Shown here piece by piece: positions 1 to 47,068 of a DNA stretch of 47,068 nucleotides. How positions within the stretch are numbered: position 1 is the stretch's first letter; each line of letters opens with the position of its first letter. The DNA comes from Candidatus Harrisonbacteria bacterium. GTDB lineage: Bacteria > Patescibacteriota > Minisyncoccia > UBA6257 > 1-14-0-10-44-23. The DNA lies in NCBI GenBank assembly GCA_023255625.1, contig JAHFLF010000001.1:357120-404187 (forward strand). Direction: 5' to 3'. Under the pieces are notes generated by a model. It saw only the letters and a list, made by a program, of their open reading frames with translations, searched no databases and was not told where the DNA came from. Made by a program: the position numbers and the translations under genes.

Positions 1-37
1 ACACAAGGCGCTCCTGAAAAAGTTAGGATTAAAATAG
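1..37 (+). CDS. rpsO: 3' end of 30S ribosomal protein S15 (partial)
   Basis: Frame 2 reads HKALLKKLGLK-TAG, like the S15 C-terminus (YxxLIxKLGLRK); lies upstream of pnp, as rpsO usually does. Confidence 0.75.
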   Translation, partial: HKALLKKLGLK

Positions 38-125
38 TTCATCAAGTTGTAAAGTTCATAAAGCGGTGGGAAGAGTAAGATTTTCCTATGACTTGATAAC
101 TTGATAAACTTTAAAACTTTCAACT
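36..125. repeat. Junction inverted repeat, family A (AAGTT../..AACTTT degenerate 8-9-mers)
   Basis: Left arm agttcatcaagttgtaaagttcataaag (36-63); right arm acttgataacttgataaactttaaaactttcaact (91-125), ending 6 nt before ATG 132. Confidence 0.65.
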
Positions 126-131
126 TACCCC

Positions 132-755
132 ATGAATCACCCCGAACAACGCGTTGGCATCTTCATCGATGTACAAAACCTGTACCACTCGGCGAAGAAT
201 TTATACAGCGCCCGCGTTAATTACAAAGAACTCATCAAGCATCTAGTTTCCGGCCGCAAGCTGGTGCGGGCGCTCGGCTATGTGATCAAGGCCGAAGCAG
301 CAGTAACGGCGGAGCACTTGGCAAAAATCGAGGCGGGTGAGATGGAGCAACGGGAAAAGACCACCAAAAGTGAGGCGAGTTTTTTTGAGGCGCTGAAACA
401 ATCCGGGATTGAGTTGCGGATGAAAGATATTCAAATTTTTCATGGTGGCGCAAAAAAAGCGGACTGGGATATCGGTATGGCGATTGATGCGGTCCGGATG
501 TCCGAGAGCTTGGATGTCATCGTGCTAGTAACCGGTGATGGCGACTTTATTCCGCTGATTGAGTACTTACGATCTGGCCGAGGCAAGGTAGTTGAGGTGG
601 CGGCGTTCTCGCGCAGCAGCAGCAGCAAACTCAAAGAGGCGGCCGACACCTTTGTCGCTTTAGATGAATTGCCGCGAGTTATTATGAAGCCGCTAGGAAT
701 GCGCCGCGGTCGCAAAAATAATGCAGACAATGGATATCTGCCGGCAGAGGAATAG
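132..755 (+). CDS. NYN domain protein (LabA/DUF88 family)
   Basis: IFIDVQNLY, KADWDIGMAID and LVTGDGDFIPL motifs. Confidence 0.9.
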   Translation: MNHPEQRVGIFIDVQNLYHSAKNLYSARVNYKELIKHLVSGRKLVRALGYVIKAEAAVTAEHLAKIEAGEMEQREKTTKSEASFFEALKQSGIELRMKDIQIFHGGAKKADWDIGMAIDAVRMSESLDVIVLVTGDGDFIPLIEYLRSGRGKVVEVAAFSRSSSSKLKEAADTFVALDELPRVIMKPLGMRRGRKNNADNGYLPAEE

Positions 756-759
756 AGAG

Positions 760-927
760 CTACGAATAACGAATTGGTTCACGAAAGTACGAATAAGGTA
801 TAAAATACATATAAGTCGAAAAATAATAATAATTAAAAAAATAAAAACGAATTACGAATAAAATACGAAAGCCGAAGAGATGCCGAGCCGCACTATTCGC
901 ACTTTCGTACAAAATTCGTAATTCGTT
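760..927. repeat. Junction inverted repeat, family B (TACGAAT/ATTCGTA)
   Basis: aacgaattacgaataaaatacgaaag (846-871) pairs with ctttcgtacaaaattcgtaattcgtt (902-927); extra left-arm units at 760-797; ends 7 nt before ATG 935. Confidence 0.75.
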
Positions 928-934
928 GATCATT

Positions 935-3040
935 ATGGATTTACACAAACAAGAATTCTCGTTAGATTACGCAGGCCGCACCTTAAAATTCGAGGTTTCC
1001 CGGCTGGCCGAACAGGCGAGCGCCGCTGTGCTTGGCACATATGGCGACTCAACCGTTTTGGCCACGGTGGTCATGGGCAAAAAAGATAAAGAAAGCAGTT
1101 ATTTCCCGCTGACGGTGGATTACGAAGAGCGATTTTATGCCGTCGGTAAAATTCTCGGCAGCCGCTTTGTGCGTCGCGAAGGAAAATCCAGCGAGGAGGC
1201 GGTTCTCTCCGGCCGAGTTATCGACCGGACTATTCGTCCACTCTTTGATGGGCGGATGCGCCGCGATGTTCAGGTGGTAGTTACTATTCTCTCGTATGAC
1301 GAGGATGATGACTTAGACTTTCTGGCGCTAAATACCGCCTCAACGGCCTTGGCTATTTCGGACATTCCCTGGGCTGGACCAGTTGCGGGCGTAAAAATAG
1401 TTAAAAAAGATGGCGCGCTGATAGTTAATCCAAAAAATTCGCAAATTGCGGAGGGGGCAACCTTTCAGATTTTCGCCGCCGGACCAAAAGACCGAATTAA
1501 TATGATCGAAGCCGATGGACTGGAGCCAGCCGAAGCCGAGGTGCTTACGGGTTTTGAGCAGGCACAAAAAGAGATAAATACGCTAATCGAATTCCAAAAC
1601 AGCATCGTCGCCAAAATTGGCAAACCAAAACAAAAAATTGTTTTGGCGGAGCTAGACCCGGCGGTCAAAGAAAAAATGGTCAGTTTTTTGAATGGAAAAT
1701 TAGAGCCGGCAATTTATGCTGCAACTAAAATGGAGCATGAGGCGAGTTTGGCAAAAATCGCCGCTGATCTGAATGAACATCTGCGCGCAGATGGAGTAGA
1801 CGAAAAAACAATTAAAGCGACAGGGGATTATCTGGAGAAGATGATCAGCGAGATTGTGCATAGCGGGGCGATCACCTCCGGCAAACGCCCGGACGGACGA
1901 GGGATTGAGGAGGTTCGCGAACTGCATGCCCAGGTCGGGCTGCTGAAACGCACGCACGGTTCTGGCTTATTTATACGAGGCAACACGCAGTCGCTGGCGC
2001 TAGCCACGATTGGCACGCCCGGCCAGGAGCAGACGATAGAAACTATGAGCTTCTCGGGCAAAAAACGCTTTATGTTGCACTACAACTTCCCGCAGTATTC
2101 AGTTGGGGAAACCGGCCCGTTCCGCGGCGCTGGTCGTCGCGAAATTGGCCATGGGGCGCTGGCAGAAAAAGCATTGCGAGGCATGATCCCGACTAAAGAG
2201 GAATTCCCGTATGCGGTCCGAGTTGTTTCCGAAATTACCTCATCAAACGGTTCGTCTTCAATGGCCTCGGTTTGTGGTGCCACGCTCGCGCTAATGGATG
2301 CGGGCGTACCAATCAAAAAACCGGTAGCCGGAATCGCGATGGGTCTTATGTCCGCCAATAGCGAAAAAGATTTTAAAGTGCTCACTGATTTGCAGGGGGC
2401 AGAGGATCACTATGGCGACATGGACTTTAAAGTTGCTGGCACTAAAGAGGGTATTACAGCAATTCAGTTGGATGTAAAAATCATGGGACTGACTATGGAG
2501 ATGGTGAAAACAACCTTGGAACAGGCCCGCAAAGCCAGATTGCAAATCCTAGAGGTGATCACTGCTGCTTTACCGGCGCCGCGCAAAGAGATCTCGCCGC
2601 TGGCACCGCTTATCATGAGCGTTAAAATTGACCCGGCGAAAATCGGTGCAGTTATCGGCAGTGGCGGAAAAACAATCAACGGCATTATTGAAAAAACCGG
2701 CTGCATTGCCATCGATATCGACGACGATGGCCTGGTCTATGTCTCCGGTAAAGATAAAGAGACGACAATGGCGGCCTACAACGAGGTGCTGGCGATCGTG
2801 AAAGACTATCAGGTTGGCGAAATAGTCGAGGGCAATATCGTCAAGATTTTGGAATTCGGGGCGATTGTTGAGCTAGATGCAAACCACGACGGCATGATCC
2901 ATGTCAGCGAACTCAAGGATGGATTCGTGAAAACCGTCGGCGAGGTGGTCAAACTTGGCGATCATGTCCGAGTCAAAGTTATGAAAGTTGAGCCAAATGG
3001 AAAAATTGGCTTGTCGCTAAAGGCGATGGGGAAAGTTTAG
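935..3040 (+). CDS. pnp: Polyribonucleotide nucleotidyltransferase (PNPase)
   Basis: FPLTVDYEER, RREIGHGALAE, SNGSSSMASVC, GDMDFKVAG motifs plus KH and S1 domains; ATG 935 preferred over TTG 926. Confidence 0.97.
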   Translation: MDLHKQEFSLDYAGRTLKFEVSRLAEQASAAVLGTYGDSTVLATVVMGKKDKESSYFPLTVDYEERFYAVGKILGSRFVRREGKSSEEAVLSGRVIDRTIRPLFDGRMRRDVQVVVTILSYDEDDDLDFLALNTASTALAISDIPWAGPVAGVKIVKKDGALIVNPKNSQIAEGATFQIFAAGPKDRINMIEADGLEPAEAEVLTGFEQAQKEINTLIEFQNSIVAKIGKPKQKIVLAELDPAVKEKMVSFLNGKLEPAIYAATKMEHEASLAKIAADLNEHLRADGVDEKTIKATGDYLEKMISEIVHSGAITSGKRPDGRGIEEVRELHAQVGLLKRTHGSGLFIRGNTQSLALATIGTPGQEQTIETMSFSGKKRFMLHYNFPQYSVGETGPFRGAGRREIGHGALAEKALRGMIPTKEEFPYAVRVVSEITSSNGSSSMASVCGATLALMDAGVPIKKPVAGIAMGLMSANSEKDFKVLTDLQGAEDHYGDMDFKVAGTKEGITAIQLDVKIMGLTMEMVKTTLEQARKARLQILEVITAALPAPRKEISPLAPLIMSVKIDPAKIGAVIGSGGKTINGIIEKTGCIAIDIDDDGLVYVSGKDKETTMAAYNEVLAIVKDYQVGEIVEGNIVKILEFGAIVELDANHDGMIHVSELKDGFVKTVGEVVKLGDHVRVKVMKVEPNGKIGLSLKAMGKV

Positions 3041-3059
3041 GGATTGTTTTGATGTATAC

Positions 3060-3124
3060 AAACTAAGGCAGGCGTGATTTTGGCAATAGAACCCCGTTTG
3101 CCAAAATCACGCCTGCCTTAGTTT
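3060..3124. repeat. Perfect 27-bp inverted repeat (11-nt loop), REP-like or terminator-like hairpin
   Basis: aaactaaggcaggcgtgattttggcaa (3060-3086) / ttgccaaaatcacgcctgccttagttt (3098-3124). Confidence 0.85.
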
Positions 3125-3201
3125 AGAAAACGGGCCAGCGAAATAATATTGTGGTATAGTAGAAATACTAAAGGCCTCTCTTATTTATCTTTTATTATTT
3201 T

Positions 3202-4293
3202 ATGGAACCGCAAAATATTCCGATAAACCCGCAGCCGCAAAAACCCTTGCCAGATGGGCAGGAACAGCAAATTAAAATGCTGCGCCAGAATATTGGCAGC
3301 GCATCGGCTTTAGCTTCACCAAATCAAACCGTGCAAGCAAGCCCAACGGAGCCCACTCTCAAGATCCCTGCAAAGCCCGTTTTTGACGCAGACGAACCGG
3401 TTTTTACCCCAAATACAGTTGCGCCACAGCCGAGCGCGCGCGTTTTCCAAACCGCGCCGGCACCTGCCACAACGGCAATAATACCGCCGGCTCCGCCTGT
3501 TGCTGCGCAAACAGCTGCGCCGTCAGTGGACGCGCTCATCGCCCAGAGGAAAAGCAAGGGCAAAATGAAAACAATAATTTTTGGAGTTGCTGGCCTTGTT
3601 GTAATTGCGGCGGCTGCATACTTTATCGTGCCCCTTTTTAAAACGGCTCCGGTAGAGCCAGCCCCAATTGCACAGCAGCCGGCCGGCTCGGTAACTCCGG
3701 TTGAACCAACACAACCCGCGAAAACTACTCCGGCAATTGTCTCTCTTTTCACCGTAGAGCCAGCCGCTCGGGGATTTGTAGCTGTGAATAAACCATATAC
3801 AGCAGCCGTAATCAATGAGGCGCTAACCAAAACAAAAGATCTGCAGGGAACGCGCGAGACAATGCTCATGAACTTTGATACACCCCAAAGAGCGCTGACC
3901 TTTGTGGAGATTATCGGTGCACTTGCGCCAAGCATTCAGGAAAAAACTGCTCAACTATTTTCCGGCGAGGTTAGCAGCTACACTTTTAGTGATGCGGCTG
4001 GCAACTGGCCTGGCTATGTGGCTAAACTCAAAATGGAGGCAAATGCCACAGATATTAAGGACTGGTTTAGTTCTCTGGAAAAAACATCGGAAAAGAAAAA
4101 CTTTTTCGTTACCGATCCTGGTACACTGCAGACCTTTAAAAATGGGTTGATTAACAACACTTATCCGGACCGTTATGCCCCCGGCACAACCGCCGGAGCA
4201 TCCTTCTCATACCTGATTTTACCGGAGAAGAAGCTGGTCTTAATCGGCACCTCGTTTGAGGGGATGAAGGATGCTTTGCGTCTTTTGCAGTAA
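3202..4293 (+). CDS. Hypothetical single-pass membrane protein, Pro-rich linker; paralog of next gene
   Basis: Hydrophobic IIFGVAGLVVIAAAAYFIV segment; C-terminus shared with 4386..5339; TGG-TATAGT extended -10 at about 3152-3160. Confidence 0.8.
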   Translation: MEPQNIPINPQPQKPLPDGQEQQIKMLRQNIGSASALASPNQTVQASPTEPTLKIPAKPVFDADEPVFTPNTVAPQPSARVFQTAPAPATTAIIPPAPPVAAQTAAPSVDALIAQRKSKGKMKTIIFGVAGLVVIAAAAYFIVPLFKTAPVEPAPIAQQPAGSVTPVEPTQPAKTTPAIVSLFTVEPAARGFVAVNKPYTAAVINEALTKTKDLQGTRETMLMNFDTPQRALTFVEIIGALAPSIQEKTAQLFSGEVSSYTFSDAAGNWPGYVAKLKMEANATDIKDWFSSLEKTSEKKNFFVTDPGTLQTFKNGLINNTYPDRYAPGTTAGASFSYLILPEKKLVLIGTSFEGMKDALRLLQ

Positions 4294-4381
4294 TCACTAA
4301 CATGCTAATCAAACCGAATATGCGAATAGAATTCGAAACCCATTAGCATATTAGTCCTCATTCGCGTGTTAGCGAATACTG
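4288..4381. repeat. Junction inverted repeat, family E (CAGTAATCGCTAAC..GTTAGCGATTACTG)
   Basis: Begins at the CAG-TAA of the upstream gene; ends gttagcgaatactg 4 nt before ATG 4386. Confidence 0.85.
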
Positions 4382-4385
4382 TACT

Positions 4386-5339
4386 ATGGAGGTAATCAAA
4401 GAAATAACTCTTCGGACTCTGGCCGGCGACAGCGCTGCGCTGGCAAAAAACCTGCATCCGGCGCCGGAACTGATACCAGTCAAATTTCATGACAATAAAG
4501 CTCCGGTTCAAACAGCCGGAGCTGTTCAGGGACAAACGGAAAAGAAAAAAAGTCCGGCGGCAACCTTAGCACTCGCCGCGGTCTTTGTCTTAATCGTGCT
4601 GGCTGCGGTTGGATATTTTATGCTACCAAAATTTATTGCAAAATTTATGGCGGCGCCGGCTGCACAGATTCCGGAAAACTCTACCTCTGCTTTAGAAACA
4701 ACTGAAACGCAGACGATCGAGCCGCAGCCCGATCAATCAATCGCCTCTGCCGATTCAACACAAACTTCGCAACCAGAAACATCGACATCCAACTCGTTAT
4801 TAACCAAGGAACCGGTTGGCAAATCCCAAACTACACTAACTGTCCCGCTGACTGTGGAATCTTGGAAAGTGGGCTTACAGGACGGGTTGCCCGCCGCCGG
4901 TACAAGTGAAGTTAATTTATTTAAAGAGGGTCACATTCAAATTAGTTTTAGTGAGTTAATCGGTACGCTGATCCCAACACTAAAACCCCAAACAGAAACG
5001 CTCTTCGCGGGTGAATACAGTACATTAGTTTTTGTTAACAGTAGCGGCCGCTGGCCGGGCGTAGTGGCAAAACTAAAAGACGATGTTACCGCTGAATCAA
5101 TCCAACCATGGTTCGACGCTCTGGAAAAAAGTCCAAACAATAAAAATTTCTTCATCACAAACCCGGGCGCGCTCCAACCGTTTAGAGATGGCATTATAGG
5201 CGACATCTATCCAAATCGCTTTGCCCCGGGCACAACCGCCGGAGCATCCTTCTCATATCTGATTTTGCCGGATAAGAAACTGGTCTTAATCGGCACCTCG
5301 TTTGAGGGGATGAAGGATGCTTTGCGGCTTTTGCAGTAA
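4386..5339 (+). CDS. Hypothetical single-pass membrane protein; paralog of 3202..4293
   Basis: TM segment LALAAVFVLIVLAAVGYFML; S/T-rich linker; near-identical C-terminal 36 aa. Confidence 0.8.
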   Translation: MEVIKEITLRTLAGDSAALAKNLHPAPELIPVKFHDNKAPVQTAGAVQGQTEKKKSPAATLALAAVFVLIVLAAVGYFMLPKFIAKFMAAPAAQIPENSTSALETTETQTIEPQPDQSIASADSTQTSQPETSTSNSLLTKEPVGKSQTTLTVPLTVESWKVGLQDGLPAAGTSEVNLFKEGHIQISFSELIGTLIPTLKPQTETLFAGEYSTLVFVNSSGRWPGVVAKLKDDVTAESIQPWFDALEKSPNNKNFFITNPGALQPFRDGIIGDIYPNRFAPGTTAGASFSYLILPDKKLVLIGTSFEGMKDALRLLQ

Positions 5340-5437
5340 TTACAGCATTCGCTAACATGCGAATTAAGACTAATATGCTAATGGTACCAAGGTTTCTATT
5401 CGCGTATTCGTCTGGATTAGCGTGTTAGTGATTACTG
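5334..5437. repeat. Junction inverted repeat, family E, between convergent genes
   Basis: cagcattcgctaacatgcgaat...attagcgtgttagtgattactg; both flanking genes end in CAG-TAA. Confidence 0.85.
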
Positions 5438-6967
5438 CTGTTCGCGCAGCCGATAGGCAAACGCCTCTGCTAAATCATTTTGCGTTACTGAATCTCGATT
5501 ATCTAAATCGGCAATCGTTTGGGCTGTTTTTAGAACACGATATACTCCGCGCGGCGAGAGCAGCTGTTTTGTGGCAATCCCGCGCATAAACTGTTCCGCC
5601 CTAGCGTCCAAATTAATATGTTCATCTACCTCTTTTGAACTCATCTCGCTATTAAGACGAACATGCTGACTTTTAAATCTTTGCTGCTGCCGACTACGCG
5701 CCAGAGAAACTTTTTCTCGTAGAGCATCAAGCTCGCCGTTATCTGTCTGTGTTTTAGCCCGTAAATCGGCAATCGCCACTCTTGGAACAGAAATCTGAAG
5801 GTCAATACGATCTAAAAGTGGCCCGGAAACCTTCTTTTGATATCGTTCAACTTCATATTGACCGCATTTACAGTTGCGCTCATCGTCGCCGTAATAGCCG
5901 CACGGACAAGGATTCATCGCTGCAATCAGCATAAAACGCGCCGGGAAACGAACCGTACCCTGAACTCGGGTAACGACCGAATGCCCGCTTTCTAGCGGCT
6001 GGCGCAGCGCCTCAAGTAAATCGCGCCGGAACTCCGGCAGCTCATCCAGAAAAAGCACGCCGCGATGAGCTAGTGATATTTCGCCCGGGCGGGGATGTTG
6101 GCCGCCGCCAATAATAGAAACCGGCGATGATGTTTGATGAGGCGTACGAAAGGGTCGATGGGCGATATACGGCTCTTCACCGAGCAACCCAGCGGCACTA
6201 TAAATCTGCGTAATTTCCACAATCTCCGAAATGTCAGGATCCGGCAAAAGAGAAAGTGCGGCCTGCGCTAACATCGTTTTACCGGTTCCAGGCGGGCCGA
6301 CCATGAGTAGGTTGTGCCCGCCGGCGGCGGCAATTAGTAACGCGCGCTTGGCATGTTCCTGCCCCTTGATGTCTAAAATGCTTGGCCCGGTTTTTATTCG
6401 GCGCGTCGGAACTGTCTGCGGCTGCGAGCTAATTTTTTTTCTTCCCTCCAGATGAGCAATTATCTGGGTAAGTGTAGCGACCGGTAAAACTGTCACGCCA
6501 TTAATCATCGCGGCCTCAACTGCATTTGTTGTTGGCACAACTAAATAGGGGATGCCGCGCTCGGCCGCTAGCCGGGCAGTATTCATAACCCCGGAGACAC
6601 TTCGGAGCGCACCGTCTAGCGCCAGTTCACCTAAAAAAATATATTTCTCACCGGCAAACTGTTTCATCTGCCCGCTGGCTGATAAGTACCCGAGGGCAAT
6701 CGATAAATCATATTGGCTGCCGGCTTTTTTAACATCCGCCGGAGCTAAATTAACAATAATTTTCCGGTTCTCCTGATTTGGCGGCTTGAACCCGCTATTC
6801 TTTAAAGCTGCGTTTATCCGCTCTTTCGATTCGGAAAGCGCCTTGTCGGCCAACCCAACAATCGTGAAAGAGTGCAATCCGCCCTGCACATCAGTCTCAA
6901 CCTCGATTAAACGGGCGTCGATGCCATCCAACTCTGCCGCGTAGAGTTTGGCGAGGGAATGCTTCAT
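5432..6967 (-). CDS. comM: YifB/ComM family Mg-chelatase-like AAA+ ATPase
   Basis: IVNLAPAD, GPPGTGKT Walker A, GEISLAHRGVLFLDE, AAMNPCPCG, SGPLLDRID. Confidence 0.93.
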   Translation of the reverse strand: MKHSLAKLYAAELDGIDARLIEVETDVQGGLHSFTIVGLADKALSESKERINAALKNSGFKPPNQENRKIIVNLAPADVKKAGSQYDLSIALGYLSASGQMKQFAGEKYIFLGELALDGALRSVSGVMNTARLAAERGIPYLVVPTTNAVEAAMINGVTVLPVATLTQIIAHLEGRKKISSQPQTVPTRRIKTGPSILDIKGQEHAKRALLIAAAGGHNLLMVGPPGTGKTMLAQAALSLLPDPDISEIVEITQIYSAAGLLGEEPYIAHRPFRTPHQTSSPVSIIGGGQHPRPGEISLAHRGVLFLDELPEFRRDLLEALRQPLESGHSVVTRVQGTVRFPARFMLIAAMNPCPCGYYGDDERNCKCGQYEVERYQKKVSGPLLDRIDLQISVPRVAIADLRAKTQTDNGELDALREKVSLARSRQQQRFKSQHVRLNSEMSSKEVDEHINLDARAEQFMRGIATKQLLSPRGVYRVLKTAQTIADLDNRDSVTQNDLAEAFAYRLREQQ

Positions 6968-6968
6968 A

Positions 6969-7064
6969 CAGTATTCACGAACATACTAATAAAACCGAAT
7001 ATACGAATGGGAAGGTCCGTATTTATTCGTGTATTAGTCCGCATTAGCGTGTTAGCGACTACTG
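6969..7064. repeat. Junction inverted repeat, family E
   Basis: cagtattcacgaacatactaat...attagcgtgttagcgactactg; overlaps the stop of the DksA-like gene and lies 1 nt from the comM ATG. Confidence 0.8.
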
Positions 7065-7387
7065 ACCTTGCAGCCACGACAATAACGGCTCTCCGGATCG
7101 ACATTCAGCAGTGCGACTTCGATTTCTTTGCCGCACTTTTCACAAACTCCATATTTGCCCTGATCCATTTTGGTGAGCGCATCATCAACTCGATGAACGC
7201 GCCGTTTCAGTGTCTCTACCATACCGGCCTGGGCGGCCATCTCCGTTGCCTCGTCCGCCTCCTCTTCAAATGAATCAATATCGTCGCCCATATCTACCGG
7301 CTTGCGCAATTTAGTAATCTGCTGCGTAATCGCATTTTTGATGGAAACCAGTTTGTTTTTGAAGCTAGTGATAAGTTTTATATCCAT
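7052..7387 (-). CDS. TraR/DksA C4-type zinc-finger protein
   Basis: Coiled coil with acidic tip (DSFEEEADEA) and GKYGVCEKCGKEI..PESRYCRGC. Confidence 0.88.
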   Translation of the reverse strand: MDIKLITSFKNKLVSIKNAITQQITKLRKPVDMGDDIDSFEEEADEATEMAAQAGMVETLKRRVHRVDDALTKMDQGKYGVCEKCGKEIEVALLNVDPESRYCRGCKVSSR

Positions 7388-7527
7388 AAGTATTCTCGGA
7401 TACCTGCCGGCAGGCAGGTACGAATTAAATAGCTAATATACGAATAATTTAAGAATTAAGAATTGTCCGCTGACTGACAGATTCAAGATTCTTATATTCT
7501 AGCGCAAAAAACCGAATCAGCGCAACT

Positions 7528-8589
7528 TTACTCTTGTGAGGGTATCTGCCTTGGCTTTAACTTCTTTTTTTTAGATTTCTTTTTTGCGCCGCTGGCTGGC
7601 TGGATGGCCGCTAAGCCGTCGCCAACATGCCAGCGACTTCCGGACTCATCAATACCGGCATAGGGCGTCTGTTTCTCCATCTGAACATACGGGCTGTCCT
7701 TTTCGGCATTGGCCATAACCTGTTCTAAAATACTGCCCTCCTCTGCACCTATCCCGCGCGCCTGAATTTCAGACGAAGGTTCAGTTTTCATGCCACCCAT
7801 ATCTGCACCATACTGCTTGCCGACCCCCATCTGCCGATCACCGGCGGCTTGCTGACTAGCTCCGCCTGCCCGGCGGCCAGACGAGTCGGATGAACTAGAA
7901 ACTGATCCTGATTTTTCCGGCTGCCCAGAAACCCCTCCCTGTCGTGTACTGCCGCCAACACCGCCGCGGGACCGACCAATTGATCCGGCCCGTCCCCCAA
8001 AACCCTTCGTCCTAGAACCGGCTCCTGTCTTTCCAGCTGCTCCCCTAAACCTGCTAACAATTGGCTCAATTCTGGCCAATTTTTCCTTGGCCTTCTTAAG
8101 AAGATGGTATTTTATCCAGGCGGCAAAAACCATACCAGCGCAGCCGGGCACAAACCCGGCGATGAAAGAAGTAAAATCTAATTCAATCAAACTCAAGATA
8201 ATGGCGACGATAGTCAGCGCGCGACTTTTGTCGCCGAGCTTACTCCTCTTAAAAATGAAACGAAAAAACCAAACTCCGGGCACTGAAAGAATCGTGCCGA
8301 CTACCGGAATAAAACTAAGCAAATCTATTATGGTCGCAAAGGTAAACCAAAGCACCCATTCGCCTACGGAGATCTCTTTGCTTGCATCAACCGGCTCTGA
8401 CTGCTGATCTTGTTGCTCCGGTTCGCCGCCAGAAAACATTTGACCATCCTCACTGACACCCTCCGGCATTTCTTCTGAATACATCTCACCGTCAGAGCCA
8501 ACTCCGCCGGGAGTACGAGAAGATGACTCTCTACCTGATCCGGGCGTAGTTCTTGGTGCAGATAGCTGCGGTGAAGCGGTTGCTGGCAT
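7528..8589 (-). CDS. Hypothetical membrane protein with Gly/Ser-rich disordered tails
   Basis: Central hydrophobic helices (IIDLLSFIPVVGTILS..); start placed at ATG 8589 because the longer ORF begins inside a repeat. Confidence 0.7.
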   Translation of the reverse strand: MPATASPQLSAPRTTPGSGRESSSRTPGGVGSDGEMYSEEMPEGVSEDGQMFSGGEPEQQDQQSEPVDASKEISVGEWVLWFTFATIIDLLSFIPVVGTILSVPGVWFFRFIFKRSKLGDKSRALTIVAIILSLIELDFTSFIAGFVPGCAGMVFAAWIKYHLLKKAKEKLARIEPIVSRFRGAAGKTGAGSRTKGFGGRAGSIGRSRGGVGGSTRQGGVSGQPEKSGSVSSSSDSSGRRAGGASQQAAGDRQMGVGKQYGADMGGMKTEPSSEIQARGIGAEEGSILEQVMANAEKDSPYVQMEKQTPYAGIDESGSRWHVGDGLAAIQPASGAKKKSKKKKLKPRQIPSQE

Positions 8590-8593
8590 TAAC

Positions 8594-8706
8594 AGAGTAA
8601 TCGCGAATATGCGAATAGCTAATAATGCTAATACTACCACGAACCATCAGCGACAGCTTCTTGCCACATTCGCGATATTCGCTATTTGCGTATTCGCGAT
8701 TACTCT
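8594..8706. repeat. Junction inverted repeat, family E variant
   Basis: Perfect 16-bp termini agagtaatcgcgaata / tattcgcgattactct. Confidence 0.85.
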
Positions 8707-8711
8707 AAAGA

Positions 8712-9698
8712 TTACTGTCGGATTTCAAAATGCACATGCGGGCCGGTTGAATTGCCGGTTGAGCCCATATACCCGATGACCTGACCCTGGCGAACACTCT
8801 CGCCCGGGACAACCACGGAGTAATGCAGGTGCCCATACATTGTTTGTATAGAAATTGGCGCGTGATCAATGAGCACATAATTGCCGTAGCCACCATTCCA
8901 GCCAATCGCTGCAGATGACACGGTGCCGTCGGCAGAGGCAACTACTGGAGTATCTTGTGCATTCGGAATCTCGTATGCCGTCTGCGCGTATCGCCCTGTG
9001 CCGTGCGGCCCGCCAATCGGCCCTTTTGCGGGCCAGATAAATCCGCTCGGCAGCCAACCTTTCCAGACGATCCGACCAACAATAGGCGCTGACTCGGCCG
9101 AAGCCGGCAGCAGCAACTGATCGCCAACAATCAGCGGTTCATCAGTCGGCAGTCCATTTAACTTAACAATCTCTTGTACTTTGACTTTACTGACTTCAGA
9201 AACAGAAAGTAAAGTATCGCCGGGACGAACCGTGTATCGCAATCGGCCATCATCCTTTTTGATACTGGAAATAAAAGGAGATCCATCTTCTATCCCTAAA
9301 GAACCAATTTCTGCGTGTAAGGGGGTCGTAGCTAAAACTGGTTCGTGCTCTTCCAGCGTCTCCTCTCCGCTTTCAAATATATTGATGCCAGCGGATGCAG
9401 CAGCATTTTCGAATAAGCTCTTGCTCTCTGCCACAACTGCATCTTTTGGTCCTCCATAAACTACCTCTGTAGCTACGGCTTTCGGGGAGACAGAAAAAAT
9501 AACCTCGGCGGCAACCGCAAAAAATAGAATTAAGACTGCAACCCGAACCGACCCCGGGAAAAGCGAGGAAAAACGCCGGAACTTTACCAATATAGCTTGT
9601 ATTTTGGGCCGAATTGCCCTAAACCAAGCATTGTCCCCGGGAATAGTAGACATAATAAATCCCAAAGCTCCAGCGGTTTTATAGCCATACAAGACCAT
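8712..9698 (-). CDS. LysM + M23 family peptidase (start uncertain, possibly ATG 9653)
   Basis: YTVRPGDTL LysM; GGYGNYVLIDH, TMYGHL, GSTGNSTGPHVHFEI. Confidence 0.9.
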   Translation of the reverse strand: MVLYGYKTAGALGFIMSTIPGDNAWFRAIRPKIQAILVKFRRFSSLFPGSVRVAVLILFFAVAAEVIFSVSPKAVATEVVYGGPKDAVVAESKSLFENAAASAGINIFESGEETLEEHEPVLATTPLHAEIGSLGIEDGSPFISSIKKDDGRLRYTVRPGDTLLSVSEVSKVKVQEIVKLNGLPTDEPLIVGDQLLLPASAESAPIVGRIVWKGWLPSGFIWPAKGPIGGPHGTGRYAQTAYEIPNAQDTPVVASADGTVSSAAIGWNGGYGNYVLIDHAPISIQTMYGHLHYSVVVPGESVRQGQVIGYMGSTGNSTGPHVHFEIRQ

Positions 9699-9772
9699 AA
9701 AAGCAAAATTCCCGCTTAGGGATTGTTTTAAATAGTAGCAGAAAGCGAGAGAGGGGGCAAGGACATGGGAAA

Positions 9773-9920
9773 ATAGACGCTGCTAGAAGCATTAGATGCT
9801 GCTAGCGGCAGCTAGTGAATAAAAGATATGCTAGAATGCTTTATCTTACTCTTTCCAATCTTCTATAGCTGTCTCCTCCTAGCAGCATCTAGCAACATCT
9901 AGTACCTCTAGCAACTTCTA
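9773..9920. repeat. Junction inverted repeat, family C (TAGATGCTGC / CTAGCAGCAT 10-mers)
   Basis: Left tagacgctgctagaagcattagatgctgctagc; right cctagcagcatctagcaacatctagtacctctagcaacttcta, ending 2 nt before the pcrA ATG. Confidence 0.8.
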
Positions 9921-9922
9921 AT

Positions 9923-11761
9923 ATGTCCTCTCTCAACCCTGAACAAGAAAAGGCGGCCAATCACCCAGGTGGCCCTCTTCTCATGGCCGCGGGCGCCGGC
10001 TCCGGTAAAACCAAGGCGCTAACCAGTCGATTGAAACAGTTGATTAAGAGGGGAATACCGCCACACGAAATAGTTGCCATTACCTTTACAAATAAAGCCG
10101 CCCGCGAGATGCGCGAGCGAGTCTTCGGCAAAGACAATGCAGATCAAAAATGGCATCCGCGTTTCCCTGTATACGGGGAACCATTCATCGGAACATTTCA
10201 CTCTTTTGGCGCAAAAATTCTGAAGGAAGAGCCAGCGCTACTGGGGCGAACATCCGCATTCTCAATTTATGACGATGACGATTCTGGCTCACTCGTAAAA
10301 CGAATCCTGAAGGAGATGGGGCTGGCAAAAGATATCTGGAAACCCGCGGCGGTAGAGCAGAGAATTAGCAGTGTCAAAAGCGAGCTTCAAGATATTACGG
10401 AAATATTTGAGTCAGAAGACCGGCGCGACCAAATTTTTGCCGAGATTTTTAACCGTTACGAACGCACACTAAAACAAGACAATGCCTTTGACTTCGATGA
10501 TCTAATAGAAAAACCGGTGCGATTACTAAATGAGAACTTAGAACTTAGAACTAAGTACCAAGGACTATTTAGCCATATTCTGGTGGATGAATATCAGGAT
10601 ATTAACACAACGCAATATCAGTTGATCCGTCTTTTGGTTGAAAAGCACAAAAATATCTGTGTCGTCGGGGATGATTTCCAGAGTATTTTTGCGTTTCGAG
10701 GAGCGGACTTCCGAAATTTTTTGAATTTTGCGAAAGACTGGCCCGAAGCAACAATTATCAAGTTGGAACAAAATTATCGCTCGACCGCGAATATTATTAA
10801 TGCCGCAAATGCCGTCATTAAAAATAACACCGTCCAGACGCCGAAAAATTTGTGGACGGAAAATCCGGACGGAAGATTAATCAAAATCGTGGCCGCCGGA
10901 GACTGCGACAGCGAGGCGATTTGGGTTGCAAACGAGATCCGAGAACTAAGAAGTGAAAATAGGGATTTGAGCGTTGGGATATTGTATCGAACTAATGCGC
11001 AATCCCGCGCGATCGAACAAGCGCTCATTAGTGAAAATCTGGCCTACAAAATCTTCGGCGGGTTAAAATTCTACGATCGAAAGGAAATAAAAGATGTTCT
11101 AGCCGGATTGCGGCTGGCGAATAATCCGCTAGATACTGTCAGCGGCGAACGGCTACAGACCTCGCTGGGCAAGCGGATCGGTGCACCAACTGCAAAGATT
11201 ATGCAGTCGCAAGGAGGGCGGAATAAATCCATTGCGGAACTGATTGAAATTTTCATGAGGGAATCAAAGTATCAGGATTTTCTAGAAGAAAAATTCAATA
11301 ACCCGCAGGAGCGAATGGATAACATTAGTGAACTTGCTCGTTTTGCGGCGGAGTTTGAAAATCTGGGTGAATTTCTGGAGCGTGCCTCACTCCTGCAATC
11401 TGCCGATCGCCCCTCTTCCGGCCAACTAACCAGCCAACCAACTAACCAGCCAACCAATCCCGTTAACCTGATGACCATCCATATAGCGAAGGGGCTGGAA
11501 TTTGATTGCGTTTTTATCATCGGCGTCAATGAGGGGATGTTGCCACACGAACGGTCAGTAGAAAAACCGGAGCAGGTTGAAGAGGAACGCCGTTTAATGT
11601 ATGTTGCAATGACCAGAGCCCGCACAATGCTCTATATTCTCTTTCACTCCTTCCCCAGCCGCTTTCTCTATGAAATTCCCAAAGATCTGTGCAGCTTTGA
11701 TAGTTGCGACGGGCTGACCAATGGACTGCCGAGTGAGGATGAGATGTGGATAGAGAACTAG
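9923..11761 (+). CDS. pcrA: UvrD/PcrA family ATP-dependent DNA helicase (short form)
   Basis: AGAGSGKT, ILVDEYQD, VGDDFQSIF, LEQNYRST, LMTIHIAKGLEF, EEERRLMYVAMTRA. Confidence 0.93.
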   Translation: MSSLNPEQEKAANHPGGPLLMAAGAGSGKTKALTSRLKQLIKRGIPPHEIVAITFTNKAAREMRERVFGKDNADQKWHPRFPVYGEPFIGTFHSFGAKILKEEPALLGRTSAFSIYDDDDSGSLVKRILKEMGLAKDIWKPAAVEQRISSVKSELQDITEIFESEDRRDQIFAEIFNRYERTLKQDNAFDFDDLIEKPVRLLNENLELRTKYQGLFSHILVDEYQDINTTQYQLIRLLVEKHKNICVVGDDFQSIFAFRGADFRNFLNFAKDWPEATIIKLEQNYRSTANIINAANAVIKNNTVQTPKNLWTENPDGRLIKIVAAGDCDSEAIWVANEIRELRSENRDLSVGILYRTNAQSRAIEQALISENLAYKIFGGLKFYDRKEIKDVLAGLRLANNPLDTVSGERLQTSLGKRIGAPTAKIMQSQGGRNKSIAELIEIFMRESKYQDFLEEKFNNPQERMDNISELARFAAEFENLGEFLERASLLQSADRPSSGQLTSQPTNQPTNPVNLMTIHIAKGLEFDCVFIIGVNEGMLPHERSVEKPEQVEEERRLMYVAMTRARTMLYILFHSFPSRFLYEIPKDLCSFDSCDGLTNGLPSEDEMWIEN

Positions 11762-11853
11762 TTAGTTCGTTAGATAGTTAGTTGGTTAGTTAGTAAAAAC
11801 TAATATCAATCCTTTCTTACCAACTAACAAACTAACCAGCTAACCAATTAACT
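11759..11853. repeat. Junction inverted repeat, family D (GTTAGTTG / CAACTAAC)
   Basis: Left arm starts at the pcrA TAG; right arm ends 3 nt before the rsmA ATG. Confidence 0.85.
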
Positions 11854-11856
11854 CCT

Positions 11857-12648
11857 ATGCCCCAACCCCTCGGTCAGCACTTCCTCAAAAACCAGAAAGC
11901 GATCACGCGGATTATTGACGCACTCAATTTGCAAAAGGGGGAGACGGTCATCGAAATCGGCCCGGGCCTGGGCGCGCTGACTATACCGCTGGTAGCGGAG
12001 TGCGATCGGCTTGACTGCAAACTGATTGTGATAGAGAAAGACGCAGAGTTAGCTGGTGAATTGGTTAGTTCGTTAGTTGGCAAGAGTGTGCAAATTATAG
12101 CCGGAGACGCCCTGCTTGAATTACCTAAACTAACTAACCAGCTAACCAAGCAACTAACTAACTATTCTCTTGTCGGGAACATCCCCTACTACATCACCGG
12201 TGCACTTCTGCGCACGATTGGTGAACTGCCAATCAAACCAAGAAAAACTGTGCTGATGATCCAAAAAGAAGTGGCGCAGCGGTTATGCGCCACACCCCCA
12301 AAAATGAATCTGCTAGCAGCTGCAACACAAATTTGGGCGGAGCCAAAAATTCTTTTCGAGTTGCCACCAACCGATTTCGACCCGCCACCAAAAGTTTGGT
12401 CAGCAGTTATCCAGCTAATCCCTCTAGCTGGCTCTAATCCCTCTAGCCCCTCTATACTGCTCGATTATTATCGAGCATTGCATATCATCTTCAAGCAGCC
12501 ACGCAAAACTCTTCTGAATAATTTGAGCGAAGAGATCGGTCGGGAACAGGCGCAAAAAATCATGCCGGGGCTTGCATTAGAACCGAATATTCGGCCCCAA
12601 AACCTCTCGATCGAGCAAATAATAGAAATAAGTCGCCTATTAGGTTAA
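11857..12648 (+). CDS. rsmA: 16S rRNA m6,2A dimethyltransferase
   Basis: LGQHFL, VIEIGPGLGALT, VGNIPYYIT, LMIQKEVA, FDPPPKV, QPRKTL. Confidence 0.95.
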   Translation: MPQPLGQHFLKNQKAITRIIDALNLQKGETVIEIGPGLGALTIPLVAECDRLDCKLIVIEKDAELAGELVSSLVGKSVQIIAGDALLELPKLTNQLTKQLTNYSLVGNIPYYITGALLRTIGELPIKPRKTVLMIQKEVAQRLCATPPKMNLLAAATQIWAEPKILFELPPTDFDPPPKVWSAVIQLIPLAGSNPSSPSILLDYYRALHIIFKQPRKTLLNNLSEEIGREQAQKIMPGLALEPNIRPQNLSIEQIIEISRLLG

Positions 12649-12656
12649 TAACAAAA

Positions 12657-12682
12657 AAAATCCCCGCGCTGGCGGGGATTTT
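12657..12682. terminator. Bidirectional intrinsic terminator
   Basis: aaaatccccgc-gctg-gcggggatttt with A/T tracts, between convergent genes. Confidence 0.75.
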
Positions 12683-12688
12683 CGATTT

Positions 12689-13753
12689 CTATTTTTGTGC
12701 CGTCTCGGTGATTGCATCATCTTTGCAAGCAGCTCCCGCGGTAATTGGGTCTGCGGAAATTTTTGTTGACTTAGCTTGTTTTTCTTCAGCCCTGCCGGTT
12801 GCTGCAGCGCAAAGATGGTTGCCATTTATGCCGGTATTGTCTACGGCAAGAATGCAGGGCGCGGCACTGCAGGAGGTTGCCGCATCAGCCGGGCACTTTT
12901 CCGTGGTGTCCTGCCCGCCCATACCAGATCCGGGGACTCCCACGCTGAAAGTAAATGCTTCTGATCTTTTTGTTGTCGTCCTTGCCACATCTTTACCGTG
13001 CTCATCTTTGCCAAAAGTTAAGAAATTACCGCCACCACAGTCAAACTTGAAATTCTGATGCGCAGAACACCAACACAACCGGTCATCTGGCGTAGCAAGA
13101 GGAGGAGTGCCGCCAGCCCAACCATCGTAAAGCCCGGGAAAAACAGTCAGCTTTAAAGGATCAACATAGCGAATGATACTAGACAGCGCCAGCCCGCGTG
13201 GCACCGAGGATTTAGCTGCATCCGGCACAACTAAATATTCAAAATTATCCCCGGAGACAGAGCCACTAACTTTGAAGGCGGAATTCCCAGTTATACCCTG
13301 ATTTAAGGCGGCTATACTTTGTGAAAGCCCCTGTGAATTCACTGCCGCCGGAGCATAATTAATCAGTGCGATGCCTTTTTTAGTTGGTGTACCAAAAGTT
13401 GCATTCTGTATCGAGAGGTTGCTGACAGTCCCTAGCGTACTTAGTTGTAATAACCTTTTACCGATAGCACTGATGCTCAATTGAGGAGATCCATTTACGG
13501 CACTTGCGAGCGCCGAACCGGAGAAAGAAACTTTGGCCGGCCCGGCTTGAGCGGGTCCTTTGGGCGCAACAGCAGCGTTACTTGCCGAGAACTGCGCGTT
13601 TTGATTTGCAACGAACAAAAGCATCAGCGCCATTCCCGAGACAATGCCGACAATCGCCCAGCCGTACCAGGAATGGACATGATGAGTCCCCATCAGCTTA
13701 AAATCCTTATTCAAATTACTGATCGCTTCTTCGGTTGGTTTGTTGTCCTGCAT
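12689..13753 (-). CDS. Hypothetical membrane-anchored protein with Cys-rich C-terminus
   Basis: N-terminal TM (WAIVGIVSGMALMLLFV); 8 Cys in the last ~130 aa. Confidence 0.75.
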   Translation of the reverse strand: MQDNKPTEEAISNLNKDFKLMGTHHVHSWYGWAIVGIVSGMALMLLFVANQNAQFSASNAAVAPKGPAQAGPAKVSFSGSALASAVNGSPQLSISAIGKRLLQLSTLGTVSNLSIQNATFGTPTKKGIALINYAPAAVNSQGLSQSIAALNQGITGNSAFKVSGSVSGDNFEYLVVPDAAKSSVPRGLALSSIIRYVDPLKLTVFPGLYDGWAGGTPPLATPDDRLCWCSAHQNFKFDCGGGNFLTFGKDEHGKDVARTTTKRSEAFTFSVGVPGSGMGGQDTTEKCPADAATSCSAAPCILAVDNTGINGNHLCAAATGRAEEKQAKSTKISADPITAGAACKDDAITETAQK

Positions 13754-13912
13754 ATAAAAAAATAAACTAAAAATAATAATATTTTACAACATAATTAGTA
13801 TGCCTCTATAATTTATCCATTGCAACCCGCTGAACAGAAAATAACCGGCTAATCTTGCCTGATCTCTATACCCAACTTATGGTATACTCTTGATAGAAAA
13901 TATCTATCATCG

Positions 13913-14662
13913 ATGAACTACAAAGTGGCATCAGTTGCCGTGGTAACGCTCGCACTAGGATGCGCGGCTTTTATATTGTTCTCTAAACCAAACGAGCTTT
14001 CATTCAAAGACCAGCAAATTGGAGCAATTCCACTGCAAGAAATCAAAAAAGTAGGATCGCCGGTAAAAATTGATGAAGATCGCCCGTCGGCGACGCAGGA
14101 TGTAGCCAAGGCAATCGCCCAGGATCTTTTGGAGCGCAATCCGCAGGGCCCGCAGCCCAGCCCGACCCAGCCGGGTGTGAGCACAATTCTGGCTCTGGAT
14201 CCAAAACTGGTCGCCAGCAAAATCCTGGAGGAGGAAACGAAAAAAATAGTTGAGAAAATCCTGGCCACGCCGACCGATCCGAAAGATATAATTTTATCCA
14301 GCTCAACCTCGGCCAAAGAATACCTGTCGGCCCGCGGGGCAATCATTGCTGCCGGCCAGCAAAAGCTGGCTCCTTACAGCACAAAACCGTTCGGCGACGC
14401 AACTTTACAGGCAATGGCTTCGGTAACTGCGGAAATCATCAGGCAACTCAAGCTACTGCCGGTTCCAGAAGGATTATCCGCAATCCATGCGGAGCAAATT
14501 CAACTTGTTACGGCGCAAAACACGATCTTCGAAAGTATTTTGAATAGAGATGCTGATCCGATAGCGGCCAGTGTTTCGCTTTCACTAATCGAGCGAGTAG
14601 ATAAAGGACTGGCTGACCTAAGCGATAAAATAAAAACTTATATTTCCAAGAACCCCTCTTAA
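13913..14662 (+). CDS. Hypothetical exported or membrane-anchored protein; first gene of the T4SS-like cluster
   Basis: N-terminal hydrophobic helix; TGG-TATACT extended -10 at 13880-13888. Confidence 0.75.
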   Translation: MNYKVASVAVVTLALGCAAFILFSKPNELSFKDQQIGAIPLQEIKKVGSPVKIDEDRPSATQDVAKAIAQDLLERNPQGPQPSPTQPGVSTILALDPKLVASKILEEETKKIVEKILATPTDPKDIILSSSTSAKEYLSARGAIIAAGQQKLAPYSTKPFGDATLQAMASVTAEIIRQLKLLPVPEGLSAIHAEQIQLVTAQNTIFESILNRDADPIAASVSLSLIERVDKGLADLSDKIKTYISKNPS

Positions 14663-14669
14663 ACCCGGC

Positions 14670-16682
14670 ATGCAAAGATACGGCTCTAAAATCCTGGTTG
14701 CCATCTTACTCTGCTCACTAGTCGGGGGAACGATTTCATTCCCGAAGCCGGCTCATGCTATTTTACTGACCACAGAAGACAACCCGGTTGTCCTCATAAC
14801 TAATACCGAAACTTCAGTGGCTACGAATGTGACTGCCGGTGCTGCAGTTGAGGGTACGGTGGCTTCAAACATCAGCGCAAGTTCGCAGACAATTTTACTG
14901 GGCGAATCGCTGCTCAAATGGGCGGGGGAGGCCTTTGTGCAGGGACTAAAAAAGGCATTATTAAATTATTTGGTAGACCGCGTTATCGCCTACATTAAGG
15001 GCGCGAAAGACGGCGGCTTTGTCGGAGATTGGCAGTCTTACTTAAGTGGTGCGCTGGCCACCGGACTGCAGCAATTCGCCCTCAATTTTACCAACATCGA
15101 TATCTGCGCACCATTCAGCGCTCAACTAAAACTGGCTTTCGCTATTCCGGAGGTCGGTCAATTTTCTCAAAAATATACCTGTGACTTTGATAGCATCGGT
15201 GAAAACATCGAGGATTTCTACGCTGACTTCAGAAAGGGCGGCTGGATTGCTTACAGTAAATCCTGGGAGCCGCAAAACAATATGTACGGCATCTTCCTCT
15301 CCGCCAGCGTTGAGCAGGCGGCCGAGGCCTCGGCCGCACAGGACGCGGCCAGAGCCGAGGCCTCGGCCGGCGCCGGCTTTTTGGGTAAAAAAGAATGTAC
15401 AGAAAAGTTGGACACCTCTGATCTGGACGGCGCACTACCCGGCCCAGACTTAGACGGCGACGGCCAGCCGAACGATGATCCGGCCAGCTGCCACATCACT
15501 ACGCCCGGTCAGACAGTGGCCGCCAGTTTACAAAAAAGTTTGGATTCAGAATTTGATTATATCAACAGCTTGACCGGCACGAACATCGGCCCGTATGTCG
15601 CCGCGATTGTTGACGCGATGGTCGGCCGAGTCTTAGAAGAGGGGCTTTCTCTGGTTGCCGCCCACGCACCCAGCTCGCCAAGTGTCGGCGACTATGTTGA
15701 TGTGAGCAGCATTAACCGGACAGACTCGCAGCGCTTCCGCAGTCAATCGCAGCGGACGGCGAAAGATGTAAAAGAGGCGATTCAGCTGCGGGAATCGGCC
15801 CAGGCCTTTGCACAAAGCGCGGCGACAAAATGGCTAAAGTTCACTCATGGCGCAACTGACATCGTCTCTGAAGCCGCCAGACAAATCCGCGAGGCACAAC
15901 GGGTGCTTATCTATGTTTACAATGAACTGAACAAGGTTACCCGCAAAACCCAGATCAATCCTGCGGTCAACGACGGAAACGACAGCACCTTCACTAAAAC
16001 CGAGCAGCTCTGCAGTCCGGTCAAAACCGTGGCAATTATCGACGACCGGGCTTTACCACGACTGCGTGCACAAATTGACCGGGCCACTGATGCGCTAGAC
16101 ACTCTGGACTTAGCCGACGATGAACCAGATGCCAGCGGTAATCCATTGACTTCAGAATTTGTCGCCATGGCAGAGGCAGCCCGCGCAATTAGTGCCGGGG
16201 ACAGAGCGCAGTTTTTTGAACTACTTGCAAATGGCTCGCTCGATGAGCTTGGCATAGATCCGGCCAGTATTGACTCCAGCGATGACGACAACCCGGATCA
16301 AATTGAACTGCTTAAAGAGGTGCAATTTGAACTGGATAATGATTTGGTAGAAAATTCGCCGGAGACCCGCTACCGGCTTTCGGAAATTCAAAACACGCTG
16401 GCCGGCGATGTCATAGTTTCAGCACGCCAGTTTAAGACCGCGATGAAGAAAATCGACAACGACATCGAAGGCATCCTGAAAAACGCCTCATCGTATGCAA
16501 ACCGGCTAAAGGCCTGCTTTAACCCGCGCAATGAACTCGACCTGAAACAGGGCGTGGTGGTGGCGTGGACAACCAACGATCCGGGTGATGAGTCAATCAG
16601 CAAACCAGCGCGTAACCCCGGCTTCCCGTGGGAGACCGATGTCGATGCAGATCCGGACGCCAGCGAAAATACCTCTGAATAA
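14670..16682 (+). CDS. Large hypothetical secreted protein (T4SS-cluster associated)
   Basis: Signal peptide ending PAHA; DFRKGGW..PQNNMYG and ITTPG segments resemble proteins I associate with CPR conjugation-like clusters; acidic DLDGDG motif. Confidence 0.75.
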   Translation: MQRYGSKILVAILLCSLVGGTISFPKPAHAILLTTEDNPVVLITNTETSVATNVTAGAAVEGTVASNISASSQTILLGESLLKWAGEAFVQGLKKALLNYLVDRVIAYIKGAKDGGFVGDWQSYLSGALATGLQQFALNFTNIDICAPFSAQLKLAFAIPEVGQFSQKYTCDFDSIGENIEDFYADFRKGGWIAYSKSWEPQNNMYGIFLSASVEQAAEASAAQDAARAEASAGAGFLGKKECTEKLDTSDLDGALPGPDLDGDGQPNDDPASCHITTPGQTVAASLQKSLDSEFDYINSLTGTNIGPYVAAIVDAMVGRVLEEGLSLVAAHAPSSPSVGDYVDVSSINRTDSQRFRSQSQRTAKDVKEAIQLRESAQAFAQSAATKWLKFTHGATDIVSEAARQIREAQRVLIYVYNELNKVTRKTQINPAVNDGNDSTFTKTEQLCSPVKTVAIIDDRALPRLRAQIDRATDALDTLDLADDEPDASGNPLTSEFVAMAEAARAISAGDRAQFFELLANGSLDELGIDPASIDSSDDDNPDQIELLKEVQFELDNDLVENSPETRYRLSEIQNTLAGDVIVSARQFKTAMKKIDNDIEGILKNASSYANRLKACFNPRNELDLKQGVVVAWTTNDPGDESISKPARNPGFPWETDVDADPDASENTSE

Positions 16683-16685
16683 TCT

Positions 16686-18797
16686 ATGCACGAACCTTTA
16701 GTCCAAAAAATATTAAAATGGCTCATCTGCAGCGGCTTTATCGCCACTCTTGTTACGGTTATTTTGCTAGTACCGGGACATGCGGCGCAGGCGCTTGATA
16801 ATCCGTTCAGCGCTCTTTTGGGACTTCCCTCAATTCCAATAAATGCCTTTTTCCTGGGTGTTCCATATCTAATCGGCCTGGTCGGCGGATCTATACTAAC
16901 AATAGCTAGCATGTTCGTCAGTTGGTTTTTTATATTGAACACAAACATCTTCCCGGATAAATTTGGGGCGATTGAAAGCGGCTTTCAAATCTCGCTCGGC
17001 ATTGCCAACTTACTGTTTGTAGTTGCCCTCATCTTTATCGCCTTTAGCACAATCCTAAATGTCGGAGAGTACACGGCGAAGAAGATGCTTGGTAAATTAA
17101 TCGTTGCGGTGGTTCTAATTAATTTCAGCTATCTTATCGTTGGTGCAATCCTAGACCTTAGCCATGTTATGACGATGTACTTTATCTCTGCCGGCGGCGA
17201 GGAGCATCTTGGCAGCGGCATAGGTGCAATTTTGCAACCGCAAAAATTGCTAGTTCCGGTCAATTTGACAAATCTAACGACCACCGTCTTTTCCCCTTCC
17301 TGGTGGGGGCTCATTCTTGGCGCCGTTACAACCGCGATCTTCACCTGGATCGCCGCAATCGTCATGGCCGCAATCGCAATCATGTTCCTGGTTCGTTACA
17401 TTTATCTGGCAATACTGATTATTGTGATGCCTCTGGCCTGGGCGCTGCCACTCTTTCCGGGTGGGGGCGAATTAAGCAGCAAGTGGTGGCACAAATTCAG
17501 CGAACAGTTATTTTATCTGCCGGCCGCCACCTTCTTCATCTACCTCTCTATGAAAATGGCGCTGAATCTTCCGAGTCAAACCCCCGGCATGTTCGCGAGC
17601 GGCGGCACTGATAACTGGAGCGGTTATTCAAACATAGGCCTGGCGCCGCAAGGAATTGCCCAGATGTTAATCGTGGTTGGCATGCTCGTCGGCTCATTGG
17701 TAATTGCCAGCAAACTCGGCGGGGCCGGCACGGCGTTTGGTAAGATGATGGCGGGCAAGATAACTGATCTGGGTAAAAAGTACGCGAAGGGGGTGGGCAT
17801 GAAAGCTTACAGTGCTCAAGTTAAAATTCGCGGTAAGAACATTGGCCTAGAGCAAGGAGTTAAAGCGGGAACCGGCATGCTTGGCAGGGGAATGGCTTGG
17901 CAGCCAAAAAGCAAATTCATGAAGGGCGTTACCGGCACAGTCGACAAAGCCACCGGCTGGATACCTGGTAAAAAATATATCGCTGGAGCCGCAAAATCTG
18001 TCGCCTTTGGTGGTGCCTACGACCAAGTTCTCGGCCAAACTACTAAATTCAGCGAGGATTATGGTGCCTCGATTAAATCCGCTCAAGCAACCGAGGATAT
18101 GCTTAGCCGCCAGCAAAAACATGCGAAATATGAAGATCCTAAAAAAGCTGCTAGAGATGATATGGCATTTTATGCGGAACTTACCAATCCTATTGTTCAT
18201 AAGGAGCCGGATGAACTCAGAAAGTGGATGGAAGATGAGCCAACTCGTACCCGCGCGTTAGAGGTTATTAATCGTTTCGAGCCAGAGGCGGGCCCGGATG
18301 AGCATGGTAAGGAAGATCCAACCAAGAGTAAGACGAGGATGGCGCTTGCAACTGCGATGCCAGAACTCGCAGATAAACTCTTGCGAGATAGTAAAGGAAA
18401 GCTTGCTGAAAAAGCAGTCTCTGATAAAGGTTTGGGTGAGCGCGAGGGGGACGCTATGAATTACGCTATGGGCAGAAAAGATGCGGCGGCCAATATCCAC
18501 CCATCATCACTTGAGAATCCAGAATTTATTAGACAGGCGGAGGCAATCATGGCCCGTGGTAATAATAACCCGCAAGCAGAAAAAATGGTTTCTTTGCTTG
18601 CTACTATCGCTCGACGCTCTGGAGAGACTAATGAAAAAATACGTAAGGGCTTCTCAACTAATGCTTACCTTATGGATCGCCTTAGGGTAAGCGTTGGCAC
18701 TTTGGATTCTCAGCAACCCGCAGATACAACAAATACTCAGGCACCTCCTGCACCCCAAGGGAGCCCAGCGGCGGCTACACCTGGTACCCCGCATTAA
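16686..18797 (+). CDS. Polytopic membrane protein, VirB6/TrbL-like
   Basis: About 8 TM helices, KLIVAVVLINFS and LVRYIYLAILIIVMPLAW..SSKWW motifs, Gly-rich tail; upstream of prgI and virB4. Confidence 0.7.
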   Translation: MHEPLVQKILKWLICSGFIATLVTVILLVPGHAAQALDNPFSALLGLPSIPINAFFLGVPYLIGLVGGSILTIASMFVSWFFILNTNIFPDKFGAIESGFQISLGIANLLFVVALIFIAFSTILNVGEYTAKKMLGKLIVAVVLINFSYLIVGAILDLSHVMTMYFISAGGEEHLGSGIGAILQPQKLLVPVNLTNLTTTVFSPSWWGLILGAVTTAIFTWIAAIVMAAIAIMFLVRYIYLAILIIVMPLAWALPLFPGGGELSSKWWHKFSEQLFYLPAATFFIYLSMKMALNLPSQTPGMFASGGTDNWSGYSNIGLAPQGIAQMLIVVGMLVGSLVIASKLGGAGTAFGKMMAGKITDLGKKYAKGVGMKAYSAQVKIRGKNIGLEQGVKAGTGMLGRGMAWQPKSKFMKGVTGTVDKATGWIPGKKYIAGAAKSVAFGGAYDQVLGQTTKFSEDYGASIKSAQATEDMLSRQQKHAKYEDPKKAARDDMAFYAELTNPIVHKEPDELRKWMEDEPTRTRALEVINRFEPEAGPDEHGKEDPTKSKTRMALATAMPELADKLLRDSKGKLAEKAVSDKGLGEREGDAMNYAMGRKDAAANIHPSSLENPEFIRQAEAIMARGNNNPQAEKMVSLLATIARRSGETNEKIRKGFSTNAYLMDRLRVSVGTLDSQQPADTTNTQAPPAPQGSPAAATPGTPH

Positions 18798-18811
18798 CAA
18801 ATATATTTTTT

Positions 18812-19447
18812 ATGCCTGAATTTGACACAAAAAATACTGCGACAAACCAGCAGGAACCAGATAAAAATAATCCTGGAAAATCACCTTGGCCCTTTGACAA
18901 TCTGCCCGTTGAAATACATGACTGGTTGATTTCCGACGAGGTAGACACATTTGTCAGGGATCTAACGGCTAAAAATACGGATTCTATTCCAGATAAAAGG
19001 GCACTGGGCTTTACAATAACCTGGCTGGCAATCGGAAAAATTAATGCTAATCAATTTGTCGGTTCGCTAATCAATGCCTTTAAAATCTCTCCAGAGATTG
19101 CGAAAACGCTTGCTAAAGAAGTCAGGGATGGGGTTTTAAAACCCATCAAATTCGCAATGCGCTCCAAACTCGGAATAGACATTGAGCATGTTACTGATGA
19201 GCCGGGAGTAATCGCGAATGGTTTAATAATGGACATACGAAAACCAGTGGCGGCTGCGCCCACTCCTACCGCGCGAGTAATCCCAATGAGCCGACCCGTG
19301 GCGGGACAGTCCACGGTTAGTCGGTCGACAGTTAGTCAGCCAGGAGGTGGACAGCCGCAAATCAAAGCTGGCGTGATACAACCGACAAAGCCGATTGGTT
19401 TGAGTGAGGTTGTGCCGCAGCCGCCTGGAGGAACGGGGAACGGTTAG
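18812..19447 (+). CDS. Hypothetical protein
   Basis: ORF in operon context; Pro-rich tail contains an in-frame family F repeat. Confidence 0.7.
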   Translation: MPEFDTKNTATNQQEPDKNNPGKSPWPFDNLPVEIHDWLISDEVDTFVRDLTAKNTDSIPDKRALGFTITWLAIGKINANQFVGSLINAFKISPEIAKTLAKEVRDGVLKPIKFAMRSKLGIDIEHVTDEPGVIANGLIMDIRKPVAAAPTPTARVIPMSRPVAGQSTVSRSTVSQPGGGQPQIKAGVIQPTKPIGLSEVVPQPPGGTGNG

Positions 19448-19907
19448 TTGGTTAGCTAGTTAGTTGGTTAGTTGGTTAGTTGGTCATAAAGCAAACGAAA
19501 ACTTAAACAAGAAATTTATGGCGGAAAGTTTTCGTGGATTAAAAATCTGGCAAATCTCTGAAGATCTTGTAATTGAAATCTACCGTTTGACTAAAAAATT
19601 CCCGGGTGATGAAGTTTTCTCGCTCACAAATCAACTCCGGCGAGCGGCTATTTCCGTACCCGCAAATATCGCCGAATCTTCTGGCAGATGGGGAGAAAAA
19701 GATAAAATACAATTTCTGATGATTGCCAGGGGGTCAATTACAGAAATTCGTAGCCACATCTCCATAGCCAAGCGACTCCACTATATAAACGACTCGGAGT
19801 ATACTAAAATTGACTCTTCTTACGAACAACTTACTAAAAGCTTGAATGCCTTTATTAGAACTATCCGCCCAACTAACTAACGAACTAACTAGCTAACCAA
19901 CTAACTA
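19442..19907. mobile_element. Family D inverted-repeat cassette carrying a four-helix-bundle gene
   Basis: Arms 19442-19484 and 19869-19907; perfect 23-bp complementarity between 19443-19465 and 19883-19905. Confidence 0.65.
19518..19880 (+). CDS. Four helix bundle protein (23S rRNA IVP / TIGR02436 family)
   Basis: SFRGLKIWQ..FP..E.FSLTNQLRRAAISVPANIAE..FLMIARGSITE. Confidence 0.93.
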   Translation: MAESFRGLKIWQISEDLVIEIYRLTKKFPGDEVFSLTNQLRRAAISVPANIAESSGRWGEKDKIQFLMIARGSITEIRSHISIAKRLHYINDSEYTKIDSSYEQLTKSLNAFIRTIRPTN

Positions 19908-19923
19908 TCTTCGCGATTACTCT

Positions 19924-20301
19924 ATGCAGTTCGAAGTTCCACAATTTCTGGATGTTGAAGACAAAATCTTCGGGCCGCTCACGCTCAAGCAATTTTTGTA
20001 CCTGGCCGGTGCCGGGGGCTTTAGTTTTATTCTCTTCTTCGCCCTCCAAACCTGGCTCTGGATAACCTGCACCTCGGTTTTAGCGGTAATCGCCGCCGGT
20101 CTGGCCTTCGGAAAATTTAACGGCCGACCGATAATTTATACGCTCTTTTCTGTAATCAAATATACCTGGCGGCCAAAATTTTATCTATGGCAATATTCCG
20201 CACCCGGGCAAGAGCAGCCGGTGATGCACAGCATCGAGGGCCGCCAGCCAACCGGTTCGGCGCTCAAAAAATTGTTGTTGCGACTAACCACCAGACAGTA
20301 A
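19924..20301 (+). CDS. prgI: PrgI family protein
   Basis: FEVPQFLDVEDKIFGPLTLKQF followed by two TM helices. Confidence 0.88.
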   Translation: MQFEVPQFLDVEDKIFGPLTLKQFLYLAGAGGFSFILFFALQTWLWITCTSVLAVIAAGLAFGKFNGRPIIYTLFSVIKYTWRPKFYLWQYSAPGQEQPVMHSIEGRQPTGSALKKLLLRLTTRQ

Positions 20302-20857
20302 TCGCTAACACGCTAATACGGACGAATATGCCAATGGGGGGAAGCTGGAGACTCGCCACAGTAATCGCTAACACGCTAATACGGACGAATATGCCAATGG
20401 GGGAGAAAGATAGAAAAACAGCAGACCTGATCTATCCGGAGTTAAGCTATGCAATTGTTGGAATACTTTTCGAGGTAGCTAATGCCCTCCCACCTGGATT
20501 ACCGGAAAAAGATTATCAGAGGGCCTTATCTATGTTATTAACTGATAGAAAAATTAATTTCGCTCGCGAAGTCTACATTCCAATCACTCTTCTAGGAAAA
20601 CTTGTTAGTAAATATTTCGCGGATTTTGTAATAGATAATAAGATATTGCTTGAGCTCAAGGTGGGTCCAACTCTTGGTTATGCCCATGCACGGCAGACAT
20701 TAACCTGTTTACGAGCAAAAAATCTCCAATTAGGTATAATTGCCTACTTCACTAAAAATGGAGTGCAGTGTCGACGTATCGTTAACGAAAATTACAAATC
20801 CGAACCCTCTCTGACTCATTAGTGTATTAGTCTTGATTCGCATGTTAGCGATTACTG
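20296..20857. mobile_element. Family E inverted-repeat cassette carrying a GxxExxY gene
   Basis: Left arm cagtaatcgctaacacgctaat (tandemly duplicated); right arm attcgcatgttagcgattactg ending 20857. Confidence 0.65.
20391..20822 (+). CDS. GxxExxY protein (PD-(D/E)XK nuclease-like)
   Basis: LIYPELSYAIVG..GLPEKDYQRAL..ADFVIDNKILLELKV; start ATG 20391 or 20397. Confidence 0.9.
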   Translation: MPMGEKDRKTADLIYPELSYAIVGILFEVANALPPGLPEKDYQRALSMLLTDRKINFAREVYIPITLLGKLVSKYFADFVIDNKILLELKVGPTLGYAHARQTLTCLRAKNLQLGIIAYFTKNGVQCRRIVNENYKSEPSLTH

Positions 20858-20900
20858 CCACTAGAACATTTTCGTGAACACTACATGATATACTAAAGGT

Positions 20901-21581
20901 ATGCCTAGCAGAGAGGATGCGCTGCCAACACAGCAGTTTATTGATATTGAGGCCGTCGAAAACGGCGTACTTTTGTTGCGGGGAGGGAGCATGCGCCAGA
21001 TTGTCGCCGTATCGGGGCTGAATTTTGACTTAAAAAGCGAGGATGAGCAAAATGCGATTATTTTCAGCTATCAAAATTTTCTAAACTCGCTCAATTTCAC
21101 CCTGCAAATTTTTATCCATTCACGCAAAGTAAACATTGATGGCTACCTGGCCGGACTAAAGGGGATAGAGGCCGGTGAAATGCATCCGCTTCTGAAAACG
21201 CAGTTGGCGGAATACGGAGAGTTTATCCGGTCATTCGTAGCTGAAAATGCGATCATGCAAAAATCTTTCTATGTGGTTGTGCCCTATGATGTTGTCGAAA
21301 TCGGAGGTGTCTCTTCCTCGGGCGGCGCATTGAGTTTTTTAAAAAAGAAAAAATCAGTAGACCAAACCGCGCTTTCAGAAACCGAACAAAGCGAATCGCG
21401 GAAACGCAATATGGGCCAGCTCTCACAACGAGTCGAACAGGTTATTGCCGGACTACAACAAATCGGCCTGGCCAGCGAACCGCTTGAAGAACAAGCGGCA
21501 ATAGAGCTCTTCTACAATCTCTATAACCCAGAGAATGCGGAGAAGAAGGGGCTCTCGATAGATGCTGCTAGAGATAATTAG
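20901..21581 (+). CDS. VirB4/TraC-associated conserved protein (N-terminal-part-like)
   Basis: TQQFIDI..NFDLKSEDEQ..YQNFLNSLNFTLQI..FYVVVPY..LFYNLYNP; lies between prgI and virB4. Confidence 0.75.
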   Translation: MPSREDALPTQQFIDIEAVENGVLLLRGGSMRQIVAVSGLNFDLKSEDEQNAIIFSYQNFLNSLNFTLQIFIHSRKVNIDGYLAGLKGIEAGEMHPLLKTQLAEYGEFIRSFVAENAIMQKSFYVVVPYDVVEIGGVSSSGGALSFLKKKKSVDQTALSETEQSESRKRNMGQLSQRVEQVIAGLQQIGLASEPLEEQAAIELFYNLYNPENAEKKGLSIDAARDN

Positions 21582-22010
21582 ACGCTGCTAGATGCTGCTA
21601 GGGGGGCACGGAAAAACAAATGGAAAATACTTACAAAAATTTAATTGTTTGGCAGCGCGCAGTCGAACTAGTCATTGCTATCTACGAGCTTACATTTCAT
21701 TTTCCGAATTCGGAACAATATGGATTAACCTCTCAAATACGCCGTGCCGCAGTTTCGATGCCTTCAAATATAGCCGAAGGTAAAACCCGCCGCACCGGAA
21801 AAGATTTCCGTCATTTTCTAACAATGGCTTTTGCATCTGGAGCGGAACTAGAAACACAATTAATTATCGCAAAACGACTTGGTTTCGCAAAACCAGAGCT
21901 ATACTTGAAAGCTGATACTTTGCTAAACGAGGTCATGAAAATGCTAAATGTACTATTACAAAAAACAAGCGGAGTCCTAGCAGCATCTAGCAGCATCTAG
22001 CAGCATCTAT
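21558..22010. mobile_element. Family C inverted-repeat cassette carrying a four-helix-bundle gene
   Basis: Left atagatgctgctaga..tagatgctgctagg (21558-21602); right (ctagcagcat)x3 (21976-22010), overlapping the virB4 ATG. Confidence 0.65.
21620..22000 (+). CDS. Four helix bundle protein (23S rRNA IVP / TIGR02436 family)
   Basis: YKNLIVWQRA..FPNSEQYGLTSQIRRAAVSMPSNIAEG..SGAELETQL. Confidence 0.93.
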   Translation: MENTYKNLIVWQRAVELVIAIYELTFHFPNSEQYGLTSQIRRAAVSMPSNIAEGKTRRTGKDFRHFLTMAFASGAELETQLIIAKRLGFAKPELYLKADTLLNEVMKMLNVLLQKTSGVLAASSSI

Positions 22011-23721
22011 GGAAAACCAAGTCAAAAACATTATAGCTCCTGCCGGTATCGAGGTCGCCGCTGGCCATATTAAGCTCGGCAACAAATATGCCAAGACGCT
22101 CTTTATATTCAGCTATCCGCGCTATCTGTCGACCGGCTGGTTTTCACCAATCATCAACTTCCCAGATCTGCTGGACATTGCGATTTTTGTAAATCCGATT
22201 GATGCTACAACCGCGCTTAAACAACTGCGCCGAAAAGCCACGCAAATTGAAGCGCAATTAATTGAAAAGCAGGAGAAGGGGCTGATCCGCGATCCAATTT
22301 TAGAAACCGCCCAGCAGGACATTGAGTCTCTACGCGACGCGCTTCAGCAGGCGCGCGAAAGTATGTTCGCGACCTCGGTCTACATTACTCTGTACGCCGA
22401 CGATCTGGATAAGCTTGAGAAGTTGGAAGGTAAAATTACCAACATGCTGGAAACTCGACTGATCTATGTCAAACCAACCTCCTTTCAACAAGTTGAGGCG
22501 GTTAATTCCGTTTTCCCGCTTTGCAAAGACCGCGTGAACATAACCACCCTGCTCAACTCGGGCCCGATCTCCTCATTTTTCCCGTTCATCTCGCTGAACA
22601 TGACCAGCGACTCTGGGATTCTGTACGGTGTAAACCGACACAACAATACGCTGGTAATTTTTGACCGCTTCTCGCTAGAAAATGCCAACATGGTCATCTT
22701 CGCCAAATCCGGATCCGGTAAATCATATGCGGCCAAGCTCGAGGCGTTGCGACTGCTCATGACCGGCACCGATGTCATAATTATTGATCCGGAGAATGAG
22801 TACGAAAAATTGGCAACCGCAGTTGGCGGCAGCTACTTCAAAATCGCCCTGGCCTCGGAGCACCACATTAATCCCTTTGAAATTCCGGCGATTCCAAAAG
22901 ATGAAGATCCGGCGGAGACGCTGCGTAGCCATATTGTTGTCTTGACTGGGCTGATTAAACTTATGGTCGGGGAGACGACTCCGGAGGAGGAGACCATAAT
23001 CGACCGCGGACTAAACGAGGCGTATGCCAGCCGTGAAATTATCCCGGGCAAAGACTTTAGCAACGCTACCCCACCGCTCCTCAAAGACCTGGAGACAATT
23101 TTCCGTAATATGGAGGGGGGTAATTCGCTGGCAGAACGGCTCTATCGATTCACCGAGGGCAGCTTTGCCGGCTTTACCAATCAGCCGACCAGCATTGATC
23201 TGCGTAACCGTTTGATTGTTTTCTCGATTCGCGATCTGGAAGAGGAGCTGCGCCCGATTGCTATGTACATCGTGTTGAACTTTATCTGGTCGCTGATCCG
23301 CGGAGACTTTAAAAAACGCGTAGTGATGATTGATGAGGCCTGGATACTAATGAAAAACCGCGACAGCGCCACCTTCTTGTTTGGACTGGTCAAACGCGCC
23401 CGCAAATATTTTCTGGGTATTACAACAATCACGCAGGATGTTGAAGATTTTCTGCTCTCGCCTTATGGCCGACCAATTCTGACCAACTCCAGCTTACAGT
23501 TACTGCTTAAGCAGGCCCCGGCGATGATGGACACAATTTCGAAAACCTTTAATCTCTCGGAGGGGGAGCGGCAGCTTTTAATCGAAGCCAATGTGGGTCA
23601 AGGACTTTTCTTCGCGGGCAGCAACCATGTGGCTATCCAAATCGTCGCCAGCTATCCGGAGCACCAACTCATCACTACAAATCCGGAGGAGCTATTGCAA
23701 CAGCAAAATCTGATACAATGA
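22009..23721 (+). CDS. virB4: VirB4-like type IV secretion/conjugation ATPase
   Basis: AKSGSGKS Walker A, IIDPENEY, INPF, MIDEAW Walker B, KRARKY..ITQ. Confidence 0.88.
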   Translation: MENQVKNIIAPAGIEVAAGHIKLGNKYAKTLFIFSYPRYLSTGWFSPIINFPDLLDIAIFVNPIDATTALKQLRRKATQIEAQLIEKQEKGLIRDPILETAQQDIESLRDALQQARESMFATSVYITLYADDLDKLEKLEGKITNMLETRLIYVKPTSFQQVEAVNSVFPLCKDRVNITTLLNSGPISSFFPFISLNMTSDSGILYGVNRHNNTLVIFDRFSLENANMVIFAKSGSGKSYAAKLEALRLLMTGTDVIIIDPENEYEKLATAVGGSYFKIALASEHHINPFEIPAIPKDEDPAETLRSHIVVLTGLIKLMVGETTPEEETIIDRGLNEAYASREIIPGKDFSNATPPLLKDLETIFRNMEGGNSLAERLYRFTEGSFAGFTNQPTSIDLRNRLIVFSIRDLEEELRPIAMYIVLNFIWSLIRGDFKKRVVMIDEAWILMKNRDSATFLFGLVKRARKYFLGITTITQDVEDFLLSPYGRPILTNSSLQLLLKQAPAMMDTISKTFNLSEGERQLLIEANVGQGLFFAGSNHVAIQIVASYPEHQLITTNPEELLQQQNLIQ

Positions 23722-23725
23722 AATC

Positions 23726-24430
23726 ATGAAATTAAGGCCTTTGCTCAAATTCGCATTATTCGCTATTAGCGCATTAGCGCTTACTCTGGTTACTCCTGTT
23801 TTTGCACAAACAACCGTGCCGAAACCGCCTCCGATCAAAATCGATTTCGTTCTCACCTGGCAGGCGCAAACCACCGCCCCGCAAGGGTATACCGGCAAGA
23901 TACTGCCGGCGCGCGGGACTAAAATCAAGGTCTTTGCCCAGCCGATGTCCGACGATAAACCGGTTGATCTAACTGGATATGAAATTAGTTGGACAGTTAA
24001 TGGCGTACCTCTGCCGCAGGAGCAGAATAAAAAATCAATTCAGTTTATGGCCGGCCTATATGGCGCCTCACAATACAATGTCGCCGTAAGAGCCCGCCAG
24101 GAAAACACAATTGTCGGTCAAACAACGATTACGATACCAATTGTTGCCCCTAAAGTGATTATTGATATCCCATATCCAAACCAAATTACTCCGCGGGAAG
24201 ATGTCCTGCTGCGCGCCCTGCTCTATTTTCTGCCAGAGGAAACAGCGCGAAGGGCCCGAGTATCTTGGATGATTAACGGAGTAAATATCTCTGCAGAGGA
24301 CACTTTTGGTGATTTACTAAATACCTCTTTTGACGGCAAGGCGTCAGACATACCGGTTTCAGTTTCGGTAAGAAACGGCGATACCCGCGAGATCGTGGCG
24401 AATGCACTAACTCACATTTCTATTCAATAA
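23726..24430 (+). CDS. Hypothetical secreted beta-rich (Ig-like) protein
   Basis: Signal peptide ending VFA; LTWQA...YTGKILP and WTVNG/WMING repeats. Confidence 0.75.
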   Translation: MKLRPLLKFALFAISALALTLVTPVFAQTTVPKPPPIKIDFVLTWQAQTTAPQGYTGKILPARGTKIKVFAQPMSDDKPVDLTGYEISWTVNGVPLPQEQNKKSIQFMAGLYGASQYNVAVRARQENTIVGQTTITIPIVAPKVIIDIPYPNQITPREDVLLRALLYFLPEETARRARVSWMINGVNISAEDTFGDLLNTSFDGKASDIPVSVSVRNGDTREIVANALTHISIQ

Positions 24431-24434
24431 TTCT

Positions 24435-25241
24435 ATGCGCCGCATTTTGATCCCATTCTCATTATTCACTGTTAGCATATTGGCAGCTGCTCCGGTTTTG
24501 GCGCAGAAATTGCTTGTCCCCGTCGGCGGAGTCAGCACGGTTGATGTTGGTTTACCGGCATACATCGAAGCCATTTACACCTGGGGGATTGGAGCGGCGG
24601 CGCTTCTGGCAGTTTTAATGCTGGTTTTTGGCGGCGTGCAGTATGTTCTTTCTGCCGGTTCATTTGTTGAAAACGAGGCGGGCAAAGAAAGGATTAAGTC
24701 AGCAATTTATGGAATTATTATCCTGCTTTGCGCCTCACTAATTCTCGCGCTGGTCAATAGAAAGCTGACTAACCTTTCGCTGGATTCCATCCCAGAAAAT
24801 GCCCTGGGAGAAGTAACGAGCCAGATCACAAAACTACAAGCGCAGGCAATGGCGCGACAAATTGCACAACATCCGGACTCGACGGAAGATGAAAATGGCC
24901 GGGCCAGATTAAGATCTAATTTAGAAAAGCTAGAACAGTCCCTGGCAAAGAATGATATCTCGCAGCAAGAATTTTCTGATGCACTCGATGGCGCAGCCAG
25001 ATCAATTAATGAATATTTTCAAAGTCGGGCGTTTTTTGAAGAAACAAAAAATGGTGTTACTGCATACAACCAAAGAATCGGCTTACCTGTACCCACAGAT
25101 CGAGAAGTCTTTGAGGTCGTAAGGGCGCGCAAAGAAGACGCATATCAAAATGTCATTAGTTGGCTGAGCAACAAGGAACATAGGTCAATAAGAAATGAAC
25201 TTGAACTTATTCGAACAGAAACGCAAACAACTAAGGAATAA
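24435..25241 (+). CDS. CPR-type T4SS pilin (VirB2/TrbC-like) domain protein with C-terminal extension
   Basis: Signal peptide; LAVLMLVFGGVQYVLSAG..GKERIKSAIYGIIILL..LVN. Confidence 0.75.
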   Translation: MRRILIPFSLFTVSILAAAPVLAQKLLVPVGGVSTVDVGLPAYIEAIYTWGIGAAALLAVLMLVFGGVQYVLSAGSFVENEAGKERIKSAIYGIIILLCASLILALVNRKLTNLSLDSIPENALGEVTSQITKLQAQAMARQIAQHPDSTEDENGRARLRSNLEKLEQSLAKNDISQQEFSDALDGAARSINEYFQSRAFFEETKNGVTAYNQRIGLPVPTDREVFEVVRARKEDAYQNVISWLSNKEHRSIRNELELIRTETQTTKE

Positions 25242-26362
25242 TGAAAAAAACTTACTGGCTCCTCATTATTATAGTATTCATCATCGCCGCCGCGATCGGC
25301 TATTGGTTTTGGCAAAAAAATCCAACGCCGCTGCCCGCAGATCAAGCGACCTCGACAGTCCCGCTCTTACCGAGCGATTTCCTGCCTGGATCTGGGGATG
25401 ATGCGGCCGCGACAAACAGTGGCGTTTCACCGATGGTCTTAACCGACCACGCTGTTTCTGATTACTGGATAGATGCAGCAGACATGACTTTGTATACAGT
25501 AACCGCAGACGGCATAGTCAGTAACACTCCTTATGGTGGTGGAGAAGAAATAACTTATGATGGCGACGGCCGGCCACTTATATCAGCGCAGCCATCAGCA
25601 CGCGGCGACCTAGTCCTGCTGACCACTGGAACAAGAACGGCTCCAACCGTAGCGTTAGTTAATGTGATTACGGGTAAACGGACATTCCTGCCAACACTCA
25701 CAAAAGCCGCCGGCTGGCATCCAAACGGAAAGGACATAGTGTATTTGCGCGACGGTGATTCCAAAAATACCGCGGGGTTATATATATACAATGTGGCCAA
25801 GGGTAGTTCCGGGCTGCTCTCTCCGATCAACATTCAGGATGTCCATCTTGAGCCACAACACAAAAACGCAATCACTATCACAGAACCGACCACCCTACTG
25901 GCTAATGTCTCCAACTGGAGCTTTAATCTGAACGAAAAAACTCTAACTCCGATTGTGCCGGCACAGCCGGGACTGCTGATGAGTTGGCATCCTAATTTAA
26001 CCGGCGAGGGACTTATATTTACGCCAAAAACCGGTCTGGTGCTTGTCTCGAAACAGGGCAAGACGACTCCATTGGCGATCATGGCCCTACCGGAAAAATG
26101 CGGCTTTGGTGTCGCCGGCATGTTGTATTGCGCTGTACCAAATAAAACGCCAAAAGGGCTGCCGGACAGCTATTTGCAGCGGAGCATCTATACAACCGAC
26201 TCGCTGGTCGCGATAACTGCGGACGGAAAAACAAAATCGCTGTGGAACAGCGACATTGAGGGCCAGCCATTTGACGCTGATAATTTACGCGTCTCCGGCA
26301 AAACTATTTACTTCATCAATAGATACGACGGCTACCTTTATTCGCTCTCGCTGGTTAATTAG
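25241..26362 (+). CDS. Hypothetical membrane-anchored beta-propeller-like protein
   Basis: N-terminal TM; repeated beta-strands; ALPEKC..LYCAVP and YFINRYDGYLYSL motifs. Confidence 0.75.
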   Translation: MKKTYWLLIIIVFIIAAAIGYWFWQKNPTPLPADQATSTVPLLPSDFLPGSGDDAAATNSGVSPMVLTDHAVSDYWIDAADMTLYTVTADGIVSNTPYGGGEEITYDGDGRPLISAQPSARGDLVLLTTGTRTAPTVALVNVITGKRTFLPTLTKAAGWHPNGKDIVYLRDGDSKNTAGLYIYNVAKGSSGLLSPINIQDVHLEPQHKNAITITEPTTLLANVSNWSFNLNEKTLTPIVPAQPGLLMSWHPNLTGEGLIFTPKTGLVLVSKQGKTTPLAIMALPEKCGFGVAGMLYCAVPNKTPKGLPDSYLQRSIYTTDSLVAITADGKTKSLWNSDIEGQPFDADNLRVSGKTIYFINRYDGYLYSLSLVN

Positions 26363-26459
26363 TTAGTTCGTTAGCTGGTTAGTTGGTTAGTTGGTGAAAG
26401 GCAGGTGACAAATTTTGTTGCCTCGCCAACTAACCAACTAACTAAGCAACCAACTAACC
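26353..26459. repeat. Junction inverted repeat, family D, between convergent genes
   Basis: Left gttagttcgttagctggttagttgg; right ccaactaaccaactaactaagcaaccaactaacc. Confidence 0.85.
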
Positions 26460-26465
26460 TCCCCG

Positions 26466-26894
26466 TTAGATCGGTTTAATCACTACACCCCGATCCTTGC
26501 CCTCGCCAATACTTTCTGTCTTAACATCCGGCCGCATCGAAAGCTCTACATGAACCAGCCGCCGTTCATAGGCGTTCATTGCCGGCAACCGAACCTCTTC
26601 TTTGTTAGTAACTACTTTTTGCGCAGCGGCTTTAGCAATTTCTATTATCAACTTCTCGCGCTCCTTCCGGTAGTTGTTAATATCAACTACATACGATACC
26701 TCTCCGGTTTTGCGAGCCAGCAAAGCGGCAAAATATTTGAGTTCCTTAACTAGTTCCGGCAGCTGTGCCGTAAACCACTCATCCTCATCGGTGGTTACGC
26801 TCACGCGACGCCCCGGCTCATCAATCTCCACGGTTGCATTGCGCAGTTGGAGGAAACCGATAATTTTTTTTAATTTTTCTGGGAGGGTCTCCAT
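26466..26894 (-). CDS. Jag/KhpB-like R3H domain protein (short)
   Basis: VVDINNYRKERE..LPAMNAYERRLVH..TESIGEG; lies downstream of yidC. Confidence 0.85.
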   Translation of the reverse strand: METLPEKLKKIIGFLQLRNATVEIDEPGRRVSVTTDEDEWFTAQLPELVKELKYFAALLARKTGEVSYVVDINNYRKEREKLIIEIAKAAAQKVVTNKEEVRLPAMNAYERRLVHVELSMRPDVKTESIGEGKDRGVVIKPI

Positions 26895-26935
26895 ACAGTA
26901 CAGTAATCGCTAACATGCAAATTAAGACTAATACG

Positions 26936-27682
26936 CTAATGAGATCCTGAAACTATTCGCTTATTCGGCACATTCACATTATCCGACTCTCGCCGACTTA
27001 TCTGCTTATTAATGCTGTACTGCTGGAATATAGAGAAAATCGCGGTAGTTGTCCAGTAAAGTCCAATAGCGGCCGCGAGTTTCGGCAAGATCACTAGTGT
27101 TAGTATCGGAGCCAGATAGGCCATATATTTTGTCGCTGCTCCGCCGGGGGCGTTTGCACCGCCCCGAGCCGCTGCTTGTTTGGCCAGCATGTGGCTCTGC
27201 AAAAAATTGGCGATCGTGGCAATAATAACGATTATCCAGCTTGGGTGGCTAACATCGAGCACACCGAGAAAAAGGGAATTGATGCTCTCCGGCGCCGGGA
27301 TAAAAGAATACAAATCCTTCAAACTTTCGACCGTAACACCAGTCAAAAAAATCCGATATACTGCGAAAAGAATCGGCAACTGAATTAAAGTATAAAAAAT
27401 CGAGGAGAACGGGTTGGTTTGATGCTCTTTGTAAAGCGCCATCATCTGCTGGGCCTGTTTCTGCTTATCCTGTTTGTGTTCCTGCTGGATCCGCTTCATC
27501 TCCGGCTGCATCCGCTGCATGACCATCTGACTCTTGATGCCTTTATAGAAAATCGGATAGAGTACGAGCCGGATGGCGATTGTGAGGGCGATAATTGCCA
27601 GCCCTAAGTCGCCAAAGGTAACATAGTTGTAAAAGACGATTAGAAGATTGAAAAGCGGCTGGATTAGGATGGTATGGAACAT
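26936..27682 (-). CDS. yidC: Membrane protein insertase YidC/Oxa1
   Basis: GLAIIALTIAIRLVLYP, MQPEMKRIQ, LYKEHQTNP, IQLPI, LYWTT..FSIFQQ. Confidence 0.95.
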   Translation of the reverse strand: MFHTILIQPLFNLLIVFYNYVTFGDLGLAIIALTIAIRLVLYPIFYKGIKSQMVMQRMQPEMKRIQQEHKQDKQKQAQQMMALYKEHQTNPFSSIFYTLIQLPILFAVYRIFLTGVTVESLKDLYSFIPAPESINSLFLGVLDVSHPSWIIVIIATIANFLQSHMLAKQAAARGGANAPGGAATKYMAYLAPILTLVILPKLAAAIGLYWTTTAIFSIFQQYSINKQISRRESDNVNVPNKRIVSGSH

Positions 27683-27727
27683 GATGAGTAATCGCAAAGA
27701 CGCAGTAGCGAATAATGCTAATAAATC

Positions 27728-28039
27728 TTATCCTATTAAATCACGCAATTCATCTATAATAGCATGTTTATCGGCATCGCGCGCGGGCGGCTGCACGATC
27801 AAAATTAGATCAAATTTTGCCCCAGAGCGGACATAACCGGCCAGAGCATCATAGATAAATCTTTTAATAACATTGCGCCGGCTGGCTAGCTTGTGAACGC
27901 GCAAACCGATAACAACGCCAACCCTTGGATGCTCTGCCCCAGCCGGCAAAAATTTAATCCAACAATACCTGCCCCGAATTACCCGGCCTCCTGCCCGGAG
28001 CGTTGTTTGAATCTTGAGTCGATACTTTTTAGCCAACAT
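27728..28039 (-). CDS. rnpA: Ribonuclease P protein component
   Basis: MLAKKYRL, RVGVVIG..KLASRRNVIKR; synteny with rpmH and yidC. Confidence 0.9.
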   Translation of the reverse strand: MLAKKYRLKIQTTLRAGGRVIRGRYCWIKFLPAGAEHPRVGVVIGLRVHKLASRRNVIKRFIYDALAGYVRSGAKFDLILIVQPPARDADKHAIIDELRDLIG

Positions 28040-28052
28040 GTATTCCGGTAAA

Positions 28053-28157
28053 CGGTTAGTCAGTCGACAGTTAGTCAGCAGGAGGGAACGGCTTGATTGT
28101 CAGGAGTGGGTTCCTGAATTAAACCGGCTAACCGTCGACCGACTAACTGATAACTGA
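28053..28157. repeat. Junction inverted repeat, family F (GTTAGTCAGTCGAC)
   Basis: cggttagtcagtcgacagttagtcagc / ggctaaccgtcgaccgactaactgataactga, between rpmH and rnpA. Confidence 0.75.
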
Positions 28158-28292
28158 TTATACCGAGAGTTTCTTGCGGCCCTTCGCGCGCCGGCGCTTA
28201 AGAACGCGCCGCCCGTACAGAGTCCGACTACGCTTCAGAAAACCATGTGTTCGTGCTCGCTTGCGTTTCTTGGGTTGGTAAGTTTTGCTCAT
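28158..28292 (-). CDS. rpmH: 50S ribosomal protein L34 (missed by ORF track, 44 aa)
   Basis: Translates to [44 protein letters not shown]. Confidence 0.97.
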
Positions 28293-28425
28293 TGCATCTA
28301 TGATGGCCCGGATTGCTTTAATGGCCGTTAGTTTTGATACGATGCATAATACAAGGAAAGAAATGAAAAAGCAAATCAGAAAAATTTAGATTCCTATTGC
28401 TCTTTGTCTGGCAGTTGCAGTACAC

Positions 28426-28493
28426 TTATCCACACCCCGTCCACACTTTGTTCGAAAATCGGGGTTTGACGGCTGGCCGCAGCCAGCTAAACT
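28426..28493 (+). promoter_or_regulatory. DnaA box and putative dnaA promoter
   Basis: TTATCCACA at 28426-28434; TTGACG (28466)-16 nt-TAAACT (28488). Confidence 0.6.
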
Positions 28494-28499
28494 GAAAAC

Positions 28500-28586
28500 C
28501 AGTCCTCGCTACTTCGCTAATAAAAAAGTGGAAGCCGATAAAAAATATTTGTATATTAGTCTTAATTAGCATGTTAGCGAATACTG
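28500..28586. repeat. Junction inverted repeat, family E, in the dnaA leader
   Basis: Degenerate left arm cagtcctcgctacttcgctaat; right arm attagcatgttagcgaatactg ends 1 nt before ATG 28588. Confidence 0.7.
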
Positions 28587-28587
28587 T

Positions 28588-30009
28588 ATGAATTACAACG
28601 ACGACGCGCTTGTGCAGACCTCGGCTATTTTACAAGAGGACATTTTAGACGAACAGCAGCTTGACCAACTTTGGAGTGCGGCGCTTGGCGAAATTGAAAT
28701 CCAGGTTTCACGCCCGAACTTTGTAACCTGGTTTAAGAATAGCCACTTTGTAAATAAAAAAGGGAATACGGCTTATGTTGGTTTGCCAAATAACTTTGCA
28801 AAGGAGTGGATAGAAAACAAATACTCGAAAGTTGTTTTGGGCGCTTTACGAACGCTGGAGCAGAGCATCATGAAGGTTGAATTTTCTGTGGCTGGCGCAA
28901 AGGGTGCCCCGGCGAAAATGACGCGCACTGCGCCGCGCCCAGAAGAAAGACAGGCGTCTTTCCCGGAATTTAAAATTGACCCGGAGACCGGATTAAACCC
29001 GCGCTACTCTTTTAATTCTTTTGTTGTCGGGAAATCCAATGAGCTGGCCTATGCCGCTGCGAGCGCAATCGTCGAGGAAATTGGGAAAAAGTATAACCCG
29101 CTCTTTCTATATGGCGGCGTTGGCCTTGGCAAAACGCACCTGGTCCAGGCAATGGGCAACGAAATCACCGCCAGATACGGGGGAAAGGTGCGGGTGAAAT
29201 ACACGCCAGCAGAAAAATTCACCAATGATGTTATCTGGGCGATTAAAAATAAGCGGATGGAGACGATCAAAGAAAAATATCGGCTGATCGATGTCCTGAT
29301 TCTGGATGATATCCAGTTCATCGCCGGTAAACATGCGACTGAAGAGGAGTTTTTCCACACCTTCAACGCGCTACACGAAAGCAATAAGCAGATCATCATC
29401 TCCTCGGATCGCCCCCCAAAATTTATGCCGGACCTGGCCGAACGGCTGCGTTCACGCTTCGAAGGTGGCATGATCGTAGACATCAGCTATCCCGACTACG
29501 AGCTGCGCTATGCAGTTTTAAAGACAAAGGCCCAGGAGAGGGGGCTGAATCTAACCGAGGAGGTCTTTGGGCAATTGGCCAATAAAATCCAGCGAACTCT
29601 GCGCGAGCTTGAGGGGATCCTGAATAAAATCCAGTTTCACCAACGGGTTAAACACCTGGAGATAACTCCGGCGGTTATTGATGAAATCCTAGCCGAGATT
29701 CTCCAGGAGCCAACCAGGAGCATTAATCCGAATGTGGTGATTAGGGCGGTAGCAGACTCTTTTGAGATCTCGGTAGTCGATTTGATCGGAAGCTCCCGCA
29801 AACGGGAATTGGTCGGGCCGCGCCAAATCGCGATGTTCCTACTGCGCGACATGCTCGACCTCTCATACCCAAACATCGGTGACCGGATCGGCAAACGAGA
29901 CCACACCACCGCTTTATATGCTTTTGAAAAAATTGCCGAGGAGATCAACCGAAACCAGGTCCTTAACCAAAAAATCCTGACGATCCGGGAGTTAATAAGT
30001 AAGGAATAA
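28588..30009 (+). CDS. dnaA: Chromosomal replication initiator
   Basis: YNPLFLYGGVGLGKTHL, LILDDIQF, RLRSRF, RDHTT. Confidence 0.98.
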   Translation: MNYNDDALVQTSAILQEDILDEQQLDQLWSAALGEIEIQVSRPNFVTWFKNSHFVNKKGNTAYVGLPNNFAKEWIENKYSKVVLGALRTLEQSIMKVEFSVAGAKGAPAKMTRTAPRPEERQASFPEFKIDPETGLNPRYSFNSFVVGKSNELAYAAASAIVEEIGKKYNPLFLYGGVGLGKTHLVQAMGNEITARYGGKVRVKYTPAEKFTNDVIWAIKNKRMETIKEKYRLIDVLILDDIQFIAGKHATEEEFFHTFNALHESNKQIIISSDRPPKFMPDLAERLRSRFEGGMIVDISYPDYELRYAVLKTKAQERGLNLTEEVFGQLANKIQRTLRELEGILNKIQFHQRVKHLEITPAVIDEILAEILQEPTRSINPNVVIRAVADSFEISVVDLIGSSRKRELVGPRQIAMFLLRDMLDLSYPNIGDRIGKRDHTTALYAFEKIAEEINRNQVLNQKILTIRELISKE

Positions 30010-30317
30010 ACAGTTAAAGAAATATGAATCAACTGTGGATGGATATTAGTAAGAGCCGCGGCATCCAAGACCATCCCCACTTCACCCGCCGCCATCCACA
30101 TTGTTATCCACAAAAAATATCTCAAACTGCCACGGTAAGAAACCAATGAAGGATTGGAGCACTGGCCCGCCGCCGACTTTCATCCACTTATCCACTCTTA
30201 CTACTGCTACTATATTTCTTTCTTTATATTAAAAAAGGATATAAGGAAGATATGAAAATAAATGTTCTCTACTGTGGAAAAGATTTTTTCGAAAGAAACT
30301 GATATCATTAAAAGATT
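30010..30317. other. Replication origin oriC (DnaA boxes, DnaA-trios, AT-rich DUE)
   Basis: TTATCCACA 30104-30112, TTATCCACT 30188-30196, CCATCCACA 30092, TGTGGATGG 30034, TGTGGAAAA 30273; TACTACTGCTACTAT 30199-30213 followed by an AT-rich tract. Confidence 0.85.
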
Positions 30318-31430
30318 ATGAAACTGATTATTCTCCGTAGTAATTTAAAAGAGGTCTTGGCTTCAGTAGAGAGGGCTGTAACTGATAGCCCAACATTGCC
30401 GATTTTAAAAAATATCCTGCTTAAAGTAGATACGCGGCTAACTGTGCAGGCGACTAACCTTGAAATTGGCGTAACCGCGACTACCAGCGCCAAGATAACC
30501 GAGCAGGGGATTCTTTCGGTTCCCTTCGCCCCGCTTTATAGCATTATTAACAACAGTGTCAGCGACCGGATCACTTTAGAGTCTAAGGAGCTCTCTCTGA
30601 CTGTTGCCACTGATAACTATGCGGCCAAGATCCAGGGGAGTAGTCCAGATGAATTCCCAATCATCCCCAAGCTCCTCGACGAGACAAACACGATTGAGGT
30701 GGCCGGCGATGTTTTTAAAACAGCACTCACGCAGGTGCTCCCGTCCGCCGCCTCAAATGATTTTAAGCCGGAGATGAATAGCGTCTTGCTTATCGTTTCC
30801 GGCGGTTCGCTCAAGCTGGTCGCTACCGACGGCTTCCGGCTCGCCGAAAAGACGCTTTCTAGCAATGCATACGGCACGACGATCCATAGCGAGCTGCGGG
30901 CGCTAATCCCTCTCAAAACGGCCCAGGAGGTTTTACGCATCTTCCCCGGCCACGACCAGCTCACTGTCGCGCTAGATAGCAATCAGGTGCTTTTCCGGTC
31001 TAAGGATACGGCGCTTATCAGCCGATTGATTGATGGAAATTATCCGGAGTACGGGGCTATCGTGCCAAAGAACTTAACTACCGAGTTAGTAGTCGAGCGA
31101 GATGAGCTGATCGGCGCGATTAAGCTGGTTAGTAATTTTTCCGGCAAGACTAGCGACCTCACGCTTAAGGTTAGCGACGAGCAGAAGGCGATTGAGGTCT
31201 ACGCCTCCAGCCAGACGATCGGAGAAAACTCTTACCAGGTGTCGCTTAAGAAAAAGAAGCTGGAGGGGATAAGCAAAGTTTCTTTCAACTGGCGCTATCT
31301 GCTGGACGCTGTGCGGGTGATGCCCGATCCGATTATCACACTTGGGTTTACCGGCGAAAGCCGCCCGATGATGATCAAAGGTACAAGCGACGACTCTGTT
31401 TTCTGCATCGTGATGCCGATTCAGCAATAA
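30318..31430 (+). CDS. dnaN: DNA polymerase III beta clamp
   Basis: LPILKNILL, ATNLE, VATDGFRLA, SRLIDGNYPEY, IVMPI. Confidence 0.97.
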   Translation: MKLIILRSNLKEVLASVERAVTDSPTLPILKNILLKVDTRLTVQATNLEIGVTATTSAKITEQGILSVPFAPLYSIINNSVSDRITLESKELSLTVATDNYAAKIQGSSPDEFPIIPKLLDETNTIEVAGDVFKTALTQVLPSAASNDFKPEMNSVLLIVSGGSLKLVATDGFRLAEKTLSSNAYGTTIHSELRALIPLKTAQEVLRIFPGHDQLTVALDSNQVLFRSKDTALISRLIDGNYPEYGAIVPKNLTTELVVERDELIGAIKLVSNFSGKTSDLTLKVSDEQKAIEVYASSQTIGENSYQVSLKKKKLEGISKVSFNWRYLLDAVRVMPDPIITLGFTGESRPMMIKGTSDDSVFCIVMPIQQ

Positions 31431-31547
31431 CCGCGGGGGGATTTCCGCAGAACGACACTCTCGCAGGCCGAAGAGGCCGAGAGCAGGCGCTGCGCGGCCC
31501 GCGCGCAGATAGCCGGTGTCGTTCTGCGGAAATCCCCCCGCGGTTAT
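31427..31547. repeat. 121-bp element with perfect 32-bp terminal inverted repeats (MITE/REP-like)
   Basis: ataaccgcggggggatttccgcagaacgacac (31427-31458) / exact reverse complement (31516-31547); two small internal hairpins. Confidence 0.85.
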
Positions 31548-34036
31548 CTATAGACAACTACCTCCCTCGTCGTGGAGCCGCCGCTAACATCGGTCGCGAC
31601 TATGCGGATGGTGTTTTGCGGCTGGGCAACTGCGCCCGGAGAAAACGCGGACTGGTAATGCAACGACAGCCCTAAATTACCGGAGCGGGAATCGATCAAT
31701 GCGCCGTTGAAGAATATCTCAATCTTGCTCATTTCTTTTTCGCAGGAGATCGTTGCCTCAATCGGAATTTGGTTGCCCCTGATGAATGTGCCAGATTGCG
31801 GTGAGGTGATGATTATGGTGGCACTCTCCGGGGTGCTTGTTGCGTTGTCAGAGGAGTCGCCGCCCCCAACCTGGCCCTGCGCAGTGTCCACTAGTGTCGC
31901 CCCCGGGGGAACCGGCTGGTTGTAGCCACCGCCAAACAACCCGCCAGGAATTGTCATGCCGGCCCAGGTCAAAACGCCCTGTTCCCAGTTGGAGAACTGT
32001 GGATCGTTTTCCGGGCGCACAGGTATGGGGCCGAGTGGATTTCTCTTGTCAACATAATAAAGGATGTCGTGTATCTGTGGGTATAATTTTCCGTCTGCCT
32101 GGAAATAGCCGATATGGTTTCCATTAAGCATCGGTTTATTAACTCGTTCCGGTTCAGGAGGATTAAAGCTCTCGGCCGGCATGGTCGGTAGTGCCTCGCG
32201 CAAGAAGGCATTTAAAATCGGTACTGCGGCCAGGATGCTGCCACCGCGCCGCTCCATCGGTACATTGTCATTGTTGCCCGCCCAGACTCCTGCTACGAGG
32301 TTGGGGGAGTAGCCGATTGCCCAGGCATCGCGATAATCGTTGGTTGTGCCGGTTTTTAGAGCAACATCGTAGCCATCGAAGACTGTTAAGTTGAGACTGT
32401 TCTGGAAAAGCGGTGCGCGGGCATTTTTGTCGCTTAAAATGTCGTTGATGGCCCGGACTGGTTGAGGATCGGCGACCGGCTCTGCGATATCGCGATAAGA
32501 CTCCAGAATTCGCCCTTTCTGATCAGTAACCGAAAGGGTTAGGTGTTGCTCGTGTTTAACGCCCTCTTGAGCTAGGACGCTATATGCTCCAACCAGCTCG
32601 TTTAGGTAGACTTCGCCGCCGCCTAAGACTAGCGAGAGGCCAAAGCGATCCCGCTGCTCTAAGGTGTTCACGCCAAATTGCTGGAGCATTTTTAAAAAAT
32701 TATCCACGCCGACCAGATAAAGAGTTTTAACAGCTGGTATGTTGACTGATTGGGCCAGCGCATTCCTAAAGCTGATTGGGCCTTTAAACGACTCGTCATA
32801 GTCGTGCGGTTTATAGCTTTTGGCTGGATCGTTTACAGTATTGAACTCTGTTTCGGTGTCGAACAAGATGGTCGTTGCCGGGTAGCCAAGTTTCAGGGCG
32901 GCCAGATAGACAAATGGTTTCAGCGCCGAACCTGGTTGCCGTAGCCCCTGCATGGCCACATTAAATTGACCGTCGATTTCTTTATCGAAATAGTTACGGC
33001 TGCCCACCAGAGCCAATATCTGGCCGGTTTTAGGGTCGGCCACAACCATCGCCGCGTTCGTGCCCTTGTAAAGCTCGGTGTTGCGGGCCGCCCCGGCGGC
33101 AACGGCCTTTTCGGCAGACTCTTGCAGTGTTGCGTCCAGAGTAGTTATGACTTTCAGCCCGGCCCGGCGCACATAATCTTCTCCGTATTGCTGTTCCAGA
33201 TATTCTTTAACTGCGATCGCAAAATGAGGGGCGAGGTTTAAATTTTTAACTCGGCTGAAAACTAAATCGGTTTTCTCCGCTACGGCGAGCTGCGTTTTGG
33301 TGATATAACCAAGTTCGGCCATTCGAGTCAGAACCAGGTTCTTGCGGGCGAGCAGCTCTTGTACATGGCTACCAAACGGCGAGTAGTAGCTGGGCGCTTG
33401 GGGAATCGCCGCCAGAAGAGCGGCCTCCGGTAAAGTTAAATCGATCGCCGTTTTTTGGAAGTAGGTTTGCGCAGCTGATTCTATTCCATAGGCATTTGTA
33501 CCGTAGGGGATTTGATTTAGGTACAATTCTAATATCTGGTCTTTCGTGAAGGCCTGTTCTAATTTGTAGGCAATCAGCAATTCTTTCAGTTTTCTGGTAA
33601 ATGTTCGCTCGTCGGATAAGAAGGCCTTTTTTGCCAGCTGTTGGGTGATCGTAGAGCCGCCCTGGACAACGCTTGCATTGCGGATATTGACCAGCAGCGC
33701 TCGCAGTAAAGATGAGAAGTCCAGTGCCGAGTGCTCGTAAAAGCCAGCATCTTCGATTGCCAATGTCGCCTGTTTTATTTGCAGAGGGATTTGATCAAAC
33801 GGAACAACCGTTCGCTTTTCCTCTCCATAGATTTCATACAATAGTTTTGTTCCGGTTCGGTCATAAATTCGGGTTGACTGGCTGACTTCGCGTTCCTGGA
33901 GCATCGTCAGCGGTGGGAGCTGCGAGATCGCGGATATCACAAAAAGGGCTCCGAGCGCGGCGAGTAGGGCGGCCAGAATAATTCCTAAAAACAGGGCGTG
34001 TTTAAATCGGAGATGCTTGTTCCGACGCATGCGCAT
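31544..34036 (-). CDS. Class A penicillin-binding protein (PBP1A family) with C-terminal Ig-like domain
   Basis: EDAGFYEH, QGGSTITQQL, RKLKE transglycosylase motifs; SALK, SVN and KTG transpeptidase motifs. Confidence 0.95.
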   Translation of the reverse strand: MRMRRNKHLRFKHALFLGIILAALLAALGALFVISAISQLPPLTMLQEREVSQSTRIYDRTGTKLLYEIYGEEKRTVVPFDQIPLQIKQATLAIEDAGFYEHSALDFSSLLRALLVNIRNASVVQGGSTITQQLAKKAFLSDERTFTRKLKELLIAYKLEQAFTKDQILELYLNQIPYGTNAYGIESAAQTYFQKTAIDLTLPEAALLAAIPQAPSYYSPFGSHVQELLARKNLVLTRMAELGYITKTQLAVAEKTDLVFSRVKNLNLAPHFAIAVKEYLEQQYGEDYVRRAGLKVITTLDATLQESAEKAVAAGAARNTELYKGTNAAMVVADPKTGQILALVGSRNYFDKEIDGQFNVAMQGLRQPGSALKPFVYLAALKLGYPATTILFDTETEFNTVNDPAKSYKPHDYDESFKGPISFRNALAQSVNIPAVKTLYLVGVDNFLKMLQQFGVNTLEQRDRFGLSLVLGGGEVYLNELVGAYSVLAQEGVKHEQHLTLSVTDQKGRILESYRDIAEPVADPQPVRAINDILSDKNARAPLFQNSLNLTVFDGYDVALKTGTTNDYRDAWAIGYSPNLVAGVWAGNNDNVPMERRGGSILAAVPILNAFLREALPTMPAESFNPPEPERVNKPMLNGNHIGYFQADGKLYPQIHDILYYVDKRNPLGPIPVRPENDPQFSNWEQGVLTWAGMTIPGGLFGGGYNQPVPPGATLVDTAQGQVGGGDSSDNATSTPESATIIITSPQSGTFIRGNQIPIEATISCEKEMSKIEIFFNGALIDSRSGNLGLSLHYQSAFSPGAVAQPQNTIRIVATDVSGGSTTREVVVYR

Positions 34037-34074
34037 CAAGGTATTTTAGCATGGATAGTAGTGGTTACAAAAAG

Positions 34075-34106
34075 CGAAAACCCGCCTGGAATAAGACGGG
34101 TTTTCG
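34075..34106 (-). terminator. Intrinsic terminator
   Basis: cgaaaacccg..cgggttttcg hairpin; on the - strand followed by a U-tract. Confidence 0.65.
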
Positions 34107-34116
34107 TGCGGCACAT

Positions 34117-34332
34117 TTAGTTTTCGTCTTTCTCTGCGTCATCCTCCGGCTCATCTAACTCGGCGTCCAGGTCATCCTCACCCTCAATGTGTAAACCGGC
34201 CTCCTCCAGGTCATCCTTATCGCTATCGTCGACCAGGTCGTCGTCAGCGGCCCGAGCCGTGAACAGCTGATTAATTTTTAAAAATTCTACTTCTAATGTT
34301 GATGCTTGCATAATGCTTAGTTGGTTAATCAT
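34117..34332 (-). CDS. Small highly acidic hypothetical protein (start possibly ATG 34311)
   Basis: D/E-rich C-terminal half; followed by a terminator. Confidence 0.55.
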   Translation of the reverse strand: MINQLSIMQASTLEVEFLKINQLFTARAADDDLVDDSDKDDLEEAGLHIEGEDDLDAELDEPEDDAEKDEN

Positions 34333-34420
34333 ATTCGCCGGGCTTCGTAACCCGGAGTGAAGATAAGTTTTTGAATATCACTATTATAGTAATCGAACTC
34401 CGGCTGTCAACCGGCAAGGA

Positions 34421-34915
34421 TCAGCCAAGTGTGGATATCTTTTTATTAGTCTTATTATTAGCCGCAGCGATTGCTGTGGCGAGCGCATCAGATGCATTGT
34501 CGTCTGCCGAGAGGGTCTTAAGGTTCAAGAGCAGCATAACCATTTTCCGGACCATTGCCTTATCAGCGGCGCCATAGTTAGTAACGGCCAGTTTGATTTC
34601 TCCCGGCGTGAGTTCAATGATCGGAATGCTGCATTCTTGCAAAGTCAGGAGAATTACACCGCGGGCCTGGGCGACCTCAAAGGCGGTTTTTTTATTTTTT
34701 GAAAAAAAGAGCCGCTCAATTCCAGCAGCATCCGGAGAGTGCTCTTCGATTAGCTCAAGCAGAACGCGCTTGATCTCCACCAGTTTGGCGGGCAACCCGC
34801 CGGCTTTTTTGATGTCGGTCGTGCCATAAGTTAGAGATTGCAAAGAGCCAGGTTTTTGTTCAATCACCGCAAAGCCCATTGAGGTGCTGCCCGGGTCTAT
34901 ACCTAGAATGCGCAT
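34421..34915 (-). CDS. ruvC: Holliday junction resolvase
   Basis: ILGIDPG, IERLFF, AQARGV, YGAADK, DNASDALA. Confidence 0.96.
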   Translation of the reverse strand: MRILGIDPGSTSMGFAVIEQKPGSLQSLTYGTTDIKKAGGLPAKLVEIKRVLLELIEEHSPDAAGIERLFFSKNKKTAFEVAQARGVILLTLQECSIPIIELTPGEIKLAVTNYGAADKAMVRKMVMLLLNLKTLSADDNASDALATAIAAANNKTNKKISTLG

Positions 34916-34917
34916 AT

Positions 34918-35009
34918 TTGGTTAGTTGGTTGCTTAGTTAGTTGGTTAGTTAGCTAGGGCAGCCCAGAGAAATTGTATCTACAAGTTAACTAACTAACAA
35001 ACTAACTAA
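34918..35009. repeat. Junction inverted repeat, family D
   Basis: ggttagttggttgcttagttagttgg / taactaactaacaaactaacta; overlaps the yebC stop and abuts the ruvC start. Confidence 0.8.
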
Positions 35010-35560
35010 GTAACGATTGTATTTGTTACTACCCGTTGTACATCCTCGTGTTCCTCAAACCCCGCGATTATCGCGGCGAGAAGATTTTGTGAGCTGGCAG
35101 AGACTGGTTGAGGGAATTTTGCTTTGTAGTGTCGAGTTGGCACGCCGTCTTGAATTTCGTCGACAAGCTCAAAGGCCCAAAGAGTGCTTCCGGTATCGGC
35201 CGGCTTAATGCCAAGCTCCCCGGCGAGCGTTCTCATTTCTTGCATCGTACGATTGCTGCTGTCAGTAATACCCTCAACAATCATTAAAAGACCTTCGGGC
35301 CCGATACATTCGAAAACAAATTCTTTCAAATCCTTTTGTTCTTTGGCCCGATTTATGGCGCGTTCTATATTTTCATTCGGCACACTAGACGCACGAGCTG
35401 TTTCAACCAGCGTTCGCAGTCGCGGATTTTCTTCCGGTTTCGGATTTGTTTTTGCGGCGATAGCGATTGCCCCCAATATTTTTGTAAACAAAATCGCCCG
35501 CTTCTGATCCTTAGCGCCCTTCTGATGTTTGATTTGCGACCATTTGTTGTGACCGGACAT
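35006..35560 (-). CDS. yebC: YebC/PmpR family protein (short form)
   Basis: MSGHNKWSQIKHQKG, NPRLR, IERAI, EEHEDVQRVVTN. Confidence 0.93.
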   Translation of the reverse strand: MSGHNKWSQIKHQKGAKDQKRAILFTKILGAIAIAAKTNPKPEENPRLRTLVETARASSVPNENIERAINRAKEQKDLKEFVFECIGPEGLLMIVEGITDSSNRTMQEMRTLAGELGIKPADTGSTLWAFELVDEIQDGVPTRHYKAKFPQPVSASSQNLLAAIIAGFEEHEDVQRVVTNTIVT

Positions 35561-35562
35561 GG

Positions 35563-35683
35563 GCAGAAGTTGCTAGAGGAGATTAGATGCTGCTAGCACG
35601 AATAAATAGAGAGTTGGCCATTTTGTCTGTGGTATCCTTATGCTAACAGCTTCTAGCGACCTCTAGCAACCTCTAACGCCTCT
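35563..35683. repeat. Junction inverted repeat, family C, between divergent genes
   Basis: agaagttgctagaggagattagatgctgctagc / ctagcgacctctagcaacctctaacgcctct; each arm abuts an ATG. Confidence 0.75.
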
Positions 35684-37375
35684 ATGATCCCCAACGATAA
35701 CCCCCAACTTACCGAGCAGCTGGCTAAGATTTGGCAACAGAGCCAGGAGCGATTGACGAGGCAGAGAGCCGGTCAGCAGCAATTTGCTTACCTTGATTTA
35801 ACCAATGCACCCCTGCAGCTTGAGGCCTTTAAGCTGCTGCCGGAGGAGCGGGCTAAAGAGCTTGGCGCTTTGGCAATCGAACGCCGGGGCTTTGTGATGG
35901 CTTTGGCTGCGCTGAAGCCGGCTAGCGCTCCAGTTCAGTCATTGGCTCAAGAATTTAAACTTAAAGGTTTTCGGGTGAATCTTTTTGAGGTTTCTCCGGA
36001 AAGTTTCGAGTACGGGCTAACGGTGTATAAGCGCCTGCCCAAAATGAGAAGCGAGATTAATACTCGCGTGGACATTTCCCCAGAAAAAGTTTCTTTGCTG
36101 GAAAAAGAGTTAACCAGCATAACCAAGGTTAATCAGCAGCTTCAGAAGCTGCTGGTCGGCGAGGTTCAAACCGGCGAGATTTTGAATGTTGTTTTGGCCG
36201 GCGGACTTACTAATCGGTGCTCGGATATTCATTTTGAAACCGCCGAGCACGGTTCGGCTCGGCTGCGCTATCGGATTGATGGAGTCCTGCAGACCGTAAC
36301 CGAACAAATCAGAGACGAGGTTTACAAGCTGATTTTACTGCGTATAAAATTGCTGGCCAATTTGCGGCTGAATGTTTCGAATGTCGCCCAGGACGGCGCC
36401 TTTTCTTTGAAACTTGGCGATTTGGAAATCGAGCTGCGCGTTGCAATAGCGCCATCAGAATTCGGCGAGGCGATCGTGATGCGTATTTTAGACCCGCGAG
36501 CAATTCAAATTACTCTGCCGCAACTAGGGTTTCGGCCAGATGATTTAGCAATTGTTCAGGAGGAACTAAAAGCTCCGAACGGAATGATTTTAAATACCGG
36601 TCCGACCGGCTCCGGGAAAACTACTACTCTATACGCATTTTTACGGACCGTCGCGACTCCGGAGATAAAAATAATTACCATAGAAGACCCGATTGAATAC
36701 CATCTACCCGGCATTGAGCAGACGCAGACTAATGACAAGGCCGGCTACACATTCGCCGGCGGCTTGCGGTCAATGATGCGCCAGGATCCAGACATTATTT
36801 TAGTTGGCGAGATTCGTGATAAAGAAACGGCAGATATCGCGTTGCAGGCCGCACTCACCGGGCATCTGGTTTTTTCAACTTTGCATACTAATTCCAGTTC
36901 TGGAGTTATTCCTCGTCTCTTAGACCTAGGAGCACAGTCGGTTTCAATAGGCCCGGCGCTGAATTTGGTGATTGCGCAGCGGCTAGTCCGTAAACTTTGC
37001 GAGAGGTGTCGGGTCGAACAGCAACTTGGTGCAAGCCGCAAGTCGCAAGTCGTTGAATTTCTGAAGAGATTGCCGGATAGGGTTGATAAAAAGCAGTATG
37101 AAACAGTTGAAAAAATCTATGAGCCGAAGAAGGATGGTTGCGAAAATTGCCATGGGACTGGCTATCTCGGCCGGATTGGTATTTACGAACTTCTACATCT
37201 CGACGATAGCTTTGAAGAGTTGATTAAAAATAGTTCAACTGAAAGTGAGATTCGCGAGCACAGCAAAAAACAGGGAATAGTCTTTTTACAGGAAGACGGC
37301 ATTTTGAAGGTGCTATCTGGTATAACTTCGTTTGAAGAGGTTGAGAGTGTAACCGGGCCGATTAAGTGGCTATAA
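35684..37375 (+). CDS. GspE/PilB type II secretion/type IV pilus assembly ATPase
   Basis: SDIHFE, RYRIDG, GPTGSGKTTTLY, TIEDPIEY, RQDPDIILVGEIRD, TGHLVFSTLH, two CxxC motifs. Confidence 0.93.
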   Translation: MIPNDNPQLTEQLAKIWQQSQERLTRQRAGQQQFAYLDLTNAPLQLEAFKLLPEERAKELGALAIERRGFVMALAALKPASAPVQSLAQEFKLKGFRVNLFEVSPESFEYGLTVYKRLPKMRSEINTRVDISPEKVSLLEKELTSITKVNQQLQKLLVGEVQTGEILNVVLAGGLTNRCSDIHFETAEHGSARLRYRIDGVLQTVTEQIRDEVYKLILLRIKLLANLRLNVSNVAQDGAFSLKLGDLEIELRVAIAPSEFGEAIVMRILDPRAIQITLPQLGFRPDDLAIVQEELKAPNGMILNTGPTGSGKTTTLYAFLRTVATPEIKIITIEDPIEYHLPGIEQTQTNDKAGYTFAGGLRSMMRQDPDIILVGEIRDKETADIALQAALTGHLVFSTLHTNSSSGVIPRLLDLGAQSVSIGPALNLVIAQRLVRKLCERCRVEQQLGASRKSQVVEFLKRLPDRVDKKQYETVEKIYEPKKDGCENCHGTGYLGRIGIYELLHLDDSFEELIKNSSTESEIREHSKKQGIVFLQEDGILKVLSGITSFEEVESVTGPIKWL

Positions 37376-37394
37376 GTTAGGCGCAATCGCAGTT

Positions 37395-37923
37395 CCACTA
37401 AGCTGGCGATTTTTGCATAAATTAAAAGGCGTCGCGGATTCGCCATAGGGAGCAGTAAAAGGTATCCCTGCTCATCTTGGCGAATCCGCGACGCCTATGC
37501 AAAAAAACCGCCTAGTAGTGGGCAAAATTCGGACCCGCGAGAATTATCTCTATCCACAGCTTATTCAGTATGGTGATTTTGCCTATTTCCGGATGGTATA
37601 CTAAATATCCGATTGTTGTTGGAGGGCTTACTGCTCTTGACAGATTAGAGATTTGGTGCTATATTCTGATTAAGAATTGTGCGGCAAAAGCAGCTGCTAT
37701 GTCGCTTGCTCTTTGTTTTCACGATAGTGGCTTAAATACGATCGCTCTTTTAAAACCGTCTGGTAGTGGGCAAAATGGGATGGCTCATCGATTTGGACAA
37801 CTTGGCTCCGGCTGGGGTGCTCCTCGATTTCATTCTTGGTTTCTTTTTAGATTTTCTAAAGAAGAACTTTTTATCAGCTTCCTCCCCAGGTGCTGATTTT
37901 GCCCACTACTAGGCGGTTTTTTT
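37395..37923. repeat. Structured intergenic region: nested hairpin plus 28-bp perfect inverted repeat
   Basis: 19-bp arms 37427-37445/37478-37496; 28-bp arms 37501-37528/37896-37923; a third copy at 37752-37776. Confidence 0.8.
37637..37665 (+). promoter_or_regulatory. Sigma70-type promoter
   Basis: TTGACA-17 nt-TATATT with a TG extension. Confidence 0.7.
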
Positions 37924-37953
37924 ATTTTCTAAGGAGCGCTATACTCAAGCCAC

Positions 37954-39015
37954 ATGAGTGATACAGACGATACAAAAGAGGAGCCCGCCCCGACGCCACA
38001 AGGGGCCGGGGCTCCGACCGAAAGCGTCGGAGTAGCTGATGATCGGGCTATTGATTTGATTCTGCGGCCATCTAAATGGGACGAGTATGTTGGCCAGGAG
38101 AAACTTAAAAAAAACCTGCGCGTGATTTTGCAGGCGGCTTTGGGCCGCGGTGAGAGCTGCGACCACCTTCTGCTGTTCGGCCAGGCCGGGCTTGGTAAGA
38201 CGACGCTGGCCAACTTAATTGCGCTCGAGCTTGGCGCTAATTTAAAGACAACTTCGGGCCCGGCGATTGAGAAGATGGGCGACCTGGCCGCTGTGCTGAC
38301 AAATCTTTCAAAAGGCGATGTGCTGTTTATTGACGAGATTCACCGGTTGAACCGGTTGATTGAAGAGGTTTTGTATCCGGCCATGGAGAGCCGCAAGCTG
38401 CATCTGATTGTGGGTAAGGGGCCGGGCGCGCGTACGGTGACGCTGGATCTGCCGGCGTTTACTTTGATTGCCGCTACAACACGGCCGAATTTAATCTCGG
38501 CACCGCTGCGTTCGCGATTTGGCGCGACATTTAAACTTGATTATTATGAGCAGCCAGACATTGAGCAAATTTTAAAGCGCTCCGCAAAAATGCTTGGGCT
38601 GACGGTTGAAGATGGAGCATTGAAGGCGGTTGCTCAAGCGTCGCGTTTTACGCCGCGCACCGCGAATCGTTTATTGCGCCGGATGCGCGACTATGCCCAG
38701 GTGCATGGCAAAGAAATCATTGATACTGACACGGCGCGGAAAACATTGGAGATGCTGGAGATTGATGAGTTGGGGCTGGAGCCGCATGACCGCCGCATTT
38801 TAGAGGTCTTGATTGATAAGTTTCACGGCGGGCCGGTAGGGCTTTCCACGCTGGCTGCGGCATTTAACGAAGACAAGGGGACGATTGAGGATGTGTATGA
38901 GCCATACCTCATGAGTATTGGGCTGATTGTGCGCACTCCAACCGGCCGGCGAGCGACAGAGAAGGCGTATGAGCATTTGGGGCGACTTGATGGGAACCAG
39001 AGTAAGTTGCTTTAG
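37954..39015 (+). CDS. ruvB: Holliday junction branch-migration helicase
   Basis: LRP..EYVGQ, GQAGLGKTTLA, FIDEIHRL, LYPAME, ATTR, PLRSRFG, TPR. Confidence 0.97.
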   Translation: MSDTDDTKEEPAPTPQGAGAPTESVGVADDRAIDLILRPSKWDEYVGQEKLKKNLRVILQAALGRGESCDHLLLFGQAGLGKTTLANLIALELGANLKTTSGPAIEKMGDLAAVLTNLSKGDVLFIDEIHRLNRLIEEVLYPAMESRKLHLIVGKGPGARTVTLDLPAFTLIAATTRPNLISAPLRSRFGATFKLDYYEQPDIEQILKRSAKMLGLTVEDGALKAVAQASRFTPRTANRLLRRMRDYAQVHGKEIIDTDTARKTLEMLEIDELGLEPHDRRILEVLIDKFHGGPVGLSTLAAAFNEDKGTIEDVYEPYLMSIGLIVRTPTGRRATEKAYEHLGRLDGNQSKLL

Positions 39016-39018
39016 ATA

Positions 39019-39093
39019 AATTTCTAATTTTCAATTTAGAAATTTCATAATTTAAGACATTGTTTGAAAATTGAGAATTAGAAATTGAAAATT
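39019..39093. repeat. Junction inverted repeat, family G (AATTTTC/GAAAATT heptamers)
   Basis: aatttctaattttcaattt / aaattgagaattagaaattgaaaatt, directly abutting ATG 39094. Confidence 0.8.
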
Positions 39094-39606
39094 ATGTTGC
39101 GTATTTCCGAGGTTCTTGCTAACCCCACCGGCACCGACAAAGGTGCAGAGTATGTAGTTATCAAAAATACTGATGGGGCTGCTATTTCGGTGAGCGGATA
39201 TAAAATAAAAAACGGCGGCGGTAAAACAATTCCAGTTTCCGGCACGATTGCTCCGCATGGAGAGCTCAAGGTCATGACCGGAGGCGTGGCACTTAAAAAT
39301 ACAGGGGATACTTTGATACTTTTGAATCCAGCGGGTGCGCAGATTGATTCGTTTACATATACAACCGCCGCCGATGGCGTTGCGCTTCAACCGGCGGCGT
39401 TTTTGACGGCCGAGATGAAGGCGGAACTATTTGAAGAGCTGGCTACAACCAGCCCGGCTGCTGGGCCACTTTCCGGCGGCGCGCCCGCCTCGGGCGGGCA
39501 AGTCTTGATTGCAATCGTCTCCGCTGCTATTCTGGCGCTACTTGCGGTCTGGGTAGTAAAACAAGTTAAGTACGATGAAATAGTTAATAGTCCCTTTGCT
39601 AAGTAA
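39094..39606 (+). CDS. Lamin-tail domain protein with C-terminal TM
   Basis: ISEVLANPTG..EYVVIKN..SGYKI..LKNTGDTLILLNP. Confidence 0.8.
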   Translation: MLRISEVLANPTGTDKGAEYVVIKNTDGAAISVSGYKIKNGGGKTIPVSGTIAPHGELKVMTGGVALKNTGDTLILLNPAGAQIDSFTYTTAADGVALQPAAFLTAEMKAELFEELATTSPAAGPLSGGAPASGGQVLIAIVSAAILALLAVWVVKQVKYDEIVNSPFAK

Positions 39607-39610
39607 TTTT

Positions 39611-39689
39611 CTGTCATTGCGAGTACCCGAAGCAATCCAGGATTTTTCTAACGACCTGGATCGCCACGCGAGTACGCTCGCGATGACAG
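39611..39689. repeat. GTCATTGCGAG-type palindromic repeat
   Basis: ctgtcattgcgag..gaagcaatccagg..cctggatcgc..ctcgcgatgacag nested hairpin. Confidence 0.8.
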
Positions 39690-39696
39690 ACTAGAT

Positions 39697-40158
39697 ATGC
39701 TTAAAAAGTCAATTCAGATTAAAAATGCAGCGGCAATGCAGAAATTTGCGGCACAGATGGCTCGCGAAATTGTCGCACAACCGTTTGACGAGCATGCGAA
39801 GGTCATCGCTTTAGTCGGCGATCTTGGGGCCGGCAAAACCACTTTTGCGCAGGGGCTTTTGCGTGAGCTCGGCGTGAAGCGCCGTGTAATTTCCCCAACC
39901 TTTCTGATTATCCGCCCCTACTCGTTACTCGTTACTCGTACTCGTTACTCTCGTGTATTCCACATTGATTGCTATCGACTTAACAATTCTGACGAATTGT
40001 TAAGTCTTGGATTTAAGGAAATACTAAAAAATCCGCAGCATATCGTTCTTATTGAATGGCCGGAGCTTATAAAAAAATATTTGCCGAAGGATACGCGCTG
40101 GGTGAAGATTGAGCATCCAGAGAAGGGGATGCACCGGTTGGTGCGGTTAATCGGTTAG
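39697..40158 (+). CDS. tsaE: tRNA t6A biosynthesis ATPase
   Basis: GDLGAGKTTF, SPTF, HIDCYRL, LIEWPE. Confidence 0.95.
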   Translation: MLKKSIQIKNAAAMQKFAAQMAREIVAQPFDEHAKVIALVGDLGAGKTTFAQGLLRELGVKRRVISPTFLIIRPYSLLVTRTRYSRVFHIDCYRLNNSDELLSLGFKEILKNPQHIVLIEWPELIKKYLPKDTRWVKIEHPEKGMHRLVRLIG

Positions 40159-40179
40159 TCAGTGATGCATAAAAGAGAA

Positions 40180-40222
40180 AGGTCCGCGGGCGACCTCTCC
40201 CTTTGGGTTGGTCGGCGGACCT
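40180..40222 (-). terminator. Probable intrinsic terminator
   Basis: aggtccgc..gcggacct stem followed on the - strand by a U-rich tract. Confidence 0.55.
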
Positions 40223-40556
40223 AGTGCGGGTCGGACAAGTTCGATGTTCGCTCTCCTGTCCAACTGAAAGGCGCATGTTGCCGCAGATACCAGAAGGTGT
40301 AGAAACCGCATAGTCCCGACGCGCCCCAGATCGCAGCGACTTCGATTGCGTCCTGTGTCTGCGGCGTGATAGCTCCAGCCATGAAGACACCCGCAGAGAC
40401 CGAAACTTGAGCTACATAGGCGATGACCCAGCAGGCCGCCGCCACTCTGTTCTTCGGGTCAGCCCAGAGCGCATACTGGGACACATATGCGCATACCCGG
40501 ATGAGTCCTGCGCCAGAGATCAACATGCTCACGAGCGCCACATACCTGGTGTCCAT
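40221..40556 (-). CDS. Small hypothetical membrane protein (about 3 TM)
   Basis: Hydrophobic helices; very strong SD (TAAGGAGGTGATCCA) immediately upstream. Confidence 0.7.
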   Translation of the reverse strand: MDTRYVALVSMLISGAGLIRVCAYVSQYALWADPKNRVAAACWVIAYVAQVSVSAGVFMAGAITPQTQDAIEVAAIWGASGLCGFYTFWYLRQHAPFSWTGERTSNLSDPH

Positions 40557-40586
40557 TGGATCACCTCCTTAGCTTCTTTTATAGCG

Positions 40587-40679
40587 CAGTATTCGCGAAC
40601 ACGCAAATATGCGCTAATATGCTAATGGAATCGGAACACTATTCGCATATTCGATTTATTAGCATGTTAGCGATTACTG
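40587..40679. repeat. Junction inverted repeat, family E
   Basis: cagtattcgcgaacacgc..gcatgttagcgattactg; 1 nt before ATG 40681. Confidence 0.85.
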
Positions 40680-40680
40680 T

Positions 40681-41553
40681 ATGAAAAAGCTTCTCCTCAT
40701 TGACTCCCACGCCCTTATCCACCGCATGTACCACGCGATGGCGCCACTCACGACTGCGCAAAACGAGCCAATCGGCGCTATTTACGGGATTAGTCAGCTC
40801 CTTTTGCGAATGCTTACCGAGACGGTGAGGCCGGATTATGTTGCTGCGTGTTTTGACCGGCCGGAGCCGACATTTCGCAAAGAGAGCTTTCCGGAGTACA
40901 AGGCGCAACGGGCGCAGACCGAGCCGGATTTAGTTAAGCAGCTGATTCGCAGCCGCGAGGTGTTTGCGCATTTTAAAATCAAATGTTTTGAATTGGCTGG
41001 CTTTGAGGCCGATGATTTAATCGCGACGCTGGCTACGAAACTGCACAACGAAAAAGATTTACAGGTGACTATTTTGTCTGGCGACCGCGACTTGTTGCAG
41101 CTCGTTGAGGACGACCACATTGTTGTCGAACTGTTCAAAAATGGCGGGGGAGAGACGACGCATATGAACGAGCAGGCAGTTATCGCCAAGTACGGGCTCA
41201 AACCAATCCAGATTATTGACCTCAAGGGGCTTATCGGCGATCCGTCCGACAATATTCCTGGTATCAGGGGCGTGGGTGAAAAAACTGCCACCCCACTCTT
41301 AAAAGAATTTGGTACCGTTGAAGGAGTATTTGAAAATCTGGTGATCGTGCCGCAAAAAACAGCGAAAAAATTTGAGGGGCAGCTAGAGATTGCGATGAAG
41401 TGTAAAAAATTAGCGACGCTCGAACATAATGCGCCGATTTTTCTTGATTCACTTGCCGATCTGCGCGCTCTGCCGCTTGATGTATCTGGGCTTACGACAT
41501 ATTTTGAGTCGCTGGGGTTTGTCTCGCTGGTCCATCGGATTGGCGCGAATTAG
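40681..41553 (+). CDS. Stand-alone 5'-3' exonuclease / flap endonuclease (PolA N-terminal-like)
   Basis: LLLIDSHALIHR, YKAQR, FEADDLI, SGDRDLLQL, GDPSDNIPGIRGVGEKTA; ends with no polymerase domain. Confidence 0.9.
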   Translation: MKKLLLIDSHALIHRMYHAMAPLTTAQNEPIGAIYGISQLLLRMLTETVRPDYVAACFDRPEPTFRKESFPEYKAQRAQTEPDLVKQLIRSREVFAHFKIKCFELAGFEADDLIATLATKLHNEKDLQVTILSGDRDLLQLVEDDHIVVELFKNGGGETTHMNEQAVIAKYGLKPIQIIDLKGLIGDPSDNIPGIRGVGEKTATPLLKEFGTVEGVFENLVIVPQKTAKKFEGQLEIAMKCKKLATLEHNAPIFLDSLADLRALPLDVSGLTTYFESLGFVSLVHRIGAN

Positions 41554-41573
41554 CGGTAACAGAAAATTCTGTG

Positions 41574-41582
41574 TGGTATAAT
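41574..41582 (+). promoter_or_regulatory. Extended -10 promoter, probably leaderless transcript
   Basis: TGG-TATAAT ending 6 nt before ATG 41589. Confidence 0.65.
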
Positions 41583-41588
41583 TTTAGC

Positions 41589-42494
41589 ATGGCTATTCGA
41601 AAACAGTTGAAGTTTTTAGGGTTTTTTAAAAAACCGGAGGTTCAGTTTTTTTTAATAATTTTAGCGCCGCTTACCGCGTTTTTTCTAGTCAGCTATCAAA
41701 ATGTTTCAGAGAAGGAGCAAGAATTTATTTTAATCGGCGTGGCTACATTAGTCGCCATGGTGTTTTTCCAAACACTTTATTCCGGCTATGAGCATTATCG
41801 TTTGAATAAACAGGAGCAGGCCTTTTTGAGCATTTCTGCTCATCAGATGCGCACACCGCTCACCGCTGTCCGTTGGCTGATGTCGGAGATAACTGCAAAT
41901 GATAACAAGCCGGAGGAGCGGAAAGATTTAGGGCGAGTTGCCGAAATAGCCATCACAAAATTGAACAACATTATTGATTCATTTTCAGCGCTGGCCAGAA
42001 TCGGCGATGCGCAGCTAGCGGAATTAAGCGAACGATTGGATATTTGCGATTTAATTGAAAAGGCAGTTACTACGGCCGAGCCGGTTTCCAGACAATATGG
42101 AGTCGCAGTTTTTTTCGAGGGGCCGTGTGAGGATCTTTATGTTAAGGTAGATCCGGTTAAGCTGGAAATTGTTTTTTCAAATTTAATTAACAACGGAGTC
42201 AAATACAATCATCGCGGCGGGATGGTTACTGTCGGGGCCAGACGCGTCGAAGGTGGTAAAAAAATTGAAGTAATGGTTCGTGATACCGGTATTGGAATTC
42301 CTGAAGCCGAGCAGGGGCGGATCTTTGGGCAGTTTTTCCGGGGCAAGCAGGCGCAGCAGATTAATCTAATCGGCGTCGGATTAGGATTGTATATGACCAA
42401 GCAGATAATTGAGCAGCACCGCGGGCAGATTTGGTTTGAATCAGCGCCCGGGAAGGGCACGACCTTTCATTTCACCTTACCCAGCAGTCGCTAA
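41589..42494 (+). CDS. Sensor histidine kinase (2 TM, HisKA + HATPase)
   Basis: SAHQMRTPLT H-box, NLINNGVKY, DTGIGI, GVGLGL, GKGTTF. Confidence 0.93.
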   Translation: MAIRKQLKFLGFFKKPEVQFFLIILAPLTAFFLVSYQNVSEKEQEFILIGVATLVAMVFFQTLYSGYEHYRLNKQEQAFLSISAHQMRTPLTAVRWLMSEITANDNKPEERKDLGRVAEIAITKLNNIIDSFSALARIGDAQLAELSERLDICDLIEKAVTTAEPVSRQYGVAVFFEGPCEDLYVKVDPVKLEIVFSNLINNGVKYNHRGGMVTVGARRVEGGKKIEVMVRDTGIGIPEAEQGRIFGQFFRGKQAQQINLIGVGLGLYMTKQIIEQHRGQIWFESAPGKGTTFHFTLPSSR

Positions 42495-42600
42495 CACGCC
42501 ACAGTAATCACTAACACGCTAATACAGACGAATACGCGAATAAAATCCGGACTCTTCTTTATTAGTATATTAGTCTTAATTAGCATTTTAGCGATTACTG
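42485..42600. repeat. Junction inverted repeat, family E
   Basis: cagtaatcactaacacgctaat (42502)..ttagcgattactg; the final G is the first base of the mutM GTG; partial extra left arm at 42485. Confidence 0.85.
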
Positions 42601-43553
42601 TGCCCGAACTTCCCGAAGTTGAAACTGTGGTTCGTGATTTACGCCGGAAAGTTGTCGGCCAGACAATTACTGCTGTTTGGACTGACTGGCCGAAACTAAT
42701 TAAGGATTTTGAGAATCAGAGTCGGCTGCATGTTTCTAAAAAAGCAGTCGCACATTTTCAGAAGCATCTTCCGGGCTTACGGATTGAACGGGTAGAGAGG
42801 CGAGCGAAAAATATTTTGATTTATCTTTCCGGCGGGCATTTGATGCTCGTACATCAAAAGATGACCGGGCATTTTCTCGTCGGTAAATGGCAGATAGAGA
42901 ATGGCAAAGCAGTTGGTATTTCGCCGCGTGAGATTGTTGAGGATTCGTATAACCATCATGTGCATTTAATTTTCTCTCTATCGCCGGTTTCTTCTTCCCA
43001 ACTAACTAAGCAACCAACTAACCAGGCAACTTATCCTATGCAGCTTGGGCTTTCAGATGTCCGAAAGTTTGCCAAAGTTTTGTTCGGTAAGCAGGAACAG
43101 ATTGAATCATTGCCCGAGCTTGCTAATCTCGGCCCGGACGCGCTCGACCCACAGCTGACCATTTCGCAATTTCGCGAAATTGCGAAATGCCAAACCCGGC
43201 CAATCAAGCAGGTCTTGATGGACCCGTTTGTAATTGCCGGGATCGGCAATATTTACTCTGACGATATTTTGTGGCGGGCCAAAGTGCATCCAAAAACACG
43301 CGCTGCGGTGCTCAAGCCGGCGCAGCTTTCGGCTATTTATAAATCAATGAGGGTAGTTTTGACTAAGGCCGTGCGGCTGCGCGGTACCTCAACCAGCGAC
43401 TTCCGCGATACCGACGGCAAAGAGGGCGGCTATACAGAATATCGGCTGGTGTATGGGCGCAAAGGCCAGCCGTGCCAGCGCTGCAAAACTCCGATTGAGC
43501 GGATGGTGATCGGTGGCCGCAGTGCGCATTTTTGTCCGAAGTGCCAACAGTAA
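42600..43553 (+). CDS. mutM: Formamidopyrimidine-DNA glycosylase
   Basis: MPELPEVE, RRAKNIL, HQKMTG, AGIGNIYSDD, C-terminal zinc finger. Confidence 0.96.
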   Translation: MPELPEVETVVRDLRRKVVGQTITAVWTDWPKLIKDFENQSRLHVSKKAVAHFQKHLPGLRIERVERRAKNILIYLSGGHLMLVHQKMTGHFLVGKWQIENGKAVGISPREIVEDSYNHHVHLIFSLSPVSSSQLTKQPTNQATYPMQLGLSDVRKFAKVLFGKQEQIESLPELANLGPDALDPQLTISQFREIAKCQTRPIKQVLMDPFVIAGIGNIYSDDILWRAKVHPKTRAAVLKPAQLSAIYKSMRVVLTKAVRLRGTSTSDFRDTDGKEGGYTEYRLVYGRKGQPCQRCKTPIERMVIGGRSAHFCPKCQQ

Positions 43554-43677
43554 TCGCCAACATGCGAATTAAGACTAATACGCTAATCGTTGCCTTGCGT
43601 GAAACTTTGCGCGGTAGTACTCTTGGAGTATTGTTTTTATTAGCATATTAGTTATATTAGCGTGTTCGTGAATACTG
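43548..43677. repeat. Junction inverted repeat, family E
   Basis: Starts with the mutM CAG-TAA; ends gtgttcgtgaatactg 3 nt before the pyrG ATG. Confidence 0.85.
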
Positions 43678-43680
43678 TTT

Positions 43681-45324
43681 ATGTTCGGCTCAAAAAAGAA
43701 TACAAAATATATTTTCGTGGCGGGCGGTGTGATGTCAGCAATCGGCAAGGGAATCACCGCCTCTTCAATTGCGAAAATTATGCAGTCGCGCGGGCTTAAG
43801 GTTACGGCGCTGAAAATTGATCCGTATGTAAATGTTGACGCGGGCACGATGACGCCGACCGAACACGGCGAGGTGTTTGTACTTGCAGATGGTATGGAGT
43901 GCGATCAGGACATGGGCAATTACGAGCGCTTTCTAGACACCGACCTGACCAGAGATAATTATATGACAACTGGTAGCGTGTATCTTTCTGTGATTACCAA
44001 AGAGCGCAATTTAGAGTATGGCGGTAGAAATGTTGAGGTGGTGCCGGATATTCCCAATGAGGTTATTGCTAAAATAGATGCAGCGGTCGCGGCGACTGAC
44101 AGCGATGTGGCCGTCGTTGAGGTGGGCGGCACGGTGGGAGAGTACCAGAATGTATTATTCCTTGAGGCGTATCGTATTTTAAAATTCCACCACCCCGGTG
44201 ACTGCGCGTTCATGCTGGTCTCCTACCTGCCGGTCTTAAACGGCGAGCTCAAGAGCAAGCCAACGCAGTATGCCGTCAGGTCGGTTAACGCCGCCGGTAT
44301 TGTGCCGGATGTTGTGATTGCACGGTCTGCTTCGGTTATTGACGCTAAACGCAAAGAGCGCATCGCGTTTAATTGCAGCTTGCATGTTGAGGAGATTATC
44401 TCTGCCCCGAATGTTGAGAGTATCTATGAGGTGCCAATTAATTTTGAAGATCAGGGGCTTGGTGAATTGCTTGCAAAAAAGTTGGGGCTTGGCGGTCGCG
44501 ACCGCGATATGAAGGAGTGGCGCGGGCTCGTTGATACAATCCACGCTGCGACCGAGCCAATTAAAATTGCAATTGCCGGAAAATATTTTACAACCGGAGA
44601 ATATGTTCTCACTGATTCATACATTTCTGTTTTGGAGGCGATTAAGCACGCCGCGTATCAGCAAGCAAGAAAACCAGTGATTGAGTGGGTGAATGTTGAG
44701 GATTTTGAAAAGGATCCTAGCCAGCTTTCCAAACTTGATCAGTATGGTGGCGTGATTGTTCCTGGCGGGTTCGGCGATCGCGGCGTAGAGGGCAAGATTG
44801 CCGTTATTCAGTATTGCCGCGAGAAAAAGATCCCGTATCTTGGGCTTTGCTACGGTATGCAGCTGATGGTTGTTGAGTATGCGCGCCATATCGCCGGCAT
44901 GACTGATGCGAATACGACGGAGGTTGATCCAAAGACAACGCACCCGGTCATTGATATTTTGCCGGAACAAAAAGAATTGCTGGCGAAAAAACAGTACGGC
45001 GCTTCAATGCGGCTTGGTAATTATCCGGCAACGCTTAAGCAGGGGACGATTGTGCGCGAGCAGTATGGCAAAGACGAGGTGATTGAGCGGCACCGGCACC
45101 GGTATGAGGTCAACCCGGAGTATATTGCCGAAATTGAAAAAGCCGGGTTGGTTTTTTCCGGCACGAGTCCGAGCCGGAAGTTGATGGAATTCGCAGAGCT
45201 ACCAAAAGACAAGCACCCGTATTTTGTCGGCACGCAGGCGCATCCGGAGCTTATTTCACGGCCGCTGCGGCCGCACCCGCTGTTTGCCGGCTTAATCGCT
45301 GCTGCTATTGACAGGAAGGTATAA
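43681..45324 (+). CDS. pyrG: CTP synthase
   Basis: KYIFVAGGVMSAIGKG, KIDPYVNVDAGTM, PGGFG, GLCYGMQ, ERHRHRYE, QAHPE. Confidence 0.98.
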   Translation: MFGSKKNTKYIFVAGGVMSAIGKGITASSIAKIMQSRGLKVTALKIDPYVNVDAGTMTPTEHGEVFVLADGMECDQDMGNYERFLDTDLTRDNYMTTGSVYLSVITKERNLEYGGRNVEVVPDIPNEVIAKIDAAVAATDSDVAVVEVGGTVGEYQNVLFLEAYRILKFHHPGDCAFMLVSYLPVLNGELKSKPTQYAVRSVNAAGIVPDVVIARSASVIDAKRKERIAFNCSLHVEEIISAPNVESIYEVPINFEDQGLGELLAKKLGLGGRDRDMKEWRGLVDTIHAATEPIKIAIAGKYFTTGEYVLTDSYISVLEAIKHAAYQQARKPVIEWVNVEDFEKDPSQLSKLDQYGGVIVPGGFGDRGVEGKIAVIQYCREKKIPYLGLCYGMQLMVVEYARHIAGMTDANTTEVDPKTTHPVIDILPEQKELLAKKQYGASMRLGNYPATLKQGTIVREQYGKDEVIERHRHRYEVNPEYIAEIEKAGLVFSGTSPSRKLMEFAELPKDKHPYFVGTQAHPELISRPLRPHPLFAGLIAAAIDRKV

Positions 45325-45337
45325 ATTGTGCTATAAA
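45308..45337 (+). promoter_or_regulatory. Putative promoter for the DGR target gene
   Basis: TTGACA-18 nt-TATAAA with a TG extension, overlapping the pyrG 3' end. Confidence 0.5.
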
Positions 45338-45493
45338 ATAAGGAGTTCTTTGAAGGCATTGAGCCGCGTAGTTTGCTTGTTTTACGATTTAAAACGAATA
45401 AACTACGCGGCTATGGATGCCGCATGTTCGCACGCCCAAATCCCGTCATAGCGACGGGTGCGGAGCGTGATTGTTCTCGGAAGGAGACCTGCG

Positions 45494-46114
45494 ATGGGTT
45501 CCCCGACTCTTCAGACATTGGGCCTCTTGTTCCCCCCGGAGATCACGGACGAGCGGCTCGTCCGGTTGCACTCCTCTGGTGCGTTCGCCAGAGTGCTCGT
45601 CCATCCGGACTACGATGCTCTCGCCGCCGATCTGGCCGGTGAGGGTGGCGAGCCCCTGATCCGTCGCGCTCGGCGGCTCACCGTGGAGACGTGCGGTCCG
45701 AAGCTGAATGCGCCCTTCAGTGGGGCGCGGATCCTGACCGATGTCTACGGCGAGGGTGAGGGTTCTTTCGACCTCACCACGGTCGAGCCGTTCCATCTCG
45801 ACACATCGCTCCGGCTCGGTCCTGCTCTCGAGGCCGCGATGCCTCGGCGCACCAAGATCTCCATGGGTGCGCGGCGCAAGCGGTGGTTCGTGAAGAACGC
45901 GAACGCCCGCACGCTGCCGGAGCCCCAGCAGGCCCTGGCCGACCAGTGGCGCAAGGAGAAGAAGTTCATCTTCTTCGGCGACTCGAGCTGGGAGGTCAAG
46001 GACGACAACGAGTACTTCGAGTACGCGTACGACGACGGCAGGCAGTGGGACGACCGCTGCAGCTGGTCCGACGACGGTGTGGACGGCCTCTACTGCGTCC
46101 TCTCCGGCAAGTAG
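45494..46114 (+). CDS. DGR target (variable) protein; C-terminal VR probably in a CLec-type fold
   Basis: AAGGAG-7 nt-ATG 45494; last 41 codons are the VR; GC-rich codon usage. Confidence 0.88.
   Translation: MGSPTLQTLGLLFPPEITDERLVRLHSSGAFARVLVHPDYDALAADLAGEGGEPLIRRARRLTVETCGPKLNAPFSGARILTDVYGEGEGSFDLTTVEPFHLDTSLRLGPALEAAMPRRTKISMGARRKRWFVKNANARTLPEPQQALADQWRKEKKFIFFGDSSWEVKDDNEYFEYAYDDGRQWDDRCSWSDDGVDGLYCVLSGK
45988..46110 (+). repeat. DGR variable repeat (VR)
   Basis: 123-bp ungapped match to 46542-46664 with 13 mismatches, all opposite TR adenines. Confidence 0.95.
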
Positions 46115-46120
46115 GCCCCT

Positions 46121-46221
46121 GGCGATCAGGGTATCTGGCGGTTTTCGGACCGCTGGATCCCTGGTCGCTTGGTTCTCGCATTTCGACCCCGACGGCTCCG
46201 CCTCGGGGTCGTCGCTTTTTT
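46121..46221 (+). promoter_or_regulatory. Two stem-loops downstream of VR (DGR cis element candidate and intrinsic terminator)
   Basis: Hairpin 46121-46169 with a TTCG loop; cgaccccga..tcggggtcg (46184-46211) followed by T6. Confidence 0.75.
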
Positions 46222-46541
46222 GATATATAATTATCTATGGATAGTAGGTGGACAACACGCGGTTTCGTTTGGCAAGGCAGGTTTACCCGCCTTTGGCGGG
46301 CGGGGCTTCGTGTGGCCGAATTCTAGAATCTGTTTGTGCAGAGTTGCAGCGGGTTAGATCGTCAGATCCAGGTAAACTTTCTGCGAGCGTCGCGAACAAC
46401 ATTCTTATACATAACATTATTACTTGGTGCACCGCGCTAGCGCATTATAGATGCGGCATACGATTCAATCCGAAGAATCCGCCAGCTGGCGGATCAACGG
46501 GTGGTGGCTGTTACAGCGCCTTGGATGGCGCAGTGCACATT

Positions 46542-46664
46542 CTGGGAGGACAAGGACGACAACGAGTACTTCGAGTACGCGTACGACGACGGCAAGCAGT
46601 GGAACGACAACTACAACTGGTCCGACAACGATGTGGACAGCAACTACTGCATCCTCTCCGGCAA
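46542..46664 (+). ncRNA. DGR template repeat (TR)
   Basis: AAC/GAC/TAC-rich; 38 adenines, none at third codon positions in the VR frame. Confidence 0.93.
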
Positions 46665-46665
46665 C

Positions 46666-47068
46666 TCATTGGTTATGTGGGCTGCGCTGCGCGTTTCCTT
46701 TTTGCGTTTGGGTGCGCGCAGAATCTTGCTCAACTCTTTTCAACCAACCGCCGAGCATTTTTCCAATTTCATTGAATTTTTCCGAAAGCAGCGCATACTG
46801 TTTATGTCCGAGATCTCCGGTTTCCCAAAGGATCATTAAGAAGAATTTCAGCGTATCGAATTTGGTGTTTGCTTTTTGCAGTGCCGGAAGTTTTTGTTCT
46901 TTTCTAAGATATTGCGCGATAAACATTAATTCCATTGTTTCTATAAACAAAGAATCTATTTTTTCGCCAAGTGTATACTTCGATGGTTTCTTAATATGGA
47001 TAATAATCTCGTGCCACAGTTTGTAAGCGCTAATCAAATGTTGCAAAATACTCAAGTTGCCGTGGGGG
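46666..47068 (-). CDS. avd: Avd-like accessory protein (four-helix bundle), 5' end probably beyond window
   Basis: KYTLGEKID..LKFFLMILWE..QYALLSEKFNEIGKMLGGWLK resembles Avd-family proteins; adjacent to TR; frame open to the window edge (PHGN-LSILQ). Confidence 0.8.
   Translation of the reverse strand, partial: PHGNLSILQHLISAYKLWHEIIIHIKKPSKYTLGEKIDSLFIETMELMFIAQYLRKEQKLPALQKANTKFDTLKFFLMILWETGDLGHKQYALLSEKFNEIGKMLGGWLKRVEQDSARTQTQKGNAQRSPHNQ

Follow-up and report, generated by a model that had tools for sequence, protein, structure and literature searches.

Hairpins at gene junctions of a Candidatus Harrisonbacteria genome: probable ORF-less members of an IVS-type cassette class

In a 47,068 nt stretch of a Candidatus Harrisonbacteria genome (JAHFLF010000001.1:357120-404187, hereafter the window), about 20 inverted repeats or lone arms, with degenerate 7–10 nt units as their building blocks, lie at gene boundaries, and they raise the question of why unrelated sequences should take up the same position between one gene and the next. 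A sequence-only reading had offered two answers: an mRNA stem that brings together stop and start codon as a translational-coupling or RNase III-processing device, or selfish non-autonomous elements that are tolerated only where they fold out. We favour the latter and regard the hairpins as probable MITE-like, ORF-less representatives of a cassette class of the IVS type. The inverted repeats themselves were located by our scan where they had been placed (Table 1), clearly for families B to G and more weakly for family A; of ten sites described as family E hairpins most were recovered as such, while three are lone arms. The proposed folding as RNA was borne out for seven elements, with z-scores from -3.3 to -8.2. 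Arms are 20–45 nt long, are 75–89% complementary and form a long stem, as do the terminal inverted repeats of IVSs. No Rfam family matched the window, and ARAGORN found no tRNA in it.

Table 1. Inverted-repeat elements, lone arms and cargo-bearing cassettes of the window
Element	Position	Strand	Context and support
Family A hairpin, units of ~9 nt, AAGTTnATn	36..125		upstream ORF / NYN gene junction; z -3.3
Family B hairpin, ACGAAnnT units	752..936		NYN / pnp junction; inverted-repeat scan
Family E hairpin	4288..4381		upstream TAA stop inside terminal CAGTAATC; z -6.4
Family E hairpin	5343..5437		between convergent gene pair; inverted-repeat scan
Family E hairpin	6968..7064		full copy (BLAST); orthologous spacer 20 nt in G001, 26 nt in G002
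Family E hairpin, GAGTAATC variant	8594..8706		inverted-repeat scan
Family C hairpin, GCTAGAnGnT, period 10	9774..9920		divergent spacer; end 2 nt 5' of pcrA ATG
Family D hairpin, GTTAGTT units	11760..11853		pcrA / rsmA junction; z -5.8
D cassette with cargo	19443..19905	+	D arms 19443-19477 and 19871-19905; four-helix-bundle gene 19518-19880
E cassette with cargo	20296..20857	+	two tandem left arms (from 20296 and 20359); right arm 20807-20857
GxxExxY / PD-(D/E)XK gene of E cassette	~20403-20822	+	TIGR04256, PF13366
C cassette with cargo	21579..21999	+	C arms 21579-21602 and 21976-21999; four-helix-bundle gene 21620-22000
Family D hairpin	26362..26458		between convergent genes; z -8.2
Lone E arm	26895..26940	-	outer end at ATG of gene 26466-26894
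Lone E arm	27686..27727	-	outer end 3 nt from yidC-like start
Family F hairpin, GTTAGTCAG units	28055..28147		rnpA / rpmH junction; inverted-repeat scan
Lone E arm	28545..28587	+	end at dnaA ATG
Family D hairpin	34929..35014		yebC / ruvC junction; inverted-repeat scan
Family C hairpin	35565..35674		divergent yebC / pilB-like spacer; also folded as RNA
Family G hairpin, AATTTYY units, period 7	39019..39086		z -4.5
Family E hairpin	40587..40679		end 1 nt 5' of exonuclease ATG
Family E hairpin	42500..42602		mutM GTG start (42600) inside right arm; z -7.0
Family E hairpin, 51-nt loop	43546..43679		end 1 nt 5' of pyrG ATG

Genome-wide, an einverted-like scan (score at least 45, span no more than 300) returned 309 inverted repeats, compared with 2 after the genome had been shuffled in 100-nt blocks, and so confirmed that such repeats abound. 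By a repeat criterion, 107 of them belong to the low-complexity class, the remaining 202 being other hairpins. The low-complexity arms lie at median distances of 2.5 nt from a stop and 6 nt from a start codon, as against 27 nt and 96 nt in the other hairpins, and the close contact with codons that had been seen in the window is thus real. True starts were set for mutM (V-PELPEV), ruvC, yebC, pyrG and the 5'-3' exonuclease by their conserved N-termini. The adjoining genes do lack an SD, as had been noted, but this is a genome-wide trait, the 16S 3' end having no CCUCC and hence no anti-SD.

Low-complexity hairpins occupy 91 of 877 gene junctions. The leftover spacer flanking a hairpin sums to about 8 nt, compared with a median of 39 nt in element-free co-directional spacers, and insertion or survival is therefore biased toward the tightest junctions; given this bias, some benefit from the hairpins is conceivable. 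Stop codons are present in the arms in 2.0–2.2 of the 3 frames (1.74 in shuffled arms, 0.74–0.94 in other hairpins), so that reading frames end on entering an arm. Insertion into spacers of about 0–40 nt, together with such stop-rich arms, would result in the "stapled" geometry. One feature is unpredicted by neutral decay, namely the preference of lone arms for facing starts: summed over families E, D, B, C and I, 42 face starts and 18 face stops, and within 12 nt of a codon there are 25 at starts versus 6 at stops.

Comparison of orthologous junctions in the two closest relatives (G001 and G002) indicated that the hairpins are dispensable. Among 30 junctions syntenic with G001, a hairpin occurs in 12 in the window, in 4 in G001 and in 1 in both, while the corresponding figures for 24 junctions syntenic with G002 are 12, 2 and 2. 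Empty orthologous spacers measure -4 to 43 nt in these relatives. Between pcrA and rsmA, for example, the spacer of G001 has 11 nt and that of G002 has 43 nt; between yebC and ruvC the two have 0 and 5 nt, respectively (with an E-like element in a further relative, G004), and the genes flanking the family G hairpin have orthologues with a 4-nt overlap in G001 and directly adjoining ones in G002. Other junctions are differently occupied: a shorter TACGAA hairpin is present between NYN and pnp in both relatives, the yebC / pilB-like spacer of G002 has a different hairpin with GATAGTT units, the site of the 26362..26458 hairpin has an ordinary terminator-like hairpin in G001, and upstream of mutM the unit type differs between related genomes.

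The same kinds of arms were found around small genes. In a tblastn search of the genome, all nine genes for four-helix-bundle (23S_rRNA_IVP) or GxxExxY nuclease proteins (9/9) lie between spanning low-complexity arms, which belong to families A, B, C, D and E and to two further families; four of the nine encode four-helix-bundle proteins, the type of ORF found in IVSs. Family G, the largest, has no cargo-bearing copy in this genome. The gene of the D cassette, which is present at the same site in G001, matches PF05635 (4.5e-36) and TIGR02436 (5.9e-36), that of the C cassette PF05635 (3.7e-37), and that of the E cassette TIGR04256 (2.5e-25) and PF13366 (1.7e-23), with scores of the spanning inverted repeat of 91, 65 and 62, respectively. 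The three cargo-bearing copies of Table 1 had not been listed by the earlier reading. The C cassette is located exactly between the stop of the N-terminal and the start of the C-terminal part of virB4, a spacer of 1 nt in G001; it does not split this gene, as had been considered, because virB4 already consists of two ORFs in G001, G002 and G004.

This arrangement extends well beyond a single genome. Within the order, a spanning inverted repeat (score at least 36) is adjacent to 28 of 29 GxxExxY loci and to 28 of 29 loci of the four-helix-bundle type. In a set from at least 12 phyla, spanning arms enclose 68 of 77 four-helix-bundle loci, compared with 8 of 77 when the right flanks were permuted. 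The arm unit type follows the cargo type: 16 of 28 GxxExxY cassettes have C[GT]AAT units, whereas no four-helix-bundle cassette does (0/28 and 0/67), a count to be read in the light of a motif that was defined post hoc on the same data and of related genomes that are not independent. In relatives, a GxxExxY cassette is found in frame inside RecG, SecA and RtcB.

Copies also reside in the rRNA genes. The 16S gene (1911 nt) is interrupted at hairpin loops by one insertion of family G (140 nt) and one of family A (115 nt), and it contains an additional third A-family repeat. In the 23S gene (4618 nt), a copy of family G is inserted at model position ~583, and two further insertions (116 and 121 nt), at model positions ~1762 and ~1892, coincide with A-family repeats. 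In both genes the G- and A-family copies are thus inserted at helix tips, as is characteristic of IVSs; the hairpins of the window do not lie in rRNA and are therefore IVS-like rather than strict IVSs. As a side observation, the 23S gene is on contig C1 and none was found adjacent to the 16S gene.

Since cargo genes and hairpins have arm families in common, and since the pattern holds across phyla, the hairpins are best read as ORF-less relatives of IVS-type elements. Their dispersed families, the ORF-bearing relatives with the same arms, the copies in rRNA loops and the lineage-specific presence with empty orthologous spacers all uphold the suggestion of selfish, non-autonomous elements tolerated where they fold out.

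Copy numbers in the genome are 28 for family G, 18 for E, 15 for D, 11 for A, 8 for B, 5 for C and 5 for each of two others, and in being multi-copy, dispersed and bounded by terminal inverted repeats these families resemble MITEs. Single-linkage clustering was discarded, as 255 repeats fell into one group. A family E query gave 34 BLAST matches within the genome. At many loci the E copies can be aligned along the full 40-nt arm, with the order of units kept and 72–82% identity; arms are conserved and loops variable between copies, a combination that is not predicted by simple copying from one master element. Of 151 genomes of the order, 25 contain the terminal 14-mer of family E, and 12 of these have at least 4 copies of it (reversed patterns, used as a control, gave counts near 0); multi-copy occurrence extends to several taxonomic families; among the closest relatives, it occurs once in G001 and is absent from G002.

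Two explanations that would dispense with mobile elements fit these data poorly. Slippage might expand short units on either side of a small palindrome, so that the hairpins would have grown in place, much as microsatellites do, and would not be copies of one another. Arms made of degenerate tandem 7–10 nt units, a variable unit number and differing unit types at the same junction among relatives, as upstream of mutM, are what such growth would leave, but the E copies agree along the entire arm in unit order and sequence, their terminus is multi-copy in several families of the order, and particular cargo genes are accompanied by such arms across phyla, making an origin in place highly improbable. 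It is even harder to accept the hairpins as unusual transcription terminators or promoters, which we consider extremely unlikely in spite of their intergenic position and one weak sigma-70-like match in the right arm of family G: the arms are A+T-rich with no T-run, G+C-rich terminator-like hairpins are enriched in convergent spacers (39/166) where the low-complexity class is not (8/91), promoter-like matches do not cluster in the arms, scans for sigma-70 promoters and terminators revealed no consistent site in them, and copies also occur within rRNA genes.

An adaptive mRNA device, in which a stem joining a stop to the next start would let ribosomes that terminate there begin again, or melt the stem, in an SD-less host, would account for the close fit of arm ends to codons, for the mutM start codon within an arm, for the stable stems and for a 16S rRNA that has no anti-SD. 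The hairpins nevertheless lack the signatures of selection for a structured RNA. Co-directional, divergent and convergent junctions are occupied in proportions (72/11/8) like those of the background (670/103/104), with no enrichment of stop-to-start contexts. G:U-compatible mismatches between arms do exist, as had been remarked, but show no excess on the sense strand (109, versus 130 for the mirror-image antisense class, p = 0.2). Nor is there copy-specific compensation in the large families: arm complementarity in cis is near that in trans (59 versus 54 in family E, 59 versus 53 in family G), and a copy's own arm is its best partner in only 3 of 18 and 7 of 28 copies, respectively. Orthologues in G001 and G002 abut or overlap with no hairpin, and members of the same families occur in rRNA and flank small genes, locations that involve neither a stop nor a start. 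We therefore consider the coupling device very unlikely; the missing G:U bias and compensation are what the sequence-only reading itself had named as counting against it. A selfish origin followed by co-option, whereby RNase III cleavage of the stems would now be the normal route from operon transcripts to short-leader mRNAs in an SD-less lineage, is less easily dismissed, as an RNase III gene is present, hairpins are found at 91 of 877 junctions, arm ends lie a few nt from starts, lone arms mostly face starts and rRNA IVS stems of the same architecture are described as RNase III substrates (PMC4990558). It is still unlikely, for the closest relatives express the same genes without hairpins, no G:U or compensatory signal is seen, and a general maturation system would have to be present at more than the roughly 10% of junctions that are occupied.

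Taking the hairpins, as we prefer, to be ORF-less cassette relatives, a full cassette would consist of an inverted pair of arms, each of 3–6 degenerate 7–10 nt units, around a small gene whose product is either a four-helix bundle of the 23S_rRNA_IVP / S23p family or a PD-(D/E)XK nuclease of the GxxExxY type, whereas the hairpins would be arms with only a short variable loop. Such elements would spread within and between genomes and survive only at sites where a stem that folds back is nearly harmless, namely rRNA helix tips and the few-nt stop-start spacers of compact operons; folding out of the transcript is probably what allows the hairpins to persist. The analogy with rRNA IVSs makes it plausible that co-transcribed junction hairpins are processed by the RNase III of this genome (gene identified at 238.7 bits), and such a cut would sever the cistrons and leave them with short leaders in a host that lacks an anti-SD.

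No enzyme that could mobilise the elements was found, and the cargo-bearing relatives encode four-helix-bundle or GxxExxY proteins and no known transposase. Profile searches of the genome, which is 94.9% complete and of a kind in which repeats are frequently left unassembled, gave no match for PF01797 (Y1_Tnp, E <= 0.01, and hence no RAYT partner), PF07282 (TnpB-type), PF13358 (DDE_3) or PF01609 (DDE_Tnp_1), and a single match for PF00665 (rve) on contig C5 (3.3 kb). Nor do the flanks give a clear sign of target-site duplication: the longest direct repeats in them average 2.77 nt, versus 2.36 +/- 0.20 nt with permuted flanks, and none exceeds 6 nt. An apparent repeat of 8 bp flanking the E cassette (7/8 positions identical) was not borne out in other copies.

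These elements are reminiscent of several known repeats. The Correia / NEMIS elements of Neisseria are dispersed, non-autonomous inverted-repeat MITEs near gene starts, which are co-transcribed and whose stems have been reported to be RNase III substrates; in contrast to them, the present elements show no clear target-site duplication signal and no known transposase partner, have tandem-unit arms and comprise many unrelated families in one 0.93-Mb genome. REPINs, mobilised by RAYT transposases, are inverted doublets of a ~40-nt motif with variable spacer, accompanied by singlets and exclusively extragenic. Doublets of ~40-nt arms with variable spacer, singlets and extragenic location are seen here as well, but there is no Y1 / RAYT gene and the arms are arrays of tandem units, not single small palindromes. 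The palindromic elements of Rickettsia (RPE) are selfish and sometimes lie in frame inside genes, as does the GxxExxY cassette in RecG, SecA and RtcB of relatives; RPEs are not known to carry a gene or to reside in rRNA.

The closest likeness is to the IVSs of bacterial 23S rRNA, which have an optional four-helix-bundle ORF in the loop, tandem heptamers beside the ORF and a helix-tip site, and are considered selfish (PMC4990558). That of Coxiella is presented there as selfish: it has terminal inverted repeats, tandem heptamers and an S23p ORF, and RNase III cuts it in mid-stem (PMC4990558); for the present elements such excision is putative. Arm families are shared here with 16S and 23S hairpin loops. 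Unlike rRNA IVSs, the present elements are mostly found outside rRNA, at 91 junctions of protein-coding genes and, in relatives, as in-frame insertions within genes; their families are multi-copy, and a second cargo, the GxxExxY nuclease, comes with an arm type of its own. CPR rRNA genes have been described as harbouring numerous short, uncharacterised insertions that lack an ORF, and some 23S_rRNA_IVP ORFs (PMC11270868). These insertions resemble ours in organism group, size (<200 bp), lack of an ORF, non-intron nature and stem-loop sites, but Tsurumaki et al. (2024) treat rRNA genes only, and the accessible part of their text reports no tandem-unit arms, families or intergenic copies (PMC11270868). 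Our literature search revealed no published description of the intergenic form or of the arms, so that the claim of novelty stands for these; the rRNA form, as IVS, has long been known.

Both the origin of rRNA IVSs and the role of the S23p / 23S_rRNA_IVP protein are still called unclear (PMC4990558). Both the rule that, across phyla, S23p-type genes lie between inverted tandem-unit arms and the cargo-specific arm type bear on this question. With them, the vague label of "selfish element" gives way to testable statements on protein-arm recognition and RNase III silencing. A wider reading, which we offer as a tentative and rather doubtful possibility, is that S23p / Avd-like and GxxExxY genes are residents of pan-bacterial, undescribed, hairpin-ended mobile cassettes. 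The arm units would be sites of binding or cleavage by the cassette protein, so that unit type would follow cargo type, and removal of the stem by RNase III would make insertion near-silent, so that cassettes could settle in rRNA loops, in stop-start gaps and in frame in essential genes. If this were true, rRNA IVSs would be only the special case noticed first, and cleavage might also serve to make short-leader mRNAs in SD-less CPR lineages.

For practical purposes, arms cut or extend annotated reading frames in such genomes, and assemblies break at them. DNA contigs from four runs of one study end or join at the repeats, which we read as assembly-graph behaviour that yields no usable presence/absence variants. 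The short "uncharacterised insertions" of CPR rRNA can now be assigned to families.

The inverted repeats at the gene junctions of the window (G000:C8:357120-404187, in a genome of 931,659 bp on 12 contigs with a G+C content of about 0.48) are real, being confirmed by the sequence and by an inverted-repeat scan, and seven window elements, folded as single strands and compared with dinucleotide-shuffled sequences, gave z-scores between -3.3 and -8.2. Ten sites had been assigned to family E by the sequence-only reading; these are hairpins except for three, which are single arms. Our own gapped scan (match 3, mismatch -4, gap -8, score at least 45, span at most 300) detected 309 inverted repeats genome-wide, compared to 2 after shuffling of the genome by 100-nt blocks, and 241 of the 309 are at most 15% coding by our own ORF-based gene calls (889 genes). 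Our own repeat criterion classes 107 of these 309 as low-complexity, and average-linkage clustering on shared 6-mers resolved the families listed in the table, where gene calls and family assignments are our own heuristics and "low complexity" is a threshold. The genome also carries further hairpin classes, among them ordinary G+C-rich terminator-like hairpins.

Low-complexity families, gene-bearing cassettes and other repeats; positions refer to the window unless a G000 contig is named
Feature	Position	Arms or units	Gene or content	Copies genome-wide
Family G		AATTTYY units, period 7		28
Family E				18
Family D		GTTAGTT units		15
Family A				11
Family B		ACGAA units		8
Family C		period 10		5
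Two further low-complexity families				5 each
D cassette	19443-19905	D arms	four-helix-bundle gene, 19518-19880 (PF05635, 4.5e-36)	
E cassette	20296-20857	E arms	GxxExxY / PDDEXK_3 gene, ~20403-20822 (TIGR04256, 2.5e-25)	
C cassette	21579-21999	C arms	second four-helix-bundle gene, 21620-22000 (PF05635, 3.7e-37)	
virB4	20901-21581; 22009-23721		N-part; ATPase part	
Single E arms	26895-26940; 27686-27727; 28545-28587	E		
In-frame arms in rsmA	12038-12171 (gene 11857-12648)	D-like	either side of the conserved GDAL motif	
Second intergenic hairpin class	37427-37496; 31427-31547	copy-specific outer stems	conserved inner part	15 (cluster 94); also clusters 33/31/35
Perfect palindrome	G000:C1:33669, 42952; C4:8946, 16309; C8:3112, 17881; others	30-34 nt		about ten, all intergenic
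Composite repeat, cluster 96	e.g. G000:C8:39809, 178931, 259333	~100 nt	two small internal palindromes	10
Conserved inverted repeat	37752-37920	25 nt	~120 nt enclosed	

Intergenic junctions, 877 in number, hold 91 of the 107 low-complexity repeats, with the outer arm ends at a median of 2.5 nt from the stop and 6 nt from the start codon, as against 27 and 96 nt for other hairpins. The arm-adjacent starts are genuine, judged by the consensus N-termini of five proteins: the mutM product opens with V-PELPEV, its GTG codon lying within the arm, and the usual N-termini are likewise encoded by ruvC, yebC, pyrG and the exonuclease gene. It had also been claimed that Shine-Dalgarno (SD) motifs are lacking, and this holds upstream of all window genes, with or without a hairpin. 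The 3' end of the 16S rRNA (stretch L009, 1440-1560) lacks the CCUCC anti-SD, which fits SD-less genes; an anti-SD motif is reported for only 48% of Parcubacteria (PMC9297842). Stop codons occur in 2.0-2.2 of the 3 frames of the arms, compared to 1.74 after shuffling and 0.74-0.94 in other hairpins, so that any reading frame running into an arm terminates at once.

Of the two explanations proposed for this geometry by the sequence-only reading, one is an mRNA stem that staples stop to start, possibly as an RNase III device, and the other is a selfish non-autonomous element. Co-directional contexts hold 72 of the low-complexity hairpins, divergent ones 11 and convergent ones 8, which follows availability (670, 103 and 104 in the junction background); the other hairpins show an enrichment in convergent spacers, where 39 of 166 lie. 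Nor is there a G:U bias in the 72 co-directional cases, where 109 mismatches are G:U-compatible on the sense strand versus 130 on the antisense strand only (binomial p = 0.2), next to 238 transversion mismatches. Arms of family E pair with their own partner at a mean score of 59 versus 54 with the arms of other copies, the corresponding values for family G being 59 and 53, and only 3 of 18 E and 7 of 28 G copies have their best-scoring partner in cis, even though the cis pairs were selected by score; the identical test on another hairpin class, with copy-specific stems, returned the own arm in 14 of 15. Context, mismatch and cis/trans pairing results are of the kind named beforehand as contradicting a selected mRNA stem, and they do not support the staple reading.

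The comparison of orthologous junctions with three genomes of the same order (G001, G002 and G004) established that presence of the hairpins is lineage-specific. G001 and G002 belong to the same genus, with window-wide synteny and 84-90% identity of the DnaA and PyrG proteins; all genomes besides G000 were examined as individual stretches. At the 30 junctions common to the window and G001, low-complexity hairpins were found at 12 in the window, 4 in G001 and 1 in both; for the 24 junctions common with G002 the figures are 12, 2 and 2, and for the 15 common with G004 they are 7, 2 and 2. The spacer in relatives is often near nil where the window has a hairpin (0 and 5 nt for ruvC/yebC, -4 and 0 nt for a family G junction, 11 and 43 nt upstream of rsmA), and the junction hairpins are lineage-specific additions to spacers otherwise of only a few nt. 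In a few cases the orthologous junction carries a hairpin of a different unit type (for example, in G002 at yebC/pilB and ahead of mutM, and in G004 at ruvC/yebC). Of 151 genomes of the order, 25 contain the terminal 14-mer of family E, and the set in which it is multi-copy is patchy (32 copies in G000, 28 in G004, 24 in G124, 21 in G039, 1 in G001 and 0 in G002), with a reversed-pattern control near zero.

Some matches to the E 14-mer pattern are termini about 0.5 kb apart, and it was by this spacing that the small genes between arms were recognised. Nine genes of the four-helix-bundle or GxxExxY type were found in the genome by tblastn, and all nine lie inside spanning low-complexity arms: two B pairs, two E pairs, one pair each of A, C and D, and one each of two further types. 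The C cassette fills the exact gap from the stop of the virB4 N-part to the start of its C-part; these are two adjacent ORFs that are also split in G001, G002 and G004, with a spacer of 1 nt in G001 and somewhat longer in the other two. G001 has a D cassette at the identical site, again with D-type arms. Copies are present in the rRNA genes as well. The 16S gene spans 1911 nt; among its insertions are a 140-nt G-family and a 115-nt A-family hairpin, both at model hairpin loops, and a third A-family repeat is located further 3'. In the 23S gene (4618 nt), model position ~583, in the region of the helix-25 site of rRNA intervening sequences (IVS), carries an inserted G-family hairpin that has an extended stem, and insertions of 116 and 121 nt at model positions ~1762 and ~1892 coincide with A-family repeats. 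The junction hairpins are dispersed copies whose arms are common to gene-bearing cassettes and rRNA insertions.

The coupling of cargo and arms extends to other bacteria. Elsewhere in the order, 28 of 29 GxxExxY and 28 of 29 four-helix-bundle loci have a spanning inverted repeat next to them that scores at least 36. In an all-bacteria sample, where an alignment of 21 four-helix-bundle proteins yielded 80 loci (77 with sufficient flank), such a repeat spans 68 of 77 loci (47 of 55 non-CPR and 21 of 22 CPR loci) versus 8 of 77 after right flanks were swapped between loci. Arms of tandem 7-8 nt units occur in Acidobacteriota, Bacteroidota, Clostridia, Planctomycetota, Cyanobacteria and others. 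The arm unit type follows the cargo type: both arms contain two or more C[GT]AAT units in 16 of 28 GxxExxY cassettes, but in none of the four-helix-bundle cassettes of the order (0 of 28) or of all bacteria (0 of 67) (Fisher p about 1e-6, for a motif defined post hoc and related genomes that are non-independent).

The Coxiella IVS is described as a selfish element of 428 nt whose terminal inverted repeats pair as a 28-bp stem, cut mid-stem by RNase III, and which has an S23p ORF preceded by tandem heptamers; the function and origin of IVSs are termed unclear in that account (PMC4990558). A survey of CPR rRNA describes many short ORF-less non-intron insertions as "probably" IVSs, some rRNA insertions having 23S_rRNA_IVP ORFs (PMC11270868), and such genes are described as wedged in cas operons (PMC3936711). 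In the main texts of mainly open-access literature, we found no published account of the cargo-arm rule, of arms made of tandem units or of ORF-less families between genes. We infer that the hairpins are selfish and would persist at sites that tolerate a fold-back stem without harm, the apparent staple being in that case the footprint of stop-rich arms inserting into tight junctions. By analogy with rRNA IVS stems, RNase III probably cuts the stems that they form in transcripts; its gene is present in the genome (G000:C8:119922-120578). A known transposase was not found in the genome except for a single rve match, located on a contig of 3.3 kb, and flank comparison revealed no clear target duplication beside the elements. 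Plain neutral decay explains neither the variable loops beside conserved arms nor the preference of single arms for facing start codons (42 versus 18).

In rsmA, the peptide of the right in-frame arm, LTNQLTKQLTN, is preserved in G001 and G004. The GxxExxY / PDDEXK_3 domain occurs in frame within essential proteins of other genomes of the order, namely between DEAD and Helicase_C of RecG (888 aa; stretches L044 and L045), within SecA_DEAD (L043) and within RtcB (L047), with the adjoining arm-like repeats translated; these insertions resemble selfish insertions of the RPE or intein type. Two of the single E arms, in inverted orientation (27686-28587), enclose rnpA and rpmH together with the region upstream of dnaA (~860 nt), and may be two half elements or one very large "loop".

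The second intergenic hairpin class has near-perfect, copy-specific outer stems (the own arm being the best partner in those 14 of 15 copies) around its conserved inner part, with a loop of 12 nt in one type and a conserved 56-61 nt core in the other, a pattern that suggests either existing hairpins that took up an insertion or a structured RNA. The cluster 96 repeat has no relation to the low-complexity families. The 25-nt inverted repeat is conserved near letter-for-letter in G001, G002 and G004, and in such conservation differs from the low-complexity hairpins.

Follow-up and report, generated by a model that had tools for sequence, protein, structure and literature searches.

Three hairpin-bounded gene cassettes in a VirB4 operon of Candidatus Harrisonbacteria: probable copies of an apparently mobile element of the 23S rRNA intervening-sequence kind

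Reading of the sequence and its ORFs reveals three cassettes at positions 19443-22018 of the window (the whole stretch of 47,068 nucleotides analysed), each consisting of a left arm, one small gene and a right arm. We think it likely that they are copies of a single, widespread type of selfish, hairpin-bounded cassette, that of the 23S rRNA intervening sequences (IVSs), here seated at tight gene junctions of a protein-coding operon. Our comparisons suggest a cassette kind that is widespread, apparently mobile and previously described only within ribosomal RNA genes. The arms are inverted, stop-rich tandem-repeat arrays of 7-10-nt units, the right arm being the reverse complement of the left, and the cargo comprises two four-helix-bundle/23S_rRNA_IVP genes and one GxxExxY PD-(D/E)XK gene. 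All three cassettes sit between protein-coding ORFs, not in a 23S rRNA helix tip, and are laid out as follows:

18812-19447, forward strand: host gene, 211 aa, without a family match; its stop (19445-19447) lies within left arm D
19443-19484, forward strand: left arm D, tandem 8-nt units of the GGTTAGTT type, with TAG repeats in shifting frames
19518-19880, forward strand: cargo 1 (HB_D), four-helix-bundle/23S_rRNA_IVP gene, 120 aa, by profile match
19869-19910, forward strand: right arm D, CCAACTAA-type units, covering the cargo 1 stop (19878-19880)
19924-20301, forward strand: host gene for a PrgI-family (VirB3-like) membrane protein (PF12666, 40.6 bits, cut-off 27)
20295-20340, forward strand: left arm E, copy 1, 46 nt, 100% identical to copy 2
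20358-20409, forward strand: left arm E, copy 2, holding the cargo 2 start codon(s), ATG 20391 and 20397
20391-20822, forward strand: cargo 2, GxxExxY PD-(D/E)XK nuclease-family gene, 143 aa, by profile match
20807-20857, forward strand: right arm E, covering the cargo 2 stop (20820-20822)
20901-21581, forward strand: host gene, 226 aa, N-terminal part of VirB4 (TrsD-like), by profile matches
21550-21602, forward strand: left arm C, units of about 10 nt, TAGATGCTGC type
21620-22000, forward strand: cargo 3 (HB_C), four-helix-bundle/23S_rRNA_IVP gene, 126 aa, by profile match
21976-22018, forward strand: right arm C, covering the cargo 3 stop (21998-22000) and reaching ATG 22009
22009-23721, forward strand: host gene for a VirB4-like ATPase, C-terminal 570 aa (CD1110, 382 bits, cut-off 325)

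The claim of an earlier note on this DNA, that three repeat families each enclose one small gene, is borne out by arm pairing and by the profile matches. As it also held, the upstream host stops fall within the left arms and the cargo stops within the right arms, which can be read from the sequence in all three cassettes; the PrgI-family gene ends (20299-20301) inside copy 1 of left arm E, and left arm C encodes the last residues and the stop (21579-21581) of the 226-aa ORF. Family D pairs 19443-19477 with 19871-19905 (35 nt, 94% complementary), and its longest perfect run is the 23 nt previously noticed. For family E, 20359-20409 pairs with 20807-20857 (51 nt, 75% complementary), and copy 1 of the left arm is likewise complementary to the right arm over 41 nt (78%). 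The family C pairing of 21579-21602 with 21976-21999 (24 nt, 96%) is extendable to 21550-21591 with 21977-22018. Predicted minimum free energy (MFE) folds contain 34, 42 and 37 arm-arm pairs for D, E and C, respectively, with predicted arm duplex energies of -55, -48 and -65 kcal/mol; the MFE z-scores of the three cassettes, each against 30 mononucleotide shuffles, are -6.5, -2.9 and -6.2. The family C right arm had been placed at the start of virB4; ATG 22009 does touch this arm, but the cassette does not lie upstream of virB4 and instead separates its 226-aa N-terminal ORF (VirB4_plasma profile positions 126-233; CD1110 positions 2-76) from the 570-aa ATPase ORF (CD1110 positions 185-734 of 752).

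Profile scores and an alignment of 29 proteins uphold the identities proposed for the cargo. HB_D and HB_C, which are about 40% identical to each other, score 123 and 121 bits against TIGR02436 (cut-off 24), with matches covering model positions 1-108 of 109, and reach E-values of 4.5e-36 and 3.7e-37 against PF05635; HB_C also matches PDB 2gsc (XCC0516; E 1.3e-24), an entry of five chains. The GxxExxY cargo scores 89 bits against TIGR04256 (cut-off 35) and E 1.9e-23 against PF13366. Its E...D...ExK site is intact: all 29 aligned GxxExxY proteins share E39, D78, E88 and K90 without exception. The structure model (pLDDT 89) finds its best fold matches in Cas4 SSO0001, alkaline and lambda exonuclease and MGME1, and the predicted fold resembles the nuclease cores of Cas4 and lambda exonuclease. 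This predicted nuclease, with its Cas4/lambda-exonuclease-like fold, may itself take part in mobility, and the label "transposase-free" given to the cassettes earlier would be premature. None of the cargo ORFs is disrupted, and the key residues are conserved; no known transposase was found among the profile matches inside the cassettes.

Arm-bounded cargo is the rule and not a local oddity of this operon. In this 0.93-Mb genome, all 10 cargo genes of the two families are flanked by inverted arms at a score of at least 35, a value reached by one of 300 random 320-nt segments. The same holds for 17 of 28 four-helix-bundle genes of relatives (score at least 30; 0 of 112 controls) and for 16 of 18 of their GxxExxY genes, no control reaching the threshold and all 18 genes lying above the control maximum. 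Across more than 12 other phyla, arms accompany 49 of 77 four-helix-bundle genes (none of 231 controls scored above 26), while 28, about a third, lack them at a score of at least 30. The search for arms around TIGR02436 and TIGR04256 genes that had been proposed was thus positive in this genome and in its relatives. Arm word type was also found to follow cargo type: left arms are (T/C/G)AG-periodic and C-poor with four-helix-bundle genes, and of the CGAAT/CTAAT type with GxxExxY genes. At least three NAG words occur in the left arm of 56/79 four-helix-bundle and 0/23 GxxExxY genes, and at least two CGAAT/CTAAT-type words in 3/79 and 18/23, respectively, counts for which the words were picked after inspection of the data and related genomes are non-independent samples. 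All 10 cassettes of this genome are co-oriented with both neighbours inside classic operons, at junctions that include infB|rbfA, ftsE|ftsX, pilB|pilC, def|fmt and nusG|rplK.

The same arms had been reported as "empty" elsewhere in the window, and seven ORF-less hairpins were indeed found there (no strand assigned):

846-927: ACGAAT type, as found in the arms of GxxExxY cassettes at other places in the genome
8594-8706: E-like (AGTAATCGCGAAT...), from the hairpin scan
11756-11849: family D, flanked by the stop of a UvrD-like gene on one side and the rsmA start on the other
26353-26459: family D, at a gene junction
34929-35014: family D, from the hairpin scan
35565-35674: family C type, from the hairpin scan
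42500-42602: family E, with 45-nt arms and a 13-nt loop

At the scan threshold, the genome holds 199 hairpins, versus 0 in a codon-block shuffle of contig C8; its low-complexity ORF-less hairpins number 34, versus 10 filled cassettes. Family F has 12 ORF-less copies, whose inner-loop sequence is shared with the ftsE|ftsX cassette and resembles the region of that cassette upstream of the ORF. The genome's own 23S gene is 4618 nt long against a model of 2925 positions; inserted in it are one hairpin of family F, at model position 583/584, and hairpins of family K, at model positions 1761-1766 and 1891-1903. ORF-less hairpins with cassette arm families are shown to be numerous, MITE-like relatives of the cassettes, present also at the organism's own 23S helix tips. 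Within the window, the reading frames of the uvrD-like gene and of rsmA also run through D-type arms.

Comparison with relatives covers a contig of a second genome of the same genus (G001), collinear over 245 kb with the present one. At the orthologous junctions G001 has a counterpart for one of eight cassettes and lacks the other seven; at four cassette-less sites its junctions are compact (19-81 nt), with arms and cargo both missing. Low-complexity hairpins of the collinear block number 0 among the 25 hairpins of G001 and eight in this genome. Among 30 VirB4N|VirB4C loci, three are filled, three hairpin-only, three fused into a single ORF and 21 compact, so that the filled and empty states anticipated at orthologous junctions do occur. 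HB_C groups as sister (support 99/95) with a G001 gene from a non-orthologous locus, at which this genome has no cassette; as judged by eye, the two have C-type arm words in common. HB_D has its sister in G001 at the corresponding junction, upstream of prgI; across genomes, the four-helix-bundle genes of this position are polyphyletic, and in three genomes a GxxExxY gene stands there instead. Sister cargos at non-orthologous sites, together with unrelated cargos at one junction, point to relocation and to repeated occupation of junctions. Genomes of one order carry between 0 and 8 cassettes each, and by hand count 13 of 59 relatives have a cassette no more than about 4 kb upstream of their VirB4 ATPase gene. 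These comparisons show that gain, loss and relocation affect arms and cargo together, as a unit.

Two cassettes appear vertical within the genus, the one upstream of prgI (this genome and G001) and the one at infB|rbfA (this genome, G002 and G004); this implies slow turnover, and some of the patchiness could be due to loss alone. The earlier note had named vertically inherited cargo fixed at these positions, or gene families mostly without arms, as findings that would speak against it; neither was fully found, although these two cassettes look vertical within the genus. Inspection by eye of four filled/empty pairs showed no target-site duplication, the three public runs (contigs only) contained no excised, circular or empty allele, and no near-identical cargo copies occur within the genome.

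In relatives, members of one GxxExxY sublineage are embedded in the reading frames of RecG, LepA and glycosyltransferase genes; in RecG the site falls between helicase motifs II and III, in LepA within the GTPase domain. In RecG and LepA no stop interrupts the frame across arms and cargo, which argues against obligatory RNA excision, and such in-frame copies need an intact mRNA. We also considered an intein reading of the in-frame copies and rejected it: Pfam (E up to 1e-4) returned host domains and PF13366 only for the four hosts scanned (RecG L167, LepA L187, GT4 L172 and L173), and no Hint/intein domain. Mismatches within the arms reveal no excess of sense-strand G.U over A.C (68 vs 86; 27 vs 19), and this wobble-pair test gives no sign of RNA-level selection on the arms. 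The genome does contain an RNase III gene, and passages of PMC4990558 document the excision by RNase III of hairpin-bounded IVSs with S23p ORFs. The overall interpretation offered previously, that of mobile mRNA intervening sequences, is thus supported in part: a single hairpin-bounded, IVS-type kind of cassette stands, but the proposed looping-out of the cargo by arm pairing, which would keep the operon continuous, gains no support from the arm mismatches, and the in-frame copies speak against obligatory RNA excision.

The cassettes are, in our judgement, probably IVS-type selfish elements colonising operon junctions, for whose mode of movement we offer a guess. The left arm supplies the stop of the upstream host gene, and the right arm ends at the downstream start codon. 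Cargo is always co-oriented with the host operon and is therefore probably transcribed by read-through from it. In the transcript, the arms could pair into a closing stem of 34-42 bp, which would insulate the host RNA and would be the kind of substrate that RNase III cuts in rRNA IVSs. Our best guess is that movement would take place at the DNA level and depend on recognition of the repeat arms by the protein encoded between them, with the GxxExxY protein serving as a Cas4/lambda-exonuclease-like end-processing nuclease and the pentameric four-helix-bundle protein as a repeat-binding factor.

Two other biological readings draw on the same observations. The hairpins could be primary, older REP/MITE-like repeats, with the cargo as homing genes that enter cognate loops, so that filled cassettes arise from empty ones. 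The excess of ORF-less over filled copies (12 to 1 in family F, 34 to 10 overall), a junction that is hairpin-only, four-helix-bundle or GxxExxY across genomes, the location of rRNA IVSs at hairpin tips and the intact nuclease site of GxxExxY would all fit. We nevertheless regard this as unlikely, since cargo type is coupled to arm type across phyla and the empty junctions of G001 lack arms as well as cargo; moreover, the seemingly related arms of the relocated HB_C/G001 pair (by eye) fit joint movement, and the loops of the family F empties fit an origin by deletion. Alternatively, the cassettes could be domesticated operon modules, static and vertically inherited host regulators whose arms form an RNase III or other processing site uncoupling cistrons, tuned by repeat binding of the four-helix-bundle protein, with patchiness due to loss. 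Co-orientation in conserved, probably highly expressed operons, the two cassettes that look vertical within the genus, the recurrence in the VirB4 operon (13/59 relatives) and the intact cargo ORFs with conserved key residues favour it. Against it, cargos of one junction are polyphyletic and interchangeable in type, sister cargos occupy non-orthologous sites, copy number varies from 0 to 8 within one order, the same arm families appear in rRNA helices and in frame within ORFs, and the wobble signature expected of RNA-level selection is missing; hence we give this reading little credence.

Far less probable is an identity of the four-helix-bundle genes with Avd of a diversity-generating retroelement (DGR), the repeats being part of it. 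There are weak matches to NF033474 (28 and 23.8 bits), PF22296 and phrog_3206 (E 1e-7 and 5e-11), and one reverse-transcriptase gene lies just past the end of the window. However, the NF033474 scores are far under the cut-off of 80 bits, that reverse transcriptase is the only one of the genome and lies about 25 kb from the nearest of five four-helix-bundle genes scattered through operons, and the GxxExxY cassette is built in the same way but has no Avd-like gene; the position of the reverse transcriptase and the sub-cut-off scores effectively refute the Avd identity. Least credible of all is chance low-complexity sequence or an assembly artefact. Public contigs do break at the arms, so the arms are hard to assemble, but two of them (4347 and 6082 nt, from two runs) span cassettes E and C with zero differences. 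These contigs, the random-segment, shuffle, relative and cross-phylum controls and the recurrence of the architecture in independent assemblies from many phyla refute this explanation.

Among known systems, MITEs and insertion sequences are marked by a cognate transposase, inverted repeats at their termini and duplication of the target site; the cassettes have inverted arms, no known transposase was matched inside them, and by eye no target-site duplication was seen at the four pairs. With homing endonuclease genes and inteins, the cassettes share the occupation of the same conserved sites in RecG and LepA across lineages, and a nuclease-family cargo with intact active site residues; they differ from inteins by the absence of a Hint/intein domain in the four scanned hosts of GxxExxY cassettes, and from homing genes by long inverted arms that the latter do not need. 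STRR heptamers of heterocystous cyanobacteria are intergenic 7-nt tandem arrays, found also in a helix tip of RNase P RNA, and their unit style resembles many four-helix-bundle arms of our cross-phylum set. We know of no link between STRR repeats and four-helix-bundle or GxxExxY genes, and our literature search found no paper tying them together. Rickettsia palindromic elements (RPEs) are selfish palindromes tolerated in frame in protein genes and in RNA genes, and are not known to carry an ORF. The in-frame D-type arms (uvrD-like, rsmA) and the in-frame GxxExxY copies in RecG and LepA resemble them in behaviour, and the cassettes differ in carrying an ORF.

REPIN/REP sequences with RAYT genes ("REPtrons") combine a gene between inverted repeats, dispersed ORF-less hairpins and a lineage-specific repeat. 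The cassettes are alike in having a gene flanked by inverted repeat copies, many dispersed ORF-less hairpins and a repeat type per lineage. In contrast, their cargo is PF05635 or PF13366 and not the HUH/Y1 transposase RAYT, their arms are tandem 7-10-nt arrays, and they are sense-oriented inside operons.

Finally, passages of PMC4990558 and PMC11270868 describe 23S rRNA IVSs as having complementary borders that form a long stem, some with a PF05635 ORF, and a sporadic distribution that suggests horizontal movement. RNase III excision, documented for such IVSs and taking place without religation, is hypothetical for the present cassettes. The cassettes also differ from the IVSs of Leptospira, Coxiella, Salmonella and others in lying between protein-coding genes, where their arms give stops and abut starts, and in having a second cargo type, GxxExxY, with an arm type of its own. 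Nevertheless, all three have complementary, stem-forming borders, two of the three carry a PF05635 ORF (the third cargo being PF13366), and their sister arm families F and K are present in the 23S helices of this very genome.

The source genome (G000; 931,659 bp in 12 contigs, 48% G+C) has public sequencing data from three groundwater DNA metagenome runs of one study, and the related genomes retrieved by the related-locus search (G001 onwards) are Patescibacteria/CPR. Within the window, a conserved type IV secretion-like operon, whose VirB4 ATPase is present in 59 of 61 related genomes, holds three cassettes, each consisting of a left arm, one small gene (the cargo) and an inverted right arm. 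The operon also encodes a 703-aa membrane protein and a 211-aa protein with no family match. Arm coordinates below are from a repeat search.

19443-19477 and 19871-19905: arm pair D, 35 nt, 94%
19518-19880: four-helix-bundle gene HB_D, cargo of cassette D
19924-20301: PrgI-family (VirB3-like) protein
20295-20340: second copy of left arm E, 46 nt, perfect
20359-20409 and 20807-20857: arm pair E, 51 nt, 75%
20391-20822: GxxExxY gene, cargo of cassette E
20901-21581: VirB4N, a 226-aa protein with a match to the N-terminal part of VirB4
21579-21602 and 21976-21999: arm pair C, 24 nt, 96%
21620-22000: four-helix-bundle gene HB_C, cargo of cassette C
22009-23721: VirB4 ATPase part, 570 aa (VirB4C)

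The earlier note had described these as three hairpins, each filled by one gene, and the arm pairs, cargo matches and stop positions bear out and extend that description. Two cargos belong to the four-helix-bundle/23S_rRNA_IVP family (PF05635/TIGR02436) and one to GxxExxY/PDDEXK_3 (PF13366/TIGR04256), all far exceeding the curated cut-offs. The left arms contain the stops of the host genes and the right arms those of the cargos, with the C right arm adjoining the ATG of the VirB4 ATPase ORF. The longest perfect runs are 23 nt in D, 15 nt in E and 19 nt in C. When cassettes D, E and C are folded as RNA, their minimum-free-energy structures contain 34, 42 and 37 arm-arm pairs, with stability z-scores of -6.5, -2.9 and -6.2 against 30 mononucleotide shuffles. 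Logan contigs over window positions 16000-27000 break at the arms, and their joints connect either same-family arm copies at different places or the opposite strands of a hairpin; in that interval, no contig skips exactly one cassette, contigs being an assembly product from which rare variants drop out. As a side observation, cassette C lies at the exact split point of VirB4 (20901-23721). Of the 30 related loci L001-L030, 27 have VirB4 as two ORFs, one for an N-terminal part of ~220 aa and one for the ATPase, and L014, L024 and L026 have it as a single ORF.

Inverted arms are the rule around TIGR02436 and TIGR04256 genes in this genome and its relatives, so that what the earlier note saw in the window is not a local curiosity. 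G000 carries five PF05635 and five PF13366 genes, and all ten have arms scoring 35-60 (upstream flank aligned locally with the reverse-complemented downstream flank), while 1 of 300 random 320-nt segments scores at least 35. Of 61 genomes from the order of G000, 43 have PF05635 (0-8 copies per genome) and 25 have PF13366. In the relatives, 17 of 28 testable four-helix-bundle loci score at least 30 and 23 of 28 exceed 25, the maximum of 112 controls, none of which reaches 30. The corresponding figure for GxxExxY loci is 16 of 18 testable, and all 18 lie above the control maximum of 21 (n = 33 controls). Finally, a cross-phylum scan with a 7-sequence alignment as query, using one genome per GTDB species, gave scores of at least 30 at 49 of 77 testable four-helix-bundle loci, with none of 231 controls above 26. 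They belong to a set of the best 80 among at least 595 relatives, hence a non-random sample, which spans Patescibacteria, Acidobacteriota, Bacillota, Bacteroidota, Pseudomonadota, Planctomycetota, Fibrobacterota, Chlorobi and other phyla. Together, the comparisons establish both the anatomy of the cassette and its generality.

Arm type is coupled to cargo type. All arms are arrays of 7-10-nt tandem units, the right arm being the reverse complement of the left, and between cassettes the arm sequence is almost wholly different, while the style is constant and set by the cargo. With words picked post hoc from data already seen, 56 of 79 left arms of four-helix-bundle genes contain at least three (T/C/G)AG words and 3 of 79 at least two CGAAT/CTAAT-type words; for the left arms of GxxExxY genes, the numbers are 0 of 23 and 18 of 23. 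The coding strand of four-helix-bundle left arms is poor in C (9%), and thus the polarity of the element is fixed relative to its gene. Furthermore, a TAG recurring every 7, 8 or 10 nt hits all three frames, and hence terminates the upstream ORF whatever its frame. One arm is tandemly duplicated in 4 of the 10 G000 cassettes: cassette E (window 20295-20403; 46 nt, 100% identical), the pilB|pilC cassette (60-nt period, 92%), the infB|rbfA cassette (30 nt, 87%) and the SIMPL cassette (48 nt, 92%). Two GxxExxY cassettes have the left arm doubled, and the right arm is doubled in one cassette of each cargo type; the three arm duplications other than that of cassette E lie on G000:C8 near 486.9, 168.7 and 458.7 kb (L166, L050 and L190).

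The VirB4 operon is a hotspot for cassettes. In 13 of 59 genomes, the ~4 kb preceding the gene for the VirB4 ATPase hold at least one cassette, amounting to ~18 cassettes by hand count versus ~1 expected if the ~163 hits were placed at random. All ten G000 cassettes have the same orientation as both neighbours. Their hosts are tight conserved gene pairs: infB|rbfA, ftsE|ftsX, pilB|pilC, nusG|rplK, def|fmt (def being assigned from its HEYDH motif), a pair of response-regulator genes, and the three window junctions of cassettes D, E and C. Elsewhere, the pilB|pilC junction holds a gene of the four-helix-bundle family in G006 and one of the GxxExxY family in G050, and a four-helix-bundle gene precedes fmt in G053 and a Saprospiraceae genome, and ftsE in a Clostridiales genome.

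The filled/empty polymorphism that went with the earlier note's mobile reading was found at orthologous junctions, both among 30 VirB4 loci and in the closest congener, G001. Of the 30, 3 (G000, G009 and G005) have a four-helix-bundle cassette at the VirB4N|VirB4C junction, 3 have a hairpin-folding spacer of 137-170 nt there, and 3 have no junction, the parts being one ORF; in the other 21, among them all four same-genus genomes, the junction is compact (-4 to 111 nt). Across the three filled copies, cargo identity is 56-61%, and the arms are unrelated in sequence, yet complementary and TAG-periodic. G001, whose VirB4 is 86% identical, has a 357,676-bp contig (C1) collinear with ~344-590 kb of G000:C8. 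Of the eight G000 cassettes in this block, the prgI-upstream one alone has a counterpart in G001 (63% identical, with D-style arms), and the G001 junctions measure 28 nt at VirB4N|VirB4C, 19 nt at ftsE|ftsX, 25 nt at nusG|rplK and 81 nt at SIMPL. A tblastn search of the whole G001:C1 with the ten G000 cargo proteins returned two cargo-like genes only. This contig contains 25 hairpins, of which none is of low complexity, versus 8 low-complexity hairpins in the collinear block of G000.

In a maximum-likelihood tree of 45 four-helix-bundle proteins, HB_C is sister (99/95) to the G001 gene at C1:13653-14030, a site that is not orthologous to that of HB_C and where G000 has a different gene; by eye, the arms at this G001 site share C-family words. 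HB_D groups with its G001 counterpart (100/98). Four other CPR lineages (L081, L088, L091 and L097) have a four-helix-bundle gene immediately before prgI, and these genes do not group with HB_D, indicating that the junction was occupied several times, and in G009, G004 and G032 it holds a GxxExxY gene instead. Both the HB_D/G001 pair and the infB|rbfA set of G000, G002 and G004 seem to have descended vertically, which counts against rapid turnover. At the level of the sequences compared, presence/absence and relocation of cassettes are demonstrated. Target-site duplications were not seen by eye at the ftsE|ftsX, nusG|rplK, VirB4N|VirB4C and SIMPL junctions.

The 'empty' arms of the earlier note proved equally real, since ORF-less hairpins exist for every cassette arm family. 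A seed-and-extend scan yielded 199 hairpins genome-wide and none in a codon-block shuffle of C8. Low-complexity, cassette-type arms are present in 34 of the 199; in 24 of these 34 the two flanking genes run in the same direction, and most are no more than ~15 nt from a gene end. The arm family of the ftsE|ftsX cassette, F, has 12 ORF-less copies; their loops resemble the cassette sequence directly before its ORF, which fits derivation of one form from the other. Members of family F and of family K, the arm family of the nusG|rplK cassette, are also found at the 23S rRNA gene (G000:C1:22146-26763, minus strand; L080), which measures 4618 nt against a model of 2925 positions:

23S model position 583/584: F-family hairpin, ~145 nt, in the loop there
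23S model positions 1761-1766 and 1891-1903: K-family hairpins, ~128 and ~132 nt
directly 3' of the 23S rRNA gene: another K-family hairpin

Thus, junction elements and rRNA insertions of the intervening-sequence (IVS) type belong to the same repeat families in one genome. Passages in PMC4990558 describe the excision by RNase III of hairpin-bounded IVSs with S23p ORFs and an old proposal that IVSs are mobile elements, and a passage in PMC11270868 notes CPR rRNA insertions with 23S_rRNA_IVP ORFs. An RNase III gene is encoded in G000.

Several other features were seen alongside these hairpins. Further downstream, the 23S gene matches the group I intron model RF00028 below threshold (24 bits, E 0.0007). 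A family of perfect palindromes of 20-26 nt, of the type CTATGTTACAG[C/T]GTACTAGT, occurs at more than 10 intergenic sites genome-wide (for example G000:C1:33669, C4:8946, C8:3112, C8:108445 and C8:295440); they are of a different kind from the tandem-repeat hairpins and might represent an operator or promoter element. Strong inverted repeats that are not of low complexity lie at window 3060-3124, 31427-31547, 37427-37496 and 37501-37923, among them two with perfect arms of 27 and 32 nt and one 35-nt pair 353 nt apart. Several hairpins elsewhere in G000 end in ...GGGAGCAG/CTGCTCATCTTGG.

Some GxxExxY copies are part of the coding sequence of their hosts. Ten of 45 PF13366 matches lie in long open frames, and translation and Pfam scans show the domain, together with translated arms, as an in-frame insertion in hosts of three types, the RecG and LepA sites being conserved ones that recur among the genomes:

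RecG: between helicase motifs II (DEQHRFGV) and III (SATPIPR); G052, G044, G013 and G037 (L162, L164, L165 and L167)
LepA/EF4: between RGITIK and DTPGH; G024, G052 and G037 (L187, L188 and L193)
GT4 glycosyltransferase: G060 and G017 (L172 and L173)

These copies form their own clade (93/80, within a 99/97 clade), apart from the five G000 copies, and retain ACGCAGAT/ATCTGCGT-type arms, some of them decayed (scores 15-47). A Pfam scan of four of the hosts (L167, L187, L172 and L173) gave no match to an intein domain. Frames that stay open through arms and cargo imply that the intact mRNA is translated, which argues against obligatory RNA excision for this GxxExxY sublineage. Separately, some four-helix-bundle genes without a stop (L056, L059, L194 and L191) read through the right arm into the next gene, a pilin-like gene (N-terminus GFSLLELL...) or one for a secreted protein, and their translated left-arm repeats extend the upstream ORFs. 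D-type arm repeats are likewise in frame in a uvrD-like helicase gene (window 11421-11457, translated GQLTSQPTNQPTN) and in rsmA/ksgA (12048-12081 and 12129-12164), where the inverted pair encloses a 47-nt stretch encoding KSVQIIAGDALLELPK.

HB_C matches the solved structure of XCC0516 (2gsc, E 1.3e-24; the entry has 5 chains), described in a passage of PMC4990558 as a homopentameric toroid. For the GxxExxY protein, no solved homologue was found by sequence search; its E, D and ExK residues are invariant in 29 of 29 sequences. The AlphaFold model (pLDDT 89, pTM 0.82) is nearest to Cas4 SSO0001 (E 2e-5, TM 0.51), alkaline and lambda exonucleases and MGME1, all of them DNA end-processing nucleases. 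PADLOC gave no defence-system match for the three cargos, and a phage-family search with the cargos gave a weak Avd match only. An assignment of the four-helix-bundle genes to the Avd component of a DGR was rejected, as the Avd matches are far below cut-off and the sole G000 reverse transcriptase is remote, lying ~25 kb from the nearest four-helix-bundle gene, with none adjacent. This 379-aa reverse transcriptase (G000:C8:404115-405254; L199:1616-2755), placed ~250 nt past the 3' end of the window, scores 122 bits against group II intron reverse transcriptases, below the cut-off of 300.

The earlier note's reading is right in kind, these being IVS-like, apparently mobile cassettes with ORF-less derivatives; its specific RNA mechanism is a hypothesis. 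As to how they work, we infer that the cargo is transcribed by read-through, that the closing stem forms in RNA, and that the cargo protein recognises its arms; by analogy with rRNA IVSs, RNase III would process the cassettes. Sense-strand mismatches in four-helix-bundle arms comprise 86 A.C versus 68 G.U, and those in GxxExxY arms 19 A.C versus 27 G.U; by this wobble test of RNA-level selection, sense G.U is not in excess over A.C. Given this and the in-frame copies that need intact mRNA, the complementarity of the arms leans towards a DNA-level origin. The arms may then act as paired arrays of protein-binding sites, or as substrates in hairpin or cruciform form; stem formation in RNA would follow from this and allow rRNA and operons to tolerate the insertions.

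We consider it possible, though on balance somewhat improbable, that the four-helix-bundle and GxxExxY proteins are sequence-specific partners of their own arms and together constitute a cross-phylum class of mobile hairpin-cassettes without a classical transposase. If so, classical 23S rRNA IVSs and many intergenic junction hairpins would be manifestations of one class, to which the in-frame RecG, LepA and glycosyltransferase insertions would belong and possibly also the cyanobacterial STRR heptamer arrays. PF05635/TIGR02436 and PF13366/TIGR04256, large families of unknown function, would gain a common context as cargo of hairpin-bounded selfish cassettes. The 30-year-old question of the nature of 23S rRNA IVSs would be reframed, these being the rRNA-resident subset of a much larger class that is also found in operons and ORFs. 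Annotators of reduced genomes would also be alerted to stop-rich tandem-repeat hairpins as a possible cause of truncated, extended, split or fused ORFs nearby. The question is testable in cultivable carriers among the loci, such as Thiohalocapsa halophila DSM 6210, Flavobacterium fluvii DSM 19978 and Sphingobacterium alkalisoli.

In the literature searched, which covers few subscription journals, hairpin-bounded cassettes of these genes outside rRNA are undescribed. According to passages in PMC3936711 and PMC10910872, cas operons can contain 23S_rRNA_IVP genes, one example lying between cmr3 and cmr2 at distances of 86 and 6 nt; there, such genes are classed as CRISPR-associated. As far as those passages go, cassette insertion may explain such genes better than a CRISPR partnership; alternatively, tandem-repeat arms may have been taken for arrays. 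Were the genes reported there cassette cargo, they would be insertions and not functional partners. If the proteins are indeed partners of their own arms, a pentameric four-helix-bundle ring would read a (T/C/G)AG-periodic arm, much as TRAP does with GAG repeats, and the processing of DNA ends or hairpins as the cassette moves would fall to the GxxExxY nuclease. Such a partnership of protein and arm would be like REPIN/RAYT in its logic, although the proteins are different.

Follow-up and report, generated by a model that had tools for sequence, protein, structure and literature searches.

A CPR-type diversity-generating retroelement from Candidatus Harrisonbacteria with a conserved structured RNA upstream of its template repeat

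The stretch analysed here (the window; 47,068 nt, C8:357120-404187) belongs to a genome of the Patescibacteria/Parcubacteria type, which comprises 0.93 Mb in 12 contigs at 48% GC. Near its 3′-end lie, in order, a target gene with a C-terminal variable repeat (VR; plus strand), a structured RNA leader followed by the template repeat (TR; plus strand), an avd gene (minus strand) and, past the end of the window, a reverse transcriptase (RT) gene (plus strand). The features are as follows, those beyond position 47,068 being given in window-equivalent numbering:

45494..46114, plus strand: target (variable protein) gene, an ORF of 206 aa of no known family; the Shine-Dalgarno-like AAGGAGA (45481-45487) lies 6 nt upstream of its ATG
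45988..46110, plus strand: VR, lying inside the protein-coding target as its last 41 codons; target stop TAG at 46112-46114
46098..46110, plus strand: IMH-like, 13-nt GC-rich end of the VR (IMH = IMH*), identical in the TR at 46652-46664
46118..46172, plus strand: long imperfect GC-rich hairpin with CYYGG-type repeats, 4 nt after the target stop and 8 nt after the VR end; absent after the TR
46184..46221, plus strand: intrinsic-terminator-like hairpin with T6, at which the target transcript ends (fold and consensus scan)
46221..46231, plus strand: extended -10-like element (TGnTATATA / TATAAT), predicted promoter of the TR RNA, with a predicted start near 46236-46240
46239..46420, plus strand: 5′ part of the leader, with the GGAUAGUAG block, a conserved-loop hairpin and a second hairpin (alignment A8)
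46421..46538, plus strand: TR-proximal RNA domain, with UACUUGGU, P1, hairpin P2 and helix P3 (covariation, model R1, MFE fold)
46427-46438 paired with 46527-46538, plus strand: closing helix P1, 12 bp (MFE fold of the window sequence)
46542..46664, plus strand: TR, with 38 adenines, none at codon position 3; the sole TR-like copy in the genome besides the VR
46666..47055, minus strand: avd, 129 aa from TTG (Pfam bAvd PF22296), converging on the TR, whose end is 1 nt from the avd stop codon
46687..46721, plus strand: weak stem-loop beyond the TR, on the strand antisense to the 3′-end of avd; candidate counterpart of the Avd-binding stem-loop (fold)
47056..47068, no strand: start of the divergent avd-RT intergenic region; the window ends here
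47069-47078, no strand: 10-N assembly gap with G runs on either side, obscuring the RT start codon and part of the avd-RT intergenic region
47079-48135 (C8:404198-405254), plus strand: RT, at least 346 aa readable, with LGNLTSQ and YADD; start codon inside the gap

A direct-repeat search of the window recovers a single pair, 45988-46110 and 46542-46664, in which 123 nt align without gaps at 89% identity; this is the pair described in the initial annotation, with the same 13 mismatches, every one at a TR adenine. The changes from TR to VR comprise nine A>G, two A>C and two A>T, and the chance that 13 of 13 differences would fall on the 38 adenines of 123 nt is 4.4e-8 (hypergeometric). None of the 85 non-A positions differs between the copies. 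Relative to the ORF that ends at 46114, the adenines occupy codon position 1 in 11 cases and position 2 in 27, and are absent from position 3, which bears out their earlier assignment to positions 1 and 2; the codon changes AAC>CGC, AAC>CTC, TAC>TGC and ATC>GTC were likewise all recovered. Thirteen of the 38 adenines are changed in the VR, 12 of these changes being confined to the 3′ 70 nt of the repeat; in the 5′ 52 nt only one of about 16 adenines differs, so that a large part of the “variable” repeat is actually conserved. Homology stops after …TCCGGCAA, where the VR continues with G and then TAG and the TR with CTCATT, which is the end point reported initially. The reading of this point as an IMH/IMH*-like boundary needs qualifying: the 13-nt GC-rich end TCCTCTCCGGCAA, which follows the last mutated adenine, is identical in both copies and the sequences are unrelated only beyond it. 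Some DGRs with identical IMH and IMH* are mentioned in the accessible text of Wu et al. 2018 (PMC5758913). Searches of the whole genome with the TR and the target (blastn and tblastn) found no further copy of TR, VR or target beyond this pair.

A DGR-class RT, whose absence the initial annotation had named among the signs of an inactive relic, was sought genome-wide and found just past the end of the window. RVT_1 has one match in the genome, at C8:404430-405095 (window 47311-47976, plus strand; 83.1 bits, cut-off 29.6), which starts approximately 240 nt past the window end, behind the 10-N gap; a distance of 566 nt separates it from the end of the RNA domain. After the gap the frame remains open for 346 residues without a stop and includes LGNLTSQ and the catalytic YADD; the motif [I/L]GxxxSQ marks DGR RTs. 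The closest solved chain is PDB 8ub7_A (E 4e-37), which we take to be bRT of Bordetella phage BPP-1, with group II-like and retron-type RTs next at 7e-15 or weaker, and the DGR class is assigned here from the best solved relative and the motifs. The deposited name of 8ub7_A is “Reverse transcriptase” only. A tblastn search with the RT returned 125 phage records, five of them from Bordetella phages, all below 60% identity. Because of the 10-N gap with its G runs, the integrity of the RT 5′-end and the contig join depend wholly on the assembly.

The Avd-like gene noted next to the repeats is real (Pfam bAvd PF22296, 51 bits against a cut-off of 40) but is encoded on the minus strand (46666-47055). 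Its product matches NCBIfam DivGenRetAVD (NF033474) with an E-value of 1.6e-18 and 67 bits, below the cut-off of 80, and has no match among PDB sequences at E<=1; the start codon was picked by likeness to the MSILQHL of the sister cassette described below. That the RT binds Avd is textbook knowledge.

With adenine-only differences, an RT and an Avd, the locus has every defining part of a DGR, and the VR/TR pair carries the signature of mutagenic retrohoming that had been ascribed to it. The ORF list and the positions of the RT match give a core of TR-(avd)-RT with avd reversed, which is the order termed B3 by Wu et al. 2018 (NAR 46:11, PMC5758913), in whose accessible text it is assigned to 90% of the CPR DGRs; since the order matches, the cassette is the standard CPR form, known as a class. 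We are confident that the locus holds a complete DGR of the CPR type with architecture B3, and the element is genuine, complete and probably functional, of a common CPR architecture. By itself it adds another example to a kind that is very common in CPR. The DGRs of the CPR set were reportedly also covered by Paul et al. in Nat Microbiol in 2017. The enrichment of DGRs in CPR, stated at the outset as established, agrees with the detection of RT relatives at E<=1e-20 in 90 of the 201 genomes sampled from this order.

Comparison with the B3 members of the CPR set, as far as the accessible text of Wu et al. 2018 (PMC5758913) describes them, shows TR, inverted avd and RT to be ordered and oriented alike; further likenesses to the set are a small, motif-less target protein with a C-terminal VR and a host of the Patescibacteria type. 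Nothing essential differs, and from the text compared the VR and target of the window can be placed in no named VR class (UVR1-6). A sister cassette with the same layout is found in Candidatus Harrisonbacteria bacterium CG10_big_fil_rev_8_21_14_0_10_49_15 (PFBD01000008.1; L003, also G153:C34), of the Patescibacteria/Parcubacteria group, where identity amounts to 52% for the target (residues 24-206) and 70% for the RT, the RNA leader and GC contrast are as in the window, and all 13 mismatches of a 126-nt VR/TR pair fall on TR adenines. The surroundings of the two differ, a 610-aa ORF lying upstream and another ORF 3′ of the RT in L003, whereas the present cassette has pyrG upstream and a 249-aa ORF 3′ of the RT; the peripheral stems of the RNA also differ and the avd tail is shorter in L003. 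The sister copies L003, L004 and L005 have identical VRs and hence offer no view of diversification. Of 20 more cassettes fetched by RT likeness, 17 possess a VR/TR pair in which TR adenines account for 71-100% of the mismatches and the VR lies 380-580 nt upstream of the TR; as to the other three, two loci end at contig ends and one (L038) is without a repeat.

The prototype, Bordetella phage BPP-1 (mtd-avd-TR-brt), shares with the present element the adenine-specific transfer from TR to VR, Avd, an RT of the same class, and a GC-rich VR end followed by an inverted repeat. It differs in that here avd is inverted between TR and RT, so that the sequence 3′ of the TR is antisense to avd and not a free spacer; IMH equals IMH*; a conserved structured RNA lies 5′ of the TR; and the target is not a phage tail fibre.

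The target protein matches no Pfam or NCBIfam family. Its relatives number five among 5.8 billion clusters, and three matches were found among 1.84 billion representatives, one of which, a 64-aa “protein”, is evidently a translated TR; a search of the ESM Atlas returned unnamed Minisyncoccota clusters only. The target is thus a member of a tiny, unannotated protein family, which is conserved over its N-terminal 165 residues and variable over the last 40. A profile of this family found nothing among PDB sequences at E<=10, and the AF2 model of the full-length target, built from seven sequences, reached a pLDDT of 57.8, too poor for use. Ten targets from related cassettes likewise have no Pfam family; their N-terminal parts are unrelated and their C-terminal 70-90 residues align.

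The target gene is conspicuous in its composition, with 65.5% GC (GC3 85.5%) against 39% for avd, 45.5% for the RT and 48% for the genome. The same contrast is present in 16 of 16 cassettes, where the GC3 of the target outside the VR is 0.60-0.93 compared with 0.28-0.58 for the RT and 0.18-0.58 for avd (this leaves out L044 and L045, where the VR was not at the end of the ORF chosen; 14 of the 16 have an identified avd ORF). The GC content of the targets exceeds that of the upstream flank by 4-21 points; on average it rises from 0.41 to about 0.60-0.64 at the gene start and falls to 0.50 at the stop, with no gradient. Seventy such GC-rich islands, about 5% of the genome, are present in the source genome, and the GC-rich box may therefore reach beyond DGR targets.

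Three explanations of this box were tried and rejected. Avoidance of adenine would deplete A specifically, whereas at four-fold sites both A (0.09 versus 0.19 in the RT) and T (0.16 versus 0.26) are depleted and C exceeds G, so the box is not adenine-specific. A homing-linked gradient, as from biased gene conversion spreading from the VR, is at odds with GC3 values of 0.69, 0.80, 0.78 and 0.78 in successive quarters of the non-VR part; these flat quarters and the sharp edges of the box leave no 3′-to-5′ decay from the VR. Recent horizontal transfer of this one target disagrees with the recurrence of the contrast in all 16 cassettes, the N-terminal parts of whose targets are unrelated. An enrichment of GC in target genes of CPR DGRs was not found in the literature searched, though it may already be in print. 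The accessible text of Wu et al. 2018 (PMC5758913) compares only whole-DGR GC with host GC, and the term “GC content” is absent from the main text of Roux et al. 2021.

The VR is followed by sequence elements that the TR lacks. As DNA, the region 46100-46215 folds at -33.8 kcal/mol (z -5.6), which none of 200 shuffles equals, and the long hairpin at 46118-46172 represents a GC-rich inverted repeat after the VR, a feature given for 34% of DGRs in the accessible text of Wu et al. 2018 (PMC5758913). In 18 cassettes the 90 nt after the VR contain 26 CTTGG motifs, where 2.1 are expected, distributed over 14 of the 18, and the CYYGG arrays are spaced about every 9 nt. Since the IMH-like ends are identical and the TR is without the hairpin, the latter is likely to be the element by which the recipient (VR) is distinguished from the donor (TR). 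Beyond the terminator-like hairpin an element resembling TGnTAnnnT lies 6-10 nt upstream of a conserved GGATAGTAG block, with which the 5′ part of the leader begins, in all 10 cassettes (of 18) in which the block was located; an eleventh match to the block (L040) was spurious and was left out. The extended -10-like element at 46221-46231 was not called by a consensus promoter scan.

From the target terminator to the TR the aligned cassettes share conserved non-coding sequence, blocks of which are present in the sister cassette as well. This leader of approximately 300 nt ends in the 12-bp helix P1, 3 nt before the TR, and the homology between VR and TR begins at the foot of that helix. In the 5′ part, an alignment of 10 cassettes (A8) predicts 21 pairs, 15 of which display compensatory changes. 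For the TR-proximal 100-120 nt RNAalifold predicts three helices, and in the training alignment (A5; 18 sequences) compensatory changes occur at 18 of 24 pairs, with 95.1% of the cells paired against 76.4% in column shuffles (0/500 reach it) and 30-53% when the partner is slid by one to three columns. An independent alignment of 28 sequences from outside the model (A7) has 22 of 24 pairs with compensatory changes and 94.7% of cells paired, against 70.9% in shuffles (0/500) and 34-53% when slid, although this alignment was fitted to covariance model R1, which favours the structure. It is from the slid controls and an earlier, MAFFT-based count that we argue the covariation signal to be real.

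Model R1 has one match per cassette and a single one in the window (74 bits, E 7e-17). An MFE fold of the window sequence alone yields the same helices, all of which the leader retains; P3 carries a window-specific extension and there is one extra window-specific hairpin besides. Owing to that hairpin insertion R1 ended the 3′ strand of P1 at 46531, in a neighbouring stretch, and the pairing of P1 given above for the window is that of the single-sequence fold and a reading of the sequence, not that of the R1 placement. Within the order R1 finds 56 matches in 41 of 151 genomes, and 44 of these 56, among the matches listed, have an RT on the same strand 363-1034 nt downstream; across the class there are matches in 26 of 151 sampled genomes. 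At 24 of 28 independent loci, located by the RNA model alone, the start of a TR falls -8 to +15 nt from the 3′-end of the motif, and an A-specific VR copy lies 381-505 nt upstream of that TR; as to the other four, two have too little flank and two are without a repeat within 1.5 kb. The model thus finds TRs directly and marks their 5′ boundary, and could aid the annotation of CPR DGRs.

Searches of Rfam 15 with the window region 45300-47068 revealed no family at E<=1 except a chance match to mir-208 (20 bits), and with five related cassettes none at E<=0.1 except tRNAs and two sub-threshold chance matches. The RT-associated motifs RT-1 to RT-19, RT-10 included, gave no covariance-model match in 45300-47068 or in the five cassettes. 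As portrayed in the accessible text of Weinberg et al. 2017 (PMC5737381), RT-10 (the Sp RNA of BPP-1) and the other motifs of that series are comparable in being structured RNAs that accompany a DGR RT, and those authors speculated that other RT motifs serve other DGRs; RT-10 differs in lying between TR and RT, whereas the motif of the window lies 5′ of the TR. A 5′ leader motif in CPR DGRs is not described in the literature searched, though it may already be in print. A survey of 278 DGRs by Handa et al. (bioRxiv 10.1101/2023.10.23.563531) took, according to its accessible text, 40 nt upstream and 100 nt downstream of the TR; with 40 nt upstream it would catch only the 3′ strand of P1.

By analogy with the family, transcription of the plus strand between target terminator and avd would yield a non-coding RNA of at least about 430 nt, made up of the folded leader of approximately 300 nt and the 123-nt TR. 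The RT together with Avd would copy the TR into cDNA, misincorporating opposite template adenines, and the cDNA would then replace the VR, recoding up to about 28 codons of the small target protein. To this scheme we would add that the leader may be an RNA scaffold that binds RT-Avd, that helix P1 may set the 5′ limit of cDNA synthesis, and that the long CYYGG-rich hairpin, present after the VR only, may tell VR from TR. Put more broadly, we tentatively propose, as a possibility rather than a probability, that the CPR-type (B3) lineage has rebuilt the machinery of its template RNA: the covarying leader 5′ of the TR would act as the RT-Avd scaffold, unlike the 3′ spacer of BPP-1; P1, 3 nt before the TR, would be a stop that fixes the 5′ limit of the mutagenic cDNA; and the confinement of targets to a GC-rich box with sharp edges, its GC content 10-25 points higher than that of flanks, avd and RT, would suggest a constraint linking target composition to retrohoming.

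A competitor to this proposal, less likely than not in our estimate, is that the conserved RNA upstream of the TR stands outside the retrohoming machinery, as a regulatory leader (a riboswitch-like or stability element) or as a separate small RNA. The link between the leader and RT-Avd comes from sequence comparison, which leaves room for such a role, as does the presence in most related cassettes of a hairpin 3′ of the TR that might be an Avd-binding stem-loop. In BPP-1 the Avd- and RT-binding elements are situated 3′ of the TR according to the accessible text of Handa et al. (10.1101/2023.10.23.563531), which likewise agrees with a leader outside the machinery; the same text reports that cDNA synthesis requires RNA on both sides of the TR, upstream RNA included, and that a “stop” duplex pairs upstream with downstream sequence. 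The upstream requirement speaks against a separate role, as do the position of the 3′ helix within a few nucleotides of the TR at 24 of 28 independent loci and the finding of the motif only with DGR cassettes where this could be checked (44 of 56, among the matches listed). In the window itself the 90 nt after the TR fold with a z of only -1.1, most related cassettes having a stronger hairpin there. The scaffold reading offers a testable idea of how cDNA synthesis is organised where an inverted avd fills the place of the BPP-1 spacer, and it is for its conserved 5′ leader and its GC box that the element merits follow-up.

The recent activity suggested in the initial annotation is borne out in part. 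Because VR and TR have no non-A differences, while some relatives have a few, the comparison speaks for homing in the evolutionarily recent past; against present activity, the contigs of three metagenomic runs show a single VR where it is covered. These runs (X1-X3) are groundwater metagenomes of one study, available as assembled contigs, and two of them are possibly the source samples. The X1 contigs (46011-46580) and X3 contigs (45964-46454) carry the VR of the window without a difference, those of X2 cover only its first 39 nt, and no contig with a variant VR is present among the matches listed (Logan contigs, three runs), contigs being prone to drop rare variants. That the DGR is inactive or decaying, its VR/TR pattern being the trace of past homing and its target no longer diversified, would agree with the single VR sequence in X1 and X3, with an RT whose 5′-end is hidden by the assembly gap, and with the change of just 13 of 38 TR adenines, concentrated 3′. 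We nevertheless consider it improbable: drift after the loss of homing would have added differences at some of the 85 non-A positions, as in the relative L032, where four of 26 VR/TR differences lie off TR adenines, and the RT is open over 346 aa with YADD, Avd is intact and the leader has lost none of its helices. An ordinary segmental duplication with an adenine bias due to chance or composition, for which nothing speaks beyond the existence of the repeat, has a negligible likelihood and is ruled out by a P of about 4e-8, the adjoining RT and Avd, and the recurrence of the pattern in the sister cassette and 17 further ones.

Two minor observations concern the metagenomic contigs. A 44-nt contig spanning 45997-46040, with about double the depth, corresponds to a stretch that is identical in VR and TR. 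One contig of X1, which combines eight differences in 44 nt with a joint of 46038 to 46546, has the appearance of a relative or a repeat artefact.

The target gene of the diversity-generating retroelement (DGR) forms a GC-rich box with sharp edges (region 45420-46215); the gene has 65.5% GC and a GC3 of 0.855 in a genome of 48% GC. The contrast between the target and avd, the reverse transcriptase (RT) gene and the flanks is repeated in 16/16 related cassettes (loci L027-L046). No gradient is found within the box, and the GC enrichment is not adenine-specific.

Across the whole source genome (G000), 70 islands reach 62% GC or more; together they amount to 46 kb, or 5% of its length. Proteins from several of these islands carry signal-peptide-like N-termini, and include two paralogues (C8:276651-277550 and C8:282901-283300).

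The metagenome contig L006 (2478 nt) encodes P0010, a GC-rich, distant (30%) relative of the target, of 165 amino acid residues. After it come a pair of short ORFs of 85 and 103 residues, which resemble each other at their N-termini and are presumably GIY-YIG-like. No copy of the template repeat (TR) was found on this 2478-nt contig; the P0010 subfamily serves as a DGR target in locus L027. A database "protein" of 64 residues (P0009), with a high content of N, D, and Y, matches only the variable repeat (VR) part of the target; evidently it represents the TR of a related DGR in translation.

Features in and around the cassette include:

45362-45412: inverted repeat of 23 nt, 87% complementary with a 5-nt loop, in the intergenic region that separates pyrG from the target gene
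46478-46493 and 46507-46521: hairpin insertions in the RNA domain, found in the window only
47069-47078 (window-equivalent; G000:C8:404188-404197): scaffold gap of 10 N, just beyond the window end

The inverted repeat is probably the pyrG terminator; an Rfam match to mir-208 at this site was dismissed as chance. Downstream of the VR, the hairpin at 46118-46172 contains arrays of CYYGG, mostly CTTGG, at a spacing of approximately 9 nt. In the 90 nt 3′ of the VR across 18 cassettes CTTGG occurs 26 times, where 2.1 are expected, and is present in 14 of the 18. The same core is found inside the conserved UACUUGGU of the leader. One of the two window-specific RNA insertions extends helix P3 and the other forms an extra stem ahead of the 3′ strand of P1; other cassettes carry different insertions: in L027, L028, and L039, for instance, the P2 loop is enlarged by 27 nt.

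Several sub-megabase CPR genomes (G153, G139, G128, and others) contain three to six matches to the RT. In the Harrisonbacteria genome G153 three of the matches are full-length, and one of these (L038) possesses the RNA motif; no VR/TR pair was found at this locus. The scaffold gap, with G runs on both sides (GTGGGGG / GGGGGGGGGGGG), sits exactly in the divergent avd-RT intergenic region (~40 nt) and masks the RT start. In many relatives the RT matches are split in two, covering residues 7-180 and 205-341 of the RT translation (P0002), from which it follows that the segment between them (residues ~180-205; window-equivalent ~47620-47695, past the window end) is a variable insertion in this lineage.
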